DNA from: Amoebophrya sp. A120
Taxonomy: Eukaryota > Protista > Dinoflagellata
DNA: 64,000 nt
Direction of reading: 5' to 3'
Assembly: GCA_905178155.1 (NCBI GenBank)
Contig: CAJINV010000001.1
Span: 6,047,860-6,111,859 of the forward strand
In this document: positions 1-64,000 of the stretch, in pieces
Numbering within the stretch: the stretch's first letter is position 1
How the letters are laid out: each line of letters starts with the position of its first letter
Made by a program: the position numbers and the translations under genes
Notes under the pieces: generated by a model
Database searches by the model: none
What the model was told of the DNA's origin: nothing
What the model saw: only the letters and a program-made list of their open reading frames with translations

Positions 1-1503
1 TGTGTCCGTGCTTGTTTCCCTCGGTGGCGGAGGATGCAGCACCCGAATCTTGTTTGTCATCCTCTCCGCCAACTAGCGCCGCGAGATCTACTTCCGTGGC
101 CGCAGCCGCAACCAAAACAGACGGAGCCTCGCCTAACTCCCAAGGCGGGGATGCTGGGGATGCTTCTGCGGCAGCGGGTGCGAAGAATGGTGAAGAGGAG
201 CAGCACGACGAGAATGAGCACGCCGTTGTTACCGTAAAACGGAACGCCACCGGCCTGGAGTCGTCCGGAGCGTCCTCGGCAGAGAGCGTAAGTTCTGGGG
301 ACACCGACGACGGGCACATCGGGGGGCCGTCCCCGAAGAAAAAGAAGCAGAAACAAAAGCTGAAGGCGAAGCCAGGCAAATCCAAATCGAAGTCCACCAA
401 GGTGGGAAGCAGCGAGACGAGCGGCTTTCTCAACCTTGGTAGCGCAGGGACGTCGGATCCCTCGAAGGTGTCAGCGGTGACCGACTCCGCCCAGAGCTCC
501 GGCTCTTCATTGGATATCCCACTTGAAATTTATTTCACTTTCGTCTCCGAATAGATTTTGGTGTACAAAATGAGTCAATGCTCGTCAGAGTGAAGAAGTC
601 AGGACGTGGGGCTTTGCATCTTTGACCTGTGGAGGTCCTACTCGTTTTGCATGATATCAACTTGAGTTGTTCATTGTTGAGATACATAGCTGGAAGTCAG
701 GGTGATTTTTTGAAGTGGGATGTCGGAAGACTCGTCCGGCAGTGGTGACAACGAGACAGGCAAAGGAGAGAAACGCCACGGGAAAAAGCACCCAAAGAAA
801 AAGAAACCGACTGGAGCAGCCCCGGTCGCCGCGCTTCCCCCCGGGCTGCTTGGCGAAGCGGAGGCCGCGCTGCAGGCGATCGGCTTCACTCGGCGGCAGG
901 CTCATGCGCTCGGGCAGCAGATTGCTGACACCGCCGAGGGCGAGTTGAAATCCGAGGCAATGCGCCTGAACGACGAAGAACGGTTATCAAATGAAACGAC
1001 GTAAATCCTCGAAAGAGGACGAAACCGCGTGCAGCACGCGATGCGACCAGCTTGTTTCTACTTTAGTTTTTGCATTTCGTTTTCGACAACGTCTCCTTCT
1101 CCTTCTCGCCTAGCCAACACTAAATGCTAAAGTGCCTATGATTGATTCTGATGCTGTGATGTTGAAAAAGCGGGGTGAACATCAAATCGCTGGCTACAAG
1201 TCGAAGCCTGGCGTGCTGCAGCGCAGTATTTTTTCCAACGCATACCGGCAAATCGCGGAAAAGGGACTCGGCGGGGCCACAATCCTCGATTTGCAAGATC
1301 TGGTGGCCGAATTGGTACACCAAAAGCCGGAATTCTTTCACGAGTACACCGATGGAGACGATGCGGTGAACGCAGACACACAGGCTGCACTCGACCGGGG
1401 AGAGCCGGTTTCCATTCTCGCCCACAAGGTAAAGAAAGCCAAGCACCCCAAAGCCGGCGCAAAACACAAGCCAAAGGCAAAAGCCGCAAAAAAGCACCAT
1501 TAA
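1..1503 (+). CDS. 3' part of paralogue 1 of the tandem vWA/TM/helical-repeat family (exons approx. <1-514, 728-983, 1249-1503)
   Basis: Spliced translation gives AEAALQAIGFTRRQAHALGQQIA...LNDEERQIAEKGLGGATILDLQDLVAELVHQKPEFF. This matches the C-terminal domain of the three downstream paralogues (e.g. AEAALQDVGFSKKQAARL...EEKRIADQGLGG..IFDLNGLVDELVEQKASFF). Confidence 0.85.
515..722. mobile_element. Introner-type non-canonical intron (TIR-bounded)
   Basis: Ends tatcccacttgaaa / tttgaagtgggatg are inverted repeats. Flanks ttgga / tcgga. Removing element+5 nt joins ORF 12-554 in frame to ORF 720-1004. Confidence 0.8.
984..1248. mobile_element. Degenerate introner-type intron
   Basis: Starts ttatcaaatg, ends ...cgcataccgg; direct repeat cgg. 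Removal gives DEERQIAEKG as in the paralogues. TIR is weak. Confidence 0.6.
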
Positions 1504-2982
1504 CGACAACTTACTTCCAATGTGGAAAGTTTTTTTATCTGGTTTCTTGCACTTCCAGCACCAAATGCAAAAGCAAATCCGATCTGAAAGGGATGCATTT
1601 ATGGTTACAGCAGATTTTTTGAACATAATTATAATTAACATCTACGTCAGCCACAGCGAAGTCGTTGAGTTTTATCTTCGCTGTTGCTCGCCAGTTTTTT
1701 AGAAAATTTTAAGTTTTACCCATTCTCTCACGTTCCCAAGATGTAGGTCTCATTCTCTTGATGAATTGCAACAACTTTTCTCGCGTCACGAGACGTAGCA
1801 GTAAATTTTTAACTTACTTGTTGCAGAAAACAGTCGTTCCCCGACCCATTCCTACAGGCAAAGTGCCAGTTTCTTTCGTTCCCCTTTCATTCTCTTTCTG
1901 ATTCACGAAGCCCCGGAGTTGAATGACCTGCAGAAGCCAATCTTCAGGGTAAGTATCGATCCTAGAAATCTCGTACTTGATATGACGCCGAATTCGAGCC
2001 ATTGAACTGCGTGTTCTCCAACGTGAGTCTGGAACTAGCATATCTTAGAATGCGTCCCAATTGTAGAAGCTGTGGAGCGTAGAAGATTCAATAGATCCGC
2101 CTACGATTGGTGCATTCTTTCATTGAAAGCATGGAGCATATTGTTTCTTCTTCCCTTTAGAAGTACCTTGAAAAGTGGCATCGTCGTGGAAAAACGTGAG
2201 TTACTTTTTTTAAGCTGCAGTAATATAGCTGACGCAAACGTCTACGTCCGTTCGGCTATCATTGCTTCTGCCACGAATGCCGTTGTCGTTCTGTATCGTG
2301 AACAAATTCTTACTTTTTGATCGTTCGTCCAGTTCTCTTTTCGTCCCACGACACTCTCGTCATCGCTTTTCATCGTCCGGTATTTGTATAAACGTACATT
2401 GAATCCGCCTGACTCCTTGCTTCAGACGTTGATGCGAATGTCGTTGGAGTGGCTGCAGCCACTCGCGACACTTCTCAATTGCTGTTGCAAGATAAGGTAT
2501 CTTCATTTACTTGCTTCTGCGTGCTCAGCAGGCGATGGACGGCCCCCCTCACTTTTGAAAGTAGTTGCATGTTCATTTTACATTATTACCATTGCATTTG
2601 GAAGCAATAGAGATGTCCTCGATGCGTCGGTATTGAGAACGAGCACACGCACAGTCCCTTGTGATTCACACTTACGTGATGTTGACCGAAGCGTGTTGAC
2701 ATAATTTTCCTATACGAATTAATGGGAGTTGTAAAGAAGTAGAGGCCTTGACGCGGACGCGCACGATGATAAGCGAAAGCGAATGCCTAAGCCTGGCGCT
2801 TTCATCATCCCACGACCTGTATTCAGCTGATTGTCTAGGTCTTTTGTCTTAAATGATTTTTCGAAGTGATGAAGGATAAGGTCAAGGTTCTGAAGGTGGT
2901 GGCGAAAAGCGATCATCGCGTGCCGCCAGTTGCGCTTGTGCCATCGTCCGGTCCTATTCGACGTCGATGTGCCGCGAGTTCC

Positions 2983-5900
2983 ATGCTGCGTGCTGTTCTC
3001 GAAAAGCTAACCGCAGTTTATTTCGTTTCCGGATGGTTGCTATTGCGGCTGGATGTCGATATCGACCAGGGCGGCGTTTTTGTTTCAGCCTTCACGTTCA
3101 AGCTGAGATCAACCAAAGCTCCGAACGTTGGGCGATCGAGAGGACAACCTCATCTGAAGAACACGGGTAGGAGGCTGAGAAAAGATACTAACGACGACCC
3201 AAAGGTTACGCCAGTAGCACTTTTCCAAAAGGTGCGTGAAGAGAAGAGTGCTAAGGCAAGCAGTGCGTCTTTCGCGGAAGAGCGCGTGGGCCACCAGGAA
3301 AATGCAGGCGCGGAACTGAATTTTCGGAATAAACAGAACCGCGCGGGGCAGCGGCAGGGTCGTTTCGAGCATGATAAGCGCAGCGAAAGCGGCAGTGGAA
3401 CTACCCTGGGCGCAAGCGCAGCCGTAGTGGTGGAGGCTGCTTCAGCAACCCGTACAACGGTTGGCGCGAGGGCACAGGCCTACTTCGACCTCGTGGAGAG
3501 CAAGGTGCGCCAGCTGCGCCTTAAGATCTACGAGGCTGCGGCGGCCTGCAAGGCGGACGCAAAACCCGAAAAATGCTGCGGCAGCTCCAGTCCTCGCGCT
3601 ACGTCGAGCTCGTCTTCGTCCTCGTTCGGAAGGATCGGGGAGTGCAGCGCGGAACAAGGCTGCTTCGCCATGGACACTACCGGGGGGAAAAGCGTGCGGG
3701 TCAGGTACGACGCCGTTGCGGTCACGGACGACCACGAAGATTGCTTATCACGAGCCATCGTCCACCTGTTCTTGGACGAGGCCAACAAGCCCGCGGAGGC
3801 GGATGTGGACGGGACGAAGCTGTTGCGCAACCCCATCACCGAGCAGAGCAGCAAAAGCGACGTCACCGCGGACCTGGGGTTCGCCACGGTGGCTCTCGAA
3901 AAACCAGGAGACGGAGCAAACCGTTTTGTGGCGCGCTGGCCTGTCAGCAATCACACGGTACGCACCGACCACGCCGCACCATGGTACGTGAAGACCCTGA
4001 CGGGTGTATCCTGTGTAGAACCGTCCCCGGCCCATTCTAGCTTTCTATGTTGTCTTTGTGATGCGCCGTCGCACAACCACGTCTTCGATTTTCGCTCAGC
4101 TCTAGCAAGTACATGTGTGATGTTGTGCTGCCAGGCATTTGCATTTTCTATTGCTAATCATGCGCGAGTGCGATGATAGCGATACATATCCGCTACTGCA
4201 ACTTTCTTATCTATTTATTAGGATGAGAGAGATGAGACTGAGAGGCTAGTAATCTCGACCACAAACACAATGCTGGTGGCTCGCGCTTATCATGCACAGA
4301 CCTCCATCACCGCAAGATTTTCACTTAGAATCACCGATCCCGGGTTGGGACGAGGCTTTTACACGGGATACAATGGAGTGTCGAAGAACGTGGTGATTGT
4401 TGTGGACCGGAGTTGGTCCATGGACATGACTAAATCGTGGGAGGACGCGCGAGGTGCCGCCCTGGCCGTGCTCGAGTCCCTCGCCACCACCGATAAGTTC
4501 TTTCTGATGACCTACCAGCACCCTGTGCAGTTCGCGGCCTTCGAGTTCGTGCACGCCACTGCGGCGCACGTGGCCGCCGCGAAAGCGTGGCTGGACCTCC
4601 AGTTTCCGATCGGGGGCTCCACCAGTCGCCCGGATGCGGAGTTTGCGATCGGGGCTGCGATCACGGTCGGCACGCTCGGCGTCGTCCCCGAGGCGTGGCG
4701 CACGAAAATAAGCGGGACGGTGAACAATTACGACAGCGACGATCGTCGGTTGCCACCGGATCCCGCGTCAGACGCATCATGCCCCCTGGCGGCCGCAACA
4801 CGCTGCGAAAAGACGATGGTGTTGTTTATCTCAGACGAGAACTTCAACCAGGACAAGTTTGACCACAAACACGGGACCTGGTTAAGGAACCTCCTCGAGG
4901 CCACGGAGAAACTCGAAGCAGATGAGGCTCCTCTTGAGAACGACATCGACCCTGCTGTTTACCTTAACGTATACCGGCTCGATTCGAGTCATGATAAGGA
5001 GGCGCCGCCGCCGACCGTGGACGGTCCCTACAAGACCATCGCCGGCCAGTTCGATGGTGAGGCGGAGGTCACTCGCTGGCAGGAGGGGGCGCTTGCGGAT
5101 CGAGTGATCCGTTACTGGCAGAAACTTGTCAACAGCAACGACGGCGATGACGTAACGTGGAGCGCACATGAAGACGAGGAGGGCTACCACCTCACGGCCT
5201 GCCTACCGCTTGCACTAGATTACTATGTTGCGGCAGCAGGTGGAGCCGCAGCTGACACAGTCCCCCCCGGCCTCGTTTGCCTCGACCCTCGAGCGGCACT
5301 TCCTATCAGCCTGGCGCAGCTGGAGTGCCACACAGATGGCTTTCATGAGGAGCTTGCGAACCGGCTGAACGCCCGGGGCTGCACTGCGGAAGCCTTGAGG
5401 CAGCAAAGGGCCCGACGGGGAGCGTACTGTAACACATTGATAACGGCCCTGCAAAAAGACCAGGAGCTCGAGACGGAGGTGTTCGACTTTCTCGAAACTC
5501 TGCACGACGTAAATTTCACAAGCTCCACGCTCTCCGGGGCGATGGAGAAGGCGCTGACCTTGGTGCCCTGTATAGGTTGTGACCTCGGTAAACCCATTTC
5601 CCGAGAGGACAAGACCGATCCCAGCGTGAGATATTTTGCACACACTTATCCCAATGGTACAGAGGTGGACTATCTTCCCTCTTGCCCATCAAAACAAGAT
5701 CAAGCGGCCGCGGGGGATTGCTCAGACTACGAGAAGCAGTGGCGACAAACGTATCCCCATCACGCCCTGTATCATTCCGAGGACGATGACGGGAACGGGG
5801 GTGCTCTTCCTACTGTGCAAGAACGGGCCAACATCTGCAACTCCACGATCATACCACCTGCAGTCCTGTTGACGCAATTGGGCGGGGGAGGTGTGGCGGA

Positions 5901-8900
5901 CGAGGAAGTGCAAGCACTTGCCAAGAAGATGGACGTCCTCGGCTGGGTTTCCGGCGAAACGAGTGAAGAGCAGGAGACGACCTCTGAGGCTGACGAGGCT
6001 AGCGATGCCTGCCGTGTGTGTCTTCTGTTCGTCGTGATTTTTGCGCTGCTCATCATTGTTGTGCTACTGTTGTTCTGCTGTTACAGAACAGCAGGAGCAC
6101 CACAGCGGGGAGGTGGCGCGCTTGTAGTGGATGAGAACATCTTTGCGTACACCCCCGCAATTGCGGCAGAGCGGCTCGACCCAGGCCGCGTGCAGCGTGC
6201 CCTGGTGGCCGCCGGGTTTAGTGCTGCCTTCGCGGCAACACTGGCCAAACAGGTGGCTAGCCCCGCGGCGGATCGCGCAAGCCTCAAGTGGCCCTTGCCG
6301 GGTTCTCCGGACTTTCGGGCACTGGAACGTCTCGGCCTCGACTTCAGCGCCCCGGAAACGCACGCACTCGGTGTTATTCGCGGCATCCTGCGAAAAGGCC
6401 TGGCTGTAATAAAGCGCAGGGAAGGTGGCGGGCGGAATCTGCGGGGGGAACCGGTGCTGGGGACGAAGGAACTGTCCCTCTATAACGCAGAGTTCCAAGC
6501 AGCGGAAAGCGCATTCCTGGACCTCGGCCTGTCTCCCGTGGGGGCTCGAAAAGCTGCAAGGCAGGTCGCTGGACCTGTACTGGACGCGGAGGCGCTGAAT
6601 CTGACGGGCCTGAACGAGCTCGACGTGCAACGCTTGGAGGGGGAGCTTGGTTTGGAGACAGGCACCGACCGGGCCCGTACGGATGTCCCGATCGAGGTCG
6701 GCCGGGTGCGAAAAGCCTTGCGCCGTCTGTTCGGCGTGGATCGCGGGGACCCGAGCAGGGCGACTGATTCCGACCTGCGGGCCTCCCCGCTGTTGTTTGC
6801 GACGGCCGACGAAGACTTTGAACTAGCGGAAAGCTTGCTCCGGACCGCGGGCGCGAGCGCTGCGTGCGCGAGGAAGCTCGCGGGAGACGCCGCAGGACCG
6901 GATCTGGACGCGACACCCCTGGAAACACAAACGCTGCGGGCGCTGGACATCGCGGTGCTTCGGCGTGAGCTCGGTCTTCATGCCACGGTCGATCGGGCGC
7001 CGGAGGCGATGAAGCTCGGGCTTGACGCCACGGTCGATCGGGCGGAGCTTGACCTCGGCGCGCTCCGGGAGGCCCTCCGGACGAGGGCGGTGCTCGCAAA
7101 GCGCAAGGGCGGCAAGCGCAAGCTGAAAGAAGAGCTGCTGTTCACGACTTCTCAGCAAGATTGTCGGCTCGCTGAAGCAGCGCTCGTTGCCGCCGGTATG
7201 ACCAGTAGCGGGGCGAGGAAGATTGCGCAGGACGCCGCCGCGCCCGACCTTGCGACGGAACGGCATCTCAGTGCCATCCTCAGTGACGACGATATGCGAA
7301 TTCTGTTGCAGTTTTTGGAGTTGGATGAGGTTGCAGAAGCCGGCGGCGTGCTGACCGCGAGCGTTCTCCGCGGGGCCGTTCGAAAAGCAGTGGGCAGACA
7401 TCGTGGGTCGGGCGGGGCAGCAGGTTCGCCCCCGCTGCTAACCACGTTCAATCTGAGCTACCAGACCATTGAAAACGCGTTTCTGAGCGCCGGTTTGACC
7501 CCGGGGTTCGCGCGGCGCTTGGCACAGCAGACGGCGGCGGCATCAGTCGGGGGTAACGAGGCGCTGGTTACCCCCAAGACTGAAGCGGACTGGCGAACGC
7601 TGGCGCTTTTGGGATTGGATTTTTCGCAGCCCGAGTGCGTCGGCCGGGTGCGCGAGTTCCTGCAAGTCATGGCGGCTGCCACGATCTCGGCTCGGTGCAA
7701 GGACGTCGTCGAGATGAGGGTCCTTTCTCTCGACGAATCCCAGCATCGGCTGCAGGCAGCAGGCTTTTCCGAAAAGATGGCCGGCTACGTTGCTGCCGTC
7801 ATTGTCCGCAAGGCGCAGCAGCAGGGGGGCGCGCGTCCAGGGGGCGCAGTAGAGTTCTTGTCAGGCGCGGAACGACGGGAGTTGGAGCTCTGCGCAGAGT
7901 CCGTTGAAGACCGCGAACTCTTTGGCATCGTGGGTCGAGCCGGTCTCCTGCCTGGCTTCGTTTACGCGGGTTCCCGATTCCCACCGCAACCGGACGGAAA
8001 AACCGACGAGTGGTTCGCTGCGGACGACGAGATTGTGATTGATCTTCAGGCGTTTGCTCTTGGCGCGGAGCTAGGCGGAGCGGAAGTCGCGCATTCGGTG
8101 CAAGGCTTTGAAGCACGCAGAGTGGGGGCGGAACGCTCTCCTGGAAACCAAGCGATTGCGTTGATGCCGCCCCGAAAAGACGCGTACCCGGATCTGCGGC
8201 TGGGGACGCTGTCCTCGCAGCGGATGAGGAGCGGGGCGCCCCCATCGGCGGTGTCCGATATGATGCATCTTGATGACGAGCAGCAGACACCGACCGGCAC
8301 CTGCGGTGCCTGTGTATCGTGGTGGCAAGCTCTTGTGGCATCGTGTTGCGGTAGAAGCGGCCGGATATTGCAAAAAGGACAGTGGCCACCTCCGGAGGCG
8401 AATTTCGAGGAAGGCGATGATCGTGAGGACGCCGGAAAGACTCCCGATGGGGCCATCTCGGAGGACACTCAGGGAGAACCAGGCGGCGCTGCAAGCGGAA
8501 CAGATGCAGTGGCAGAAAGCGCCAAAAAAGGAAGCAAGAAATCTTTGGGTGCCGCGAAAAAGGGAACAAAGAAAAAGTCGAAGGCCAAGATAAAGTCGCA
8601 AACCGCAAATGAAATAAATGTTGCGTTTTCATCGTCGGTGGTGGTGCCGGCGCAAATTCCTCAGATCTCCTCTGGAATGTTTCCGGCGTCAGAGCGTCCT
8701 CCAGGAGAGGGCCTACTAAACGGTGATGAAAGGGCTACGCCAGCAGACGTCGATGGTGCGGTCTTGTCCTCGGCGCCCGGCAGTGTGTCCTCGGCGCCCG
8801 GCAGTGGGTCCTCAGGTTCCAGCCGAGCTTCGGGAAGAACAGGCGGGAAAAAAGTCGGGAAGACTTCGAAGTACCGGCTCGGGAATAAGGGAACCAAGAA

Positions 8901-9438
8901 TAAGTTGAAGGCGGTCGGCGCGCTCAGCCGTGGGAGATCGCCGCCGGCGGAGCCAGTGGACCCTACTAGCAGTGCACCTGCTTCATCCACAATCACCAGC
9001 ACCGCCCACGCGCCGGCCCCGCCGCTACCGCCCGGGCTGATAGGCCAGGCGATTGCGGCGCTACAGGACGTCGGGTTCGACCCCCAGCAAGCCGTGCTCC
9101 TGTCGCGAAAGATCGCGGCGGTCGATGCCGCAGAGCTGAACGAGAGGGCGCTGACCGACGGCGAGCGGGCGGTCGCGCAAAAGGGCCTTGGAGGCGTGAA
9201 CATACCTGATCTGGACGAGCTCGTGGAGCAGCTGGTCGCGCAAAAGGCAGTCTTCTTCGCGGAGGCCCTGTCTCCGGAGTCGCAGGCGGAGGCCGGGGCC
9301 GCGCGGGACCGCGGGGAGCCTATGTCCCTTCTCGCGGACCGGTGCGCGGACCCCGTCCGGGGAGCGGCGAAAAGAAAGTGGAAGCTTCTGGCAAACGCAA
9401 ATAAACCCAAACCCAAGAAGAACGCGGCTGCTGGATGA
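2983..9438 (+). CDS. Paralogue 2: alpha2delta/CACHD1-like vWA ectodomain, single TM, 7 cytoplasmic helical repeats (exons approx. 2983-4006, 4376-9438)
   Basis: Hydrophobic N-terminus. PWYVKTLTGGVSKNVVIVVDRSWSM...AVLESLATTDKFFLMTY resembles the alpha2delta RPWY...PKDVVILVDVSGSM junction, with a MIDAS DxSxS motif. TM VCLLFVVIFALLIIVVLLLFCCY. Repeats of type ExALxxAGLS..A..LA. Confidence 0.8.
4007..4370. mobile_element. Introner-type intron
   Basis: tatcctgtgtagaa...ttttacacgggata inverted ends. Element+5 nt removal gives TLTGGVSKN (paralogue 3 has TRTGGVRKN). Confidence 0.8.
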
Positions 9439-10448
9439 CTGCGAGAGTTGTTTTTTATTTTTTTTCGCACCACTTAGTCTTAGATACACATAAGCACATT
9501 AGTGTTTTTCTCTGCCACCTTGACCTTCAATCACCACGACAAGGTAGATTCAGCTGGGTCGCTCGTAAATCCTTACTTTTTGGCAATAGGGTGAGGAGAG
9601 AGCTGGTGCAAGATATCGCTTTCCAGATGGCAAACAAGTTTCTGCACCCACAGCATTCGTTTTAAAGGCGAAGGTTTTGCGTTGCGGGCTTTTTCAATCG
9701 GAATTTCGTGCTGTTTGCATCGTGTTGTTCCTACTCGCAGCGCTTGCCGATTTGGACTTGGCTTTCGTTTTGTAGCACTTCTTCGACAATTTTCTCGTAA
9801 GAACAATAAGCAAACACTCGCGTTGATATTTGTAGCTCTGTGTTTTTCGCGTCTGTTTCTGACTTTGTCGTAAATTCGTGCGTGCAAAAGAAAATAATGA
9901 GTAAAAGATTCGTGATCGTGCTCAAGGCGTTGTTAATTTTCTCGTCCGCTGTTTCACTTCAGGAAACAATTCCGGGGGTGTAAAAACTTGAACTTCTACT
10001 GCTTGTCGTCCATCCGTTTGTTTGAAGATCGTCCTCTTGTTGGAGCGAGCTGTGTCGACACAAAAAATTGATGGATAATTATGAGGTGACACGAAAGCTA
10101 TGAATCAATTTCAATGGATGCCGAAATCGCAATTTTTTCTGCCAATCTGTACACACAGGAAGTGAAAAATCAATCAGAACTACTAGTGTTGATGCCCGCG
10201 GCACCGCGGATATATTCTCGTTTAAATCTTTCTATCTATGTGTATGTGCTCAACTCGTTTTCCCCGACCAACGTCACCCGCCGAAGTTTGAGTGCTATGT
10301 ACGATCGTAGTTTCTACTAAGTGATTTGTTCGTTGCGTAGTTTTTTGCGATAATAGGTGCAGCAAGGACTGGCATCTATTTAGGTATTGGTTTTACCCAC
10401 TTCACACCTACTTGCAGGAGGATGCTGACCTCTACCGCTGGGCGCGCT

Positions 10449-13400
10449 ATGCAGCACGTCGTTCGAATGCTTCTGGTGCCGGCGCCGGGGTCTTTGGTAC
10501 TACAAAGTTTTCTGCCAAGATTATCCTTGGGATACACCTTCCGTACCGGTTTGAAAAGAAGCTCCCGCCACGTTAAGACCCTTCCGGTGACGACGAAGAA
10601 AGCAAGTGCAAGACCGATTCTACCCAGGAGAGAAAGGACGCGGCGACAGCAAAAAAAGACGAAAGAAGAGTATAGCACGCACGAAAATTTCCTTCAAGCC
10701 AGCTCTTCCATCAAGCAGCAACGCCGTCTACAGTACGAAGAGCGTAAAATAAGAACAAAGCATGGCATAGTTGAGCGCAACCAAGACGGGAGCTCCGGCA
10801 TCACGTCTAACCCCAAAAGTGATAGCACCGAAAAGTACAGTGGGCAAAGTTACAGCACGGGTAAAGATTTGGTTCCTCCACTCGCTCCGACTGCAAGTTT
10901 ACTGCAAATGAGTTTCAAGAAGGACCAGGACCAGGAGCAATTGCAATACGCCGCACAGGATTATTTGGACAGGACGGAAGAAAATGTGCTGGCTTTGCGG
11001 AATGAAATACTGGACATCGCAACCACTTGCGCAGGCAACCCTCAATATTATGCTCCGCAAGAGGAAGCCTATGCTTCGTTGGGGGTCTGCGATGCGCATG
11101 CGACGGATGGTGGCTGTTTTGAGTTCAAGAATAGAGTCGTTGTGAATTACAACAAAGTAGGGATCCGAGACAACGCGGAGTGCTTGCAGCGCGGCATTGC
11201 GCGCCTTTTCCTAGATGAAGCCCACAAGGACTCGTCCGATGCGCTTCTGCGACAGCCGATCACACAGGACACGAAGGATTTGGCGAGCTCGGATCTTGGC
11301 TTTGCAACCGTGGTGCTCGAGCCCAGCAGTGGCACAACGCCTGCATCTTCGAGGGATACTAGTGTTGCGGTCGTGCGTTGGCCGCATTCGCACAGTGAAG
11401 AAATGAAGGTCAACCACGCCTACACGGCACCAGCGGACGCCGCGCACGAGGTCTTGCAGTCAAGAGTGGAAGATGGTAAGGAGGTCAAGTATCTGCAGAA
11501 CCCGCTGCGGAATCACGATTCGAGAAGTATCAACGCGCCCTGGTACGTGCGGACGCGAACCGGGGGCGTCAGAAAGAACGTCGTGTTGTCTTTGGACGTA
11601 TCGAAATCGATGGAGCTCAGTGATTCCTGGCCGATCGCGCTGGATGCCGTCAAAGCAGTGCTCGACTCCCTGGATATCAGAGACCGGTTTTTTGTCTCCA
11701 CGTTCGAACACACCGTGCAATTTTCCGCATTCGAGTTTGTGCACGCGACGCCAGCAAACGTCGCACGTGTCAAGCAGTTGCTAGAAAACAAGTATCCGTT
11801 TGGGGGCATAAACGTGCGTCCCGACTCGGAGTTCGCTATTGGCACGTCGATTGTGATCGGTACGCTGGGCGTGGTGCCAGGGGCATGGCGTGACAAGTTT
11901 CGGGATAGTAACGACGGCGCGGATCCTAGGAAGTGGAAATTTGCTGTTGCAGTTTTTGTTCCTGCTGTGCTTCATCCCCGCACAGAAGTGGTGGCCACCT
12001 CACGGCTAGTCAATTTCTCTTGCATGACGTTGAATTAGAATTGATGCTGAAGTTGGTGTATCATTGCACGAGACGAAAAATGATGTGCAATGTCACCCCC
12101 ACACCATGGAAGCAGCAATTGTACTATCTGCTTTATTGCATTTCCATCGTCGAAAAAAACAACAAGCGAATCAAGCGATGACAATCTGCATGCTGATCCC
12201 CATGATCTTCAGCATGGCGAAGAAGATTATAGAAAAAGGAATCACATAATCATTTGTTTCTCACACAACGGACATATATACGTCTACGTCCGGGTTAGAG
12301 GCTGGAGAACGAACCAGCAACGCAGTAAATTTCCATTGCATACAATCCCCTGCTGTGGGCTTACCACCGGACGGTCATTTAGCGGATAGGACGTGTCCAT
12401 CGAAGTCGTCCACTGTGTGTGAACAGACTGTCGTGTTAATCATGACCGATGAAGACTACAGCGATCAGTACGCGAGAGATGGCTCTGGCGAGCTGTTGAG
12501 CCACTGGGATGGCCTTGACCATTGGGACCAACATGGAACTGCGATTACGTGGCATGGCTACGATACGTGGATCAAAGATCTGCTACAAAGTACAGCGCGA
12601 ATAACAGGCTCACAGGGTCAGCAGGGAGGAGCTTCTCAGGAGCCGGCTGTGTACCTAGACATCTATAGGTTTTACCGCGAGGAAGAAGAGCCACCGATCG
12701 ATCTGAGCCAAAAAGTATACACAGACATCACTGCGCAGTTCGGTGGCGAGGTAAGGCTGGCGAAGCACAGCGACAACGAATTGCTACAGTCGATGGGAAC
12801 CTATTGGCGGAGACTGCGGGACGCTGGGGCTTCAGAAGAGAGCCCCAGCACTTCTATCATTTGGTCCGCCCATGAGGACGTGGAAGGGTACCACCTGAAT
12901 GCCTGTGTAGCGATCGACCTCCGCGGGACCAGTGATTTGCAAGGCGTTGTCTGTCTCGACCCGCGCGCTGCGTTATCGCTCAGCATGCAGCAGTTACGAT
13001 GTTTGGAAGGTTTTGACGTGGCTGTAACCGAAATGCTTGCGCGGACCGATGCCGGTACGTGCAGCATAAATTCGCAACAGGCGGTGCGGGAAGCATACTG
13101 CGAAAATTTAGAAGCGAGCCTGGCCGGCTCAGGGGGTTACAACGTTGTGGTGCCGTATCAACTGATATTGGGAGACAACTGGAGCTCATGGAATGAGCTG
13201 TCTGCTGCGACCGAAGAGGACTGTGCGGAGCCCTCCGCGTGTCCCGACCAAAAACGAGTGAAATTCACATCGAGCTGGCAGAGGCATCGCGGACAACTCT
13301 TAGACGCCATGAGCGCGGGAATCCTCACCGCCGGGCCTGCGAACTGTGCGACCGATACCGAGGGGGGCGGGGACGGGTCGTGCACCGCAGCTGCGCGATA

Positions 13401-16400
13401 CATCCGGAACAACTTATATCCGGATCCAGACCTGCAAGAGTCACAGTCAACTGGGACAATCCACTACGACGAGTTGAAACAGCTCCCGCTTCCGGGGGGA
13501 AACCAGAATATATGCACCGAAACTCGAACTCCGCCTCCGCCGGGCGACCTAGACGAAGGTACGTCCCCCGTGGATGGCGGTTCCGGTTCCAGTCCGGATG
13601 GTTCCGTGGGCGCTGGAAGCCCTGGGGATCCGAGTGGGGCTGGCAACGGGGACGCGCAGCAGGGCGGGGGACAACATGGCGGGGACGCGCAGCAGGGCGG
13701 GGGACAACATGGCGGGGACGCGCAGCAGGGCGGGGGACAACATGGCGGGGACGCGCAGCAGGGCGGGGGACAACATGGCGGGGACGCGCAGCAGGGCGGG
13801 GGACAACATGGCGGGGCGGCTGGCCCGGAAACTGGCGGGCACAGTGGTGAAGAGAGCTCCGGCGGACAAAGTAACGGTGACGAAAGCGGCCCGGGCGGGC
13901 AGGGCGGCCAAGGCCCGGGCGGGAATGGCGAAGTTGATGGCACGGACGAGAGCGGGGACGGCCAAGTTGACGACGCGGCGCAGGAGGTGGGGAACACCGG
14001 GGAAAACCAAGGAGGCCCCGGGGCGAACAACGGAGGCCTTGGGGGGGACAACCCCGGTCCCGGAGGTGGACACAACCCCGGAGGTGGACAAGAAGGGGCT
14101 AACGCGGGCGACCCGTCGACGCACCAGCTGGACCCGGGTCCAGGCCACGGGGTCCCAGGAGGCACCACCATCGAGGGCGAGCAGGCGGGCGCGGAAGATC
14201 CCACACTCAGCGGGGGGGACGACGGAAACGAGGAACCTGGCGACGAGGAGGCCGGGGGCGGCTTGGGTACTCCGGCCTTGGCAGCTTGCTTGGCCAGCCT
14301 ACTGTTGGTTATGTTGGCGCTTGTTTGGTTACTGTGTTCGCCGTTGGGAGAGCGTCAGGAGGACGAAGCCAGTTCAATCGAGCGGGCAAGGCTCGCTGCA
14401 CGGTGGGAGTACAGCGAAGATACCGCGTCCGCGCCTCTAGGGGAGGTGGATGATATCCGAAATGCTTTGGTGTCTGCAGGGCTGAGTGCGCCGTACGCCA
14501 CAAAGCTTGCTAAAAAGGTAGTCGGAGGGGACCCGGACTCCAAAGCTGCACCAGCGCCGGATGCCATGGCTGATCGGCTTGCGATGTGGGATGCTGGCCT
14601 CGGATTCGGGACGGATGACAACATTACCCTGGGTCTGGTGCGGGGTATCCTCCGTAAAGGCTACGCGCAGCGCAAAAAGAAGGAAACAGAGGCGATGCTA
14701 CAGGACGCTGGTGCGACCCCTGCCTACGCTGCTGAGCTTGCAGGACTTACAGAAGGTCCAGACGCGGATGCCAAGGTTGTCAGGCCATCTAGAATAAAAG
14801 CCTCGGAACGTGATCGGCACGCCTTGCGGCAGTTGGTCCACGATTCCGATGTGGGCGAAAAAATGGAAGCTGGTTTCATCCAGGGGCTCGTGCTGCACAA
14901 AGGCTTGGCAAAACGCCTCCAGAAGAAAGAAGTCGAATCCACGCTGACTGCCGCGGGTATTAGCGCCCCCTACGCAGATAAGGTCGCCACTGCGGTGGCA
15001 GGGCCGGGCCCGAGCTTCGAAGTGATGCAACCCCCCACCAAGGACAAGGACGTGCGTGCTTTGGAGCAGCTCCTTGGTCGTGCTGACTTCGATATACCAC
15101 GTGTGGAAGGCGGAATCGAGCTGGGCGCTTTACGCGAGCTGCTTCACAAACGCTTGGCAAAGCGCAAGAAAGAAATTGAGGCAACGCTGACCGCCGCCGG
15201 TGTCAGTGCGGGCTACGCTTCCGAACTTGCGCAGATGGTCGCAGGGACGACTCCGTGTTCCCAAATTGTAAAGCCGCCCAAAAAAGACCAAGATCTGCAA
15301 GCATTGAGGGACCTTGCCCTAGATTTTGACCCAACGGCCGAGGAGATCATGGAGCTGGGTTTTGTGCGCGGGCTCGTGCGCAAGGGTTTGGCAAGGCGTC
15401 GCAAGGAAGCCGTCGAGACGACTCTAACAGCCGCGGGTTTGAGCGTTCCTTACGTGGCGGAACTGGCCGAGCAAGTAGTCGGCTTAGACCTGCTGCAAAG
15501 GAAGTACGCGAAGGCGCCTTCTTCTCCGCCGGATTTGCGTGCGATGCGGAAAGATTTTGGTATCGACTTCGAGAAACACGGCGACCGCATTGAAATCGCA
15601 GCCGTGCGCGAGGCCATACGCAAAGCCAGGACCAAACGAGGGGAGAAGGACCCGGCGGCACTGGAGCGAGAAGACATCCTCCTCTACAAACAAGACCTTG
15701 ACGCAGCCGAGACGGCGCTAATTGCCGCTGGGTTGACAGCCGCCGGCGCGCGCGATGTCGCAAAGCAGGTCGCGGGGCCGTTTTTAGATACCGAAGCGGC
15801 CGGCGACGGGCTGTCCTCTCTGGATAAGGAGGCTCTGTGCGATTTGGTGCACGATGGGCCGGTGCTCGTCGGTACCGTTCGACAGGGGCTTCGCGCTGGT
15901 GGTGTAGTGGCCAGAGGACCAAACTTACCGTCGTCGAGTAACACAAGCAGTGTGGGCCCCCCGCTCTCCACCTTCGAGCTATTTGATTTCGACACAGTCG
16001 AAGTTGCCTTCTCCGACGTGGGACTCTCGCCAGTCTACGGCAAGAAGGTGGCCAAGCAGACGACAGACGCGCGCGTGCGAGACACGGAAGCGCTGGCAAA
16101 GCCAGACCTGGAACCCGACCTGCAGATACTCAAACAGCTGGGTTTGGATTTCGGGGAGGCCGAATGCGTCGGGCACATGCGGGGGTTCCTCGCGGCGGTC
16201 GCCGAACACCACGGCCCGGAGAACAAAGGGGAGGTGGTGTCACTTGAGGAAATGGAGCGCCGCCTAGTGGCCGCCGGGCTGTCGAAGAAGGTAGCCGGCC
16301 TCGTGGCCGCCAAGTTGCACCGAAAAGCCACCGCGGGAAGCGCCCTCGAGCTCTCGCCGGAAGACATTCGGGAACTGGAGCTGCACGCCGAGGACATACT

Positions 16401-17487
16401 CGAGGTAGAGGCGCTCGTCAGAGGCGTTGCCGAGAAAGTTTCTGCCACGGCCGGCTTCGTGTACGGTGGCCGGGTCGCGAAAAAGGGGTCGAACGCGAAG
16501 AAAGGCCAGGCACCCATCAAAATCGACCTCGTCAAAGTCGCGAAGTCACCGGCGTCGCTCGCCGCCATTTGGAAGCGGGTGCGGAGGGCGCTCAGCGCGG
16601 TGCATACCCTCGGAGGGAAGCCTTCTGACGAATCCAGCACCAGCAGCAGCAGGCAACACGGTAGCAAGAAGATGCCGAGCGCGAAAACAAGCACAGGAAG
16701 CAGCAAGAGAAAGAAGCTCAGCTCCAAGACTCCGACTTCCCGAGCGCTGTCGGACCATTCTTCTCAGTCCCACGGGAACACCAGCAGTGTCCTCTCTTCG
16801 GTGTCCTCGCTTATTTCTGATTCTGGCTCGCGAGGAGGGGCAGCAAGCCTCTCGTCTGCATCTGCCAGCACAAGCCAACCAGGGTCTGTTCCAGGTAGGA
16901 GCAAAATAAAGCCGAAGCACGCCCCAGACAGGCAAAAGGGGGGAAATAAAGCAACGAGACCTTCCTCGACCGTGTCGAGCCGGGACGAGTCCTCCGATCA
17001 GAGCAGGCAGTCCTCTTTGCGGAGTCCACCTCGATCGTCCTCCAAGCGGACCAGTTCCCGTCTGCACACGGAACTGCAAGTCGAAGCGGAAGCAGCGCTC
17101 CAGGACGTGGGTTTTTCCAAAAAGCAGGCCGCCCGACTGTCCGTGAAGATTGCCGGCACCGACCTGGGGGACACGCTGGGGTCGGGGTTTCTGAACCTGA
17201 CCGAGGAGGAGAAGCGGATCGCGGACCAGGGCCTCGGGGGCGGTGCCAACATCTTCGATCTGAATGGCTTGGTCGACGAGCTGGTGGAACAGAAGGCCTC
17301 GTTTTTTGCGAGGACGCTCTCGCCAGAATCCCAAGAAAGCGCCGGCAAGGCACGGGAAAGCGGTCAGCCGGTGTCGTTCTTTCACTCGCGCGCTCACAAG
17401 AAAAGGAAAACGTCGCACCAGCATCACCACCACAGCAATCACCGAAAAGGACGAGAGACGGGCAAAAGTCGCAAAACAAAGCAATGA
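10449..17487 (+). CDS. Paralogue 3: alpha2delta-like vWA ectodomain, Gly/Gln-rich stalk, TM, 9 cytoplasmic helical repeats (exons approx. 10449-11926, 12348-17487)
   Basis: APWYVRTRTGGVRKNVVLSLDVSKSM; HTVQFSAFEFVHAT; WSAHEDVEGYHLNAC; TM LAACLASLLLVMLALVWLLC. Colinear with paralogue 2. Confidence 0.8.
11927..12342. mobile_element. Degenerate introner-type intron
   Basis: taggaagtggaaatttgctg...cagtaaatttccattgcata inverted ends. Element+5 nt removal joins ORF 10422 to ORF 12355 in frame. Confidence 0.7.
13648..13812 (+). repeat. Perfect 33-bp coding minisatellite x5 (GDAQQGGGQHG)
   Basis: ggggacgcgcagcagggcgggggacaacatggc repeated five times with no mismatch. Confidence 0.95.
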
Positions 17488-18687
17488 GGACGCACAGCGG
17501 GAGGTGGACGGAAACTGCTCTGGATCTTGCTGTCCTCCGCGCTTGCGCCGCGTCAGATGTACAAGCAACGTAGTACGTAGGTACTTGCTGCATTATCTTG
17601 TGCGGAACAGCGACTCGCGCGCCGACTGCTGTCTTATCAATCAGGCCGCCTGCGTTCTTATCAGGTAGCAAGAAAAACTTTTTCTAACGAGAAAGTTGTA
17701 TATTGGAACTGACGCTTACGCTTCGGCTCTCAAATAGAAAGGCAAAGGGAGGACCCATGTCCCAGTTCGCCCTGCTTCCATTGCATTTTTGATTTTGTTC
17801 CCACTGAACTTGAAGAATGAGATTCGTCCATGATCATGCCGACTAAAGAACAAACTGCTCTAGTATATACCGCCGTAGTATTCACTTCGTTGTCGTTCAC
17901 TGCGTATAGGTATACGTACACCAGTAACTTCTAAGCAACATTCATCGTGGCTCGTCCTCACAATCGTACAAAACGCCTCCTTGGAGGAGAAGCATGCATG
18001 AACACAAGGAACCGTACTAGCAGCACATCAAACTACGCAGAAGTGCTTCGTCGTTACTGCGAATGCGATGATGTGGTCCCCGGTCTTTTGAACTCAAATC
18101 AATCGTATCCAGTCTTTCGTCGTTCAAGTCGTTTAGTTTTGTTGAGAAATGCATATGCATGTTGTTGTTTCAGATTGTCGTGTTGGTTCATGCGTCTGAC
18201 TTCCGTGAGTTTTGCTTTTGGTCTGTTTCGTAAGTAAACTGTCACTGTCTACTGCTTCGGACGGTGATCAAGTTGCGCAAGGTCTGTCTCCTCCTCTTCA
18301 TACTCTCAAAAACATTATTTCCAGGAGCCAGAACAAAGGAGTATTCTCGTATCCCTAGCTTACTCTGATGCAACTTAGGTAAGCGTTCCCAATCCCAGCA
18401 CTATATTCCTATGCTTCCCGCTCAAAAAAAGGGAGTCTAAAGCGGTAGTGATAAGCGATAGTCGTAACTTTTACTTTTTTGTCGAAGTCGTCGAGTAGGT
18501 ACAACCATGGACAAACAGACGACGCCGAGCACTTCCGAATCTTTTTCCTGACTGCCATACTTACAAACAGAACATGCAGATACACGGCGACAAACCAAAA
18601 CCGATGACGATAAAGATGCATTGGAAGGGTTATTCTTGCTCTGCAGCAGGGACGCCCACGCCAACGAGCAACGCCAAAATGACCACG

Positions 18688-21600
18688 ATGAAGACAGGAA
18701 AAAAAATAATTCTCCCCGCCCTTCTGGCATTCGGCCCGCTCGTGCAGTTTCTGCTTCTGCAGCAACAGAAGCAAGTCGCCGCGTTCACTTTGAAGGATCT
18801 GCTGTCCAGGCGAGCCAAAGGGCGGCGCGGAGCTGGGAAGAGCGAAGCAACACCAAGCTCTGTGATATCTCGAGGGCCGATCAGCTTGAGGCAGTCACAG
18901 TCCACGTCCAGAACGAGTCGCAGAAGTAAGACGACGGGGGTGGCAGCCAGGGCAAGCGGAATTAGAAGAAGTGCAAGAGCGCGGCTTGAGCCTGACGGGG
19001 AGGACCGCGATCGGGCACGTATGATCTCTTTGAGTACCGAGATCAAGGACCACTCGCACAGACAAGAAGGAGAACAGGAAGTAGAGCTGGAGCAAGGACA
19101 ACTGACAGAAGTCGAAGAGGCGGAGGTCGGTGCACTTGAAGTATTATCGTCACACCTTGATGAAGACCAGGGGCACGCGCACGAGACGCCTACTTCTGGG
19201 TCTTCTTCCTTTAGTGCCCTTATCGCAGGCCGCAATCGCAAGCATGCCGAGGATCATGCGGTGAAGCGTAGAAGCTCGCAGCCGCAACAACCGGACGAGC
19301 AACCACGTGTGGAGGAGGATAGTGTCGATGATGCTGCAGCGGAGAATCTGCGTGTAACGGGGATCGATTACGAGCAGCAGGCACTGGAGCTACAAGTTCC
19401 GAGCACGTTTACTGAGGAGAGCGAGCGGACGCAGGAGGGCCTCTTGCAGCGAAAAGTGGAGAAAATCGGGCTGAAGAATAGTGAAGCTCACTATCTTGCA
19501 TCAAGGCAGCAACATCAGCACGAGGAAACACGTGGTCGCGCGTCTGCGGTGAGTAGCGATGCCACCGCAGCGGACATCTTGGCACACGTGGAGGAGAATG
19601 TGCGTGACTTGCGAAACCAGATCATAACCGATGTTGCCGTTCAGTGCAGCAGTGATCCGGGGGACAAATACATGACTAACGAGATGGACTTGAACTCGAA
19701 ATTGAAGGACCTGGATTCGTCCGGTTGCACTAATTCCGTCGGCTGTTTTCCGTTTAAGGGCGTATATGTCAACTACGAAAAGGTTGGGGTTCAAAATCAA
19801 GCTCAAACGGTGGCGCAATCGCAACGAAAAAACTCTTGTCTGCAACGGGGAATCGCGGATATCTTCCTGCGCGAGTCCAACACAGGAAACTCATTGCGAA
19901 GCCGTATCACGAACAGTAACGAAAACGAGGACAATGCCGACTTGGGTTTCGCTTCCGTGGTGTTGGAGCCTCCGCGCTATCGAATGCAAATAGTATGTTC
20001 GTCAATGAATGAAAGATTGAAAATGCAGCTGCAAGGACATACACATACTTATCAGATCTGGACTAGGACTTCGAAGTTGTATTAACGCAAAATTGTACTG
20101 CGATTTCATTTCATTATCTTGAGTCGGCTTTCGTAGAAAGATTGTGAATAGTGCGCCTCTGCATGACCCAGTCTCGACAACGATTCCTGACCCTGACCAA
20201 ACGGGCCAACATTTTCTTTTCCACTTGACATTGTCCACTGGAAAAGAAAATGTTGGCCCCTTCAGGAAGGAAGATTTTTTGTCAAGTTGACAAAAAATCT
20301 TCCTGTTCTCAGTAAGGAAAGCGTTACCTGGACTCCCCCTCTAGGTGGCTCAACAGGATGAATAGCATTCAACGCGCGCCCCAGGAGCGCGCGTCTTTGG
20401 AGGGCGCCTTACATTATTACTGCGTTGCGTACAACTTTTACTTTACTGAAATAAAGAAAAAATTGAAACAAAGGATGAAAGGAACGTGCCTCCGAGGGCG
20501 ACACGAGTAAGTACTCGAGATTGCATCGGGTGTCGGAGCATGAAGAAGAAGAATTAATATGATGAACTTATATATACACTAGTTTGCTTTTTCTTTTTCG
20601 CTACTCAGACGATCGATATATTATTTGCTGAGGATACCCGACTGACGAGGACCAAAGTAACCACGAAGAGCGAGCAGGCAGTGGTCCGGTGGCCCTTAAG
20701 CAGTTACGTGCCGGGCGATATGACGAAAACAAGTTGGCACCAGCGCGCCCTGACGCGAGGGATTACAAAAAATGTCCTCCTCGTGCTGGACCGTTCGTAT
20801 TCGATGCATGGAAATGGATCGTGGGAGCCGGCGAAGACCGCTGCTAAACGAGTACTCCAGTCCCTCGAGGACACGGACCGATTTTTCTTGATGACCTTTC
20901 AGCACCCCGTGCAGTTTTCCGCCTTCGAGTTTGTTCACGCAACCGAGGACCATATCAAGGCTGCGGAAGAGTGGCTGGACAGTATTCTGACGCCGAATGG
21001 AGGAGCCCCTGATAGTGGTACTGACGTGCGTCCCGACGCGGAGTTCGGCATCGGAGCTGCAATCGTGGTTGGAACTCTCGGCTTCGTTCCACACGCGTGG
21101 CGTCAACAAATTCTCGGGAGCACGGGCGGGAACGCAAAACAATATCGCATTCAGGTCAACGATGACTATCCTCCTCACCGCATTGATCTTCCGGGGATGC
21201 CTGTGAATGCAAACGAAGCTCGCGGTGCATGCTGGCCTTCCACCCCGACCGAAAATTGCGAGCGGACGTTTGTTTTCGTGATGACGATATGCGATGAAAA
21301 AGTGCTTCTCCAGCTGACCCTGGAAGGTCACCGCTAAAGAACGCAAGTAAGTCGTTCTTTGTGTCGCAATGTGTCATGAAGTAGTTTGATCGTCCATCCT
21401 TGAGTGCAAAATTGATTGAGAATGAGAGGGTAGGGTCACGCGCAGGAATATCACGCCGCCATGGCCTACCGGCGTTTTTGCGACTGCCGGAGCAACTGTG
21501 AAACCCTTTCGGCTGATATGCAAACGACAAGGACTTTTTTATGGATGAAGTGTAAAATTGCAATATGTTGACTCATAGAAGCGTCATACATAAAAATCAA

Positions 21601-24600
21601 AAAACTCTGACTGTCTGGGCCTAGCGGCTTCTTAGTACCAGGGAGGCGTGACAACCAGTCGTATTGTTTTTTGACTTTCCACTCCAAAGTTTTTCTGTAA
21701 ATGTAATATGAAGAGGCTTGATCTACTTTTCGCCTTGTCTTTATTGCGACAGCGACACAGAGATCGACACTGATGAAGCGGAAGGGCCGCCGCTCTTTCG
21801 CGGTGACCTATTTTCATCGCGATAATCGGACGAAGACTTTTCTCGGAGCCAGTTTGAAAGTGACTATTCAAAATGGCTATCTGAGTCCCTGCTCAACGTC
21901 CAAAATTTTTCCGTTGCGAATTTGGCGAAGTTGCGTCTGGACATCTACCAACTTGATTCGAATGTTGGAAGCGGAGATCTCACAGATTCTGCCTACACTA
22001 CGATTGCGGATAAATTCAATGGCATCGCAGAAAGGGTGCCAAGAAATGGGGTATTCAGTGCCAATGTGTCGTTGTCATCGCTGTAAGCTTTCATTCTGAT
22101 TCATTTTTATTTGCTAGAAGCACCTATGATTGAAGAACAAGAATCTCAATCTTCACTGGTTGTGAAGATCAAGATTCTTCACAGTCATAAAGAAAGAATG
22201 AGTGCTGCCGGCCGCGGAAAGGATACCTTCGGGGAATATTTAGTATTCATGTGGGTTGCCCTAAGTAACTTTTCGTTTTCGGACATAGTGACTGACTGCA
22301 AAGAGAAAGCACCAGCGGGCTTTGTAACTTGCGTACGAGATGTGTGCGTACAGGTACAGTATTTTACCTAGTCATGATCATCAGTGTGATTATCTTTCTA
22401 GCTATTTGTGGTCTTTTTCCGAAACACGAAACGCGTCAGCATTCCAATGCAATTATTCTTCGGTCGTGGTGCTCCCAGCGCAATCGATGACACACTTGCA
22501 CTGGATAGCGCGAAGCCTTGGGCCGCCGTATGGTCAAAGTTTGGAGAGACCTTATCAAGGCCAGCGATAGTGACCAGGTGGTATGGTCGTCCCATGATCC
22601 GCCTCATCAGAGCGAGTACAACTATGAGCTTGTAGCGTGCACGACGCTGACGCTCTGGGATGACACTGCCGACATGCTGCACGGCTCCGTTTGTGTTGAT
22701 ATCCGCGCGGCGCTCGATGTCAACCTCGACCGCCTGAACTGTTACACAAACCATTTTCGTGATTCAGTAACTGGAAAAATCATGCGCGCTCCATGCAATG
22801 GGAATGCCGGACAAGAGGCTACCGTGCGTGCAGAGACCTGTCAACAGCTTTCTGCTAAGCTGTCTGACGCGCAGTGGTTCCAGGTCAAGGTGACGGACAT
22901 TTTGCAGGGAGGAGAAAACGAACTAGCGTGGGAAACGAACTACTTCTTTCCCGAGGACGCTGCACTTATTTCGGAGTTGGAAGTGACGCGCCGTCTCGGT
23001 GAAGTCGGAAACGTAGGTGAATTCTGGGGCTCTTCGCTTCTATCGGCACTTCAGTACGCGGTGCTGGTCATTCCCTGTGAAGGCGATCCTGACCGCATGT
23101 GTGAGAAATGGGATTTCCCCGATCATTTGATACAGGATTCAGATGGCCGGTGGGTGCGACAATTTCGTACCACGATTCTCTGGGGGAACGAGTTTGACTG
23201 CGCCAAATTGATTCACCCATGGACGCCACGACCTCAGGGTAATGTCGATGTTGTGCCAGCAGTACCGATGTATTTCTACAAACGTGGAAAGCAATGGCCC
23301 AAAATACATCCCGCCCCGGATGCCAATACCCTGTCCATTCCTGACAAGGCGACGGTAGTGACTCCGATTCCTGGTAAGGGTAATCAAGCTCACCAATATT
23401 ATTGGGTTGACCCGAATGATCACAGCGGAACACATACTTTGACCGGTCGATCTGAAGACGATGAGCCTGATGGATTGGATTACGGAATGTGCACGGTGCT
23501 CCAGGCGAGTGCGGGCGCGGGAGGCGAGTACTGGGGCCTGCGGACCTCCATGTATCCGACTGAAAAACTACAACACACTACTACACGGAAATCCTAGAGC
23601 CACCGCGGAGCATATGCATCTGCGAATGCATGTTTTTCAACATCTCCATCAATCCCCTTGTGCTTTGTTTGAGCCGGACTAGACTCAAGTGTCTTTTTGT
23701 TGCTCATCCCGATCACGAATACCAAAGTAAGCGGCCAGGCGTAGAGAGAGAGATCCGAATGTATAATTGCATCAAGTATAGAAATCAATCGCATAATGAA
23801 CTTGAAATAAAGTAATGCGCTGTGATCATTTTGCACATTTATTTTGTACATTGCATCATGCTATCTCACTCTAAATAAGATAGCCTGCTTGCACAGACGT
23901 ACTCTGTGTTTGGAGGTGCTGATTGCACTACAATGTGAGGGTGTCCCCATGAAGATAGAGATGCTAGGCAAGTATTGCAGCAGTACGCGCTCCGGGTGGC
24001 AATTTCCCAGTGATACCAAGCGCCGTGGTGGAACACTACGTTAGTCCGGTGCTACCCCCCGTAAGCGTATGCCCTGTAAGCTGTAAGTGCTACAATGGCG
24101 AGGTTGACGCTGATGAGCAAGAGCAAACCTGCACGGTTATCCCTCAAAGGATGGGCATGTCTGCGTCTAGCTCTTGCGTAGACGTCGTTACGTATAGATT
24201 TTCTATGATGATGCGATAGTAGTGGAAGTTGTCCTGGCCTCCTCCGTGTTACATGGAAATAAGTCCTTGCCGCCGGCTTGTTCCGCGAACAAGGTGCAGT
24301 TGTCTCGTAGGCATGATAGGTTTCTTTGAGAGTGTGAATGCGATATTCTCTATATTCGCTGTGGTTTTTATAGTTTTACGTTTGTTTTGCGTATAAATGT
24401 AAATCTAAAACCGCGTCGTCCACTACTGCTTAGAGGAGAGGCAGACATGTACGTGTTTACTATCGATGGCTTGTGATGGGAAGCAAAATTGCTTGGCAGC
24501 GGGGTGCTTTGACGGTTACAAGCACAGGATCGACTGGCCGACGTCTGGCGAACGCGTTTGTTTTCCCGCTTGTGATGCGGGTGAAGAATCTGTGTCTTGC

Positions 24601-27600
24601 CCAGTTTCCACCGGTGATGCTGATCCGTACTACGTACGCGACGAAAACACGCGGAACGGCTACTGTACGCAGGTCACGGATCCTCTAAAAGCGCTGGCCG
24701 TAGGCGCAATGACGAATGCCGACAGTGACGCATACAAGAAATGTCAAGACAGCTGCTGCATACAGGTCTGCAAGAAGCCGCTCGACGCCACGCTCCAGTA
24801 CTATGACATTCCTTTTCCAAAAGTGTTCCACTTTTTTTAGGGCAGACCTTCTCTGCTTTGCTAGTCCAATGCGAATATTGCGCCCAACAAGTAGATTAGC
24901 TGGCACAGCGTGCGTTTCTCTCCTGTATGGTCTTCGCACAACGTCCACTGTAATTGTGTTGTGCCTTATGCGTTTCCGTGTCCTTCTGCATTAGGAATGG
25001 GTATAATTGTTGATGTCGTTTACGTTTTCGCTGTCCACTCTCAGGACAAAAGTTGGCAGTTGCAGCTTTGGTTCTATAGAGGACTAGTGTGCGGCGCTGC
25101 AATATAGGTGACGAGTGTGTTGAAGACGTAGGTACATTAGGGCGGCGGCACTGACAAGGTTTCTTATTTACAACTACAACAGGATGCTTCAGTTTTCCCG
25201 CGACTTGACAAACAATTTACCCGACTGGGAGACATTTCTGAAGCGCCCCGAAATGAGACCAGGCGCCGCTACTGGCGATTCGCCTTTATGCGACAAGATG
25301 CATTGCCCGTTACCGTACTCCTTCAGATATCCCGGCTTGTTTTATTCGTTTTTGTGCAGCACAGACGCGGAGCACAAACAGCGCAGTGTCTGTTCGATTT
25401 TACACGGATAACGTGAGTTTGGATACGGCCATGCGTTGGCTTAGCCTGTACGTGACTCTTCAATATCAAGTGCATATACGGTTACGGTCTTACATTGGAA
25501 AAATCCGAAACAAATTTATAAACTTATGTTCACCGTAACGGTTTGCAATAGGGCTAATGGATATTTGAGTATGGTAGAGGGAATCTTGTTGTCGCGTTGA
25601 TATGTATTCGTTTTTCCGGACGGGGGTGTGGCGTGTAACTCGAACTACAATACGGCCGAAACGCCTGGGTTTTATTGCCCCCTAGCTGGAGTGCCTGCGG
25701 TCTTGGTAGGATGCGGGAAGGAGTGCGTATGCAATAATGGAGAGGACGCGGACGCGAGCACCTGCGAGGGTATCCACTGCATGTGACGTATTTGGGACCG
25801 GGATAAACCTAAACGGGCATGCTGTGTTGCACTTATAGTTACTCTGTATGATCTTGGTCTTTCATAGTACTCGTTCGCGTATAATAAACGCCCTCCCGTT
25901 TTTTGGGACGTGTACTCAGTATTTTTTTCTACGCGGATGAATGTTTGATATATGATTTTGGCTCTGTAATTTGGATTTGCAACGTGCAACAAAGTCGCGC
26001 GTCTCGTCTGCTTTTGCAAGCGCTTCTGCTTATCTGTGCGTGCTGTGACTCAGATCAGATCCCTTGCCACAGTCACAAGTTGACTTGTTTTCTGGGGTGA
26101 TCTTCAGACAATCGAGCTGCACTAGTTTTTTCCAAAAACTTTATCCCTGACCCAGCAACGAGTTTCCCGTTCCATAGCTGGACACGGCAAGCAAAACTGC
26201 AAGGAGAACGGTTGCTACGCGGGCTACAAGTACAAGGACAATTGGCCGACTCAAGGTCAACGGGGCTGTTTCCCGTCCTGTGTAGATGATGCCGGAAGCG
26301 AGTTTTCTTGTCAGTCGAGTGCCTCCTCCGCGGCAGATCCGCATTACATCTGGGCCGGAGAATCAAGCTATTGTGCTGACATCCCAAGCCAGTCTCCATT
26401 AACGCTCGCGCTAGCGGCGAATGGCATGGCATCAGAAATCAGCGAGACGTATCAGAAATGTCGGGACAGCTGCTGCATACAGGGCTGCAAGGCTCCGTCA
26501 AGCTCGAGCGAGACGATGAAGTACTACTCATTCTTAACGTTCTCGTCGTATGTGATTTTCGGAACTTCTTTCTTTGGCCCACGATATCGCTAAGCTCCTC
26601 CACAGTGGGACGGAATAAATGGTCTATGTATATGTCATGGTGGATATGGTGTGAGAACTGTGTTCGTGACACCAGAAGATATCTATGTATGTACACAAGA
26701 AATGCCGATGTACTAAAAAAGTCTTGTGCGAATATTAGTACGATGACGATCCGATAGCTTCTCCTCTGAGTTGGCTACTGGACTGGGAGGACCGCAGTGA
26801 ATAGAGCATCGATTATCGTGGAGCCCTTGGTCTAAGTTTAAGTAGGAGAATATGAAAGTCATGCCAAAGCAGGCAAAGCAAGAAAGAAAATGAAAAACAT
26901 AAGTAATTGACAACTGCTTACAGGAAAATCGACGTGCCAGAAACCTTCGCATGGGAGCCGTACCTCATTCGCGACGAGATGAAGCCGACGGGGAGCACTG
27001 ATGGTGCCTTATCGCATTGACAACATGGGCGTTCTCCTTTGTCGAATAACCAACTCTGCGTGTGCATGCAGTACGACTGGCAGCCGTTCTATACACCGAT
27101 TGTGACTCCGTGCCTGTCATGAAGATAGACATAAAGAAACAAGAATGCATGATGAAATAACTTTTGTTCAGCTGTGGCAAAATCTGGTAACCAAGAAATG
27201 AATGCATGCGCGCGCGCGCAGAGTCCCACGCCGGCCCACGAAGGTATTGGACTTTTGAAGGAGGTGGACACATGTTGTCAAATGGATACGCGATGACATT
27301 GGTTGGTATAACTTGCAAGCCTGAATACGATCAAGTTTCGCAGCCGAAGTTTTACTGCCCCGGGGGCGGACAAGAGGTGAGCTTGGTAGGCTGCGACCAG
27401 AGCTGCGAGTGCAACAACGGACAACTTGACCGAGCGCCGAACACGTGCACGGGTATCCACAGATATTTAAAAAAGTGCCTGTGTCTGGAAAATGAGTGCC
27501 GCGATTGGTATGTCATCTCGTCATGTGCGATCTACTGTCTGTTTCATGAATATGATTTTGTTTTCGCTCTAGTCTACTGCTACTATCAATGAACAAGAAC

Positions 27601-30600
27601 CGCAGGCGAGAAGTAGCCACGCCATGGAAAGTACAGAATCGATAAACGCGGTTTTTCTTGGACGGCCCGCCATGCTGGTTGGAGTGGCGCTGCAGCATCA
27701 TGCCTAGAAGAGCCCAATAACAGGTTTAGAAGAACCACGAATCTTGTTTGATGAAATTGATCCCCAGGCCGGCGGTTTAGAATCGCATGTACGAGGCGTT
27801 CAGCTCATCGACAAGGATTCGGCACAATATGTTGAGACTACAATAACGAGGGGTACTAAAAGTTAAAGGCGCACTCATGTTTCCCATTCCTGGTAAACCA
27901 CTTTTCCCATCCACATTCCTATCCGGCGATTACGGAGGTAACCAGAACTGTCTGGTAACTGGGTGTAACTCTGGCTACAAGCACAGGACCGAGTGGCCGT
28001 CGGCCGGTAGCCGAGGTTGCTACCCCGCCTGCGATGTTGACGGCTTCCATGTTGCCTGTCCTTTACCAGAAACTGCGTCCGACCCATATTGGATACCAAA
28101 AGAATCGGTCAGTGGTGACCGGGGTCTCTGTGCGATTTCGACGGATGAAGAAGCTCTGGCAGAGAACGGGATGCAACCAGAACACGATACCTACAAGCAG
28201 TGTCAGCAAAGCTGCTGCACGCAGGGCTGCGCCAGGCCGTCGAGCGCTACGGAGCGGTATAGTTGATTTCTGATCGTTCTGTTGTAGTACAGTACTTACT
28301 GCGTTGCCCTTACCGGCGCGTCTGGTGCGAACACGACGCCGAGCGGGTGACAAGTTGAATTTATCGCTTTTTTCAGTCGTTTAGTTGCGTTACTTCGTTC
28401 CGCCTCCAGGAGATGCGCAGGCACAGCATAATGGAAGGATTGGCAGACGTCACGTAAAAATTTCAGACAAGCTATATGAAAGATAAAACCACGGTTACAA
28501 CAGGATGATCGAGATTGCAGCACCTGCAAGCGGCGGCGATCCTTGGGAGGATTTTCTTACGTCATCCCAAATGCAGCCTGGCATGACTGCTGATTCTGCA
28601 ATATGCTGTCGATAAACACGGTTTATTTCATTGATGACCTGCACCAGTACCTGTACCAGTAACATCAGCATCGGCATCACACACTTGTTGCAAATCTAAG
28701 ACCTCCGCTACTGGAATAGTACATATGCGTACCACGACGTAGCTGGTTCTAGTTCTACTTTTCAGTGTTGGAGGAGGTTCGTTATGTAGGATGTGTCTCT
28801 CAACGAGGGTGGACGAAGGCGCTCCCTCGTCTCTTGTGTGCTGGGGACCAACCCTTGAGGCGTCCTGCTTTTTTCAAGAGAAGCATGTGCTGCCAAATAA
28901 AAGTAAAACAGAATTCAAAGTCTGAGTCTATGCAGACACCGAAATTGATCCAGCTAGGCACCACTGTCGTGCTGCGACGCACGTAGAAATAAACCGGGTT
29001 TTGTCTAGCCGATACGCAAGGGACCTGCAAGTGCAAGGCGGGAACGTAACCTGTGCTGCCGGCTTCGTTGGAACGCCTAAATATTTCTGCCAGAACGCCG
29101 GGAGCCCGGTGAGCATGACGGGATGCAGTCAGATATCACATTACAATAACATGCCTTCCTCACGCGAATTTGTATATTTGTCTTGCTGTAACTGTATGGT
29201 ATTCGTATTTCGTTGTGAGAGTGATAGAAAATAATAATAAAGAGCGCTCTCCTCGACGTCATGCTTCAGACGATGATGATCTTACTAGCTGTAGCTCCGT
29301 GGTAATGCAAGAAGCAAGCGCGTAAGGTCGGCTTTACTTTTCCTTTTGAAACGGGAAGGTTATGGAGGTGACGACGACGACAACGACCAGTACTACGACA
29401 ACCGTGACGAACGCCACGGAGGCGGTCGTGGGGGGCGGGCTGAATGCCCCGGCGGTCGCGGGCGGGTGTGGTGCTCTCGCCCTGCTGCTCTTGCTGGCCC
29501 TGGTGCTCTGCGTCTGCGGTTGCGGCAGCACGGTCGGGGCCGAGGAGGAAGAGGTCAAGGACCGGGACTGGGTCACGGCCCAGTGGGGCTACAGCTCCGA
29601 CATCGACGAGGAGCCCCTGGTATGAAATGCAAAAATGTCTGGGTCTGGAAGATTGCCAGGCTTGTCATGCGTATTTTGAATGATCCAGGATGTCTGTGAT
29701 GCGTGCCATAGCATCACATATTTTTAGAGGACTTTATGTTGCCTCTACCGCATGAGAAATGCCCTCTTCGCGTAGCACAAACTGGAGTCCTCCTGCTGGT
29801 CATGCAATACAAATTTTTTTAGAATCCAGCGACAGCATTACAAGTTTAGAATCTTCCAGACCCAGACATTTTTGCAATCCATACCTGGACGAGGCCGAGG
29901 AGGACATCAAGAAGGCGTTGGTCGCTGCAGGTCTCAGTGCGGGCTACGCGGACAAACTGACAAAGAAGCTGCTGGGATCCGACCCCAAATCCAAGCGCCT
30001 CAAGGCCCCGTCCGACGACAAAGATTCGCGGGCCATGCGCGACCTCGGTTTCGACTTCGACCTTATCACTTTGACGAAAACTAGAACTACATCCGACGGC
30101 TGCGTTTGCATTTCCATTTCGATTTCCAGTCGAAATGTCTTATTTGCAGCAGAGGAACAAATGCAGTTTCTTCGTCTTCCTTCTGGTTGGGTCTGGACGA
30201 TGTCGATGATATTTCATGAGTTCCACCTCGTCATCGGGATGATTCCATCTTGGGTAGGCATTTTGAATTTGCTGCAACTAAAACTTCTGATCGCCTTTTC
30301 ATTTCTCTGAAGCACATACTGATTATGTTGCATTGTTCATGAACAAGTGTCATCGTCAGAAAACTGATTGATACTTATTGACCGTTGCTTTTGGGCAAGC
30401 GGAAGATCATGCAAATGCAGCAAAAGTTAAAGCGCCGGATCTTTTGTTTTCAACGTGATAAAATTTGGCGACGTCGAGGTGGGGGTGGTGCGGGGAATCT
30501 TCCGCAAGGCCCTGGCCAAGCGGCGGAAGAAGGACATCCAAGCAGCGTTGACGGACGCGGGGGCAAGTTCCGAGTACGCCGCTGAGGTCGCCAAGCAGGT

Positions 30601-33600
30601 CACTGGTTGGAAAAAGAAGAAGAAAGTGAAGAAGCCGAGCCGGCCGGAGGACCTGCGCGCGATGGAGCAGCTCGGGGTGGATTTTGGGGGCCCTGTGGAG
30701 TTTGCCGCCCTGCGTCAGCTCCTGCAGAGCGCCGTGACTAAAGGTGGACGCAAGACGCCGCTCGGGCGGGAGGCCCTGCTCGACTACCGGGACGAGTGCG
30801 CTTCCGCGGAAGCCGCCCTGCTGGCCGCGGGCCTCTCGCCGGCCGGCGCACGGCGGGTAGCGCAGTACATCGCCGGACCCTTCGTGGACACCGAGCCCGT
30901 GCCCGCTGACCTAAGTGACGTGGACAAAGAGGCGCTCAGCGCTTTCGTTGGCTATCCACCGCACCACCTTCTGTGCTGTCGCTTGTGCAGCAATTATACG
31001 TTGTGGTCAAAGCAGGCGAATGAATATGAAACCCATCACGCTACTTGGATCTTTCTACCAGAATGTTCATGTTTCTTTTTCAAAAGTGAGCGTGAACCAT
31101 GCCAATATCGCTATAGCCATGCAAAATATAATAATCCATGCATTTTTAGAAAAATGCCGCTGAGCTGACCGCAGGGAAGGTTTTGCATTGCATAACTTTG
31201 GCGAGGTGTTGATGATTGGTGCCGTGCGCGAAGTGCTGCGGCAGGCGGAGAGGAAGAAGCGGGGTGGGGCCGGCAAGGACCTGCACGGCGGATTAGATCT
31301 GTTTGACTTCAGCGCCGTCGAGACCGCACTGCTGGACGCGGGGCTGTATCCTGAGTAAAAACGTACCCACACCAGAGTTGTCATGCGACTTTGCCATGAC
31401 AGGAACATTTGTGATGCGCAACCCCATGACAGGCATTTTCAATCGTGTTTGGGAACTTGTAATGCTGTAAACAGGATCAGCAGATCGATTTGTGATGCGG
31501 CTTTCCTTGCTAACTTGCACTACCTTACGGACTGAAACTTGTCATGCGTGACTCACAAAGCTCCTAGGTTTGTGTTGCAAAATCCCCATCCTGACTCTGG
31601 TGTGGGTACGTTTTTACTCAGGATAGCCTGTCGCGCGGGTTCAGTAAGAAGATGGCCGCCCAGATTACGGACCGCGGCGCGCGAGACGACGACCCGCTGG
31701 TGAGCACCGACGACGCGGCGGACCTGGAGGTGCTGCGGAAGTTGGGGCTCGACCTTGCCAAGGGCGAGACGGTGGGGCACATGCGCGGGTTCCTGGACGC
31801 CTTCGCCCACCACCACGACGACGACGGGGGCCTCGGGGGCGATTTGTCGGCGCTGACCCTGGACGAACTGCAGTTCCGCCTGGAAACCGCGGGGTTTTCG
31901 CAAAAGATGTCCTTGTTCGTGGCCAAAAAGATGCACAAGAAGGCCAAGTATCAAGTGTAAAAATGTCTGGGTCTGGAAACTTGTGATGCTGGGTGGCGTC
32001 TCATGGTGAGGCTACGCATGCTGGCTCAGCATGACAAGTTTCTCAGTTCCTAGGTCTTTCCTATTCTGCATGACAAACTGCGCTTCTGCATCACAGAAAA
32101 ACGGAACTCTTGGGTAACGTGCATGACAGATTTAAGAGTCATGCCAGACAAGCATGTTGCCAGACAGAGGATCCGTAGCCATTTTGGCTCAAGATCCTTA
32201 ATATACCAACCCCTGCCCCGGTGGTGGGGGGGATCCTCTGAGCACAGTTAATTTTTCCGACAGCGGCCCTTTGTGTGGGAGTGAGTAGTCGTAGACCATT
32301 AGCCTTTACAGATTGCATTAGTTTAGAGGCCCGACGTAGTCATTAGGTTTCCTCGACCTTTTTCGTTTTTGCTTATCTTATTTCCTCCTCTATTCATTCG
32401 CATTCTTTTCTCCTGATCTGCAGTAGAGCTGCGACCCTCGCGTCTGTGTGCTCCTGCTCATTTTGAAAAAATGCCCTGACAAGCACAGCATGGACCTCGG
32501 GGCAACGCGCAACACGATCGGAGGCGGGCGATTCGCTGCCGTCGTCGATTAAAAGGCCTGTCACCACACGCGGCCCTGCACAATTCCCAGCACGGGCGGA
32601 GTCGGACGCTTTCGGGGAGACACCTCTGGCGCAGGGTCCGCGCAACAGCAGATTTCGCATAGCGCATCACGGGATGCGGGCGGGCGCCGGAGCTAGGGCC
32701 GTAGTGTAGTATACAGGTATTTTTAGGGGGTTTAAGTATGGGTGTCCTCCTCTTCTTGTGTGCTTGCATGTGAAACTTCTTCGTAGTATCTCCTTCTCTC
32801 TTTCATTCAATCGGGCGGTCTGCTACTCTGTTGTTGTGTGCACGGGGGCGGAGCAGGTCCGTCCCCGCCGTTGCCTCAATTGAACCACAGGCGTCCGCTC
32901 TTTCTGTGGATCCTGGAAGATATGGTTGTCGCACAAGATTCGGCTGCGTCGTCTCCGCATCTCTCCCTCCCCCAGAATCCAGGGCAGACCTGATAGTCTG
33001 TGCGCGTAAAGTCCCTGCTGTGACTCTAGCGGCACCCCTGATAGAGTGTGTGTGGATTCTGGGCATTTGCGCACAGGACGGAGGCCCAGCAACGCAGGTC
33101 AGGACGGGACCACAGGACCTTCGGGCGGCTTCGCGGGTACTCCCAATAGGCTTACGGTAGTGGAGTCGGGGGGCTGTTGGACGATAGTCGAGCTGATGAC
33201 TGTCCGGCGATGCCTCGGGGCCGAGCCGTGTGTACGAGCGGAAGCGAGTGCCGACCAACAGGAACGTGTGGCGTTGGATTCCGCAAGCGAGATGATGAGC
33301 GTTTCTCGCCGCCTTCGGTGTTGGCGACGGGTCTGGATGCTGGGTTCCCTAAGTTCCCCCTTCTCGTGGCCGTTCTGGTGCGCCTTCTCATGTGAGGTCG
33401 TTGACAAGGCTTGGTGGGAAATTCCCGTTGCGCGAGGCTCTTGCCTTGCCCTCTGTCTTCGTCCCCAGCGGTGTTGTGGCAGTAGAAGCGTCTGATGTGG
33501 CCGTCGGAGCTTGCTCTGGGTCTTGCGGCTCCTCTCGTCTTCGGTGGAGTACCTGAGTGGCTTCTTCTGCTGCCTCCGTTGACTTCTGGTTGCTGCTTGA

Positions 33601-36245
33601 CTGGCGGTTGGGAACACTTCAGGCGTCTTTGTGCTGTGCTTCGGCCGCGTGGTCCCCGGTGTTCCCCGGGTCCGGAACTCTGGGTTACCTTGGTCGAGTT
33701 GGTGTCACTGTCGGTTCACCTATGTCCCTGCCTTTCTGTTCTTGCCACTGGGAACAGTCTGTGCGTTTCTTTCGTCAGCGGCTTCCTGGCGCTGGAGCTC
33801 GTTGACGATTGTTTCGGGAGGTTCCTAACGGCCCCTGAGGACATTGCCCCGTTGCCGACCAGGTCGAACTTAGAGGTCGGCTTCGGGAAGATTTTCCGGA
33901 GTTGAGTCTGCTTCGGCAGGTCTCTTGTGAAGGCGAGGGCAGTGGTTGGCTGAGGTTGTTGGAGCGTTCCATAGTGTCGCTCCAGATCATTTTTGATCCT
34001 TCTCCAACTTCCTCATTTCCTGTGTGGTCTAATGCAGATTGCAGATCACAATACAGGGCCACCCTCGTCTCTCACCTCCAGGGGGGGCGCGCGGACCTCG
34101 CTTGCCATCTTGTTTGGTCTCGCGAAAGTTCCAGTCCCCCCGAGTGGGAATCGGGAATAGTAAAGTGCCAGACAAGCATGACAAACATGAATTCTTCCAG
34201 ACCCAGACATTTTTACAGTTGATACCAAGGCGGGCCAGTCGGTCGACCTCACCGAGGACGAGATCCGCGAGATCGAGCTGCAGTGCGAAGAAACCTTCGA
34301 CTATCACAGTGAAAAGTGCCCCCCACCCCCAAAGTTGCAAAAATTTCTGATGCGAAGTTTCCAAATGAAAACTTTTTGTCATGCATGAAAGGAATATGAA
34401 TCTTGCTGATGCAGATTCTAGGGCGGGTGTGTCGCATCGCTTGCACGACAAGCACTGCTCTCGTTGGGATCTTTTCCAATACAAATTTTTGCTATTCACG
34501 ATCGGAAATCTGTGATGCTGATGCATGCAAGAGGGCGAGTGTTTCATTTGGAAAGGTTTGCAATACAAATGCTTTCAAGTTCGGGGGTGGGGGCATTTTT
34601 CATTGCAATATCGACGTGGAGAGGTTTCGGGGCATCACCGAGAAAGCGAGCACAGTCGTGGGGTTCCAAAAGGGCGGGGTCGCCCGCAAGGGCAAAAAGA
34701 TCAACCTGCAGCGGGCGCTGTCCTCGCCGAAACTGGTGGAAAGCGCGTGGAAAAAAATCAAGCGGAAGAAGGCGAAGCACGCGAGGAAAAGCGACAAGGC
34801 TGGTGTAGCTTCCGATGTGTCGACGGCCAGCGAGGAAGCGGCCGCGATTGGCGCGCGCGCCAGCAATGTGAAGAAGCCGAAGAAGGAAAAGACCAAGTGG
34901 CAGAACGAGCTGGAGGAGGAGGCGGCCGCCGCGCTGGAGGAGGTCGGGTTCTCGAAGAAGCAAGCTTTTTACCTCGCGGAGAAGATTGCGGCCACCGACG
35001 CGGACACCGTGACCCCCGAATTCATGAAGCTCACGGACGAGGAGCGCCGGATCGCCTGCAAGGGGCTTGGCGGCATCGCGGTCGTTGACCTCGAGGGCCT
35101 CGTGGACGAGCTCGTGGAGCAAAAAGCCGACTTTTTCACGAAAACGCTGTCGCTATGGAAGGCAAGAACTCTCCTTCTAGCACGGACCGGATTCCAAATT
35201 GAAATCATGTGTCAAGTTGCAAGTTCGGATGAAGGCATGGCGCTGCACCTGCATGTTTGTCACAAATTCGCGTTCCACTTGCATACTTACTACACGCAAG
35301 TTAAGTACTTACTTGATTTTCATGAGCACTAAGGGTAAGAAGGATCGTTGGATTTGAAATGTCAATTCGCATGTCTCGGGTAATGATGGATAGATTAATA
35401 TACTGATTGGCGCGTTTTTTCAAAGTGCGCTTTGTACACAGCAGCAAAGGCATTGGCAGGCAAGAGAAACTTGGATGTCGGGACGTGTTTGTATTCCATA
35501 GGTTCCAGAGTCCTACGGGGAGATTAACAAATCGCAGGAGATGGGCCAACCTGGTTCCGTCTTTCACAGTCGTGTGCACAAATCGAGTAAAAAGAAGGTG
35601 CACCACAACAATATCACACGAAAACTGCAACAAGGAGTCCGTCACTCCTGAAGAAGTGATTGAATCGCCAAAAATGCAGAATTCACTCGCTTATTTTCTA
35701 CTTCTACAACTTCGTTTCCGTGCGGCATTGTAAAGAAACCGTTTCAAAACCAAAGAAATATTGGGATTGCTATGCTCTACAACTTTTGCATGCGTGATAT
35801 TAATGCAGAACGATTATCATGAAAGGTCGTCGAAAACGAAACGAAAATGCTGTGATTGACTTCCTCGTAGTAGGTTTTCATGTGGACCACACAGAAGCCC
35901 CATCCCAAGAGCGGAGCCCCAGGAGCGGACAGGAAGAGCAAACGGAGCGTCGTGCACATAAAATCCAACACGACTGCCGCATCCGCTTTGAGTTCGGGGG
36001 CTTTTTTTGACCATAAGGATGCAGGCAAGCCCTCCACTTTGACGAGTGGGGGAGAAGTCAGTGAGCCCTCTTCTCATGGGCGCAAGGCGAAGAGTAGCCG
36101 CATGAAATCCAAGCAATCCGAGGCCGGCTCTTCCGAAGGTGATTCCGGCTCCTCCAGCCACCCCGGCAGCGAAAAGGGGCATCACAAGGCCAAGAAGAAG
36201 CACCCGAAGAGCGGACATGGGCATCCGAAATCAAAACCACATTAG
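18688..36245 (+). CDS. Paralogue 4: alpha2delta-like vWA ectodomain, about 3 tandem Cys-rich repeats, Thr-rich stalk, TM, 6 cytoplasmic repeats; heavily fragmented by introns
   Basis: Signal peptide MKTGKKIILPALLAFGPLVQFLLL; ADLGFASVVLEP; KNVLLVLDRSYSM; TM GALALLLLLALVLCVCGCG (29470-29525). Downstream exons join via introner removal into paralogue-matching sequence (EEPLDEAEEDIKKAL, DAGLSRGFSKK, KKAKAGQSVDL, TFDVERF, TLSPESYGE). Exon boundaries in 23.5-29.3 kb and the last exon are approximate. Confidence 0.7.
19978..20636. mobile_element. Introner-type intron containing internal hairpins
   Basis: tatcgaatgcaaatagtat...atattatttgctgaggata. Element+5 nt removal gives LEPPRLTRTKVTTKSEQAVVRWP in frame. 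Confidence 0.75.
21288..21824. mobile_element. Introner-type intron
   Basis: tatgcgatgaaaaa...ttttcatcgcgata. Element+5 nt removal gives VMT(D/N)EDFS, matching paralogue IMTDEDYS. Confidence 0.75.
22052..22507. mobile_element. Introner-type intron
   Basis: tattcagtgccaatgtgtc...gacacacttgcactggata inverted ends. Element+5 nt removal is in frame with ORF 22518. Confidence 0.75.
24070..29130 (+). repeat. About 3 tandem Cys-rich coding repeats (approx. 1.7 kb genomic period including introns)
   Basis: Module A: GKQNCLAAGCFDGYKHRIDWP (24478), GKQNCKENGCYAGYKYKDNWP (26186), GNQNCLVTGCNSGYKHRTEWP (27937). Module B: C...P.FYCP..G..V.LVGC...C.CNNG (25622, 27301, and partial at 29040). Confidence 0.85.
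29621..29883. mobile_element. Introner family A (TIR core aaaaatgtctgggtctggaa), TSD cctgg
   Basis: tatgaaatgcaaaaatgtctgggtctggaag...cttccagacccagacatttttgcaatccata flanked by cctgg on both sides. Removal gives EEPLDEAEEDI. Confidence 0.92.
30063..30461. mobile_element. Non-canonical intron with ttatcac...gtgataa ends
   Basis: Short inverted ends. Removal gives DLGFDFDQFGDVEVGVVRG. No clear TSD; exact boundaries uncertain. Confidence 0.55.
30953..31194. mobile_element. Degenerate introner-type intron
   Basis: tatccaccgcaccaccttc...gaaggttttgcattgcata. Element+5 nt removal is in frame to GEVLMIGAVRE. Confidence 0.65.
31347..31625. mobile_element. Introner family B (perfect >=31-bp TIR), TSD ggctg/gcctg
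   Basis: tatcctgagtaaaaacgtacccacaccagag...ctctggtgtgggtacgtttttactcaggata. Homologous along its length to 56534-56805. Removal gives DAGLSRGFSKK. Confidence 0.95.
32157..34165. mobile_element. Nested retro-type insertion (approx. 2.0 kb) with 15-bp TSD, starting with a spliced leader
   Basis: tgccagacaagcatg occurs at 32142-32156 and 34166-34180, but only once in the uninterrupted family-A copy. No recognisable RT or transposase ORF and no poly(A). Confidence 0.8.
32172..32193 (+). other. Intact dinoflagellate spliced-leader (DinoSL) sequence
   Basis: tccgtagccattttggctcaag matches the established DinoSL DCCGTAGCCATTTTGGCTCAAG at 22/22. It is not followed by GT, so it is not an SL RNA gene. 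Confidence 0.95.
34302..34610. mobile_element. Introner, TSD tcgac
   Basis: tatcacagtgaaaagtgccccccacccc...ggggtgggggcatttttcattgcaata with perfect tcgac flanks. Removal gives EETFDVERFRG. Confidence 0.9.
35154..35500. mobile_element. Introner-type intron (degenerate TSD)
   Basis: tatggaaggcaag...gtttgtattccata. Element+5 nt removal gives TLSPESYGEINKSQEMGQPGSVFHSR, matching paralogue TLSPESQESAGKARESGQPVSFFHSR. Confidence 0.8.
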
Positions 36246-37697
36246 TAGATCTTAAACGACGATCCTGACTAGAAGTAGAACACGACGCATGCATCGCGCA
36301 GAGCGATGCAGAAATAATACAAGAAGCAGAAGATGACGCAGGAGAACGCAAACACATATCAGACCGGCGCTGCAATGAAAAAAACACGTTTTCCCATAAA
36401 TTTTTCTTGACCCTAGTACGTAAATTTGTTAGTTTGACATCGAAAACGAAATCAGATACAGATCCCCATTCTTCAGAGCTCCCCTACCCCATTCCATGTG
36501 TCGCATACGCATGTTTGCGCACAGTATGAAGCAGAGTTGCATTTTTTTTTATTTTTCTGGAGTATTAACTACATCGGTTGCGGTACCGGGAAGCTGTTTC
36601 GACCTGCCGTGCTACAGTTGCGGCCCTCGCCGTAGTCTGCGCAGAGTTGAACTCGGCTTCGATACCTTCCAAAATTCATTTTTTTTTTATCTGCATCTTC
36701 CTCACTCTGACTCTCTGTCTCTTGTAAACACTGCAAGCACCACCACCACTAGCGTTTTGTCAAACGATAAATTCAAAATGTTACCGAAAGTTACAACGAA
36801 ACTTACCTTTCACGCACCACTCCCGCAAGCCAAGTTTCATCCTTGAGTTTGTGAGTCTGAGCACTATGTTTCGTTAACGCCCCGACGTATGCAAATGAAG
36901 GCACGTTGAAGTCCCCTGTTCTTTTTCAAGTAGCCCACGGAAAAACAGAGCCAATTCATTGAACTGACCTTCCCCAGTACAGCGACCCCCGTTGAATTTT
37001 CAGCTAATCTGTTGCAATCGGCCTTCGCGTGCTCGCTTTCGCAAGGGAAGCTGAAGTTTTTCTTCGATTCCCCGCCTGTCAGCGAAAGTGGCGTTTTGAA
37101 AGTAGTTCGCCACGAAGATCATGTGTGATGTTTTGCCTTTTGGCTTAGCAACGCAGTTGAATTTATTTGCGTGAATGAAAATAAGAGAGCTAAGCAGAGT
37201 GAGAAGACAAAACGGCGCAACTTTTTTTTTCGGTTTCATGAAACAAAAACAAAAAGGCTAAAATCCGCAAGAATTAAGTAAGTGAGTAGAAGTACGCAAT
37301 GAGTGCAGAATGAAAAAAAAGCGTTTATGATTGTGAGGTCGCAGAGCGAGAGGCGAGTCGATGAAGTAGCCGAGCGTGGAGCACTTTCCAAGATGGGCTT
37401 TGCCAATGCCATCTTCAATCTTCTTCCTCCAAATAAATGAACTGACTTCCAGTGAGAAACACGACCCCTCTAACACAACAAAACGACGATTGGATTCCAA
37501 AGCGTTCATTTTCATCCCAATAGATAACAGGATTTTACTCCCGCTGCATACTAGTAGTCAAGAGCACGTCGCCTATTTGAGTGCTTTTGCAACAGTATAG
37601 AAAATTTGAAGCAACTACTTCTGGTAAATTTCTGAGCAGCTCGTATAAGAAGTTACAGTCCTACCCATTCCTACCCATAAGAATCAAGAGGAAAACA

Positions 37698-40619
37698 ATG
37701 TTGCGGCTTCATCACGCAGTACAAAAGGCTGCCTCGGTTGGCCGGGTAGAACAAGATGCTGTCAACAAGGACTTGCACTTGGTGCAGGTGGTCCCCCCAT
37801 CGGTGGCCCCACCAGCTGCAGTGCCTCTCGCTTCTCCGTTGCAGAAGCACCTGGTGTTGGTGGTGGACGTCTCTGGGTCGATGGGGACCGCTGTCGCGGC
37901 GGTGAACGAAAGCGGCGAGAAGGAAAACCACGGCTACTCGATCCTCGACTTGGTGAAGCACTCCCTGCTCACCGTGATTCAGAGCCTGGCCTTTGATGAA
38001 GAAAGCGAAGAAAATGAAGGCCGTCAAGAACCGCAGGGCTACTTTGAATACCAGCTGTCGCTGATCACGTTCACGCGCACGGCCTCGGTGGTGTTTTCGA
38101 AGCTCTCACTGCGGAATGCGGCCGCGAAGAAACGGGCCGAGGAGGCGGTGGCGCAGTTGCGGCCCGAATCCACGACCAACCTGTGGGCCGGCCTGAAGTT
38201 GGCGGTCGACCGGATCCTCCTGCCTGCGAACTCCGCGGACGAGAATTATCAGGGGGACGAAGACGACGCGGCCTCCACCACCACCGGGTCCAGCTCCGTG
38301 CGAGGAGGACCGACGACGACGACGACCGTTTCGGACGAGCCCGATGCGGAGCCGGGAGTGCTGCCAGCGGCCGCACGGAGGATGAATCTCAGGTTGCAGG
38401 AGCGCAACGCCGGTTCAGGTGCAACTGCCGGCACGACGACCCCGTATGAAGATCTGCTTGCAGCAAACACCAGCACGGAAGTGTGGGTGTTCACGGATGG
38501 CCAGCCGAACCAGGTGCCGCCGCAGGGACACGTGAAGACGCTCGAAACGTACCTCGAAAAGAAGAAGCTGCCCCAGACCGCCTTCACACTGCGCACCTTC
38601 GGGTTCGGCTACTGTCTGGACGCGAAATTGCTGGAGGATTTGGCCAAATTCGGCAACGGATCCTTCTGCTTTATCCCGGACGGGTCCTTCGTGGGCACGG
38701 TGTTTATCCACGCTCTGGCGTCCCTGCAAAACACGGTGCCGGCGCGGGCGCTGACCTTGCGCGCGCACGTGCTGCAACAGGGCGAAGCAGGCAAATTTGT
38801 GGCCGGCCCGCGCGGGGACGAGAACCACGTCGTTCTGCTCAACGTCCTCGGTGCGAAGGGGTTGCACGATGTGTCTCGGCGGGGGTACTTGGTCCCGAAC
38901 GACGGCGGGCGTGCGATGGAGATGTCTGTCCCGCTTGGGAGCACGCTGGAATACGGCCAGAGTCGCGAACTGGTGTTCGAAATCCCGCACGGAGTCACGT
39001 GCACCTTCTCGCTCGAGTACTTCGACCTTCGCACTATGCAGCCGGTCACGTGCCAAACTACGTGGTCCTCGTCCACGCAGGAGCCTCCTGTCGTGACGAA
39101 CGAGCCGGTCGCGCTGTTTCAGCATGCCCGCGCCCGGTTGCTGGCCGTGGACGCGTTGGATTACCTGGTCAACGAGGGTCTTCCGGGCTTCGGTGTAGAA
39201 AGCGGAAATCCCTCGTCCTTCGGCGGCACTGCAGGTGTCTCCAGTGGGCGCACTCCGACGCTGGAGCAGAAAGCAGCCTGTGTTGCCGACACGGTGCGCG
39301 ACATCAAGACGAATATTCTCGCGCAGTCGAACGGCGATGATGACGTGGTTCTTCCACTGCTGCAGGACCTTGAGGGCCAGGTTGCGGAGGCGGTTTCCCG
39401 CCAGGACTGGTTCAAACGCTGGGGCGAGTACTACCTGCGGAGTCTCAAGTTCGCCCACGTGTTGCAGAAGCGCAACAACTTCAAGGACCCGGGCGTGCAG
39501 GGTTACGGCAAGATCGCGCTTCCTGTTCTACTTGTTTCGGGCGACGTTGAGCAAGGGGTTCGTAGTACAACCTCCGCGTTCGACGGGCTGGTGGAGCGCG
39601 TGACGGACGTGTTCGTGAACCAGGTGGAGGCGCCGAAGCCGAGCAAGACGTACGATTCCTCTGCGCACTCCGGCCCGATCTCCATGGCGGCGTACAACAA
39701 CGCCCGCGGACCCTGCTTCACGCCGGACTGCCTCGTCCAGCTGTTCGACGGGTCTCTGGTGCGCGTGGACCAGGTGGCGAAGGGCATGTATGTGCGGTCG
39801 GGTTTGCAGCACCTGCCCATGCGGGTCAAATGCGTGGTGGAGACCGCGGGGCCGGGCATGAAAATCCTGCGCTTCGGGAAGCAGCTGAACAACCTCGGAG
39901 TCACGCCCTACCACCCGGTTTGCGTTTCGGCGGACGAGCTGCGGCAGATTGGGGCGACCTCCACGCCGCGCTCGGTCGCGAGTGACTCCACGACGTCGAC
40001 GGTGGCAGACCTTGACGCTGACGTTGAAATTAAAACCGTGGTTTCCGAACAACAGACCGAGGCCGTTGTAGCTACCCCGATGTTGAACAACGACCGCACG
40101 TGGGTGTTTCCGATCGATTTGGTTTCCAAAATGAACAACGCCGACAAGAGTACAGCTTCTTTCTTGTCCAGGTACAACAACCTCGAGCATGTTTTGACTG
40201 TGACGGATGAGACGAGTCATGACGTTGTCTACAATTTTATCCTCGAACGCCCGGGCAGCTCCGCCTTTGGCTCGGACAACAAGGTTTCTGTGCCTTTGTC
40301 TCCCTCGGCCACAACCAACGCGCCGGCTCCGCGAACTCCGCTCCGCACGTTGGGAGGTGAAGAGGCTGATGACAAGAACGGGGAAAAAAGCCAAGAAGAT
40401 CACACGATTGTCGTGAATGGAATTGTCACGTGCACCCTCGGACACGGACTGACGACGAACGAAAAGATCCAGCACCCGTATTTCGGGGACATGACGAAAG
40501 TTCTGACCGACTTTTCGCACATGCAGGGCTTCCAAGAAAAGGGTGTAGTCCGCCTGAATGCGCAGACCTGCTGCGTAAAGGACGCTAAATCGGGTCTTGT
40601 GGTCAGAATGGTGCAGTAA
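37698..40619 (+). CDS. Vint protein (vWA + Vwaint + Hint domain), intronless
   Basis: vWA: LVLVVDVSGSM, VFTDGQPN, TFGFGY.LD. Vwaint: GQVAEAVSRQDWFKRWGEYYLRSLKFAHVLQKRNNFKDPGVQGYG. Hint: GP|CFTPDCLV, VTPYHPV, WVFP, VYNFILE, IVVNGIVTCTLGHG, HPYFG. Confidence 0.9.
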   Translation: MLRLHHAVQKAASVGRVEQDAVNKDLHLVQVVPPSVAPPAAVPLASPLQKHLVLVVDVSGSMGTAVAAVNESGEKENHGYSILDLVKHSLLTVIQSLAFDEESEENEGRQEPQGYFEYQLSLITFTRTASVVFSKLSLRNAAAKKRAEEAVAQLRPESTTNLWAGLKLAVDRILLPANSADENYQGDEDDAASTTTGSSSVRGGPTTTTTVSDEPDAEPGVLPAAARRMNLRLQERNAGSGATAGTTTPYEDLLAANTSTEVWVFTDGQPNQVPPQGHVKTLETYLEKKKLPQTAFTLRTFGFGYCLDAKLLEDLAKFGNGSFCFIPDGSFVGTVFIHALASLQNTVPARALTLRAHVLQQGEAGKFVAGPRGDENHVVLLNVLGAKGLHDVSRRGYLVPNDGGRAMEMSVPLGSTLEYGQSRELVFEIPHGVTCTFSLEYFDLRTMQPVTCQTTWSSSTQEPPVVTNEPVALFQHARARLLAVDALDYLVNEGLPGFGVESGNPSSFGGTAGVSSGRTPTLEQKAACVADTVRDIKTNILAQSNGDDDVVLPLLQDLEGQVAEAVSRQDWFKRWGEYYLRSLKFAHVLQKRNNFKDPGVQGYGKIALPVLLVSGDVEQGVRSTTSAFDGLVERVTDVFVNQVEAPKPSKTYDSSAHSGPISMAAYNNARGPCFTPDCLVQLFDGSLVRVDQVAKGMYVRSGLQHLPMRVKCVVETAGPGMKILRFGKQLNNLGVTPYHPVCVSADELRQIGATSTPRSVASDSTTSTVADLDADVEIKTVVSEQQTEAVVATPMLNNDRTWVFPIDLVSKMNNADKSTASFLSRYNNLEHVLTVTDETSHDVVYNFILERPGSSAFGSDNKVSVPLSPSATTNAPAPRTPLRTLGGEEADDKNGEKSQEDHTIVVNGIVTCTLGHGLTTNEKIQHPYFGDMTKVLTDFSHMQGFQEKGVVRLNAQTCCVKDAKSGLVVRMVQ

Positions 40620-41977
40620 AATGACATGGTGAATGTATAAAAGAGAAAATGAAAATGATGTTAACTGCAATCGTGAAAAACTAGAAGAATAGGTTTTGAA
40701 GTGATCATGGCTTTGGTCGTGTTTCTCTAAAATGCATCAATTAAGATTTTGGTTTTTGCAAAAACAAAAATACTTAAAAAGAAATGAACAAGTATAATCA
40801 AGAATATCGAGCTGAATACTTGACGGGTTTTTTGATGACCCCTTATGCGAGAAACTACAGAACTTTTGCATGCCTCAACTTAGAACTACCACTAGACTAC
40901 TACAACACTAGGTCCACCTATTACTGCGTCGTCGCGACCAGTCTTTCTGTCTTTTCAGCGCTCACTTCATCAAGTGATCAGTTTAGGAGGAAAAGGAAAA
41001 GCCCCCTTGTCCCCTTTAGGGGGGTGGCTGAGCGACGAGTGTCATAGCACTCGATTGTTGCGAACTGTAGCAACCGTTTCTAACTTTTTTTATCGTGAAT
41101 GATCAGTGACAGTGAAGATGAACTTTTTATGGTTTTCTGGAATTATTGCCTGTGCGCAATATCAATGATTTATTTGATCCGAGGACATGGTTCTCCTTTA
41201 TGTGTTTCATTAGATGTAAAAGTTCAAAAATGAAAGTGATTTGCCTCCAGAAAGAAACCCTGAAATGAATTTTTGGCGTAAAAAATAGTGTATGAAAAGT
41301 CAGGATGCAACTCAGTTGGAAAAAAAGAATGCAGTTCGGAGTCAAGCGTAAGCGAGCGGGATTTTTTCGAGGTACCCCGCAGCTTGAAACAGGGCTACAG
41401 CTCGATGTTCTTCGGTATAAACTCGAAATCGTTCATCTTTATGGCCATTGATTTTCCGAGGAAGTGGGTGTTGATGCTACTAACTTAGCCACGCGTCGTG
41501 AAGATCGCTCTCGGAATCGTATGGTCGTGATCGTATTTCTTAGCGCCGTAACTAAGAACATTCAGAAATTAGCTTTAGTGTGTCTTTGATCGACTATTTA
41601 TAATTCGTTGTCGGCAACATTGTGTGGTACTACAAGTGGCTCTTGTTCGTGCGTTTTTCACGTTTGATTTTGTCGAAGAGTTCGAGGTGCCCCCAAGAGT
41701 GTAAAAACGGCTGTATCTTAATCTTATTCGCTCGACAAGCATTCGGTCGTTTCCGCTTTCATCCCCCATTGTCGTTTTGCCTTCTTCCAAAAATCGGACA
41801 GGCAATCTGCAGGACACGCCGTCTATCAGTCTTTCATCTATCCTCGCGCGGGCGCCTTTCATTGGATCTGAAACTCATAAAAAAAGCGAATTGTGCCGCG
41901 TGTAGTATTTAATTAAACTACTTGTACTTACCTCCCTAGCAGCGTGATCATCGCAAAGCTTGGTTCTCGACTCCATC

Positions 41978-43510
41978 ATGCTTCAGCGTGCTTCCACTCT
42001 ATTCCTGGAAAGTGATTTTTCCTCGGAGACAAATGCAACATGCCGCGGGGCCACGATCTTCGATACTATGTGGTCGACGTTCTCGTTCATAGGCAAAGGA
42101 GCAAATACCGGAGGCGGATTTTGTTCCGGGGTATTAGGACATCATCAAGACGAAAAATTACATCAGCTGGTGCAGGAGCATCATTTTCATTACCCCAACG
42201 TCGGGACAAAGTCCTTCGGAAAAAGAAGCGTAAGGACAGCGTTTCCGCCGGCGGAAGACGGTAGTTGTCGGAAGGCCGGGGCTATCAACTGTAAAAATGT
42301 CTGGGTCTGGAAGAATTCATGTTTGTCATGCTTGTCTGGCATGATGACTCTTAAATCTGTCATGGACGTTACCCAAGAGCTCCGCTTTTCTGTGATGCAG
42401 AGCCGCAGTTTGTCATGCTGAAGAGGCAACACCTAGGAGCTCAGAAACTTGTCATGCTGAGCCAGTATTCGTAGCCTCATTATGAGACGCCACCCAGCAT
42501 CACAAGTTTCCAGACCCAGACATGTTTACATTTGATAGGGGCGACAAACTCCTGCTTGTTGAAGGTCGTGCCAGGAGATTTTTTATCAACTGCAAATGTG
42601 TCTGGGTCTGGAAGAATGCAAGACTTGTCATGCTAGTCTGGCATGACTCCGCACTCTGTATTGCGTGGCCATGCAAAAACGCAGTTTCTCATGCGGAATA
42701 CGCAACACAGAAGCACGAAAAAACTTCTCATGCTTGGCTGCGCATTACAGTTCACTTTATTGTTCACTGACTTGCATCGCAAGTTTCCAGACCCAGACAT
42801 ATTTGCAATGCATGTTTTTATGAGGTAAACGGGATTCCGGACGTCCACGACGAAGTGGTCAAAACAGAGTATGAAACGCTCGTTAGCTGGAAAAATCTCA
42901 AACGGAACAATACCTGCTTCCATGACAGGCTGCAAGTGCAAAGTAACTCTAGTTTGTATTCTTTCTACTACTCAACCCTGCAGCTACTTTGCAAGACAGA
43001 CAATTTTCGACCGATATCAGTGCAGATGCGGTTTCTTTAGAGTTCCATGTTAGGGTTGACCATGTCATGCTAAACTAACAAGAACATAACGCGTACATTG
43101 CGACTACCGAGATCATCATGATGCGCATAATTTTCCCGGATCGCAATCACAAAAACAAATTGTTCTAGTTTAGAAATGGCTCCCTTTGACGAGCAGGCCA
43201 TACAAGCATCTGCGTGCCGCCTGGGCGAGTGGCCGAATACCAAAATTGGATGGACCAGACTCCTGAGTGGCGCGCGGCGAAGCGCAAGGCGCGCGAAGAC
43301 GCCGAGTTGCGACGGAAGCAGGAGGAGTGGAACGCATTGACGAAGGAGGAAAAGAATGAACGCGTGCAGCTCGCGAGGTTCGAAGCGGAAAAGGCCGCCA
43401 AGAGTCAGAGCAGCGACGACAAAAAGGAGGACCCTTTGGAGGTAATTAAAAAGAAGCTCAAAATAAAAATGTTTTCCGAAATGAAAAATGTCCGCTGTGC
43501 AAACTACTAA
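41978..43510 (+). CDS. Hypothetical protein with C-terminal charged helical region (multi-exon)
   Basis: Removing two introners gives a continuous frame: GSCRKAGATNSCLLKVVPGDFYEVNGIPDVHDEVVKTEYETLVSW. A probable GT-AG intron leads to the last exon RVAEYQNWMDQTPEWRAAKRK. Start and last junction uncertain. Confidence 0.55.
42283..42537. mobile_element. Introner family A, TSD ggggc
   Basis: tatcaactgtaaaaatgtctgggtctggaa...ttccagacccagacatgtttacatttgata with ggggc on both flanks. Confidence 0.93.
42584..42814. mobile_element. Introner family A variant, TSD ttttt
   Basis: tatcaactgcaaatgtgtctgggtctggaa...ttccagacccagacatatttgcaatgcatg with ttttt on both flanks. Frame is restored (PGDFYEV). Confidence 0.88.
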
Positions 43511-44158
43511 TCCTGCTCGCTGCAGGAGGCGGGGCGGAAATCGAAAGATTGATGCGATACATGTATGAAGATGATCCGTAAATAAGCTAAATCTAAAATA
43601 CAAAAAGTAGACCCAGAGTAGGATTCTCTGTTTCGTACCTACTGAGGAACGATGCAAAGAATCCTCTTCATTCGGTAACGATACAACAAACGGTTGTTTT
43701 TCAGAAAGATGAAGATCACAGGAATGTTTCGCCCTGTGGCTTGTGAAGCAAATCAGAATGTAGCAAACTTTTTGCAAATCGATCCAACAAGTGGTCCCAG
43801 ATCCTTGACCGAAGATAACGGATCGTCTATGTCAAATACCTACAGTACTAGATCTTCAGATTTACATCGGTTGAAAAAATGACCATTCTATGGGAGATCC
43901 TTGATGAACATGTGCATGAGTCTCTCCGTGTGTGTATGCGATCAAGAGGATCCAAATGAGCACCAGTGTCTTCTGATGTCACAACGCACAGGTCGAGCAG
44001 CTGAAGTTGCATGAGAAAGGATAGACGCGACAGACTTCTCCTGAAACGCAAAATTTTAAGAATTTGTTGACAAATATCGAGTATTGTTCTCACTGAAAAG
44101 CCGTACTTCTTCTTCTTCAACTTTCAATCATTTTTGCAGAAAAAAACAAGTATCAAGC

Positions 44159-45840
44159 ATGTCGTCGGCGATCTTGAAGCAGGTGGAGAGCCTGCTCCAG
44201 CCAGGCGAGCGAATCGTGACCGACGCCGAGCGAGAGGCGCAGGACAACGAGAGGAAGGCTGCGGCAGCCGCACCAAAGCGAATTTTCGACGTTCCTGCGA
44301 TCCATGGGATATGAACTGCAAAAGTATCGTACTAGTAGTAATTGCAATACAAATTCGCTCAACATGACAAATGGGCTTTGTCATGCTGATTTGCCTTAGG
44401 AACGAAATTTGTAATGCATGACTGCGATTACTACAACACGTGTACGATACTTTTGCAGAGCATATGGGAAGCTCGAGGAAATTCGGTACAAGCCAGCACC
44501 TAATACGAAGCACGTTCCATGTATGGAAGTGTCAGAATCGAAATTGACAAAATCGAAAAACTTGTGATGCATAAAATCGATACCAGTTGGAGCCTCAGTT
44601 TGCAAGCGGCGCATGACAAATTTCGGGAGCACCCAAATCCAGTCTGTCATGCTGTTTGGGCAAAGAAGACTGCTCCTGTCATGCTACTCTGGCAGCGCAT
44701 TGCATACTCCTAAACAGGCTTACAATCGGTCTCATTTGCCTGCTCCCCAATACAGGCCTCCAGTGCCCTACATTTTATGCATCACAGATCTTTCGACTTT
44801 GTCGATTTCGATCCTGACACATCCATACCATGGGTCGAGACCTTAGCAATCACCGCTGCAAAACCCCTGGACAAGACCCTGGTCAGCGAAGATGTAAAGC
44901 GGGAGCAGGCCTTTCTCGAGCAAAGTACAATTTTTTTCTGCGGTGAAGTTGTCTAGATTTTTTGCATAACTTGGAACAAGAAGTTTTTTCCTGCATTTAC
45001 TGTCATTGTGCAGCACCAGGCCATTAGGCCAATCTGAATTATTTTCAAAAGTGACAACTGACAAGGACAACGCATTTGATTTCTTTCTGTTCTCTCCAGG
45101 CAAAGAGCTGGTCGCAGAGGGGTACCGAAGACTCCGGGTAATGAAGATTCCAGCGTCTAGGCCAGAGGACTTCCTCGCAGAAATGTTCAAAACCGACGAG
45201 CAGATGCTGAAGGTGCGCAGCCGCATTGTGGAGGAGCAGAAACGCATCACCGGCGTGGAGGAGCGAAAACGCAACCAGGCCAACGCTAAGTTCGGAAAGG
45301 CCGTCGGCGTCAAGCGCATGGAAGCCCGGGCAAAACAGAAAAAGGCGACCTTGGAAGGAATCGAGAAATGGAAGTACAGTCTAGCTACTGATATGTTCTT
45401 CTACACACAGCACATTTTTTTATGCGTACACATGGGTTGCTGTTGCTGAACTAAAAGTTTTATCACAACCAGAACCGCTGCCACCAGAAGGCAGTGTAGT
45501 GCATCCATTTTGAAAAGTAAGTACTGGCGGCAGCAGCACATGCAGCCTGTAGATGAGATTTTCTATCGAGGAAACCACTCGTAATCTTAAAACTCACAGG
45601 TCCGACAAGGGAAAGGAATCCAAGTCTATCGAAGAGGTAATAGATGGCGTCAAGGCGAAACAGCGGAAGTCTGAAAAGAAGGGAAAAGGCAAGGGAAAGG
45701 GCGGAAAGGGTGCATCATCAGGAGCTAAGGGAGGAAAGGGCAAGGGTAAGGGCAAGGGCAAGGGCAAGGGCAAGAGCGGATCCAAGGGTAAGAAGGGAGG
45801 AGGCAAAAAAGGCAAAGGACGGGCAACGAAGAAGCGCTAA
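44159..45840 (+). CDS. EBP2: rRNA-processing protein EBP2 homologue (multi-exon)
   Basis: Spliced: AIHGKLEEIRY...VPWVETLAIT...DVKREQAF...RPEDFLAEMFKTDEQMLKVRSRIVEEQKRI...KFGKAV...KKATLEGIEKWK, then a Lys/Gly-rich tail. These are characteristic Ebp2 motifs. Confidence 0.9.
44310..44464. mobile_element. Introner, TSD tggga
   Basis: tatgaactgcaaaagtatcgtac...gtacgatacttttgcagagcata with perfect tggga flanks, inside EBP2. Confidence 0.92.
44522..44827. mobile_element. Introner, TSD ccatg
   Basis: tatggaagtgtcagaatcgaaattgacaaaatcgaaa...tttcgactttgtcgatttcgatcctgacacatccata with perfect ccatg flanks. Removal restores the conserved PWVE motif. Confidence 0.93.
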
Positions 45841-46561
45841 AGAGCGGACTGGTTCGCCCCTTTCCTTTGCATAAGAAAATGAACAAGCGATAATAGAGTC
45901 AAACACTCTTGGTGAACTGAATCACTTGTGCGTGTTACGGCAACAATCTGAACTAAAAATACGAAATGAACACTTGCTGTTGCTGCTACAACTGCTTGCG
46001 GCGCAGGAGCAAAGTCTGAAGCGATTATACTCGCTCATTGTAACGAAAGAGGTGTTTTGGTAGAAGAAGCGGAGCTACATGCTGGTTTTTCTTTGTGGTC
46101 TGAGCTGTTGAGGAGACAAAGGATCTACTTACTGTTTTTTGTATGGTGTCTGGACTGATGATCACGGGTGAGAAGATCTCAGCTTTAGTATACCACGACC
46201 ACGAGAAGGTAAAGAAAAAGAAGGATCCCAGCCTGATGTAGCAGGTGAGTACTCACACCGAAGCTAGTAGCGCAATGGGTTGTCCATGCGTTGCGTACTA
46301 TTGTAGGATTCATTTTGACAATACGAGTCTGATGCGACGATCTGGCTTTGCCTGCTCCTACAGTTTCTCTTTTATTCTTTCGCATGATCATCACTTTTCC
46401 GAACAGGACGTCATTGTTGTATTCGTATAGAAGCAAAGTTTCGACGTTCCCGTGTCCGTGCACCTGCAGATACAACATTTTAGTTCTTTGCAAAGGTAGG
46501 AGAATTACGTTTACCATTTGTTGGGAATAGTTACGGCCGTAAACCTTAAACCGAACAAAAA

Positions 46562-49500
46562 ATGCTTCTCTCGGATAAGATAAAAAGACGAAAAAATTGC
46601 CCAGGGGGCACCTGGTTTAGCCGTTGCCATCGCTTTGGTGTCGGTCATGTTCTCGCAGGTGCCGCACTCGGGACGCGGGGCTCGGACGGATCTTCTTTCC
46701 TCCGATCATCACCTCGGGGAGCGGCCTCAAATGCCGACCTTGGCATCGACGCAGACGCGGCGTCATCAGCTCGTCTCGGCACCGACGCACAAGAAGGTTC
46801 GACCAGGGGCAGTTCGGAGTACGAGCACGAAGATCATAGAGCCTTAGGCAGCGCTGCAGCAAATTCTAGTGCAGGAAGTAGTGGTCTACTGGGACGACGA
46901 AAAGCAGCTGCAATAGCCGCATCCTCCGCGGCCGGCGCACATCAGGATGGGACGACTTCCGCCCGCGCGCACGAGGAGAAAAAAGAACCTCTTAGTACAG
47001 GAGGTGAACGAATTTTTACACCTCCATCGATAATAACATACGCAGCTCCACGTCCACCTCCACCATCCTCGCTTGTTGCCCATGAAGGAACAGCCAGAGG
47101 GTCGTGTGTCTCGCCGCCTTTTCTTCCGGAGGATTCCCCTCTGTTGAGCTTCCATGAAGCAGCACTGAGGCCGGCGTGGTCATCCCCGAAGAGTAGTTCA
47201 TCGTCCTGCTACGAACAACAGCTACCCCCGCCCAATTGGGCTACTACTTCATCTCCTGCGGAGCACGACCAGCACTCGCATTTGAGTTGGACGTGGGCGG
47301 GGCTAGAGACCCGAGGCGGGGTGATCCGACGAACGACAAGCACCGCGAGCACGGGAATCCCGGAGGACGATATTACACCGACCCAGCCACAACAACTCAC
47401 GCCCGGTAGCTGTTCTTCCTCCAGCAGCACTGCCCGGCCGTATCTCACGTACTACCGGCCCTGCAGCAGCACGGGCGCCGCCACACCCATGAGTTGCACT
47501 TCCAGTCCGGGCCTGAGCGCCAGTAGTCGGGGTAGTCCGGATTTCGGTCTGCGAAAGCGAACTTCGTTCACTACTTGTGAGGAAGAGAAAAACGATTTTT
47601 CATTTTGTGGACGATCCCTCCAGGAGGACCGGCCTTACAAGCCTGACGCGGTGGAGGAAGCGGTCTTACTTGGTCTGCTCCCAGAACCAGCCGAAGGAGA
47701 GGCAGCGAAGATATGCGAGGAACTAGACGAGTTATTGCTGCCGCCGCCTGCAGCGCCTGCAGCCGACGGCACCTCCTGCGTCGTTGTAGACGGTTGCCTT
47801 TTGGCGTCCTCTCCGGCAGCGAGGTCGTTTCGACGTGAAGAGAGCCCGCCCGAAGACGTTCGAGCGGCAGGCGAGCAGACGAAAATGCCTTCAGCATGCT
47901 TGTCTTCGTTGCCATTTCTTGCAAAAGAAGACACCGAGGAGGAGCGTGAGGAAGCAAAAACTGTTTTCCGGGTGCTCAAGCAACGACTCCTGCCGAAATG
48001 TGGCGAGGGCTTCACGGATGAGCGGCCGCTGAATTTCTTCGAACGCAGTAGCTGCTGGGCGGAAGTGGGTAGTACGCAGCGAGGACGAGGAGCAGCAGCT
48101 AGTCCTACTACACAGCTCGACGACGTTGAGCTTGCTGAGGAGGTCGATTCTGAAGACGAAGAAGATCCTCTCGGGTTGTGGACAGGCGAGCGCGAGACTG
48201 ACCTGCCGCAGGAACTTGCATGCTACATTTGCCAAGGACTCTTCGAGGAGTCCGATGAGCAGCTTTACGAGGGCTTTCTCGGCACTGAGCACACAGGGAC
48301 GGAAGACGACATTGATACAGTGATTCCTCCTGCGGAACAAGAAGATGAGCGCGATGAGCAGGAAGAGCGGTGGGTAAACGATGCAGAGATGCTCGTGCGT
48401 CGTGGCATAGCAAAGTTGCACTCAGTGCTGGCCGCGAAATGCAGAAGGCGACGGCCGAATCATGACCCGGCGAGAGCGGACCAGGCGCAAGGTCACGCAC
48501 GGAATGCAGAAGTAGATGACCATCTTCGCAATATGAATGAGCAGGGACGACGAGCACGAGCTGTTCCATCAGCCAAGGCCGCTGCCATGTTGAAGAAGTT
48601 GCGGCGGCGCTTGGTGCGCTACTCCCGCTTGACGGCGCGGATACAGTGTAGCTTGGCGGAGATCCCCGCACAGTTGCTGGTGATGTCGCTAATTCTCAAC
48701 GGCGGAATGCCAAATGGCTTTTGTGACGTGCTGCGCATCCTCTTGTACCTCGTGGTAGATTTTTATCCCTTCTTCTGGGACGCGGAGACGGTGGCCAACA
48801 CGGAAGAAGAGGTGCTGTCCGTGATGCGAAGGACGCTGACGCTGCTAAGTCGGGTTGTGGTTCGGGCGGCGAACCAAAGCGCCGGGGTCTCTACGCCGGA
48901 CTCTCGGGAGGAGGAACGAAACTCGCAATACCGGTTTTGGGCCGCGCTACGAGAGGAGGTAGATCTGTTAACTGCGCAGGGTGGCGTTCGGGTGGAACAG
49001 CTGGCAAACGAAATCCAGTCGGCGCGGGAGTCCCTCTTTCGGTATTTGGAGAGCGGAAAAGTGGGGGACGCACTAGGGGATTGCGATTTGAGCAACCGAT
49101 TGTTTCGAGCAGAGGAGCTGCGCAGCTGTGTCCAGCAGCCTGCGGCGGGGGGAAAGAAAGCTAGGTCTACTTGTTCCAGCACCAGCAGTAGCAGCGCCTT
49201 CGATGACGACACCACTGCGGCAAAGCGGCCCGCATCTAGTATTTCTAGAAGAAAAGACCTCCTGCAGAGGGCAAGCCTCCTAGTTCGGCCCTGCAACTGC
49301 AAACAGAGCGTGGTGCACTTGCCTTGTCTGGAGCAGTGGCTGGCGCAGAAGTTCCCGAGCTCAACAGGTGGGTCATCCGCGAGTGGGAAGAAGTGCAGTG
49401 TGTGCAAGGAGAATTTGCCGCAGCGACTGCTGAACACGCTTCGAGACCAGCGAAAGAGACTGAGAGAAGAAATAGCCAAAGAGCTACAGCTGATTTCTGA

Positions 49501-50191
49501 CGACGACGAGCAAGGAGAAGGACGACGCGGCGTAGAGGAGCCAGGAAACAGTCAAGGCCACCCTGCAATAAGGGCAAGAACAGGAAAAAATGTGCCGGGC
49601 TTCGTGAGCAGCAACATTCTTGGTGATCAGGCGTCGGATACGGAGGACGAGGAGGACGCCCGGTGCGAACAGGTCGCCGCCGAACTGGGGGATCTCATCG
49701 CGGTCGTGGGAAAGCCGGTGCGGGATTTGAGCACGCTGCTCGTAACGTTGGATAAGGTTCACATCTTGCTCCTCCGGCCGGCCCTGTGGGTCCTCCGGTT
49801 TCAGTACGACCGCATGTACAAGCAGCCGGTGTGTCTGCCGAGCCACATTTGCCCTTCGAAAAAACTCCTGTCGCGCGATGCGAATGTGGTTTGCGTTTAC
49901 ATCAGCACGTTCTACTTCATTCAGAAGTACGTCCGCCTTCTGATCCGCACGGGCAACGCGGGCGAGGGGTTTTTGCGCGTGCTCGGGCTCGCTCTACGCA
50001 CCGAACTTGTCGCAGTCGCGCTCGCGTGGTTCCTTTCAGAAGCGATCGGACAGGAGCGGGAACCATTTCTGTCGAATAAAGACGACGCTTACAAAAAGTT
50101 CTGCAAAGGTCGGGACCCCACGCAAAACGGCCCTAACGGAGGGCTCGGGATCTGCGGGACGCATGCGCAGGCAACCTATTGGAGTACGTAA
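46562..50191 (+). CDS. Large protein with split RING-CH (RINGv/MARCH-type) zinc finger, putative E3 ligase
   Basis: 1209-aa ORF. CYIC (48221)...LVRPCNCKQSVVHLPCLEQWL...KKCSVCKE fits the C4HC3 pattern. Hydrophobic C-terminal segments. Confidence 0.7.
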   Translation: MLLSDKIKRRKNCPGGTWFSRCHRFGVGHVLAGAALGTRGSDGSSFLRSSPRGAASNADLGIDADAASSARLGTDAQEGSTRGSSEYEHEDHRALGSAAANSSAGSSGLLGRRKAAAIAASSAAGAHQDGTTSARAHEEKKEPLSTGGERIFTPPSIITYAAPRPPPPSSLVAHEGTARGSCVSPPFLPEDSPLLSFHEAALRPAWSSPKSSSSSCYEQQLPPPNWATTSSPAEHDQHSHLSWTWAGLETRGGVIRRTTSTASTGIPEDDITPTQPQQLTPGSCSSSSSTARPYLTYYRPCSSTGAATPMSCTSSPGLSASSRGSPDFGLRKRTSFTTCEEEKNDFSFCGRSLQEDRPYKPDAVEEAVLLGLLPEPAEGEAAKICEELDELLLPPPAAPAADGTSCVVVDGCLLASSPAARSFRREESPPEDVRAAGEQTKMPSACLSSLPFLAKEDTEEEREEAKTVFRVLKQRLLPKCGEGFTDERPLNFFERSSCWAEVGSTQRGRGAAASPTTQLDDVELAEEVDSEDEEDPLGLWTGERETDLPQELACYICQGLFEESDEQLYEGFLGTEHTGTEDDIDTVIPPAEQEDERDEQEERWVNDAEMLVRRGIAKLHSVLAAKCRRRRPNHDPARADQAQGHARNAEVDDHLRNMNEQGRRARAVPSAKAAAMLKKLRRRLVRYSRLTARIQCSLAEIPAQLLVMSLILNGGMPNGFCDVLRILLYLVVDFYPFFWDAETVANTEEEVLSVMRRTLTLLSRVVVRAANQSAGVSTPDSREEERNSQYRFWAALREEVDLLTAQGGVRVEQLANEIQSARESLFRYLESGKVGDALGDCDLSNRLFRAEELRSCVQQPAAGGKKARSTCSSTSSSSAFDDDTTAAKRPASSISRRKDLLQRASLLVRPCNCKQSVVHLPCLEQWLAQKFPSSTGGSSASGKKCSVCKENLPQRLLNTLRDQRKRLREEIAKELQLISDDDEQGEGRRGVEEPGNSQGHPAIRARTGKNVPGFVSSNILGDQASDTEDEEDARCEQVAAELGDLIAVVGKPVRDLSTLLVTLDKVHILLLRPALWVLRFQYDRMYKQPVCLPSHICPSKKLLSRDANVVCVYISTFYFIQKYVRLLIRTGNAGEGFLRVLGLALRTELVAVALAWFLSEAIGQEREPFLSNKDDAYKKFCKGRDPTQNGPNGGLGICGTHAQATYWST

Positions 50192-51430
50192 CGAGCCAGT
50201 TGTTCCGTTTCAAGATTCTGCCGGAAAAAAACGGTTTCCGCTTCGCGTTCGCCTGCTTTTCGTGTTACTAGTGTCCAACTAAGCAGCAGAGGATTGCTTG
50301 TTGTTATGGAGTGGGAGAAGAGGAATTCGATCTGGATATAGAATGCGAATTCTTTTGGTCCGTACCATTGAAACTGGGTGGAGGGTAGTTTCCTCAAAGT
50401 GCTCGCGAACGATGCAACTGGGCGAGAAAGCCGATTTTGCCGCGAGTCCACGAGAAATTAATTGTGTGAATCCTAAAATACATGCATCATCGGGGTAGTT
50501 GTAACCCTAAGTAAATCATAATCTATCATGTTGTTTTGACTCTGTTACTTAGTGTTTCGAATATGGAACTGTATTTGGTTTTGATAAGGATTAGGATTTG
50601 GAAGGACGAGAACCGGAAACGGCGAATTGACCATTTTGGTTTGCGAACCATAAGCAACTGATATATAGAAAATTATGTAGAGATCTAATAGCCTTTGGTC
50701 GTGGTCAACATATTGATGGCTGCGATAAGCTGTCCCGGACGCACTGAATGAACGGCCGCCCGCGAAGATAAGCATCATGTTGATGTTAAATGAAGAAAAA
50801 CTATCGCAACCGGTCCGCCGACTCTGTCTAGACATGTTCGTTGTAGATGTTGACTAGCGTTTTGCTAGGCCCAACAGCATCAGCATCAACATGTATTGCT
50901 GCATTAATACATAGCCCTTGCCAATAAATTTTCGGACTTTTTGGACCTCACCTCCCTGATTTCCGTTTTGTACCCGTTAAAAAAGATGAGAAGCGTCGAT
51001 GTTGATCCACCTGTCGCACCCGCCGCTTGCCTCAGGTCTGCTTCTAGTGCGGCGGAAGCAAAACAGGTGAAATTTTCTTGCTTCCGCTCTACTATGTGTG
51101 TTCGGAACTGCAAGGCTGCGCCACTGGTCGTCCCGAATAGAATAAGTAAACGATCGTGCTGTGCTTGTTCCGAGTCACACATTGCAGCTCCGCCGTCGGT
51201 GTCCTGAAAAATCGTACGTTACAATCTACGATAATGATACTCCGTAGTTGAGTAAACCTACCTTCTACCATATTCGTTTGGCGCAAAAAAAAGTTGAAGT
51301 CGTCTACTCAACTTCGCAGCCCCGTGGCCGTTATTTCCTTTTACATGCCTCTTACGTATGCAGATGAACATGCAGTGTGAATCACCTTTCGTTCAATCAT
51401 GATAATGTTTTCCTGGTCAGCATCGACAGC

Positions 51431-54400
51431 ATGAGTTCCCTCGACAGCATTGTGGGTGTTGCGGTCGCGAAGGCGCTGACCAACACCTCGTATGAAAAAC
51501 GGAAGCAGGCCGCGTTGGAACTGGAAAAGGTGGTCAAAGAAGCGCCGAAGGACCGTGTGCTACAGATTCTGATTCTGCTTCGCGACTATGTGGAATCGCC
51601 CACTGCCAACGTCCGCAAGGGAGGCCTCATCGGGCTCGCAGCCGCTGCCATCGGACTGGACACGCACACTTTTTTACGCACAGTAAAATCAAGCGAAAAC
51701 GGCGCTTCGCAGCAGACCAGTGGAAAGAGTGGGAGGTGAGGTCATGTGATAGTAGCAGCAGAACGACCTTAGTAGAGCCACAGCAGTAGCTGACGATATG
51801 AAAGTAGACGAACCACAAGCATGCACTTTTTTTCGTCGGATCCATCTGCCTGTCGAATCTTGTAGATAAGAAGGCGCTGTTTGATTAGTTTGAATCAAGG
51901 AGCACGTCGGAGGAATGTCCTTGTCTTTGTGGGCAATCAATCCAGAGTTTCAGTTTTTTAACTCATAAAAGGTCTCCACGCGACCATGTTTATGTTTTGT
52001 AACCTTCACACAGGCCTCGCGACGGCGGCGATTTTTTCTCGCGCTTGATTGCGGAGCACTACCCGAAGGATACGGACGGCGCGGATCTTGCTACTAGTCC
52101 AGCGGATGAGGTGGACTCGAAGGCGGTGGACGGAACGACGGGGTCTTCCACCTTGCAAGCTGGCGGCTCGTCCTCGTCAAGTGCACGGTATGTTGCTTCC
52201 GGTGCGGTGGCCGGAGATCGTGGTGCATTTCCAGGAGACATCAACTCCAGAGCCGGATTATTACTGGATGACGCCACCGCTTCGGTTGAAGCCGGAACAC
52301 CAGGACATGTGGGCGCGGGAACAACTGCAGGAAATATGGCGGTGAGCAGTGAGTACAAGGACTTTTGGGACGACTATATCGAGTTCCTCGTCCCCCCAGT
52401 GTTGTCCGTCTTCGAGGACGAACACCCGCGGGTTCGCTACTACGCCTGCGAGGCCATGTACAACATCATCAAGGTCGCCAAACCCATGCGGTATTTCAAC
52501 GAAATTTTCGACGGCACTGGCCGCCACACTGCGGATCCGGACAAGGACGTGAAAGCGGGGGCGGTGTACCTGGACAAGGTTCTGAAGGACGTGGTTACAG
52601 ACGCGGACGCGGTCGGCAAACACGGTTTTCGCACCGTTTTTTTGCCGCGGTTCATGCCTCTCCTCAGCGAGCGCATCCAGAGCAAGAACCCGTTTCTGCT
52701 CTCCTTCCTCCTGGGCTGGGTGCAGCTCCTGCAGACACTGCCCGACCTGGATCTGTACCCCTACCTGCCTTCGCTCCTCCCCGGCCTGTTCGGCATGCTG
52801 GGGGAGAACGTGAAGGACTTGCGCGTGAAAGCCGACTTTTGTCTCGCCAATTTTCTGAAGGGGCTGCGGTCATCGTTCTCGACGTCACCGGGTGCCATGA
52901 ACTTCTTCGGACAGGGCGTGGAGTCGCCGCTGCTTGCTCCGCAACTGCAGCTCGGGTCGCAGGATCTGCGCCGGCTGAGGCACCGCGTGGTGCACACGAC
53001 CACGCCTATTTTGGTCGACATCGTGCGGAACATCCACGGCGAGATGCGGCGGAAGCCGGGCGCGAACACGATCGCCCAGACGCGTACGTGGTCGTCGCAG
53101 CTCACCGCTGCGCTTGGCTGGCTGCAAAGTTTCGTTGAGTTCGCGACCAACGAGCTGGAAGAGCAGCGCAGCGCGGGGATAGCGAGAGGTTTCTCTGCAC
53201 CGGCAGCAGATGTTGATCCTGCGGTTTCTTCGCAGCAGCAGCAGCTTCTTTTGGAAGTAGAGGCAGAACTCTTCGCACCCGCACCACTGAGCGCGCCCGA
53301 CGACCCGGAGCCTTTCTCTCTGCTGCCCTTGTTTCTCACCGCTGTTCTTCCTTGTTTGGATTCGAACGACCGCGACACCGCGCGCATCGCGGTGGAAACG
53401 CACTCGGAGCTGCTGCAACTCGTGGACACCTCGGAATACGGCCGCGACATGAAGCGGCCGTTGCTACTGGCCCTGATTCGCTCTTTGCAGAAAGAGATGT
53501 CGCCGGACCTCATCGCCACGAAATCGACGGCCAGCGGGCCGCTGCGGCCAGCATCACGAGCGCCGAATTATGGTGGTGGGGTCGGTGGGGGTGGAGGACC
53601 AGGAGGGAACAAGAATAAACTGGAGCCGGCGATGAACACAACTGCCAGTCCAGGTGTCAACTCAACTGCCGCTGACGACGTGGTGCTGAAGACCGCGGCG
53701 CTGCAGTGGCTTTGCATGTTGCTATCGAACCGGCCCGAGGAGATGTTGGAACTGAGCATGGAGCTGTTCGACCCCTTGTTTCAGACCTTGTCGCACCCCG
53801 ACACCGAGGTCGTCATCGCGGCGCTACAGGTTTTCGCCCGAATCATGAACGAGGCAAAGGTGTCTACGCTAAACGCGGCGGAAAACTTGCAGGACGTAGC
53901 GCAGGAGCAAAAAGACTGGAGCAAGACGCAACAGAGCAAAAGTCTCGCCGCAGCCGGGATGCTGGTGACCAGTTCTTCCGCAGGGGGCGGTGCATCATCA
54001 GCTGCACCTTCAGGAGCGACTACAACCGGCACCTCCGCAAATAAAAGCAGTAAAGTGAAGAGTCGTACCGTGGTGTTACAAGAGAATCTACCGCAGAGAA
54101 CCGGGGCAAGCACTCCGGTCTCCATGTCTAGTGTCGGTGGTGCATCCTCTTCGCCGGGTTCGCGAATTCCTCCGGCGGTGTTAGCTGCAGGGGAAGGCGG
54201 GATGAAACAACTGCAAGAGCAGCAGCAGAGCAGTCAGCCGGAGCGCATCCGGATTTCCAAGCTGTTCCAGGGAGTGTGTCGAAAATTGCTGGACCTGTTC
54301 CGGATCGATTCGCAAATGTTCGACCAGCGCGGCCGGCTCGTCGTCAGGCAGCTTTGCGACAAACTAGACTGCGAGCTGTTTTACCGTACGGTGGCGGGGA

Positions 54401-55323
54401 TTATCAGCGAAGAGCGCGAGCTGCTGAACAACGCAAACGCCACTGTTGTCGTTTCGTCCTCCATGACCAGTCGGGCCGCCGCGGTCCAACGCCACCGGCA
54501 GTTCCTCGCCCAGGCCGTCGAGATGTGGCACTGGATCTTGCTGACCAGTCGGGAGACCGCGCACTTGCGGGACCGGCTTTTGCGGGAGAAAGTAGGCGGA
54601 ACTGCCGACGTGGAAGTTCTGGAAGCAGCAGTTGTTGCCATGAACAAAAGCAGTGCGACGAAGGCGAAAACTACGTCATCCCGAGAACAAGAATTGACGA
54701 GCAAAACATCTTCAAAAGAGGACAGTGCGGCGAAGAGCAAGGAGGAAAAATCCCAACAAGATGAACAGAATGAACGAAACGTCGACTCATCCAACGCAAA
54801 AAATACTCAACCATCTTCAAAAACGACTTCGTTGTTTGTCACTTTGCTTCTGTCCTGGGTTTCTGACCCCCTGAGTGCGGTGTCCCTGGCTCTGTGGTGC
54901 GAGCAGTACGAGTTGGCGCACCGGCTGTGTCAGCGTCTAGCCGCGGCGCAGAGCAGCTGTACGGAAAACTTCCTGAATCAGCTGGATCAGCTGGTGCACT
55001 TGTTCGAGAGCCCAGTGTTTCTGCGGGCGCGCATGCACCTGCTCACGCCGCGGAAGTTTCCCGACCTGGTGAAAACGCTGGTCGCTTTGTGCATGATGCT
55101 GCCGCAGTCCTCCGCCTTCGACCTGCTGCAAAAGCGGCTCGCGCTAAGCCAAAACGGGCTCGTACTCGAGGAAAATGTGTCCATGGAGGAGTTTTTGGAC
55201 AATGGTGAAAGAGACGGAGCAGGACGACGAGTCGAGGGTGAGGACAATCAGCAGCGACCAGTTGTTGCGAAACTCCCAACCGAACAGGTTGCGAGGGTTG
55301 TCCGCCTTCTTGTGCTTCAGTGA
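51431..55323 (+). CDS. VAC14: VAC14 homologue (PIKfyve/Fab1 complex scaffold); GT-AG intron 51736-52013; 3' end may include a further exon
   Basis: LTNTSYEKRKQAALELEKVV; RKGGLIGLAAAAIGL; LVPPVLSVFEDEHPRVRYYACEAMYNIIKV; LDQLVHLFESPVFLRARMHLL; MMLPQSSAFDLLQKRL. Confidence 0.95.
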
Positions 55324-56052
55324 ATGCCGCTATTTGACGGATTTGCATTTGCCGTAATGCAGATCTGCATCTGCTTCCACAGGACATTCGAAATATAGAA
55401 GATAGTGATAGATGGAATACAACATCTTCACGCTGCTATTTGACGCTTGGCCCCATTAGCTGCATCAGGAGGGGCGTTGTGGTGTGATGGTGTTGCGTGT
55501 TCATGGAAATATGGTCGCCGCAATTCTGCGGCCTTTCGCATGTGCTGCATCAGCAGCCAAAATGAACGAATTCGAGTTTTCCTAAGTTTGAGCGAATGGC
55601 ACCTGACATGAGTTTTTCCTATCATCATTCAACACTGGTTTGAAAGTGTAGGGAATCAGGTAAGTACGTAGCGAATTATCATGTAGTCGGTCGGACCACC
55701 TTGGTTTGCTTCGTTGGTCACAGTCTTTCGTGATGGGCTTGTTGTCACCCGGGGATACGAGTATCCTTTTGCCTCGGAGCCCAATCAGGCTGTCCTCGTT
55801 GCAATGAGCCAGGTCGCAGTTACGTGGAAGGGCGAGAAAGGCGAAGGAAGAAAAATGAACCCGGGTGGTTGGTCCTGGGGACGATCGTTCTTGCAGCAGC
55901 AGGACCCCGTTGACGTCGCAGGATTACACAGTAAGGACATGAAGATCGACATGCCCGAAATTATGACGAGGGCAAGCAGCTGGGAGCGCATACGAAAGCG
56001 AAGAATACAAACGAAGCTACGACCAGGATGTTGGTTATCCTTTCTTCACGAG

Positions 56053-59000
56053 ATGAAAACTATGAAAGAACGCAGAGCGGCTTGTTTTCTCGTAACACGT
56101 CCCACAATAGCGAATCTAGGTGGCTCCCGGGCGCTCATCTTCACACTTTTCGTCCTTGCAGTTGCTTTTCTTCACCCCCTTCTCTATTCTAACCTCTTCG
56201 CCCAGGCACAGAAGACGGTCGCGAGTCTTGGCGACCCCTGCGACTGCAATCAGAACCACGACTATTGGCAAACCATGATCGACACCATGCTCCTGCACCT
56301 CACCCCGGAACTTCCGAACGCGCTGTTCGCGAAGGGGTCGGCGTCGGAGTCTTTCTTCGGGAAGCAGAGCTGCATCTGGAGCTCGGACAACGAGGACTCG
56401 CACCGCCTGGCGGCGTTGTCCGACTGCATTCCGGGGTTCGTGGCGATGAAGATTTCGTGTGTGCAGCACCTGGTCTGGAAGGCCTATGAGGCCATGACGG
56501 AGTCGAAGGACCCAGAGAACAACGACGATCCGCTATCCTGAGTAAAAACGTACCCACGCCAGAGTTGTAATGCAGATTCGCAAAGACAGGATGACTTGTA
56601 ATGCGCATCCCCATGAGAGCCATTTCCAATCGTGTTTTGGAATTTGTGATGCTGTGAACAGGATGAGCAGCTGGATTTGTGACGCGGCTGCACTTGCTAA
56701 CCTGCACTACACTGCAGCTTGTCATGCGTGACTCACAAAACTCCTAGGTTTGTGTTGCAAAATCCTCATCCTAACTCTGGCGTGGGTACGTTTTTACTCA
56801 GGATATCCGCACTTTGTGGATGCCAAAGCCAGCGTCGATCTGGTATGGCGCTCTCAACTGTTACATTCTCAACTGTTACATGAATTTGTCATGCAAAAAC
56901 CGCAATTGGGAAAGGGGCAAGCTTGCAAGTCTTGCATCACAAATTTGGCATGGATTTAGATGCTATTTAGCCCTTCGACAATTTGTCATGCGAAGCAGCT
57001 TGATTGTCTTGCGGCTCATGGTCATTTTGCATGACAAATCATGTAACAGTTGAGAATGTAACGTTTGAGAACGCCATATCTGGCGCTGGGGCACATGGCG
57101 GAAGTGTTGCGGACCGCGGCGTTCGGGATATAACAGTGCACAACTCCCCCTCCCCCTCATTTGTCATGCAAAATACCCAATCCACCCTTTGCCTCTTGGC
57201 ATTGTTTGCATGACAAGTTCTGGTAGCCCAAATAGCACTACACTCCACTGCAAATTTGTCATGCAAAAACAGCACTCTTTCTCTTGCTGATGCTTGTATT
57301 GCTGTTCATGCTATACAAATGAGGGGGAGGGGGAGTTGTGCACTGTCATACGGGAAAGATTGCATGGACGAGTCTGTGTGGCCGGTGTCGATGAACGATA
57401 TCTACACCAACTACATCCGCTTTTACCGCACCCACAGCTACTACCGCGTCACCGAGAACATGCTGAAGGCCCTGGTCTGGGTGTCCGAGACCTGCGCGAC
57501 CTCCGCCGATTGCGTGGGCGGCAACGTCGCCGGGCGTAGGTGCAAGCACGGTCGGTGCGTCGCACCCGAAGATCCGGGGCTGCTTGCGGGAAAGGATTCG
57601 GACGTGCAATACTTCTGTGCGCAGCCCGGGGGCTATCTGGACGGGGCGGGCCGTTGCTGGCACATGGGCAACGAAGGAGAATCGTGCAACGAAGTGTGCG
57701 AATATGCGGGATCGAGGCCCGACCCAGCGTACTTCCCCGATAAGCACCGGCACATGACGACACCAATATTGCGGGCGAAGAGCGAGAGTGTGGTATAGTA
57801 CACAGGAAGCGTGCTGTTTATTTTTCTTGTAGGTTCGGCCTCGGCAGCTTCCGGTGTTGGGTTTCTTTTGCTAGTGTTCTAACTAGGGGAAAGAAGCAGA
57901 CGCACTATCTACCTACCGCATTGACGTATCATCGTCAACATAAAAATTCTCATCCAGGTAATCCTGTTGATGAACGATCCCTGGATGGAGCAGGAGTGCT
58001 ACGTGCGTTCACAAAGCCGTTTCCACCCAAGCATCGAGATCCCGCCCGCGTTGCGCGAGCGGCACCAGCTCCCGGAGAAGGAGGACTTCAGAGACCCGAA
58101 CTGCTTGCTCTCCTGCCAGTGCGAAAAAATCGCCGTCCGCCTCGACCAGATCGGCACGGAGAAGGAAAAGCCTTTTTCCGATTGCGTGTATGACATCCGG
58201 CACATGTGTGTGTCCGAGGGAATTTTTCGGCAGTCCGTCAACTACCACGATCCCGATGCTTTCGAGGAGGGCGGCATGTTCCGCGCTTGTTCCGAGGTGG
58301 GGCAAACGCTGTTCAAGTTCGACATGAGTTCCAAGCTCTACCCCGAGCACCCGATTGCCACCGACAAGGTCGCGTTCCTGCTCCCCGTGACCTTCAAGCT
58401 CACGTCCACCTGGCACGGGCTGCATTCTCTGGTCGCGCCGTTCGTCATGCTGTACCTGGAGCCGGAAAAGTACGGGTTTTGGCAAAACGGGCAAAAAGTG
58501 GACCTCTTCCTGATCAACCAAAACCTCGAGCGCGATGTGGAGCACTGGAACAAACTTTTAGGGTACGACACCATGAAGTTCGACGGCAGGTACGGCTGGT
58601 TCGCGCGCTTCCTGCAGGCTTTCGAGAATGCGAACGTGATTTCCCAAGGCTACGAAAACATCAACCAGTGTTACGACAAGGTCGTGTTCGGCCACGAGCT
58701 GATGATGTACAGCGGCGGGGGCTACACGACGAAGGAGCACGTCCAGTTCTTCACGCGGAAGATGAAGAACTTTTTCCTCGGCGGCGGGCTGCAGCGCAAA
58801 GGCGCAGCCATGCTGGCGGAGGGGCGAGACCCGGAAGAAAAGCCGTTCTACCGCGGGCGCGCGAAGGGCGGGGACGAAAACGACGCGAACACGGTCTACA
58901 CCTTCATCGAGGAAAACGCCGACCAGGCGCGCGCGAGGAGGGCGCGGGAGGAGGAGAGACGGGGGCCACTGGTCGAGTTTTCGGACCCGCGGGACGGCTT

Positions 59001-60030
59001 CGTCGTAAAACTGCGGAAGGACGAATTTTTGGAAACAGTTCACGCTCCAACAGATGAGAGCAGCGGAGAAGGAGCTTCTGCTGGTACTAGTAGTGGTGCT
59101 CCACCTGCTCGCATTGTCGATGTGAACTGGCGGTTCAAGTCGGAGAAGAAGCTGTTTCTCGTGCAGGACCGAATACCGGGGAAGTCGTTTCACCGGTTTG
59201 TGGAAAACATGAACGACGTCGTACGTTACATCGAGCTTGCGCTGGCGCTCCCCGGTCGCGAGGACGAGTGGGTGATCGAGCGCCACGACTTTGCCGCGCT
59301 GGACTTCGTCGAGCAGGCCCGTCTCGCCAGCAAGTCGCGCATCATGTTCGGTGCGCACGGCGACGGGCTGGCGTGGGGCTTGTTCATGGAACCGAACTCC
59401 GTCGTGATGGAAGCCGTGCCGATCCGACGCGGGGGCTACCAAGTCTGCGACGAAGGGCGGAACAAAAACCGACGGGGAATTTTTGGCGGGCTACTCAAGT
59501 TCGCAAAGGATGTCACACACGTACTTATTGCTGATTTACCAATCTAGGTTTTTTCTTTTTGTTGATGGCGTAAGTACCTACGTTAAGTGCTGCCAGCGTA
59601 AAGCAAAGGTCGCTGAAGTTTTCTATGTCACAGTTGCAATGGATCGTGGATCATGCCACAAAAAGCGGCGAGACCACATGAGCACCTTCATCTGGGAAGA
59701 TGATCACCGAGATTCAAATCTAGATCAGAATTCCATTTACCTCCATCACAGATTTGCTGGGCGAACCCGCGGGGCGAGAAGTCGGCGATCAACATAACGA
59801 CCGATGTGTACGATTGGAATTGGCGCATGCTGAACCTGGACATTGACATGATGAAGCTCGCGCACTGGCTCCGCGTGGCGCTGTGGACGGTGAACGTAGG
59901 GTTAACCGATGCGGAGTATGCGCACGTCCAGAACGCGCTCGTCCAGTTTTACCAGGAGAAGGGCGAATTTCCTCCGGCCTGGGGGGAAATGAACGAGCAG
60001 CTCGCGGCCATGAACCAGCAACACGGCTGA
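56053..60030 (+). CDS. GT61 (DUF563)-like glycosyltransferase with N-terminal anchor and Cys-rich segment (multi-exon)
   Basis: Hydrophobic ALIFTLFVLAVAFLHPLLY; WHGLHSLVAPF; FAALDFVEQARLASKSRIMFGAHGDGLAWGLFMEPNSVVMEAVP fits the GT61 G.HGAGL motif. Three introners plus GT-AG introns. Start uncertain. Confidence 0.75.
56534..56805. mobile_element. Introner family B, TSD tccgc
   Basis: tatcctgagtaaaaacgtacccacgccagagtt...aactctggcgtgggtacgtttttactcaggata with perfect tccgc flanks. Removal gives NDDPHFVDAK. Confidence 0.95.
56844..57078. mobile_element. Introner, TSD tctgg
   Basis: tatggcgctctcaactgttacattctcaactgttacatga...tcatgtaacagttgagaatgtaacgtttgagaacgccata with perfect tctgg flanks. Confidence 0.93.
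57129..57350. mobile_element. Introner, TSD cggga
   Basis: tataacagtgcacaactccccctccccctcatttg...caaatgagggggagggggagttgtgcactgtcata with perfect cggga flanks. Removal gives AFGKDCMDE. Confidence 0.93.
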
Positions 60031-60801
60031 AGTGCTTGTCCTTGTGATGAGTTCTGGGCCGCAGTACTTGGAGGACTTCGGTTCATCTTTTATGCAGTTG
60101 TTGAGCTTCAATGTATGAGTTATCGTTTTCATCGAGCTTCTTGAACTTCTTTTCGTCTACTTGGACTTCGTTATCGGAAACCTCTCAAAATGAATTTCAA
60201 CATTAACGTCAACGAACTCGTGTAGTCACCATCCACATTTACAATTTCTGAACATCGCATTCGTTCCGCGCTGCGCATATTGGATGACATACAAGAAAAG
60301 CATACTGTGTCCTCTCTGGTAGTCTCGTAGAATGCACTAGGCTTGGACACTTGGAGAAGGTGGTCCAGCTTGTCAATTTCACCAAGAGTCGTAAGTACAG
60401 CAAAGAACAAAGTAGACAAGCGATGTAATGTCGCTATTTGTTGCATCGATCCTGTTTGGGGTCCTCCCAGAAGACGCACATTTATTGTCGCGGCGCCGGT
60501 GGAGCTAGGTCCGGGCCTCGGACCAGGTGGAAGCTGTGGCTGACGAATCTTCCGATGTTTCACCAGCACGCGTGCATTTAGAGGGATTTTTGGCGGGTAA
60601 AGAAACAGGACAACGACACCCATTCCCATTCACAAGCCAAGGAGCGAGGAGAGACCGAAGAGGGATTTCTTGCTAGGTTCTGACGGAGCAAGACGTGCAT
60701 TAGACTCAGGGTAGGTTCAATACCAATTACTGTACAATACGGCGTTTGCGACTTTTTGTAAATACTAGGATTGTTGTAGTGTCGGCATTTTCGCATTCGC
60801 A

Positions 60802-63800
60802 ATGGACGCAGAGGCAAGGCGGAAGGCCCGCCGAGAGGAGCTGGACCGCCTTCTTGGCGTATCTTCTTCAAAGCCAGATAGGAACGAATCCTCTGCTTTG
60901 GACACCACCGAGTTCGCGCAGCCACCTCCTGGTGCGTCGACCTCTCACACAAGCTCAATCGACCTCCAGAGCAACGACTCAGAGTCAGTCCCGCCCGCGT
61001 CTGCACGGAGCCGCACGCGAAGCGCGCGCGCACGCGTCGACCTAGATGAACTTTTTAAGCGGCGGGACAACGATAAAAAGCAAAGAGCAGCGGCTGCACA
61101 AGATCGGGAGCGCCCGCGCGTCTTGCGCAGTAGGCTGCTTGGAGAGGACCTCCAAAATCAGAAGGCAAAAGGAGAAGCAGGGGAAAATTCGCGCACAAAC
61201 GCAAATAGCAATTTTGAAGGGGGAGAAGGACAGCGCCAGCGATCGGAGATTCGCACGACAAACAATGGCGTCGACGCAAGCGGATCGGTCAATTCCAGTC
61301 TTGACTTTGAACCGCAGCCGCGGCCTGGATCTACAAATTCTGCTTCTTCATCCACAAGTTCTACGTGGATGCTGAGCCACGCGAACCCCGAATCGAAGAA
61401 GCCATCGACCGTCGATCTCGATTTTCTTAAACCCAGCAGCAGCAGCAGCAGCAAAGAACGGACACGGAGAAGAGATGAAGAGCAAAGTGACATGATCAAA
61501 ACATCACATACGGTGTCCTCGAAAAATGATTCCAAAACGAGTCCCAACGAGCACTTGAGTTCGATGATTGAGGAGGACAGTATTCTGTCCGAGGAAAGCT
61601 CAACCAGGAACAATGTGAAGCGCAGCAAAAACTACGCTACGGACCAAGAATCGGAGCCACAGATTTATGTCGTCGATAATCAGGTATTGGGCAGGGAACC
61701 TTCCCCGCGAGAGCATACCGCCGAAGCGCTGCCGCCGCCACGAGTGCTGTTCTCCGCAAGTTCAGAAACTCCGAGTCTGCGACTGGAAAGCGCAGAAGTA
61801 GAGAAAAAATTGCAGAAGACGTCGCTTGACGGCGCGACGAGGGAGGACCAGCTTCACGTCTCGAGTGAGGCTCCAACTGAAGTGGAATCGTATCACTTAG
61901 GGGCTCCGGCAGCTGTTCCGGCAGCAGTGTCTGGAGCAGTGCAATCAAGGGAACCGACTCCAGAAGTTGGCGTTGTGTGCGAAGATGGGGAAGAGGACGA
62001 GGATCTCGTGATTCCTGGACTAAGCCACCACCACAAAGCTGAACCAGCGCCGGATCCAGCTGGCAATTTAGCATATCCATATTTACCGGCAAATACAGCA
62101 CCCACTGCGGTTGAAGGAGTGCCAGCTGAACCTCCTATGGCTATGGCAGAACATTACGAAATAAAGTCTGCAGCCACGGCTCCTAGTCAACATCTTCAAA
62201 TGACTGCAGCCCCTCCCACTGTCGCGCCGGCCACATCTTCACAGCAGCAAAATCCGTCCATTTGCATACAAGAGGCAGTAGACCACGGCACTGTAACAGA
62301 CGAGCGAGCGAACCAGCTGGAGCAACAGCTCCGAGGCCTCGTGACAAAGTGCGAGCAGCAGCAGGAAAAGATAAAAGTGCTCAAAGAGGGTTACCTGACC
62401 AAACAGAAGGAGGTGCAGCAGCTAGAAGCGCAGCGAGACGCGCTCTTTGCGGAATCCGAAAGCAACCAGCGCCAGCACCACCGCATGGAGGAGGAACTGA
62501 CCGAGGCCAAGCGGCGGCTGCAGCAAGTACAGAAGAGGAGCAAGGAAGCAAGCAACGGCGCGCATGGTCAACCGGGGATGACGAAGAGTAGTTCGTCGTC
62601 CGGGGTTGCGTCGAAGTTGCTGGGTGGGAATGCGTTGGAGTCTTTGCTTGGGTTTGGATCGTCTTCTGGCAGTGCTAGTAACAACTCCTCGAGCGGGAAT
62701 TCTAGAGCGAACGATGTCGACACGGAGAATCTGGTATCGCAGTTGCGCTTGATGCGTGAGGAGCTCGACCGACAGATTGGCGAGAACCAGCAGGTCCAGA
62801 GCCAGTTGTTCGACCTTTCAAGACTGAAAGCGGAAGAAATAAACAAGCTGGAGGACGACGTGACGCTGAAAAACGAAAAAGTGCACCAACTGCAGAACGA
62901 GGTATGGTCAAGATATGATGAGGATGTAGATCTGATCAATTTATTGCACACTTCTTTCTTGCATGTCCTCAGTTCCATTTTCACTTCGTGTCGTGTTGGC
63001 GCCGGCTGCAGCTGCCGCCATCGGCAGTACTTGTTTATTTTTCGGATCGCACAGCGCATTTTCACCTGCTCTGATTTGTTTCCCTTATCCTTCTGTGTCT
63101 GTCAACAGATCGTCACGCTCCAAAACGACTGCGACTCGCAGCGCCAGGCGGCGGCGAACCTGGAGCGACAGATCCAAGACGCGCAAACTGCGGTGCGCGA
63201 AAAGGACCAATTTGTTCTCCGCGTGTCCGAGGCCGCGGAGGGGCAAAAGGAAGAGTTTCGAAGGCATCTAGCCAGGTGTTTCCCGGTTTTCGATGGCAAA
63301 TACCTGCCGCCATCCGTGTGGTCTTTCTCTACTTCGAGCTCGGCGAGTGGTAGCAGGGGCAGGACCCTACTAGAGCGAAAGAACAGTGTGATACAGGAAT
63401 GGAGCCAGCACCTCCGGCGCATCCTCGAGTACTTCGAGGAGACAACCCTAGAAACCCTCGGCGCCTCCTTCGTTCCGGAAGCGGGGAAGTCGAAGCTCGT
63501 GCAGCGCATCGCTCGAAATAAGAACCTGGTGCTCCTAGCGATCGAGAGACTCATCGCTTGTTTGTGCACGCCCCTGCACGCTGTCCCTCTCTGGCCAAGT
63601 GAGGGTCATCTTCACCAGCATAGCGGTCCAGCAGGAGGATCTTCTGGACGAGGAAGAACAAGTCAGCGGCGTTTTGTCTCAACGACGACTAGTGGAAGAA
63701 GTTCCGAGCCTCTGGACCTCAATCTCGCTTACGCGGAACTCGCGCCGGAGCGGAAATTTTCCACGGACGCGTTCTGGCAGGAGAACTACCAAAATTGGGA

Positions 63801-64000
63801 CTACAGCGAGCGGGAAGCCGTGTTGCAGGTTTGGAACGCGGAACCGCTACCGTCGCCGCGTACGCAACAGGAGCTGCACCGCGCCCAGTACTTCAGCATC
63901 GCTTCACCTCCAAAAGAGACAGAATTGTTCCAAATGGAGGGACAGGTGCAGAACTTTCTTCTGCACCGCGTTGGTTCGACCACTTCCAGGGCGACAAATA
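60802..64000 (+). CDS. Coiled-coil protein, 5' part (runs off the window); weak resemblance to PPP1R21
   Basis: Open frame from MDAEARRKARREELDRLLG, apparently to the window end (absent from the ORF track, consistent with no stop). Probable in-frame GT-AG intron approx. 62902-63108. Heptad-rich QQLRGLVTKCEQQQEKIKVLKEG...LMREELDRQIGENQQV. Confidence 0.7.
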   Translation, partial: MDAEARRKARREELDRLLGVSSSKPDRNESSALDTTEFAQPPPGASTSHTSSIDLQSNDSESVPPASARSRTRSARARVDLDELFKRRDNDKKQRAAAAQDRERPRVLRSRLLGEDLQNQKAKGEAGENSRTNANSNFEGGEGQRQRSEIRTTNNGVDASGSVNSSLDFEPQPRPGSTNSASSSTSSTWMLSHANPESKKPSTVDLDFLKPSSSSSSKERTRRRDEEQSDMIKTSHTVSSKNDSKTSPNEHLSSMIEEDSILSEESSTRNNVKRSKNYATDQESEPQIYVVDNQVLGREPSPREHTAEALPPPRVLFSASSETPSLRLESAEVEKKLQKTSLDGATREDQLHVSSEAPTEVESYHLGAPAAVPAAVSGAVQSREPTPEVGVVCEDGEEDEDLVIPGLSHHHKAEPAPDPAGNLAYPYLPANTAPTAVEGVPAEPPMAMAEHYEIKSAATAPSQHLQMTAAPPTVAPATSSQQQNPSICIQEAVDHGTVTDERANQLEQQLRGLVTKCEQQQEKIKVLKEGYLTKQKEVQQLEAQRDALFAESESNQRQHHRMEEELTEAKRRLQQVQKRSKEASNGAHGQPGMTKSSSSSGVASKLLGGNALESLLGFGSSSGSASNNSSSGNSRANDVDTENLVSQLRLMREELDRQIGENQQVQSQLFDLSRLKAEEINKLEDDVTLKNEKVHQLQNEVWSRYDEDVDLINLLHTSFLHVLSSIFTSCRVGAGCSCRHRQYLFIFRIAQRIFTCSDLFPLSFCVCQQIVTLQNDCDSQRQAAANLERQIQDAQTAVREKDQFVLRVSEAAEGQKEEFRRHLARCFPVFDGKYLPPSVWSFSTSSSASGSRGRTLLERKNSVIQEWSQHLRRILEYFEETTLETLGASFVPEAGKSKLVQRIARNKNLVLLAIERLIACLCTPLHAVPLWPSEGHLHQHSGPAGGSSGRGRTSQRRFVSTTTSGRSSEPLDLNLAYAELAPERKFSTDAFWQENYQNWDYSEREAVLQVWNAEPLPSPRTQQELHRAQYFSIASPPKETELFQMEGQVQNFLLHRVGSTTSRATN

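Follow-up and report, generated by a model that had tools for sequence, protein, structure and literature searches.

Introduction

Non-canonical introns make up more than 60% of all introns in Amoebophrya A25 and A120, and the published accounts, in the parts drawn on here, leave their borders and mechanism open. The A120 introners described in the cited sections of Farhat 2021 (PMC7789003) form repeated families of inverted repeats that start with TAT and continue with variable bases and an A run; their direct repeats span 3-5 nt (the Fig. S19 legend shows one of 5 bp), and they lie alongside GT-AG introns. In the cited parts of Gozashti 2025 (PMC12130899), Amoebophrya families are mostly of TIR DNA type, 'co-opt both' splice sites is common, and one family has an integrase-like ORF between its TIRs. 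The elements analysed here resemble both descriptions, but the automated A120 duplication sizes of Gozashti 2025 range from 2 to 5, with mixed mechanisms. Another Amoebophrya has canonical introns, with U1 present (PMC12005148, cited part).

The non-conventional introns of Euglena (Nomura 2025, PMC12501133, cited sections) likewise have paired ends, a fixed spacer from motif to cut, a 3' overhang longer than the 5' one and a likely MITE origin, and their code was also found from non-slidable introns. Their motifs, however, are CAG/CTG at +4 and -8 to -6, with spacers of 3 and 5-6 and a purine required at the exon start, whereas here they are TAT/ATA at +2 and -7 to -5, with spacers of 1 and 4 and no exon-base requirement seen. 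The euglenid signature N3-CDG...CHG-N5-6/R was absent from the introns analysed here, which differ in motif and spacers. In Fritillaria borealis, TIR/TSD transposon introns are also removed without GT-AG, which the cited passages attribute to the U2 spliceosome (PMC11282704, PMC13326754), but these have AG-AC/AT ends, an exonic TAC preference and a conserved U1; here any end dinucleotide is accepted, and Farhat, in the sections cited, did not find U1 (PMC7789003). The introners of Micromonas and Aureococcus, in the accounts sampled, are also introns of MITE origin, and the duplication creates one of their splice sites. They depend on canonical splice motifs, which the elements analysed here do not, so that insertion of the latter is not restricted to AG/GT targets.

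TAT ends and a 5-bp duplication are thus already published. We describe a fixed register of removal, which applies to introns whose published borders are variable or unknown.

Results and discussion

Transposon-like elements in the window

The window, by which we mean the whole 64,000-nucleotide stretch of A120 DNA analysed, contains 29 TAT...ATA elements of the A120 introner type, 20 of them with RNA support. The original prediction, made from the sequence, had counted at least 17. Perfect 5-bp repeats directly flank the TAT...ATA/ATG ends of the ten elements for which it claimed them (29621, CCTGG; 31949, CCAAG; 34302, TCGAC; 42283, GGGGC; 42584, TTTTT; 44310, TGGGA; 44522, CCATG; 56534, TCCGC; 56844, TCTGG; 57129, CGGGA), and all seven elements that it called degenerate were located (4007-4370, 11927-12342, 19978-20636, 21288-21824, 22052-22507, 30953-31194 and 35154-35500). 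The general form that it gave, TAT (once TAG) to ATA (rarely ATG), held, but the ends vary more widely, with TAT, TAG and TAC donors and ATA, ATG, ACA, AAA and ACC 3' ends. It had also stated that such introners are known in Amoebophrya, and the elements, their TAT ends and a 5-bp example do appear in the cited sections of Farhat 2021 (PMC7789003).

To gauge chance, the window was scanned, with no motif imposed, for a perfect 5-bp repeat combined with at least 11/14 inverted pairs, using 10 shuffles as the null. There were 27 hits against 6-14 in the shuffles, and the nine that start with TAT are elements described here. A 6-bp repeat gave three hits (0-3 in shuffles), while 3-bp (209 vs 128-142) and 4-bp (63 vs 30-37) repeats both exceeded the null. 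Palindromic 4-mers within the same TIRs occur among the 4-bp hits listed.

The window elements have inverted repeats of 8-20 nt starting with TAT, a variable middle, an A run and direct repeats at their borders, as in the A120 introner definition, which allows 3-5 nt; here the repeat is 5 bp. They recur as families (31347 and 56534 are 85% identical, 31949 and 42283 90%; matches of 73-95% were found in 156 related loci), and four of five families are present in both orientations. Interiors are unrelated between families, lengths run from 155 to 2,276 nt, and a 2-kb insertion is tolerated. In the related assembly, a perfect 5-bp repeat was found at 43/50 anchored elements, and in 38/38 elements with a confident frame one repeat copy must be kept, modulo 3. 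Intron lengths were even modulo 3 (59/49/60). TIRs, a duplication of constant length without target consensus, insertion in either orientation and the lack of an ORF are all MITE features, and the elements are likely to be non-autonomous copies of TAT-ended DNA transposons that duplicate 5 bp of their target. No cognate transposase-bearing element was found in the window or in 482 kb of related loci; the sole long element in those loci (L030, 834 bp) had no Pfam match.

Elements are removed at a single register

RNA joints were read from assembled contigs, which cover two genes, both on the + strand, and in which rare isoforms would be hidden. X1 and X2 represent one RNA sample; X4 is a second sample, adding one non-canonical joint. 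That X1-X4 are RNA is a guess, backed by their GT-AG joints. Most of the junctions lie in one host transcript; the modelled transcript and the contig are both 8,606 nt long, and 10/10 checkable coordinates agree. All 19 of its non-canonical joins yield a single ORF. By eye, the vWA-like genes at 4222 and 10341 look like paralogues of the host gene; vWA matches of other genes were weak and under the cut-off. The transcript and the introns are as follows, together with the one RNA-supported intron outside it.

18331..36970, +, host transcript, 8,606 nt, 22 introns (19 non-canonical, 3 GT-AG); ORF 18499-36245, 2,570 aa
11926..12346, +, non-canonical intron CT..AT, TAG donor, element 11927-12342; RNA joint 11925->12347 (X1, X2), predicted beforehand
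19977..20640, +, non-canonical intron, element 19978-20636; RNA joint, 664 nt, predicted
21287..21828, +, non-canonical intron, element 21288-21824, 1-nt bulge in the stem; RNA joint, 542 nt, predicted
22051..22511, +, non-canonical intron GT..GC, element 22052-22507, in-frame AG at -3 unused; RNA joint, 461 nt
23578..24019, +, non-canonical intron, TAC donor, element 23579-24015; RNA joint, 442 nt, 5' end mispredicted
24137..24472, +, non-canonical intron TT..TT, non-slidable, element 24138-24468 ending ATG; RNA joint, predicted exactly
24798..25182, +, canonical GT-AG intron (GTAC...CAG); RNA joint
25286..25606, +, non-canonical intron, element 25287-25602; RNA joint, 321 nt, unpredicted
25770..26180, +, non-canonical intron GT..TG, element 25771-26176; RNA joint, 411 nt, predicted
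26521..26923, +, canonical GT-AG intron (GTAC...CAG); RNA joint
27009..27292, +, non-canonical intron TT..CG, non-slidable, element 27010-27288; RNA joint, predicted exactly
27453..27919, +, non-canonical intron GT..CC, non-slidable, element 27454-27915 ending ACA, 0/5 repeat matches; RNA joint, 3' end mispredicted
28257..28503, +, canonical GT-AG intron (GTAT...CAG); RNA joint in X1, X2 and X4
28601..29018, +, non-canonical intron, element 28602-29014; RNA joint in X1, X2 and the second sample, X4
29133..29355, +, non-canonical intron, element 29134-29351 ending AAA; RNA joint, 223 nt
29620..29887, +, young element 29621-29883 with a perfect CCTGG repeat; contig arithmetic for the sum of this intron and that of 30064, both ends unseen
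30063..30464, +, non-canonical intron, element 30064-30460; 3' end from piece start 30465, plus arithmetic
30952..31198, +, non-canonical intron CT..TT, non-slidable, element 30953-31194, 0/5 repeat matches; piece end 30951, 145 nt to next piece
31346..31629, +, young element 31347-31625, perfect 30-bp TIR, family of 56534 (85% identical); contig arithmetic
31948..34228, +, 2,281-nt intron, element of the 42283 family in opposite orientation; 72 nt between pieces, equal to one copy per 5-bp repeat
34301..34614, +, young element 34302-34610, repeat TCGAC; contig arithmetic
35153..35504, +, non-canonical intron, element 35154-35500; piece end 35152, arithmetic
35611..35892, +, non-canonical intron, element 35612-35888 ending ACC, bulged stem; piece start 35893, arithmetic

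The intron at 31948..34228 holds a nested insertion of about 2 kb between 15-bp direct repeats that begin at 32142 and 34166; six ORFs tested in it had no Pfam match.

At 12/12 directly seen non-canonical joints, exactly the element plus 5 nt was removed, and eight further junctions agree by contig arithmetic. One register is common to all 20: the intron takes in 1 nt upstream of TAT and 4 nt downstream of the element's 3' end (ATA), so the extra 5 nt divide as 1 + 4. An offset of -1 fits 20/20 junctions, an offset of 0 fits 13 and the mirror offset of -4 fits four; four junctions are non-slidable. Removal of exactly the element plus 5 nt, whatever the flanking bases, is confirmed, as the original prediction had held, and extends to six of its seven degenerate sites, by RNA joints at 11927, 19978, 21288 and 22052 and by contig arithmetic at 30953 and 35154. 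It had also expected most boundaries to lack GT-AG and ordinary GT-AG introns to coexist. At the true register 0/20 introns have GT...AG ends, although 6/20 begin with GT, and the RNA contigs contain three full GT-AG joints. Nearby in-frame AGs go unused, even at the GT-starting introns 22051 and 25770; the latter has an in-frame GT-AG alternative ending at 26177 that is unused in RNA. Element retention, use of nearby GT-AG sites and other removed lengths were sought in the RNA contigs, and none was found.

Seven of nine junctions had been predicted exactly before the RNA was examined. In the other two a wrong TIR end was chosen, leaving one intron end wrong (23552 for 23578; 27925 for 27919). 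Three joints were unpredicted; for these and the two mispredicted ones the 3' ends were motif hits from before the RNA, and element definitions were partly post hoc.

In the literature searched we did not find the fixed register, part of which may appear in the Fig. 3 logos and Figs S19-S25 of Farhat. None is given in the text and rows of Gozashti 2025 covered here (19/58 for A120 and 28/60 for A25; PMC12130899). In Table S4 of Farhat 2021 (PMC7789003, cited part) T is second in all nine predominant A120 motifs, as the register predicts. What differs from the A120 introners in the cited sections of that paper is a single register in 20/20 introns, including old single-copy introns without a repeat.

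Hairpins flanked by direct repeats are a classic substrate for template-switch artefacts, and the evidence here consists of contigs. Joints arising from reverse-transcriptase template switching or from assembly at such hairpins are nonetheless barely credible: they are present at 27454 and 30953, which combine 0/5 matching repeat positions with a weak predicted stem, the 19 joins of one transcript give one 2,570-aa ORF, and the register is the same throughout.

It is also conceivable that a transposase excises the elements from DNA in the expressing stage, as with ciliate IESs; the original prediction had left room for DNA excision. The transposon anatomy would suit this, the DNA and RNA samples differ, and rare element-free alleles could lie hidden among the many repeat joints in the DNA. 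However, four elements are read through without differences by DNA contigs 29860-31371 and 34583-42308, removal remains exact in old copies whose ends have decayed, and the asymmetric register goes with the gene strand (the mirror offset fits 4/20), though families insert both ways. Because the elements are kept in DNA and the register follows the gene strand, we regard DNA excision as highly improbable.

The cut follows short motifs

T+2, A+3 and A-7 are invariant in the 20 RNA-supported non-canonical introns, a pattern that arises in 1.4% of random same-length cuts. T+4 is present in 18/20 donors, and the +1 base is free (A4/C6/G6/T4, n = 20). Exceptions in the related assembly are L042, whose donor is TTT, and L003, of uncertain orientation, which has G at -7. 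Donor/acceptor asymmetry, noticed post hoc in the window (7 vs 0 changes), was only 8 vs 2 in the related assembly (p 0.055). When the repeat filter was dropped to look for old elements, the results were noisy (6/21 in frame).

The repeat has decayed almost to randomness in 15 old copies (26/75 matches vs about 18 expected), yet duplexes between a copy's own ends have a mean energy of -31.1 kcal/mol, compared with -17.2 when ends are swapped, a value reached by 0/20,000 permutations. The original prediction had excision measure a fixed stagger from a terminal stem. The fixed 5 nt and the retained pairing of old ends are in line with this, but bulged or unpaired stems keep the motif-based cut. 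In 21288 and 35612 a bulge shifts the stem (best offset 4) and the cut still follows T+2/A+3 and A-7; six old introns keep these bases with a predicted pairing of only 0.00-0.05 at the exact register. A stem ruler is therefore incomplete as an account, since the cut tracks short motifs and not the stem register. TAT is also simply the transposon end, and A-7 may persist only for pairing with U+4; both points count against the explanation favoured below.

Machinery

An A seven bases before the 3' cut resembles the branch A of group II introns, which counts towards self-splicing by the elements, or a domesticated transposase acting on the RNA hairpin. Either is very unlikely: the window has no Rfam match at gathering score, and element function is indifferent to interior, length, orientation and the nested insertion.

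The machinery itself is inferred, and we lean towards removal by the U2-type spliceosome in a relaxed form. The inverted-repeat stem would bring the intron ends together, replacing U1/U2AF; the element end would supply U-A-U as donor +2 to +4, with +1 drawn from the duplication; and the 3' cut would be counted from A-7, a candidate branch point, with no AG required. Any insertion, in either orientation, would then restore the gene exactly, because 1 + 4 adds up to the 5 bp duplicated and each end has the two motifs. Farhat 2021 (PMC7789003, cited sections) found 83/89 spliceosomal proteins, while U1 snRNA and snRNP27 were not found. Loss of SNRNP27K is linked to a +4U preference (Parker 2023, cited part), and we count T+4 in 18/20 donors for the spliceosome. 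The removal of TIR/TSD introns by the Fritillaria spliceosome offers a precedent (review, PMC11282704, cited part).

The local canonical donors (n = 5, three of them from full joints) are GTAC four times and GTAT once, so that the element donor N-T-A-T equals the local G-T-A-C/T minus its G; the VAC14 model donor differs (G+3). The second spliceosomal step normally depends on the first and last G, which counts against the spliceosome model. Such a spliceosome might still favour G+1 or a terminal AG, and neither is enriched among young insertions (30/87, p 0.24; 9/87, p 0.24). A strong stem also covers the donor and would need unwinding.

A second, non-spliceosomal RNA system, in which a stem- and motif-guided endonuclease and a ligase cut at -1/+4, join the exons and release a circle or hairpin, is a serious contender, though short of probable. 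Such a system has been proposed for euglenid and diplonemid non-conventional introns, with RNase III and a ligase in diplonemids and circular products in Euglena, and the Euglena geometry is similarly asymmetric (3 nt ahead of the paired motif and 5-6 nt beyond it, a net offset of 2-3 vs 3 here), in the sources as cited. Free end dinucleotides, unused in-frame AGs, the unenriched G and AG and the retained stems all fit it. Against it, the invariant T+2/A+3 coincide with the canonical donor, the cut is not fixed by the stem register, no candidate enzyme was seen, and a near-complete spliceosome is present that is missing exactly its donor-recognition RNA (Farhat 2021, PMC7789003, cited sections). 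The original prediction held that the elements imply a second system; they do not, because the donors match local GT-A-Y donors minus G, and a relaxed spliceosome fits at least as well, with the second system a live rival.

Within the spliceosomal reading, we suggest tentatively, and with more doubt than confidence, that a U1-less spliceosome works without terminal dinucleotides. It would read only U+2/A+3, A-7 as a group-II-like branch point would fix the 3' cut and the inverted repeat would bridge the ends, so that any TAT-ended insertion that duplicates 5 bp would be a perfect intron whichever way it points; the code would also cover A25, where TT-starting introns come from TTA repeats.

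A single register is a code that can be checked on existing RNA-seq and would fix gene annotation, and it names three bases, U+2, A+3 and A-7, for lariat mapping. It accounts for the scale of invasion, since 1 + 4 matches the duplication, the target needs no GT/AG and both orientations work. Either outcome matters for the study of splicing: a spliceosome that dispenses with terminal dinucleotides, or a stem-guided system of similar geometry in another lineage besides the euglenids.

Predicted introns elsewhere in the window

Applying -1/+4 to the other elements gives the following predicted introns, listed with a modelled GT-AG intron in VAC14.

514..726, +, predicted element intron, element 515-722 ending ATG; frame restored at -1/+4
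4006..4374, +, predicted element intron, element 4007-4370; frame restored
42282..42541, +, predicted element intron, element 42283-42537, repeat GGGGC; host frame open, coding score weak
42583..42818, +, predicted element intron, element 42584-42814 ending ATG, repeat TTTTT; from sequence only
44309..44468, +, predicted element intron in the EBP2 gene, element 44310-44464; likewise
44521..44831, +, predicted element intron in the EBP2 gene, element 44522-44827; likewise
56533..56809, +, predicted element intron, element 56534-56805; frame restored
56843..57082, +, predicted element intron, element 56844-57078; frame restored
57128..57354, +, predicted element intron, element 57129-57350; frame restored
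51736..52013, +, VAC14 intron, GT-AG model (GTGAGG...CAG); insert length agrees with A25 orthologue P0002

A further candidate at 43828-44161 (repeat TCGTC) is doubtful, with a weak TIR, a fold z of 0.3 and an ATG that is the likely EBP2 start. For the VAC14 intron a TAC...ACA element model is disfavoured, the GT-AG model fitting the A25 orthologue length better. Among VAC14 matches with an organism name, Amoebophrya sp. A25 ranks first by a wide margin, at 38% identity over 99%.

Removal of the elements from RNA

The ten perfect 5-bp repeats claimed in the original prediction were all recovered by a scan for TA[TG]...ATA/ATG pairs, and the seven elements described as degenerate were all present on reading the sequence. 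A motif-free scan of the window revealed 27 inverted pairs flanked on the outside by a perfect 5-bp repeat, nine of them these TAT elements, compared with 6-14 in ten shuffles; 6-bp outside repeats occurred at chance level only. Introners of Amoebophrya A120, as described by Farhat et al. (2021; PMC7789003), have the same anatomy.

Contigs of RNA set X1 skip the elements. Contigs of the DNA run X5 pass through four of them unchanged, and excision from DNA is therefore unlikely. Before RNA contigs were aligned to 10000-29610, nine junctions were predicted from a model in which each intron runs from 1 nt before TAT to 4 nt after ATA (the -1/+4 register). Of the 15 joints in the contigs, 3 were GT-AG and the other 12 non-canonical. 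The predicted coordinates were reproduced exactly at seven of the nine junctions; at the other two, one end was misplaced because the wrong terminal inverted repeat (TIR) end had been chosen, and three further joints lay beyond the predicted set. As had been proposed, the length removed was the element plus 5 nt at all 12 non-canonical joints. These joints fall largely in one host gene:

18331..36970, plus strand: host transcript with 22 introns (19 non-canonical, 3 GT-AG)

Addition of eight further elements (29621-35888) at -1/+4 yielded a model transcript whose length, 8,606 nt, equals that of the contig, with 10 of 10 checkable coordinates in agreement and an ORF of 2,570 aa. These eight were placed pairwise by summed lengths and one visible end each (29621 has no visible end), which is weaker evidence than the 12 direct joints. 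The possibility that the joints are reverse transcription artefacts is unlikely, given an ORF of this length across the joins and one register throughout. Sets X1 and X2 are a single sample; a further RNA set, X4, reproduced two joints, one canonical and one non-canonical. Element 31949, of the same family as 42283 but in opposite orientation, was removed although it carries a 2-kb nested insert.

A fixed -1/+4 register

Because repeats permit a joint to slide, each of the 20 RNA-supported non-canonical junctions was scored as a set of allowed offsets. Offset -1 was compatible with 20/20, 0 with 13, -2 with 10 and the mirror offset -4 with 4; four junctions (24137, 27009, 27453 and 30952) could not slide. 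At the -1 register the first intron base was free (A4 C6 G6 T4), as were the last two, and GT-AG ends were found at 0 of the 20 junctions. T+2, A+3 and A-7 were invariant, a combination carried by 1.4% of same-length random cuts, while T+4 (18/20), T-6 (17/20) and A-5 (18/20) were nearly so. Introns 22051 and 25770 start with GT and contain an in-frame AG 3 nt before the true end; use of such nearby canonical sites would have spoken against the original prediction, but the contigs pass over the AG and use the +4 site.

A register fixed with T+2 accounts for the T in second place in 9/9 predominant A120 motifs of Table S4 in Farhat et al. (2021). In the same table, the predominant motifs of A25 start with TT (9/9) and its repeats with TTA; judged from these motifs, A25 may share U+2/A+3.

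Earlier publications already cover the elements with their TAT ends and 5-bp repeats. New relative to the text of these sources are the fixed register, its three invariant bases and the finding that old single-copy introns follow it too: intron borders are given as variable and unknown by Farhat et al. (2021), and automated calls are mixed in Gozashti et al. (2025; PMC12130899). The fixed register was not found in the article text searched. It is a genuine feature that adds a new rule to an intron class already known, and its mechanism is directly testable.

End pairing and short motifs

Pairing between element ends peaked at +i with -(i+3), with 9.45 of 15 pairs compared with 3.25-5.0 at other offsets. 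Decay of the repeat in 15 old elements has left 26/75 matches, where about 18 would be expected; duplexes between an element's own ends nevertheless averaged -31.1 kcal/mol versus -17.2 when ends were swapped (0/20,000 permutations), an excess that persists beyond the terminal 16 nt. We therefore infer that end-to-end pairing is under selection. The proposal that excision measures a 5-nt stagger from a terminal stem holds only in part: pairing is retained, but the cut departs from the stem at 21288 and 35612, where pairing is best at offset 4, and at six old introns for which the pairing predicted at the register is 0.00-0.05. Since pairing is kept and yet the cut does not track it, the stem likely draws the ends together while short motifs fix the register. 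In the window, base changes affect donor +4 and positions -5/-6 but spare +2, +3 and -7 (7 versus 0, spotted post hoc); the same split in related loci was 8 versus 2 (p 0.055; exceptions L042 and L003), lending this asymmetry of the motifs weak independent support.

Candidate machinery

We infer the steps of removal as follows: a relaxed spliceosome would remove the elements from RNA, with A-7 hypothetically acting as branch point. We favour this reading over a separate nuclease-ligase system acting on RNA, which we consider possible but less probable; of the second splicing or DNA-excision system originally proposed, neither form is thus preferred. Local canonical donors (n=5) are GTAC or GTAT, so that the non-canonical donor reads like these without the G. 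According to Farhat et al. (2021), U1 and snRNP27 are missing from an otherwise near-complete spliceosome; SNRNP27K loss has been tied to +4U donors (Parker 2023), and Fritillaria offers a precedent for spliceosomal removal (PMC11282704). Points against a relaxed spliceosome are the lack of residual G or AG preference, a stem that covers the donor, and a cut geometry close to that of Euglena non-conventional introns, whose products are circles (PMC12501133).

Related loci

A collection scan of a related assembly, in which one end of each match was chosen by the TAT pattern, found the same element families in at least 156 loci (482 kb); long matches to the window's genes were absent among them. 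These loci held 212 elements compared with 0 in one shuffle. Flanks were available for 198; orientation could be assigned to 56 of these, and the reading frame was confident on either side of 38. A perfect 5-bp repeat flanked 43 of 50 anchored elements. All 38 frames need 2 mod 3 bases kept, which one 5-bp copy satisfies. Family could be assigned to 46 of 104 oriented elements, and among these 46 both orientations occurred in four of five families. Neither G+1 nor a terminal AG was enriched in the 87 perfect-repeat insertions that had been oriented, and lengths were evenly spread mod 3 (n=168); insertions are therefore unfiltered for canonical sites or frame-safe retention.

Host genes and other observations

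4222-9438, 10341-17487 and 18499-36245: tandem family of very large vWA-like proteins, paralogous by eye
24138, 25771 and 27454: non-canonical introns at the same position in a tandemly repeated cysteine-rich exon pair
32142-34180: insertion of about 2 kb within element 31949, with a 15-bp direct repeat at both flanks
37581-40619: stop-free ORF of 1,012 aa with VWA, Vwaint and Vint (Hint-like) domains
43828-44161: rejected element candidate
51675-52010: VAC14 intron region with a TAC...ACA TIR-like pair

Intron positions differ among the vWA-like paralogues, so introns were gained after duplication. The three introns of the exon pair apparently duplicated along with the repeat; they are old and diverged past BLAST detection, with the register still kept. 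The insertion in 31949 may be a retroelement that landed inside an introner: its minus-strand frames are broken, no Pfam match was obtained, its DNA depth is several-fold over single copy, and a diverged copy (59 differences) is present in X1 RNA. The candidate at 43828-44161 has a perfect 5-bp repeat, but its inverted repeat is weak and ends at the likely EBP2 start codon; it is probably a chance match or a 5' UTR element. In VAC14, whose best match bearing an organism name is from Amoebophrya sp. A25, the TAC...ACA pair restores frame at -1/+4, although a GT-AG model appears to agree better with the orthologue. In raw RNA reads of another isolate (run X8), the end of the TIR family found at 34193-34224 and 42283-42314 is joined to foreign flank in 52 and 19 reads; this element end, kept in RNA, could belong to an unspliced or non-coding transcript. 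The ORF at 37581-40619 is by far the deepest X1 RNA contig and the sole part of this region well covered in raw-read run X9.

What the first reader, a model, noticed from the sequence alone, without database searches (positions are those of the whole stretch)
32142..34180. 2-kb insertion starting with an intact spliced leader, flanked by a 15-bp TSD, nested inside an introner
Seen: the insertion splits a family-A introner and duplicates tgccagacaagcatg. After a short junction (t+tgccagaca+gagga, a partial third copy of the target) it begins with a perfect 22-nt DinoSL. There is no poly(A) and no convincing sense ORF; the minus strand has only broken ORF fragments, one vaguely Zn-finger-like (KCPESTHTLSGVPLESQQGLYAHRL). 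Known: dinoflagellate mRNAs get DinoSL by trans-splicing, relic SLs mark retroposed cDNAs, long TSDs are typical of target-primed reverse transcription, and CRE/SLACS/NeSL elements associate with SL genes in other lineages. Inference: this is either a recently retroposed SL-capped non-coding transcript or a non-autonomous retroelement carrying its own SL. It sits in a splice-protected site, so the host gene could stay intact.
Basis: partly seen in the sequence, partly recalled or inferred. Interest (0 to 1): 0.88.

Follow-up and report, generated by a model that had tools for sequence, protein, structure and literature searches.

The report
Spliced-leader-headed retroposon nesting in introners
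A 2-kb non-coding insert that starts with the dinoflagellate mRNA leader sits inside a mobile intron of a marine parasite, has relatives with the same start inside other such introns, and is likely an RNA-copied mobile element whose front end would be set by the host's leader-splicing reaction.

Summary
In detail: a 15-bp duplication (single in the empty paralogue), a 15-nt filler, then a perfect 22-nt DinoSL, no poly(A), no ORF. The host gene matches an Amoebophrya A120 protein whose model splices the whole 2.3-kb introner out. The insert is not a one-off retrocopy. A public contig (L001) holds a second, 1.5-kb element with the same SL plus 72-nt head (85% alike), its own 5-bp duplication, an unrelated body and another introner family as host. 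Contigs of public runs show further divergent copies: one shares this 3' junction, one likely has the SL 8 nt into the same target motif and is 5.7 kb long; the 3' part lies on contigs 5-8 times deeper. No GT follows the SL, so it is not a normal SL gene. Best reading: a likely internally deleted, non-autonomous member of a small SL-headed retroposon family inserted by target-primed reverse transcription, preferring introners. No reverse transcriptase was found, the zinc-finger idea failed, and this copy's left junction is not read-verified. Whether trans-splicing makes the 5' end in every cycle is untested.

The parts
31628..31947 (+). host exon upstream of the introner (gene matching A120 GSA120T00003276001, residues 2084-2190)
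   Evidence: 100% identity
31948..32156 (+). left part of the host introner; terminal inverted repeat 31948-31978; introner's own 3-bp direct repeat CAA at 31945-31947
32142..32156 (+). target-site duplication, left copy
32157..32171 (+). 5' junction filler: T, a partial re-copy of the target, and letters complementary to 32231-32240 (likely fold-back synthesis)
   Evidence: mechanism inferred
32172..32193 (+). complete DinoSL, followed by ATCC, not GT
32194..32265 (+). conserved head shared with the L001 element; first 24 nt identical; stem-loop compatible in both copies
32360..32423 (+). pyrimidine tract ending in CAG (acceptor-like); a similar tract lies at the same distance in L001
   Evidence: function untested
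32969..33064 (.). 96-nt stretch with 1 difference in a 5,662-nt relative; folds far better than shuffles on both strands (z -4.0 plus, -4.8 minus)
33212..33291 (.). stretch seen only at single-locus depth; relatives depart from this copy near 33292 (likely deletion or rearrangement point)
33292..34165 (+). multi-copy, T-rich, non-coding 3' part; ends without poly(A); hairpin in the last 100 nt (z -2.0)
34166..34180 (+). target-site duplication, right copy
34166..34225 (+). right part of the host introner; terminal inverted repeat 34195-34225; CAA repeat at 34226-34228
34229..34301 (+). host exon downstream of the introner

Best explanation
The insert is a non-coding member of a small family of SL-headed elements that sit inside introners, and it is likely an internally deleted, non-autonomous retroposon that was copied from a plus-strand, SL-capped RNA by target-primed reverse transcription using an enzyme supplied in trans. 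Shown: the duplication, the SL at the very end, relatives with the same SL plus head at other introner sites, and splicing of the host intron in the gene model. Inferred: the first nick fixed the 3' junction at 34165|34166; cDNA synthesis ran to the cap, so the whole SL was copied; the cDNA end folded back, jumped to the target and made the filler; a second nick 15 nt downstream made the duplication. Inferred and untested: copies lie in sense inside spliced introners, are co-transcribed with host genes, and get their 5' end from SL trans-splicing rather than from a promoter or ribozyme of their own; the 5.7-kb relative may be the autonomous partner.
For: Second element in L001: 94 nt at 85% identity starting at SL base 1, 5-bp duplication against the empty paralogue at 44517-44833, 1,538 bp, different introner family, unrelated body; in run X1 four contigs identical to this copy have depth 28-34, two variant contigs over 33416-33636 and 33662-34110 have depth 143 and 231, and one 93%-alike contig covers 32207-32424 at depth 20; in run X3 a 1,570-nt contig (54 differences) runs across the same 3' junction to 34185, and a 5,662-nt contig shares 32969-33064 and, by its depth value 36.6, a junction whose last 15 letters before the SL equal window 32135-32149, i.e. 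the same target with the SL 8 nt instead of 15 nt into it; a plankton metagenome contig covers 33571-33886. So the SL-side junction varies (15, likely 8, 5 nt) while the other junction is the same in 2 of 2 copies seen, as described for non-LTR insertions (PMC4640811, PMC2881922, passages). No LTRs or TIRs at the insert ends. All six frames carry stops in the high-depth variant. The one stem change between the two heads is G-U to G-C on the plus strand.
Against: No RT or endonuclease was found in this copy, in L001 or by protein searches; I could not read the 5.7-kb contig. No poly(A) or repeat tail. No listed contig spans this copy's left junction (X1 depth 0 at 32161-32170). The third copy rests on a gap table and an equal depth value. 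Only 1 exact hit among metagenome contigs. Re-transcribed genomic SLs normally gain a new SL at their internal AG and leave a tandem relic (PMC12014239); 0 of 3 heads show this, which the per-cycle trans-splicing idea must explain. The minus strand of 33100-34134 has a weak coding-like score (3 of 200 shuffles as high) and the 96-nt stretch folds slightly better on minus. Contig depth is only a rough guide to copy number.
Confidence: 0.63

Rival explanations
1. One or two chance retrocopies of an SL-capped non-coding transcript landed in introners and were then multiplied passively when the loaded introner transposed as DNA.
For: Both introner TIRs are intact; one relative has the same 3' junction; TIR-flanked A120 introners with retroelement homology and near-identical copies are in print (PMC12130899); introners are 17% of the A120 assembly (PMC7789003), so hits in them are not rare.
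Against: Depth is uneven along the insert (head about 2-fold, 3' part 5-8-fold, one stretch single); a relative has another SL-side junction; L001 has the same head on another body in another introner family.
Confidence: 0.13
2. The SL comes from an SL RNA gene: either SL plus head is the (non-canonical) SL RNA gene itself carried in mobile units, or a CRE/NeSL-like element sits behind the SL exon in an SL gene, is transcribed from its promoter and carries the exon along to off-target sites.
For: Farhat et al. report a single complete DinoSL per Amoebophrya genome and call it the SL gene; the head is conserved and pairs with the SL's 3' part; a T5 run follows at 32251-32256; more than 60% of introns here have non-canonical ends; CRE and NeSL target SL exons (PMC3636483).
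Against: No GT or GC after the SL in either copy; no tandem array; the T run is missing in L001; both ends of both elements lie in introners; Rfam gives no hit.
Confidence: 0.13
3. The element reads on the minus strand: a decayed ORF starts near 34134 and the RNA's 3' end is an antisense SL shared between families as a recognition tail.
For: A-rich minus strand, ATG 31 nt from the junction, weak coding score; partner elements often share 3' ends (own knowledge); 96-nt stretch folds best on minus.
Against: It needs the RNA to stop exactly at SL base 1 in every copy, more 5' than 3' copies, and a variable 3' but fixed 5' junction, all opposite to target-primed insertion; no protein homologue; stops in all frames of the high-depth variant.
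Confidence: 0.07
4. Assembly or cDNA chimera.
For: No listed contig spans the left junction.
Against: Exact 15-bp duplication against an empty paralogue; contigs with 0 differences over 32207-32998 and 33022-33391 in run X1 (it may be the window's source); an independent assembly has the same head with its own duplication.
Confidence: 0.04

Closest known systems
NARTc/RIME/SIDER with L1Tc/ingi (Pr77 signature; PMC3383444, passages)
   Same: Elements with different bodies share a structured 5' signature of similar length in a trans-splicing protist; short non-coding members depend on a LINE.
   Different: There the signature is a promoter and HDV-like ribozyme; here it begins with the SL itself, no ribozyme was found, and copies lie in introners.
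CRE/SLACS/CZAR and NeSL (PMC3636483, PMC4640811, passages)
   Same: Non-LTR elements tied to spliced-leader sequence; CRE makes duplications.
   Different: They insert into SL genes and encode RT plus RLE; here the SL is the element's end and the target is an introner.
Dinoflagellate retrogenes with relic SL (PMC12014239, passages)
   Same: A DNA copy of an SL-capped RNA.
   Different: No ORF, no parent gene seen, several divergent copies with a shared head, no tandem relic.
Non-LTR elements that target other transposons, e.g. Tx1L (target class named in PMC4640811 and PMC8869645; the Tx1L-Tx1D detail is recalled)
   Same: A multi-copy non-autonomous DNA transposon serves as landing site.
   Different: Here the landing site is also a spliced intron; no endonuclease is known, and specificity rests on 2-3 copies.
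SL-trans-spliced TE transcripts in Hydra (PMC12220107, passage)
   Same: TE RNAs receive the host's SL (about 30% of TE long reads).
   Different: That passage reports SLs on RNA reads, not as the genomic terminus of element copies.

Membership tests
non-autonomous non-LTR retroposon | target-site duplication of variable length | tested here: met
   15 bp here, 5 bp in L001, likely 8 in a third copy
non-autonomous non-LTR retroposon | no LTRs or TIRs | tested here: met
   longest shared word between the ends 9 (direct) and 8 (inverted)
non-autonomous non-LTR retroposon | dispersed related copies | tested here: met
non-autonomous non-LTR retroposon | fixed 3' junction, variable or truncated 5' ends | tested here: inconclusive
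   fits, but on 2 right junctions, 3 left junctions and contig depth
non-autonomous non-LTR retroposon | 3' poly(A) or short-repeat tail (usual, not universal: PMC2881922) | tested here: not met
non-autonomous non-LTR retroposon | autonomous partner with RT that shares an end | not testable with these tools
   genome not held; the 5,662-nt contig could not be read
CRE/SLACS/NeSL | insertion inside an SL RNA gene | tested here: not met
   both flanks are introner in the window and in L001
CRE/SLACS/NeSL | ORF with RT and restriction-like endonuclease | tested here: not met
SL RNA gene | GT (or GC) donor after the exon | tested here: not met
   ATCC in both copies
SL RNA gene | tandem array or linkage to 5S/snRNA genes | tested here: not met
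   one SL in 64 kb; no Rfam hit in 31900-34400
SL RNA gene | short capped RNA that donates the exon | not testable with these tools
   no small-RNA data
processed retrogene with relic SL | SL in front of a coding sequence with a parent gene | tested here: not met
   no ORF or homologue; family of copies
Pr77-type signature | 5' signature shared by elements with different bodies | tested here: met
Pr77-type signature | HDV-like ribozyme and internal promoter | tested here: inconclusive
   no Rfam hit at E up to 5; promoter not testable
Penelope-like element | pseudo-LTR repeat, hammerhead ribozyme, RT with GIY-YIG | tested here: not met
   no long internal repeat, no Rfam or Pfam hit

The most novel reading that the evidence does not exclude
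A promoterless retroposon lineage that lives in introners and uses the host's SL trans-splicing as its 5'-end-making step: it is co-transcribed inside a host intron, cut free and capped by SL addition, copied back to the cap, and lands again at a set motif in other introners, so that one kind of mobile intron is the safe harbour and the SL does the job that the HDV ribozyme does for R2 and L1Tc. It may also be what was annotated as the single SL gene of this genome.
Probability: 0.3. Interest if true: 0.88.

Novelty: new variant of a known kind. Interest (0 to 1): 0.68.

Why it matters
Dinoflagellate genomes are full of reverse-transcribed mRNAs, and the element whose enzyme makes them is not pinned down. 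A family that copies SL-capped RNA right to the cap is a direct lead to that enzyme. It would be an example of trans-splicing used to define a mobile element's end and of introners used as a landing site. It also makes a published claim checkable: if the 'single complete DinoSL' of this genome is this kind of head, the true SL RNA gene of Amoebophrya is either still missing or has no GT donor.

Tried and rejected
Protein searches: Pfam on 13 insert frames gave nothing under E 0.1 and on 3 L001 insert frames nothing; homologue searches with 32823-33098(-) and 33716-34012(-), longer proteins only, gave 0 hits; Atlas gave no usable hit twice; the full HMMER scan gave 1 hit, a repeat protein of a trypanosomatid matched on 29 residues six times, rejected as chance. 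Indels seen in other copies lengthen the zinc-finger-like frame only from 91 to 116 codons. Variant letters show no codon bias in any frame (6-8 of 26 silent), which says little about a decayed copy. Rfam: 0 hits here and in L001. Pattern scans: viral contigs 0, 2 and 0 hits, genome contigs 11 bacterial hits; these 13 loci match at most 23 nt and were dropped as chance. No RNA holder listed; raw RNA run X10 put 91 reads only on the introner TIR and none on exons or insert, so it is uninformative. Only 4 of the 12 listed runs were laid, once. Earlier findings: four look-ups, nothing. Resemblances of the head to U5 or a U12-type donor were recalled, not supported, and dropped.

Full report
1. 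Setting. The exons around the finding match protein P0002, named by its source as Amoebophrya sp. A120 GSA120T00003276001, over 22 aligned pieces at 90-100% identity. Its model joins residue 2190 at 31948 to 34227, skipping the whole 2.28-kb intron. That intron is an introner: 31-nt terminal inverted repeats at 31948-31978 and 34195-34225, starting TAT, seven letters, then As, as described for A120 (PMC7789003 section 11), with CAA repeated on both sides.

2. Observation. The 15-mer is duplicated at 32142 and 34166; the paralogous introner at 42283-42537 has it once and is otherwise colinear with the two halves. The SL at 32172-32193 is the only one in the window and was matched by 0 of 100 shuffles. 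It is followed by ATCC. The insert has no second match in the window, no terminal repeats and no A tail. The filler holds a partial copy of the target and ends in letters that, with the first three of the SL, are a perfect 10-nt inverted match to 32231-32240; a cDNA end that folds back and then jumps to the target would give this (inference; template jumps at the 5' junction are described in PMC2881922, passages).

3. A second element. One exact 30-nt pattern scan of metagenome contigs gave 1 hit, L001. There an element begins with the same SL at 2328, is identical for 46 nt and 85% alike over 94 nt, then is unrelated at DNA and protein level. It splits another introner family (window paralogue 44517-44833), is 1,538 bp long and is flanked by TGTCA. 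In both cases the SL points the same way as the neighbouring host reading frame. Both have a pyrimidine tract ending in CAG about 215-250 nt in. Of 19 pairs of a stem-loop drawn on the head, 18 hold in both copies, one changing G-U to G-C; with two sequences this is weak, and only the L001 head beats its shuffles (z -3.3 against -0.3).

4. More copies (4 of 12 listed runs laid; the tool shows only part of its tables). Run X1 has four contigs identical to this copy at depth 28-34, variant contigs over the 3' part at depth 143 and 231, a 93%-alike contig over 32207-32424 at depth 20, and single-locus depth in the bin 33212-33318. Run X3 has a 1,570-nt contig with 54 differences that crosses the same 3' junction into introner sequence and departs from this copy at 33292 for 666 more letters. 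It also has a 5,662-nt contig that shares 32969-33064 with 1 difference and continues about 4.4 kb on the 3' side; a contig with the same depth value has an SL preceded by the same target motif, ending 8 nt into it. That these are one contig is inferred from the depth value. A plankton metagenome holds 33571-33886 with 12 differences. An 8,643-nt X3 contig has the host exons with 0 differences and a 72-nt gap that equals the exactly spliced form. Against: X1 lists no contig over 32161-32170, X1 may be the window's source, and depth is not copy number.

5. Coding. No Pfam, homologue, Atlas or full-library support for any frame tried. The high-depth variant of 33662-34110 has 2-6 stops in each of six frames. 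A codon model from host exons scores the insert low; a frame-hopping path on the minus strand of 33100-34134 beats 197 of 200 shuffles, so a decayed antisense ORF or captured exon is possible. The supposed zinc finger lies in the 96-nt conserved stretch, which folds better than all 200 shuffles on both strands; a structured nucleic-acid signal is the better reading.

6. Mechanism. Variable SL-side junctions, one fixed far junction, more copies of the far end, a fold-back filler at the SL and an end at exactly SL base 1 all fit a plus-strand RNA copied from its 3' end to its cap. The copy is likely a deletion derivative of a longer element. How the SL gets there is open: trans-splicing onto a master with a plain AG; re-splicing at the SL's own last AG each cycle; or transcription from an SL gene. 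Genomic SLs are usually re-spliced at their internal AG and leave a tandem relic (PMC12014239, passages); 0 of 3 heads show one. Targeting: two or three copies use one motif in one introner type, and one junction of each of the two fully read elements falls in the middle of a CATG within GTCATGC, but CATG occurs 7 times in 255 nt and 5 times in 317 nt of these introners, so this is suggestive only.

7. What is in print. PMC7789003: sections 10-12 read whole, other passages and supplement legends; it reports non-LTR elements in the genome and a single complete DinoSL taken as the SL gene; Fig. S6 is a picture I could not see and bears on the SL-gene rival. PMC12130899: passages and 22 of 58 A120 rows of one dataset; it lists TIR introners with retroelement homology; none of five short patterns from the insert was in the files searched (2 files skipped). 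Passages only: PMC3101222, PMC12014239, PMC4640811, PMC3636483, PMC8869645, PMC2881922, PMC12220107, PMC4233971, PMC3383444. Ten searches listed no paper describing an element family with an SL as its genomic end; the library lacks most subscription papers, and Roy et al. 2023 was seen only as a reference. The Tx1L target and the sharing of 3' ends between partner elements are recalled.

8. Verdict. Real, a family rather than a single event, works like a non-autonomous non-LTR retroposon; not a CRE/NeSL member, not a normal SL gene, not a retrogene. New variant of a known kind; interest 0.68, higher if the long relative encodes the enzyme and trans-splicing is shown to make the end.

Noticed in passing
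window 37581-40616 (+): Open frame of 1,012 codons with VWA, Vwaint and Vint (Hint) domains.
   Followed up: no
window 4222-9435, 12250-17484, 18574-36242 (+): Tandem paralogues sharing C-terminal domains with the host gene; the first two long frames are uninterrupted while the host gene is cut by about 20 introns; weak VWA matches.
   Followed up: partly
window 13647-13816: Exact tandem repeats of 66 nt.
   Followed up: no
L001 5400-6700: AT-rich stretch with short repeats, unlike the rest of the contig.
   Followed up: no
PMC12130899 dataset rows fam12, fam16: Short A120 TIR introner families (about 250-305 bp) whose rows run to positions 4,410 and 7,143 and carry Gypsy or LINE I-Jockey hits; nested retroelements in introners would explain this.
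   Followed up: no
window 32066-34165 versus L001 3766-3865: Both elements have a G-run/C-run hairpin shortly before the 3' junction although the sequences do not align (window part 34066-34165).
   Followed up: partly
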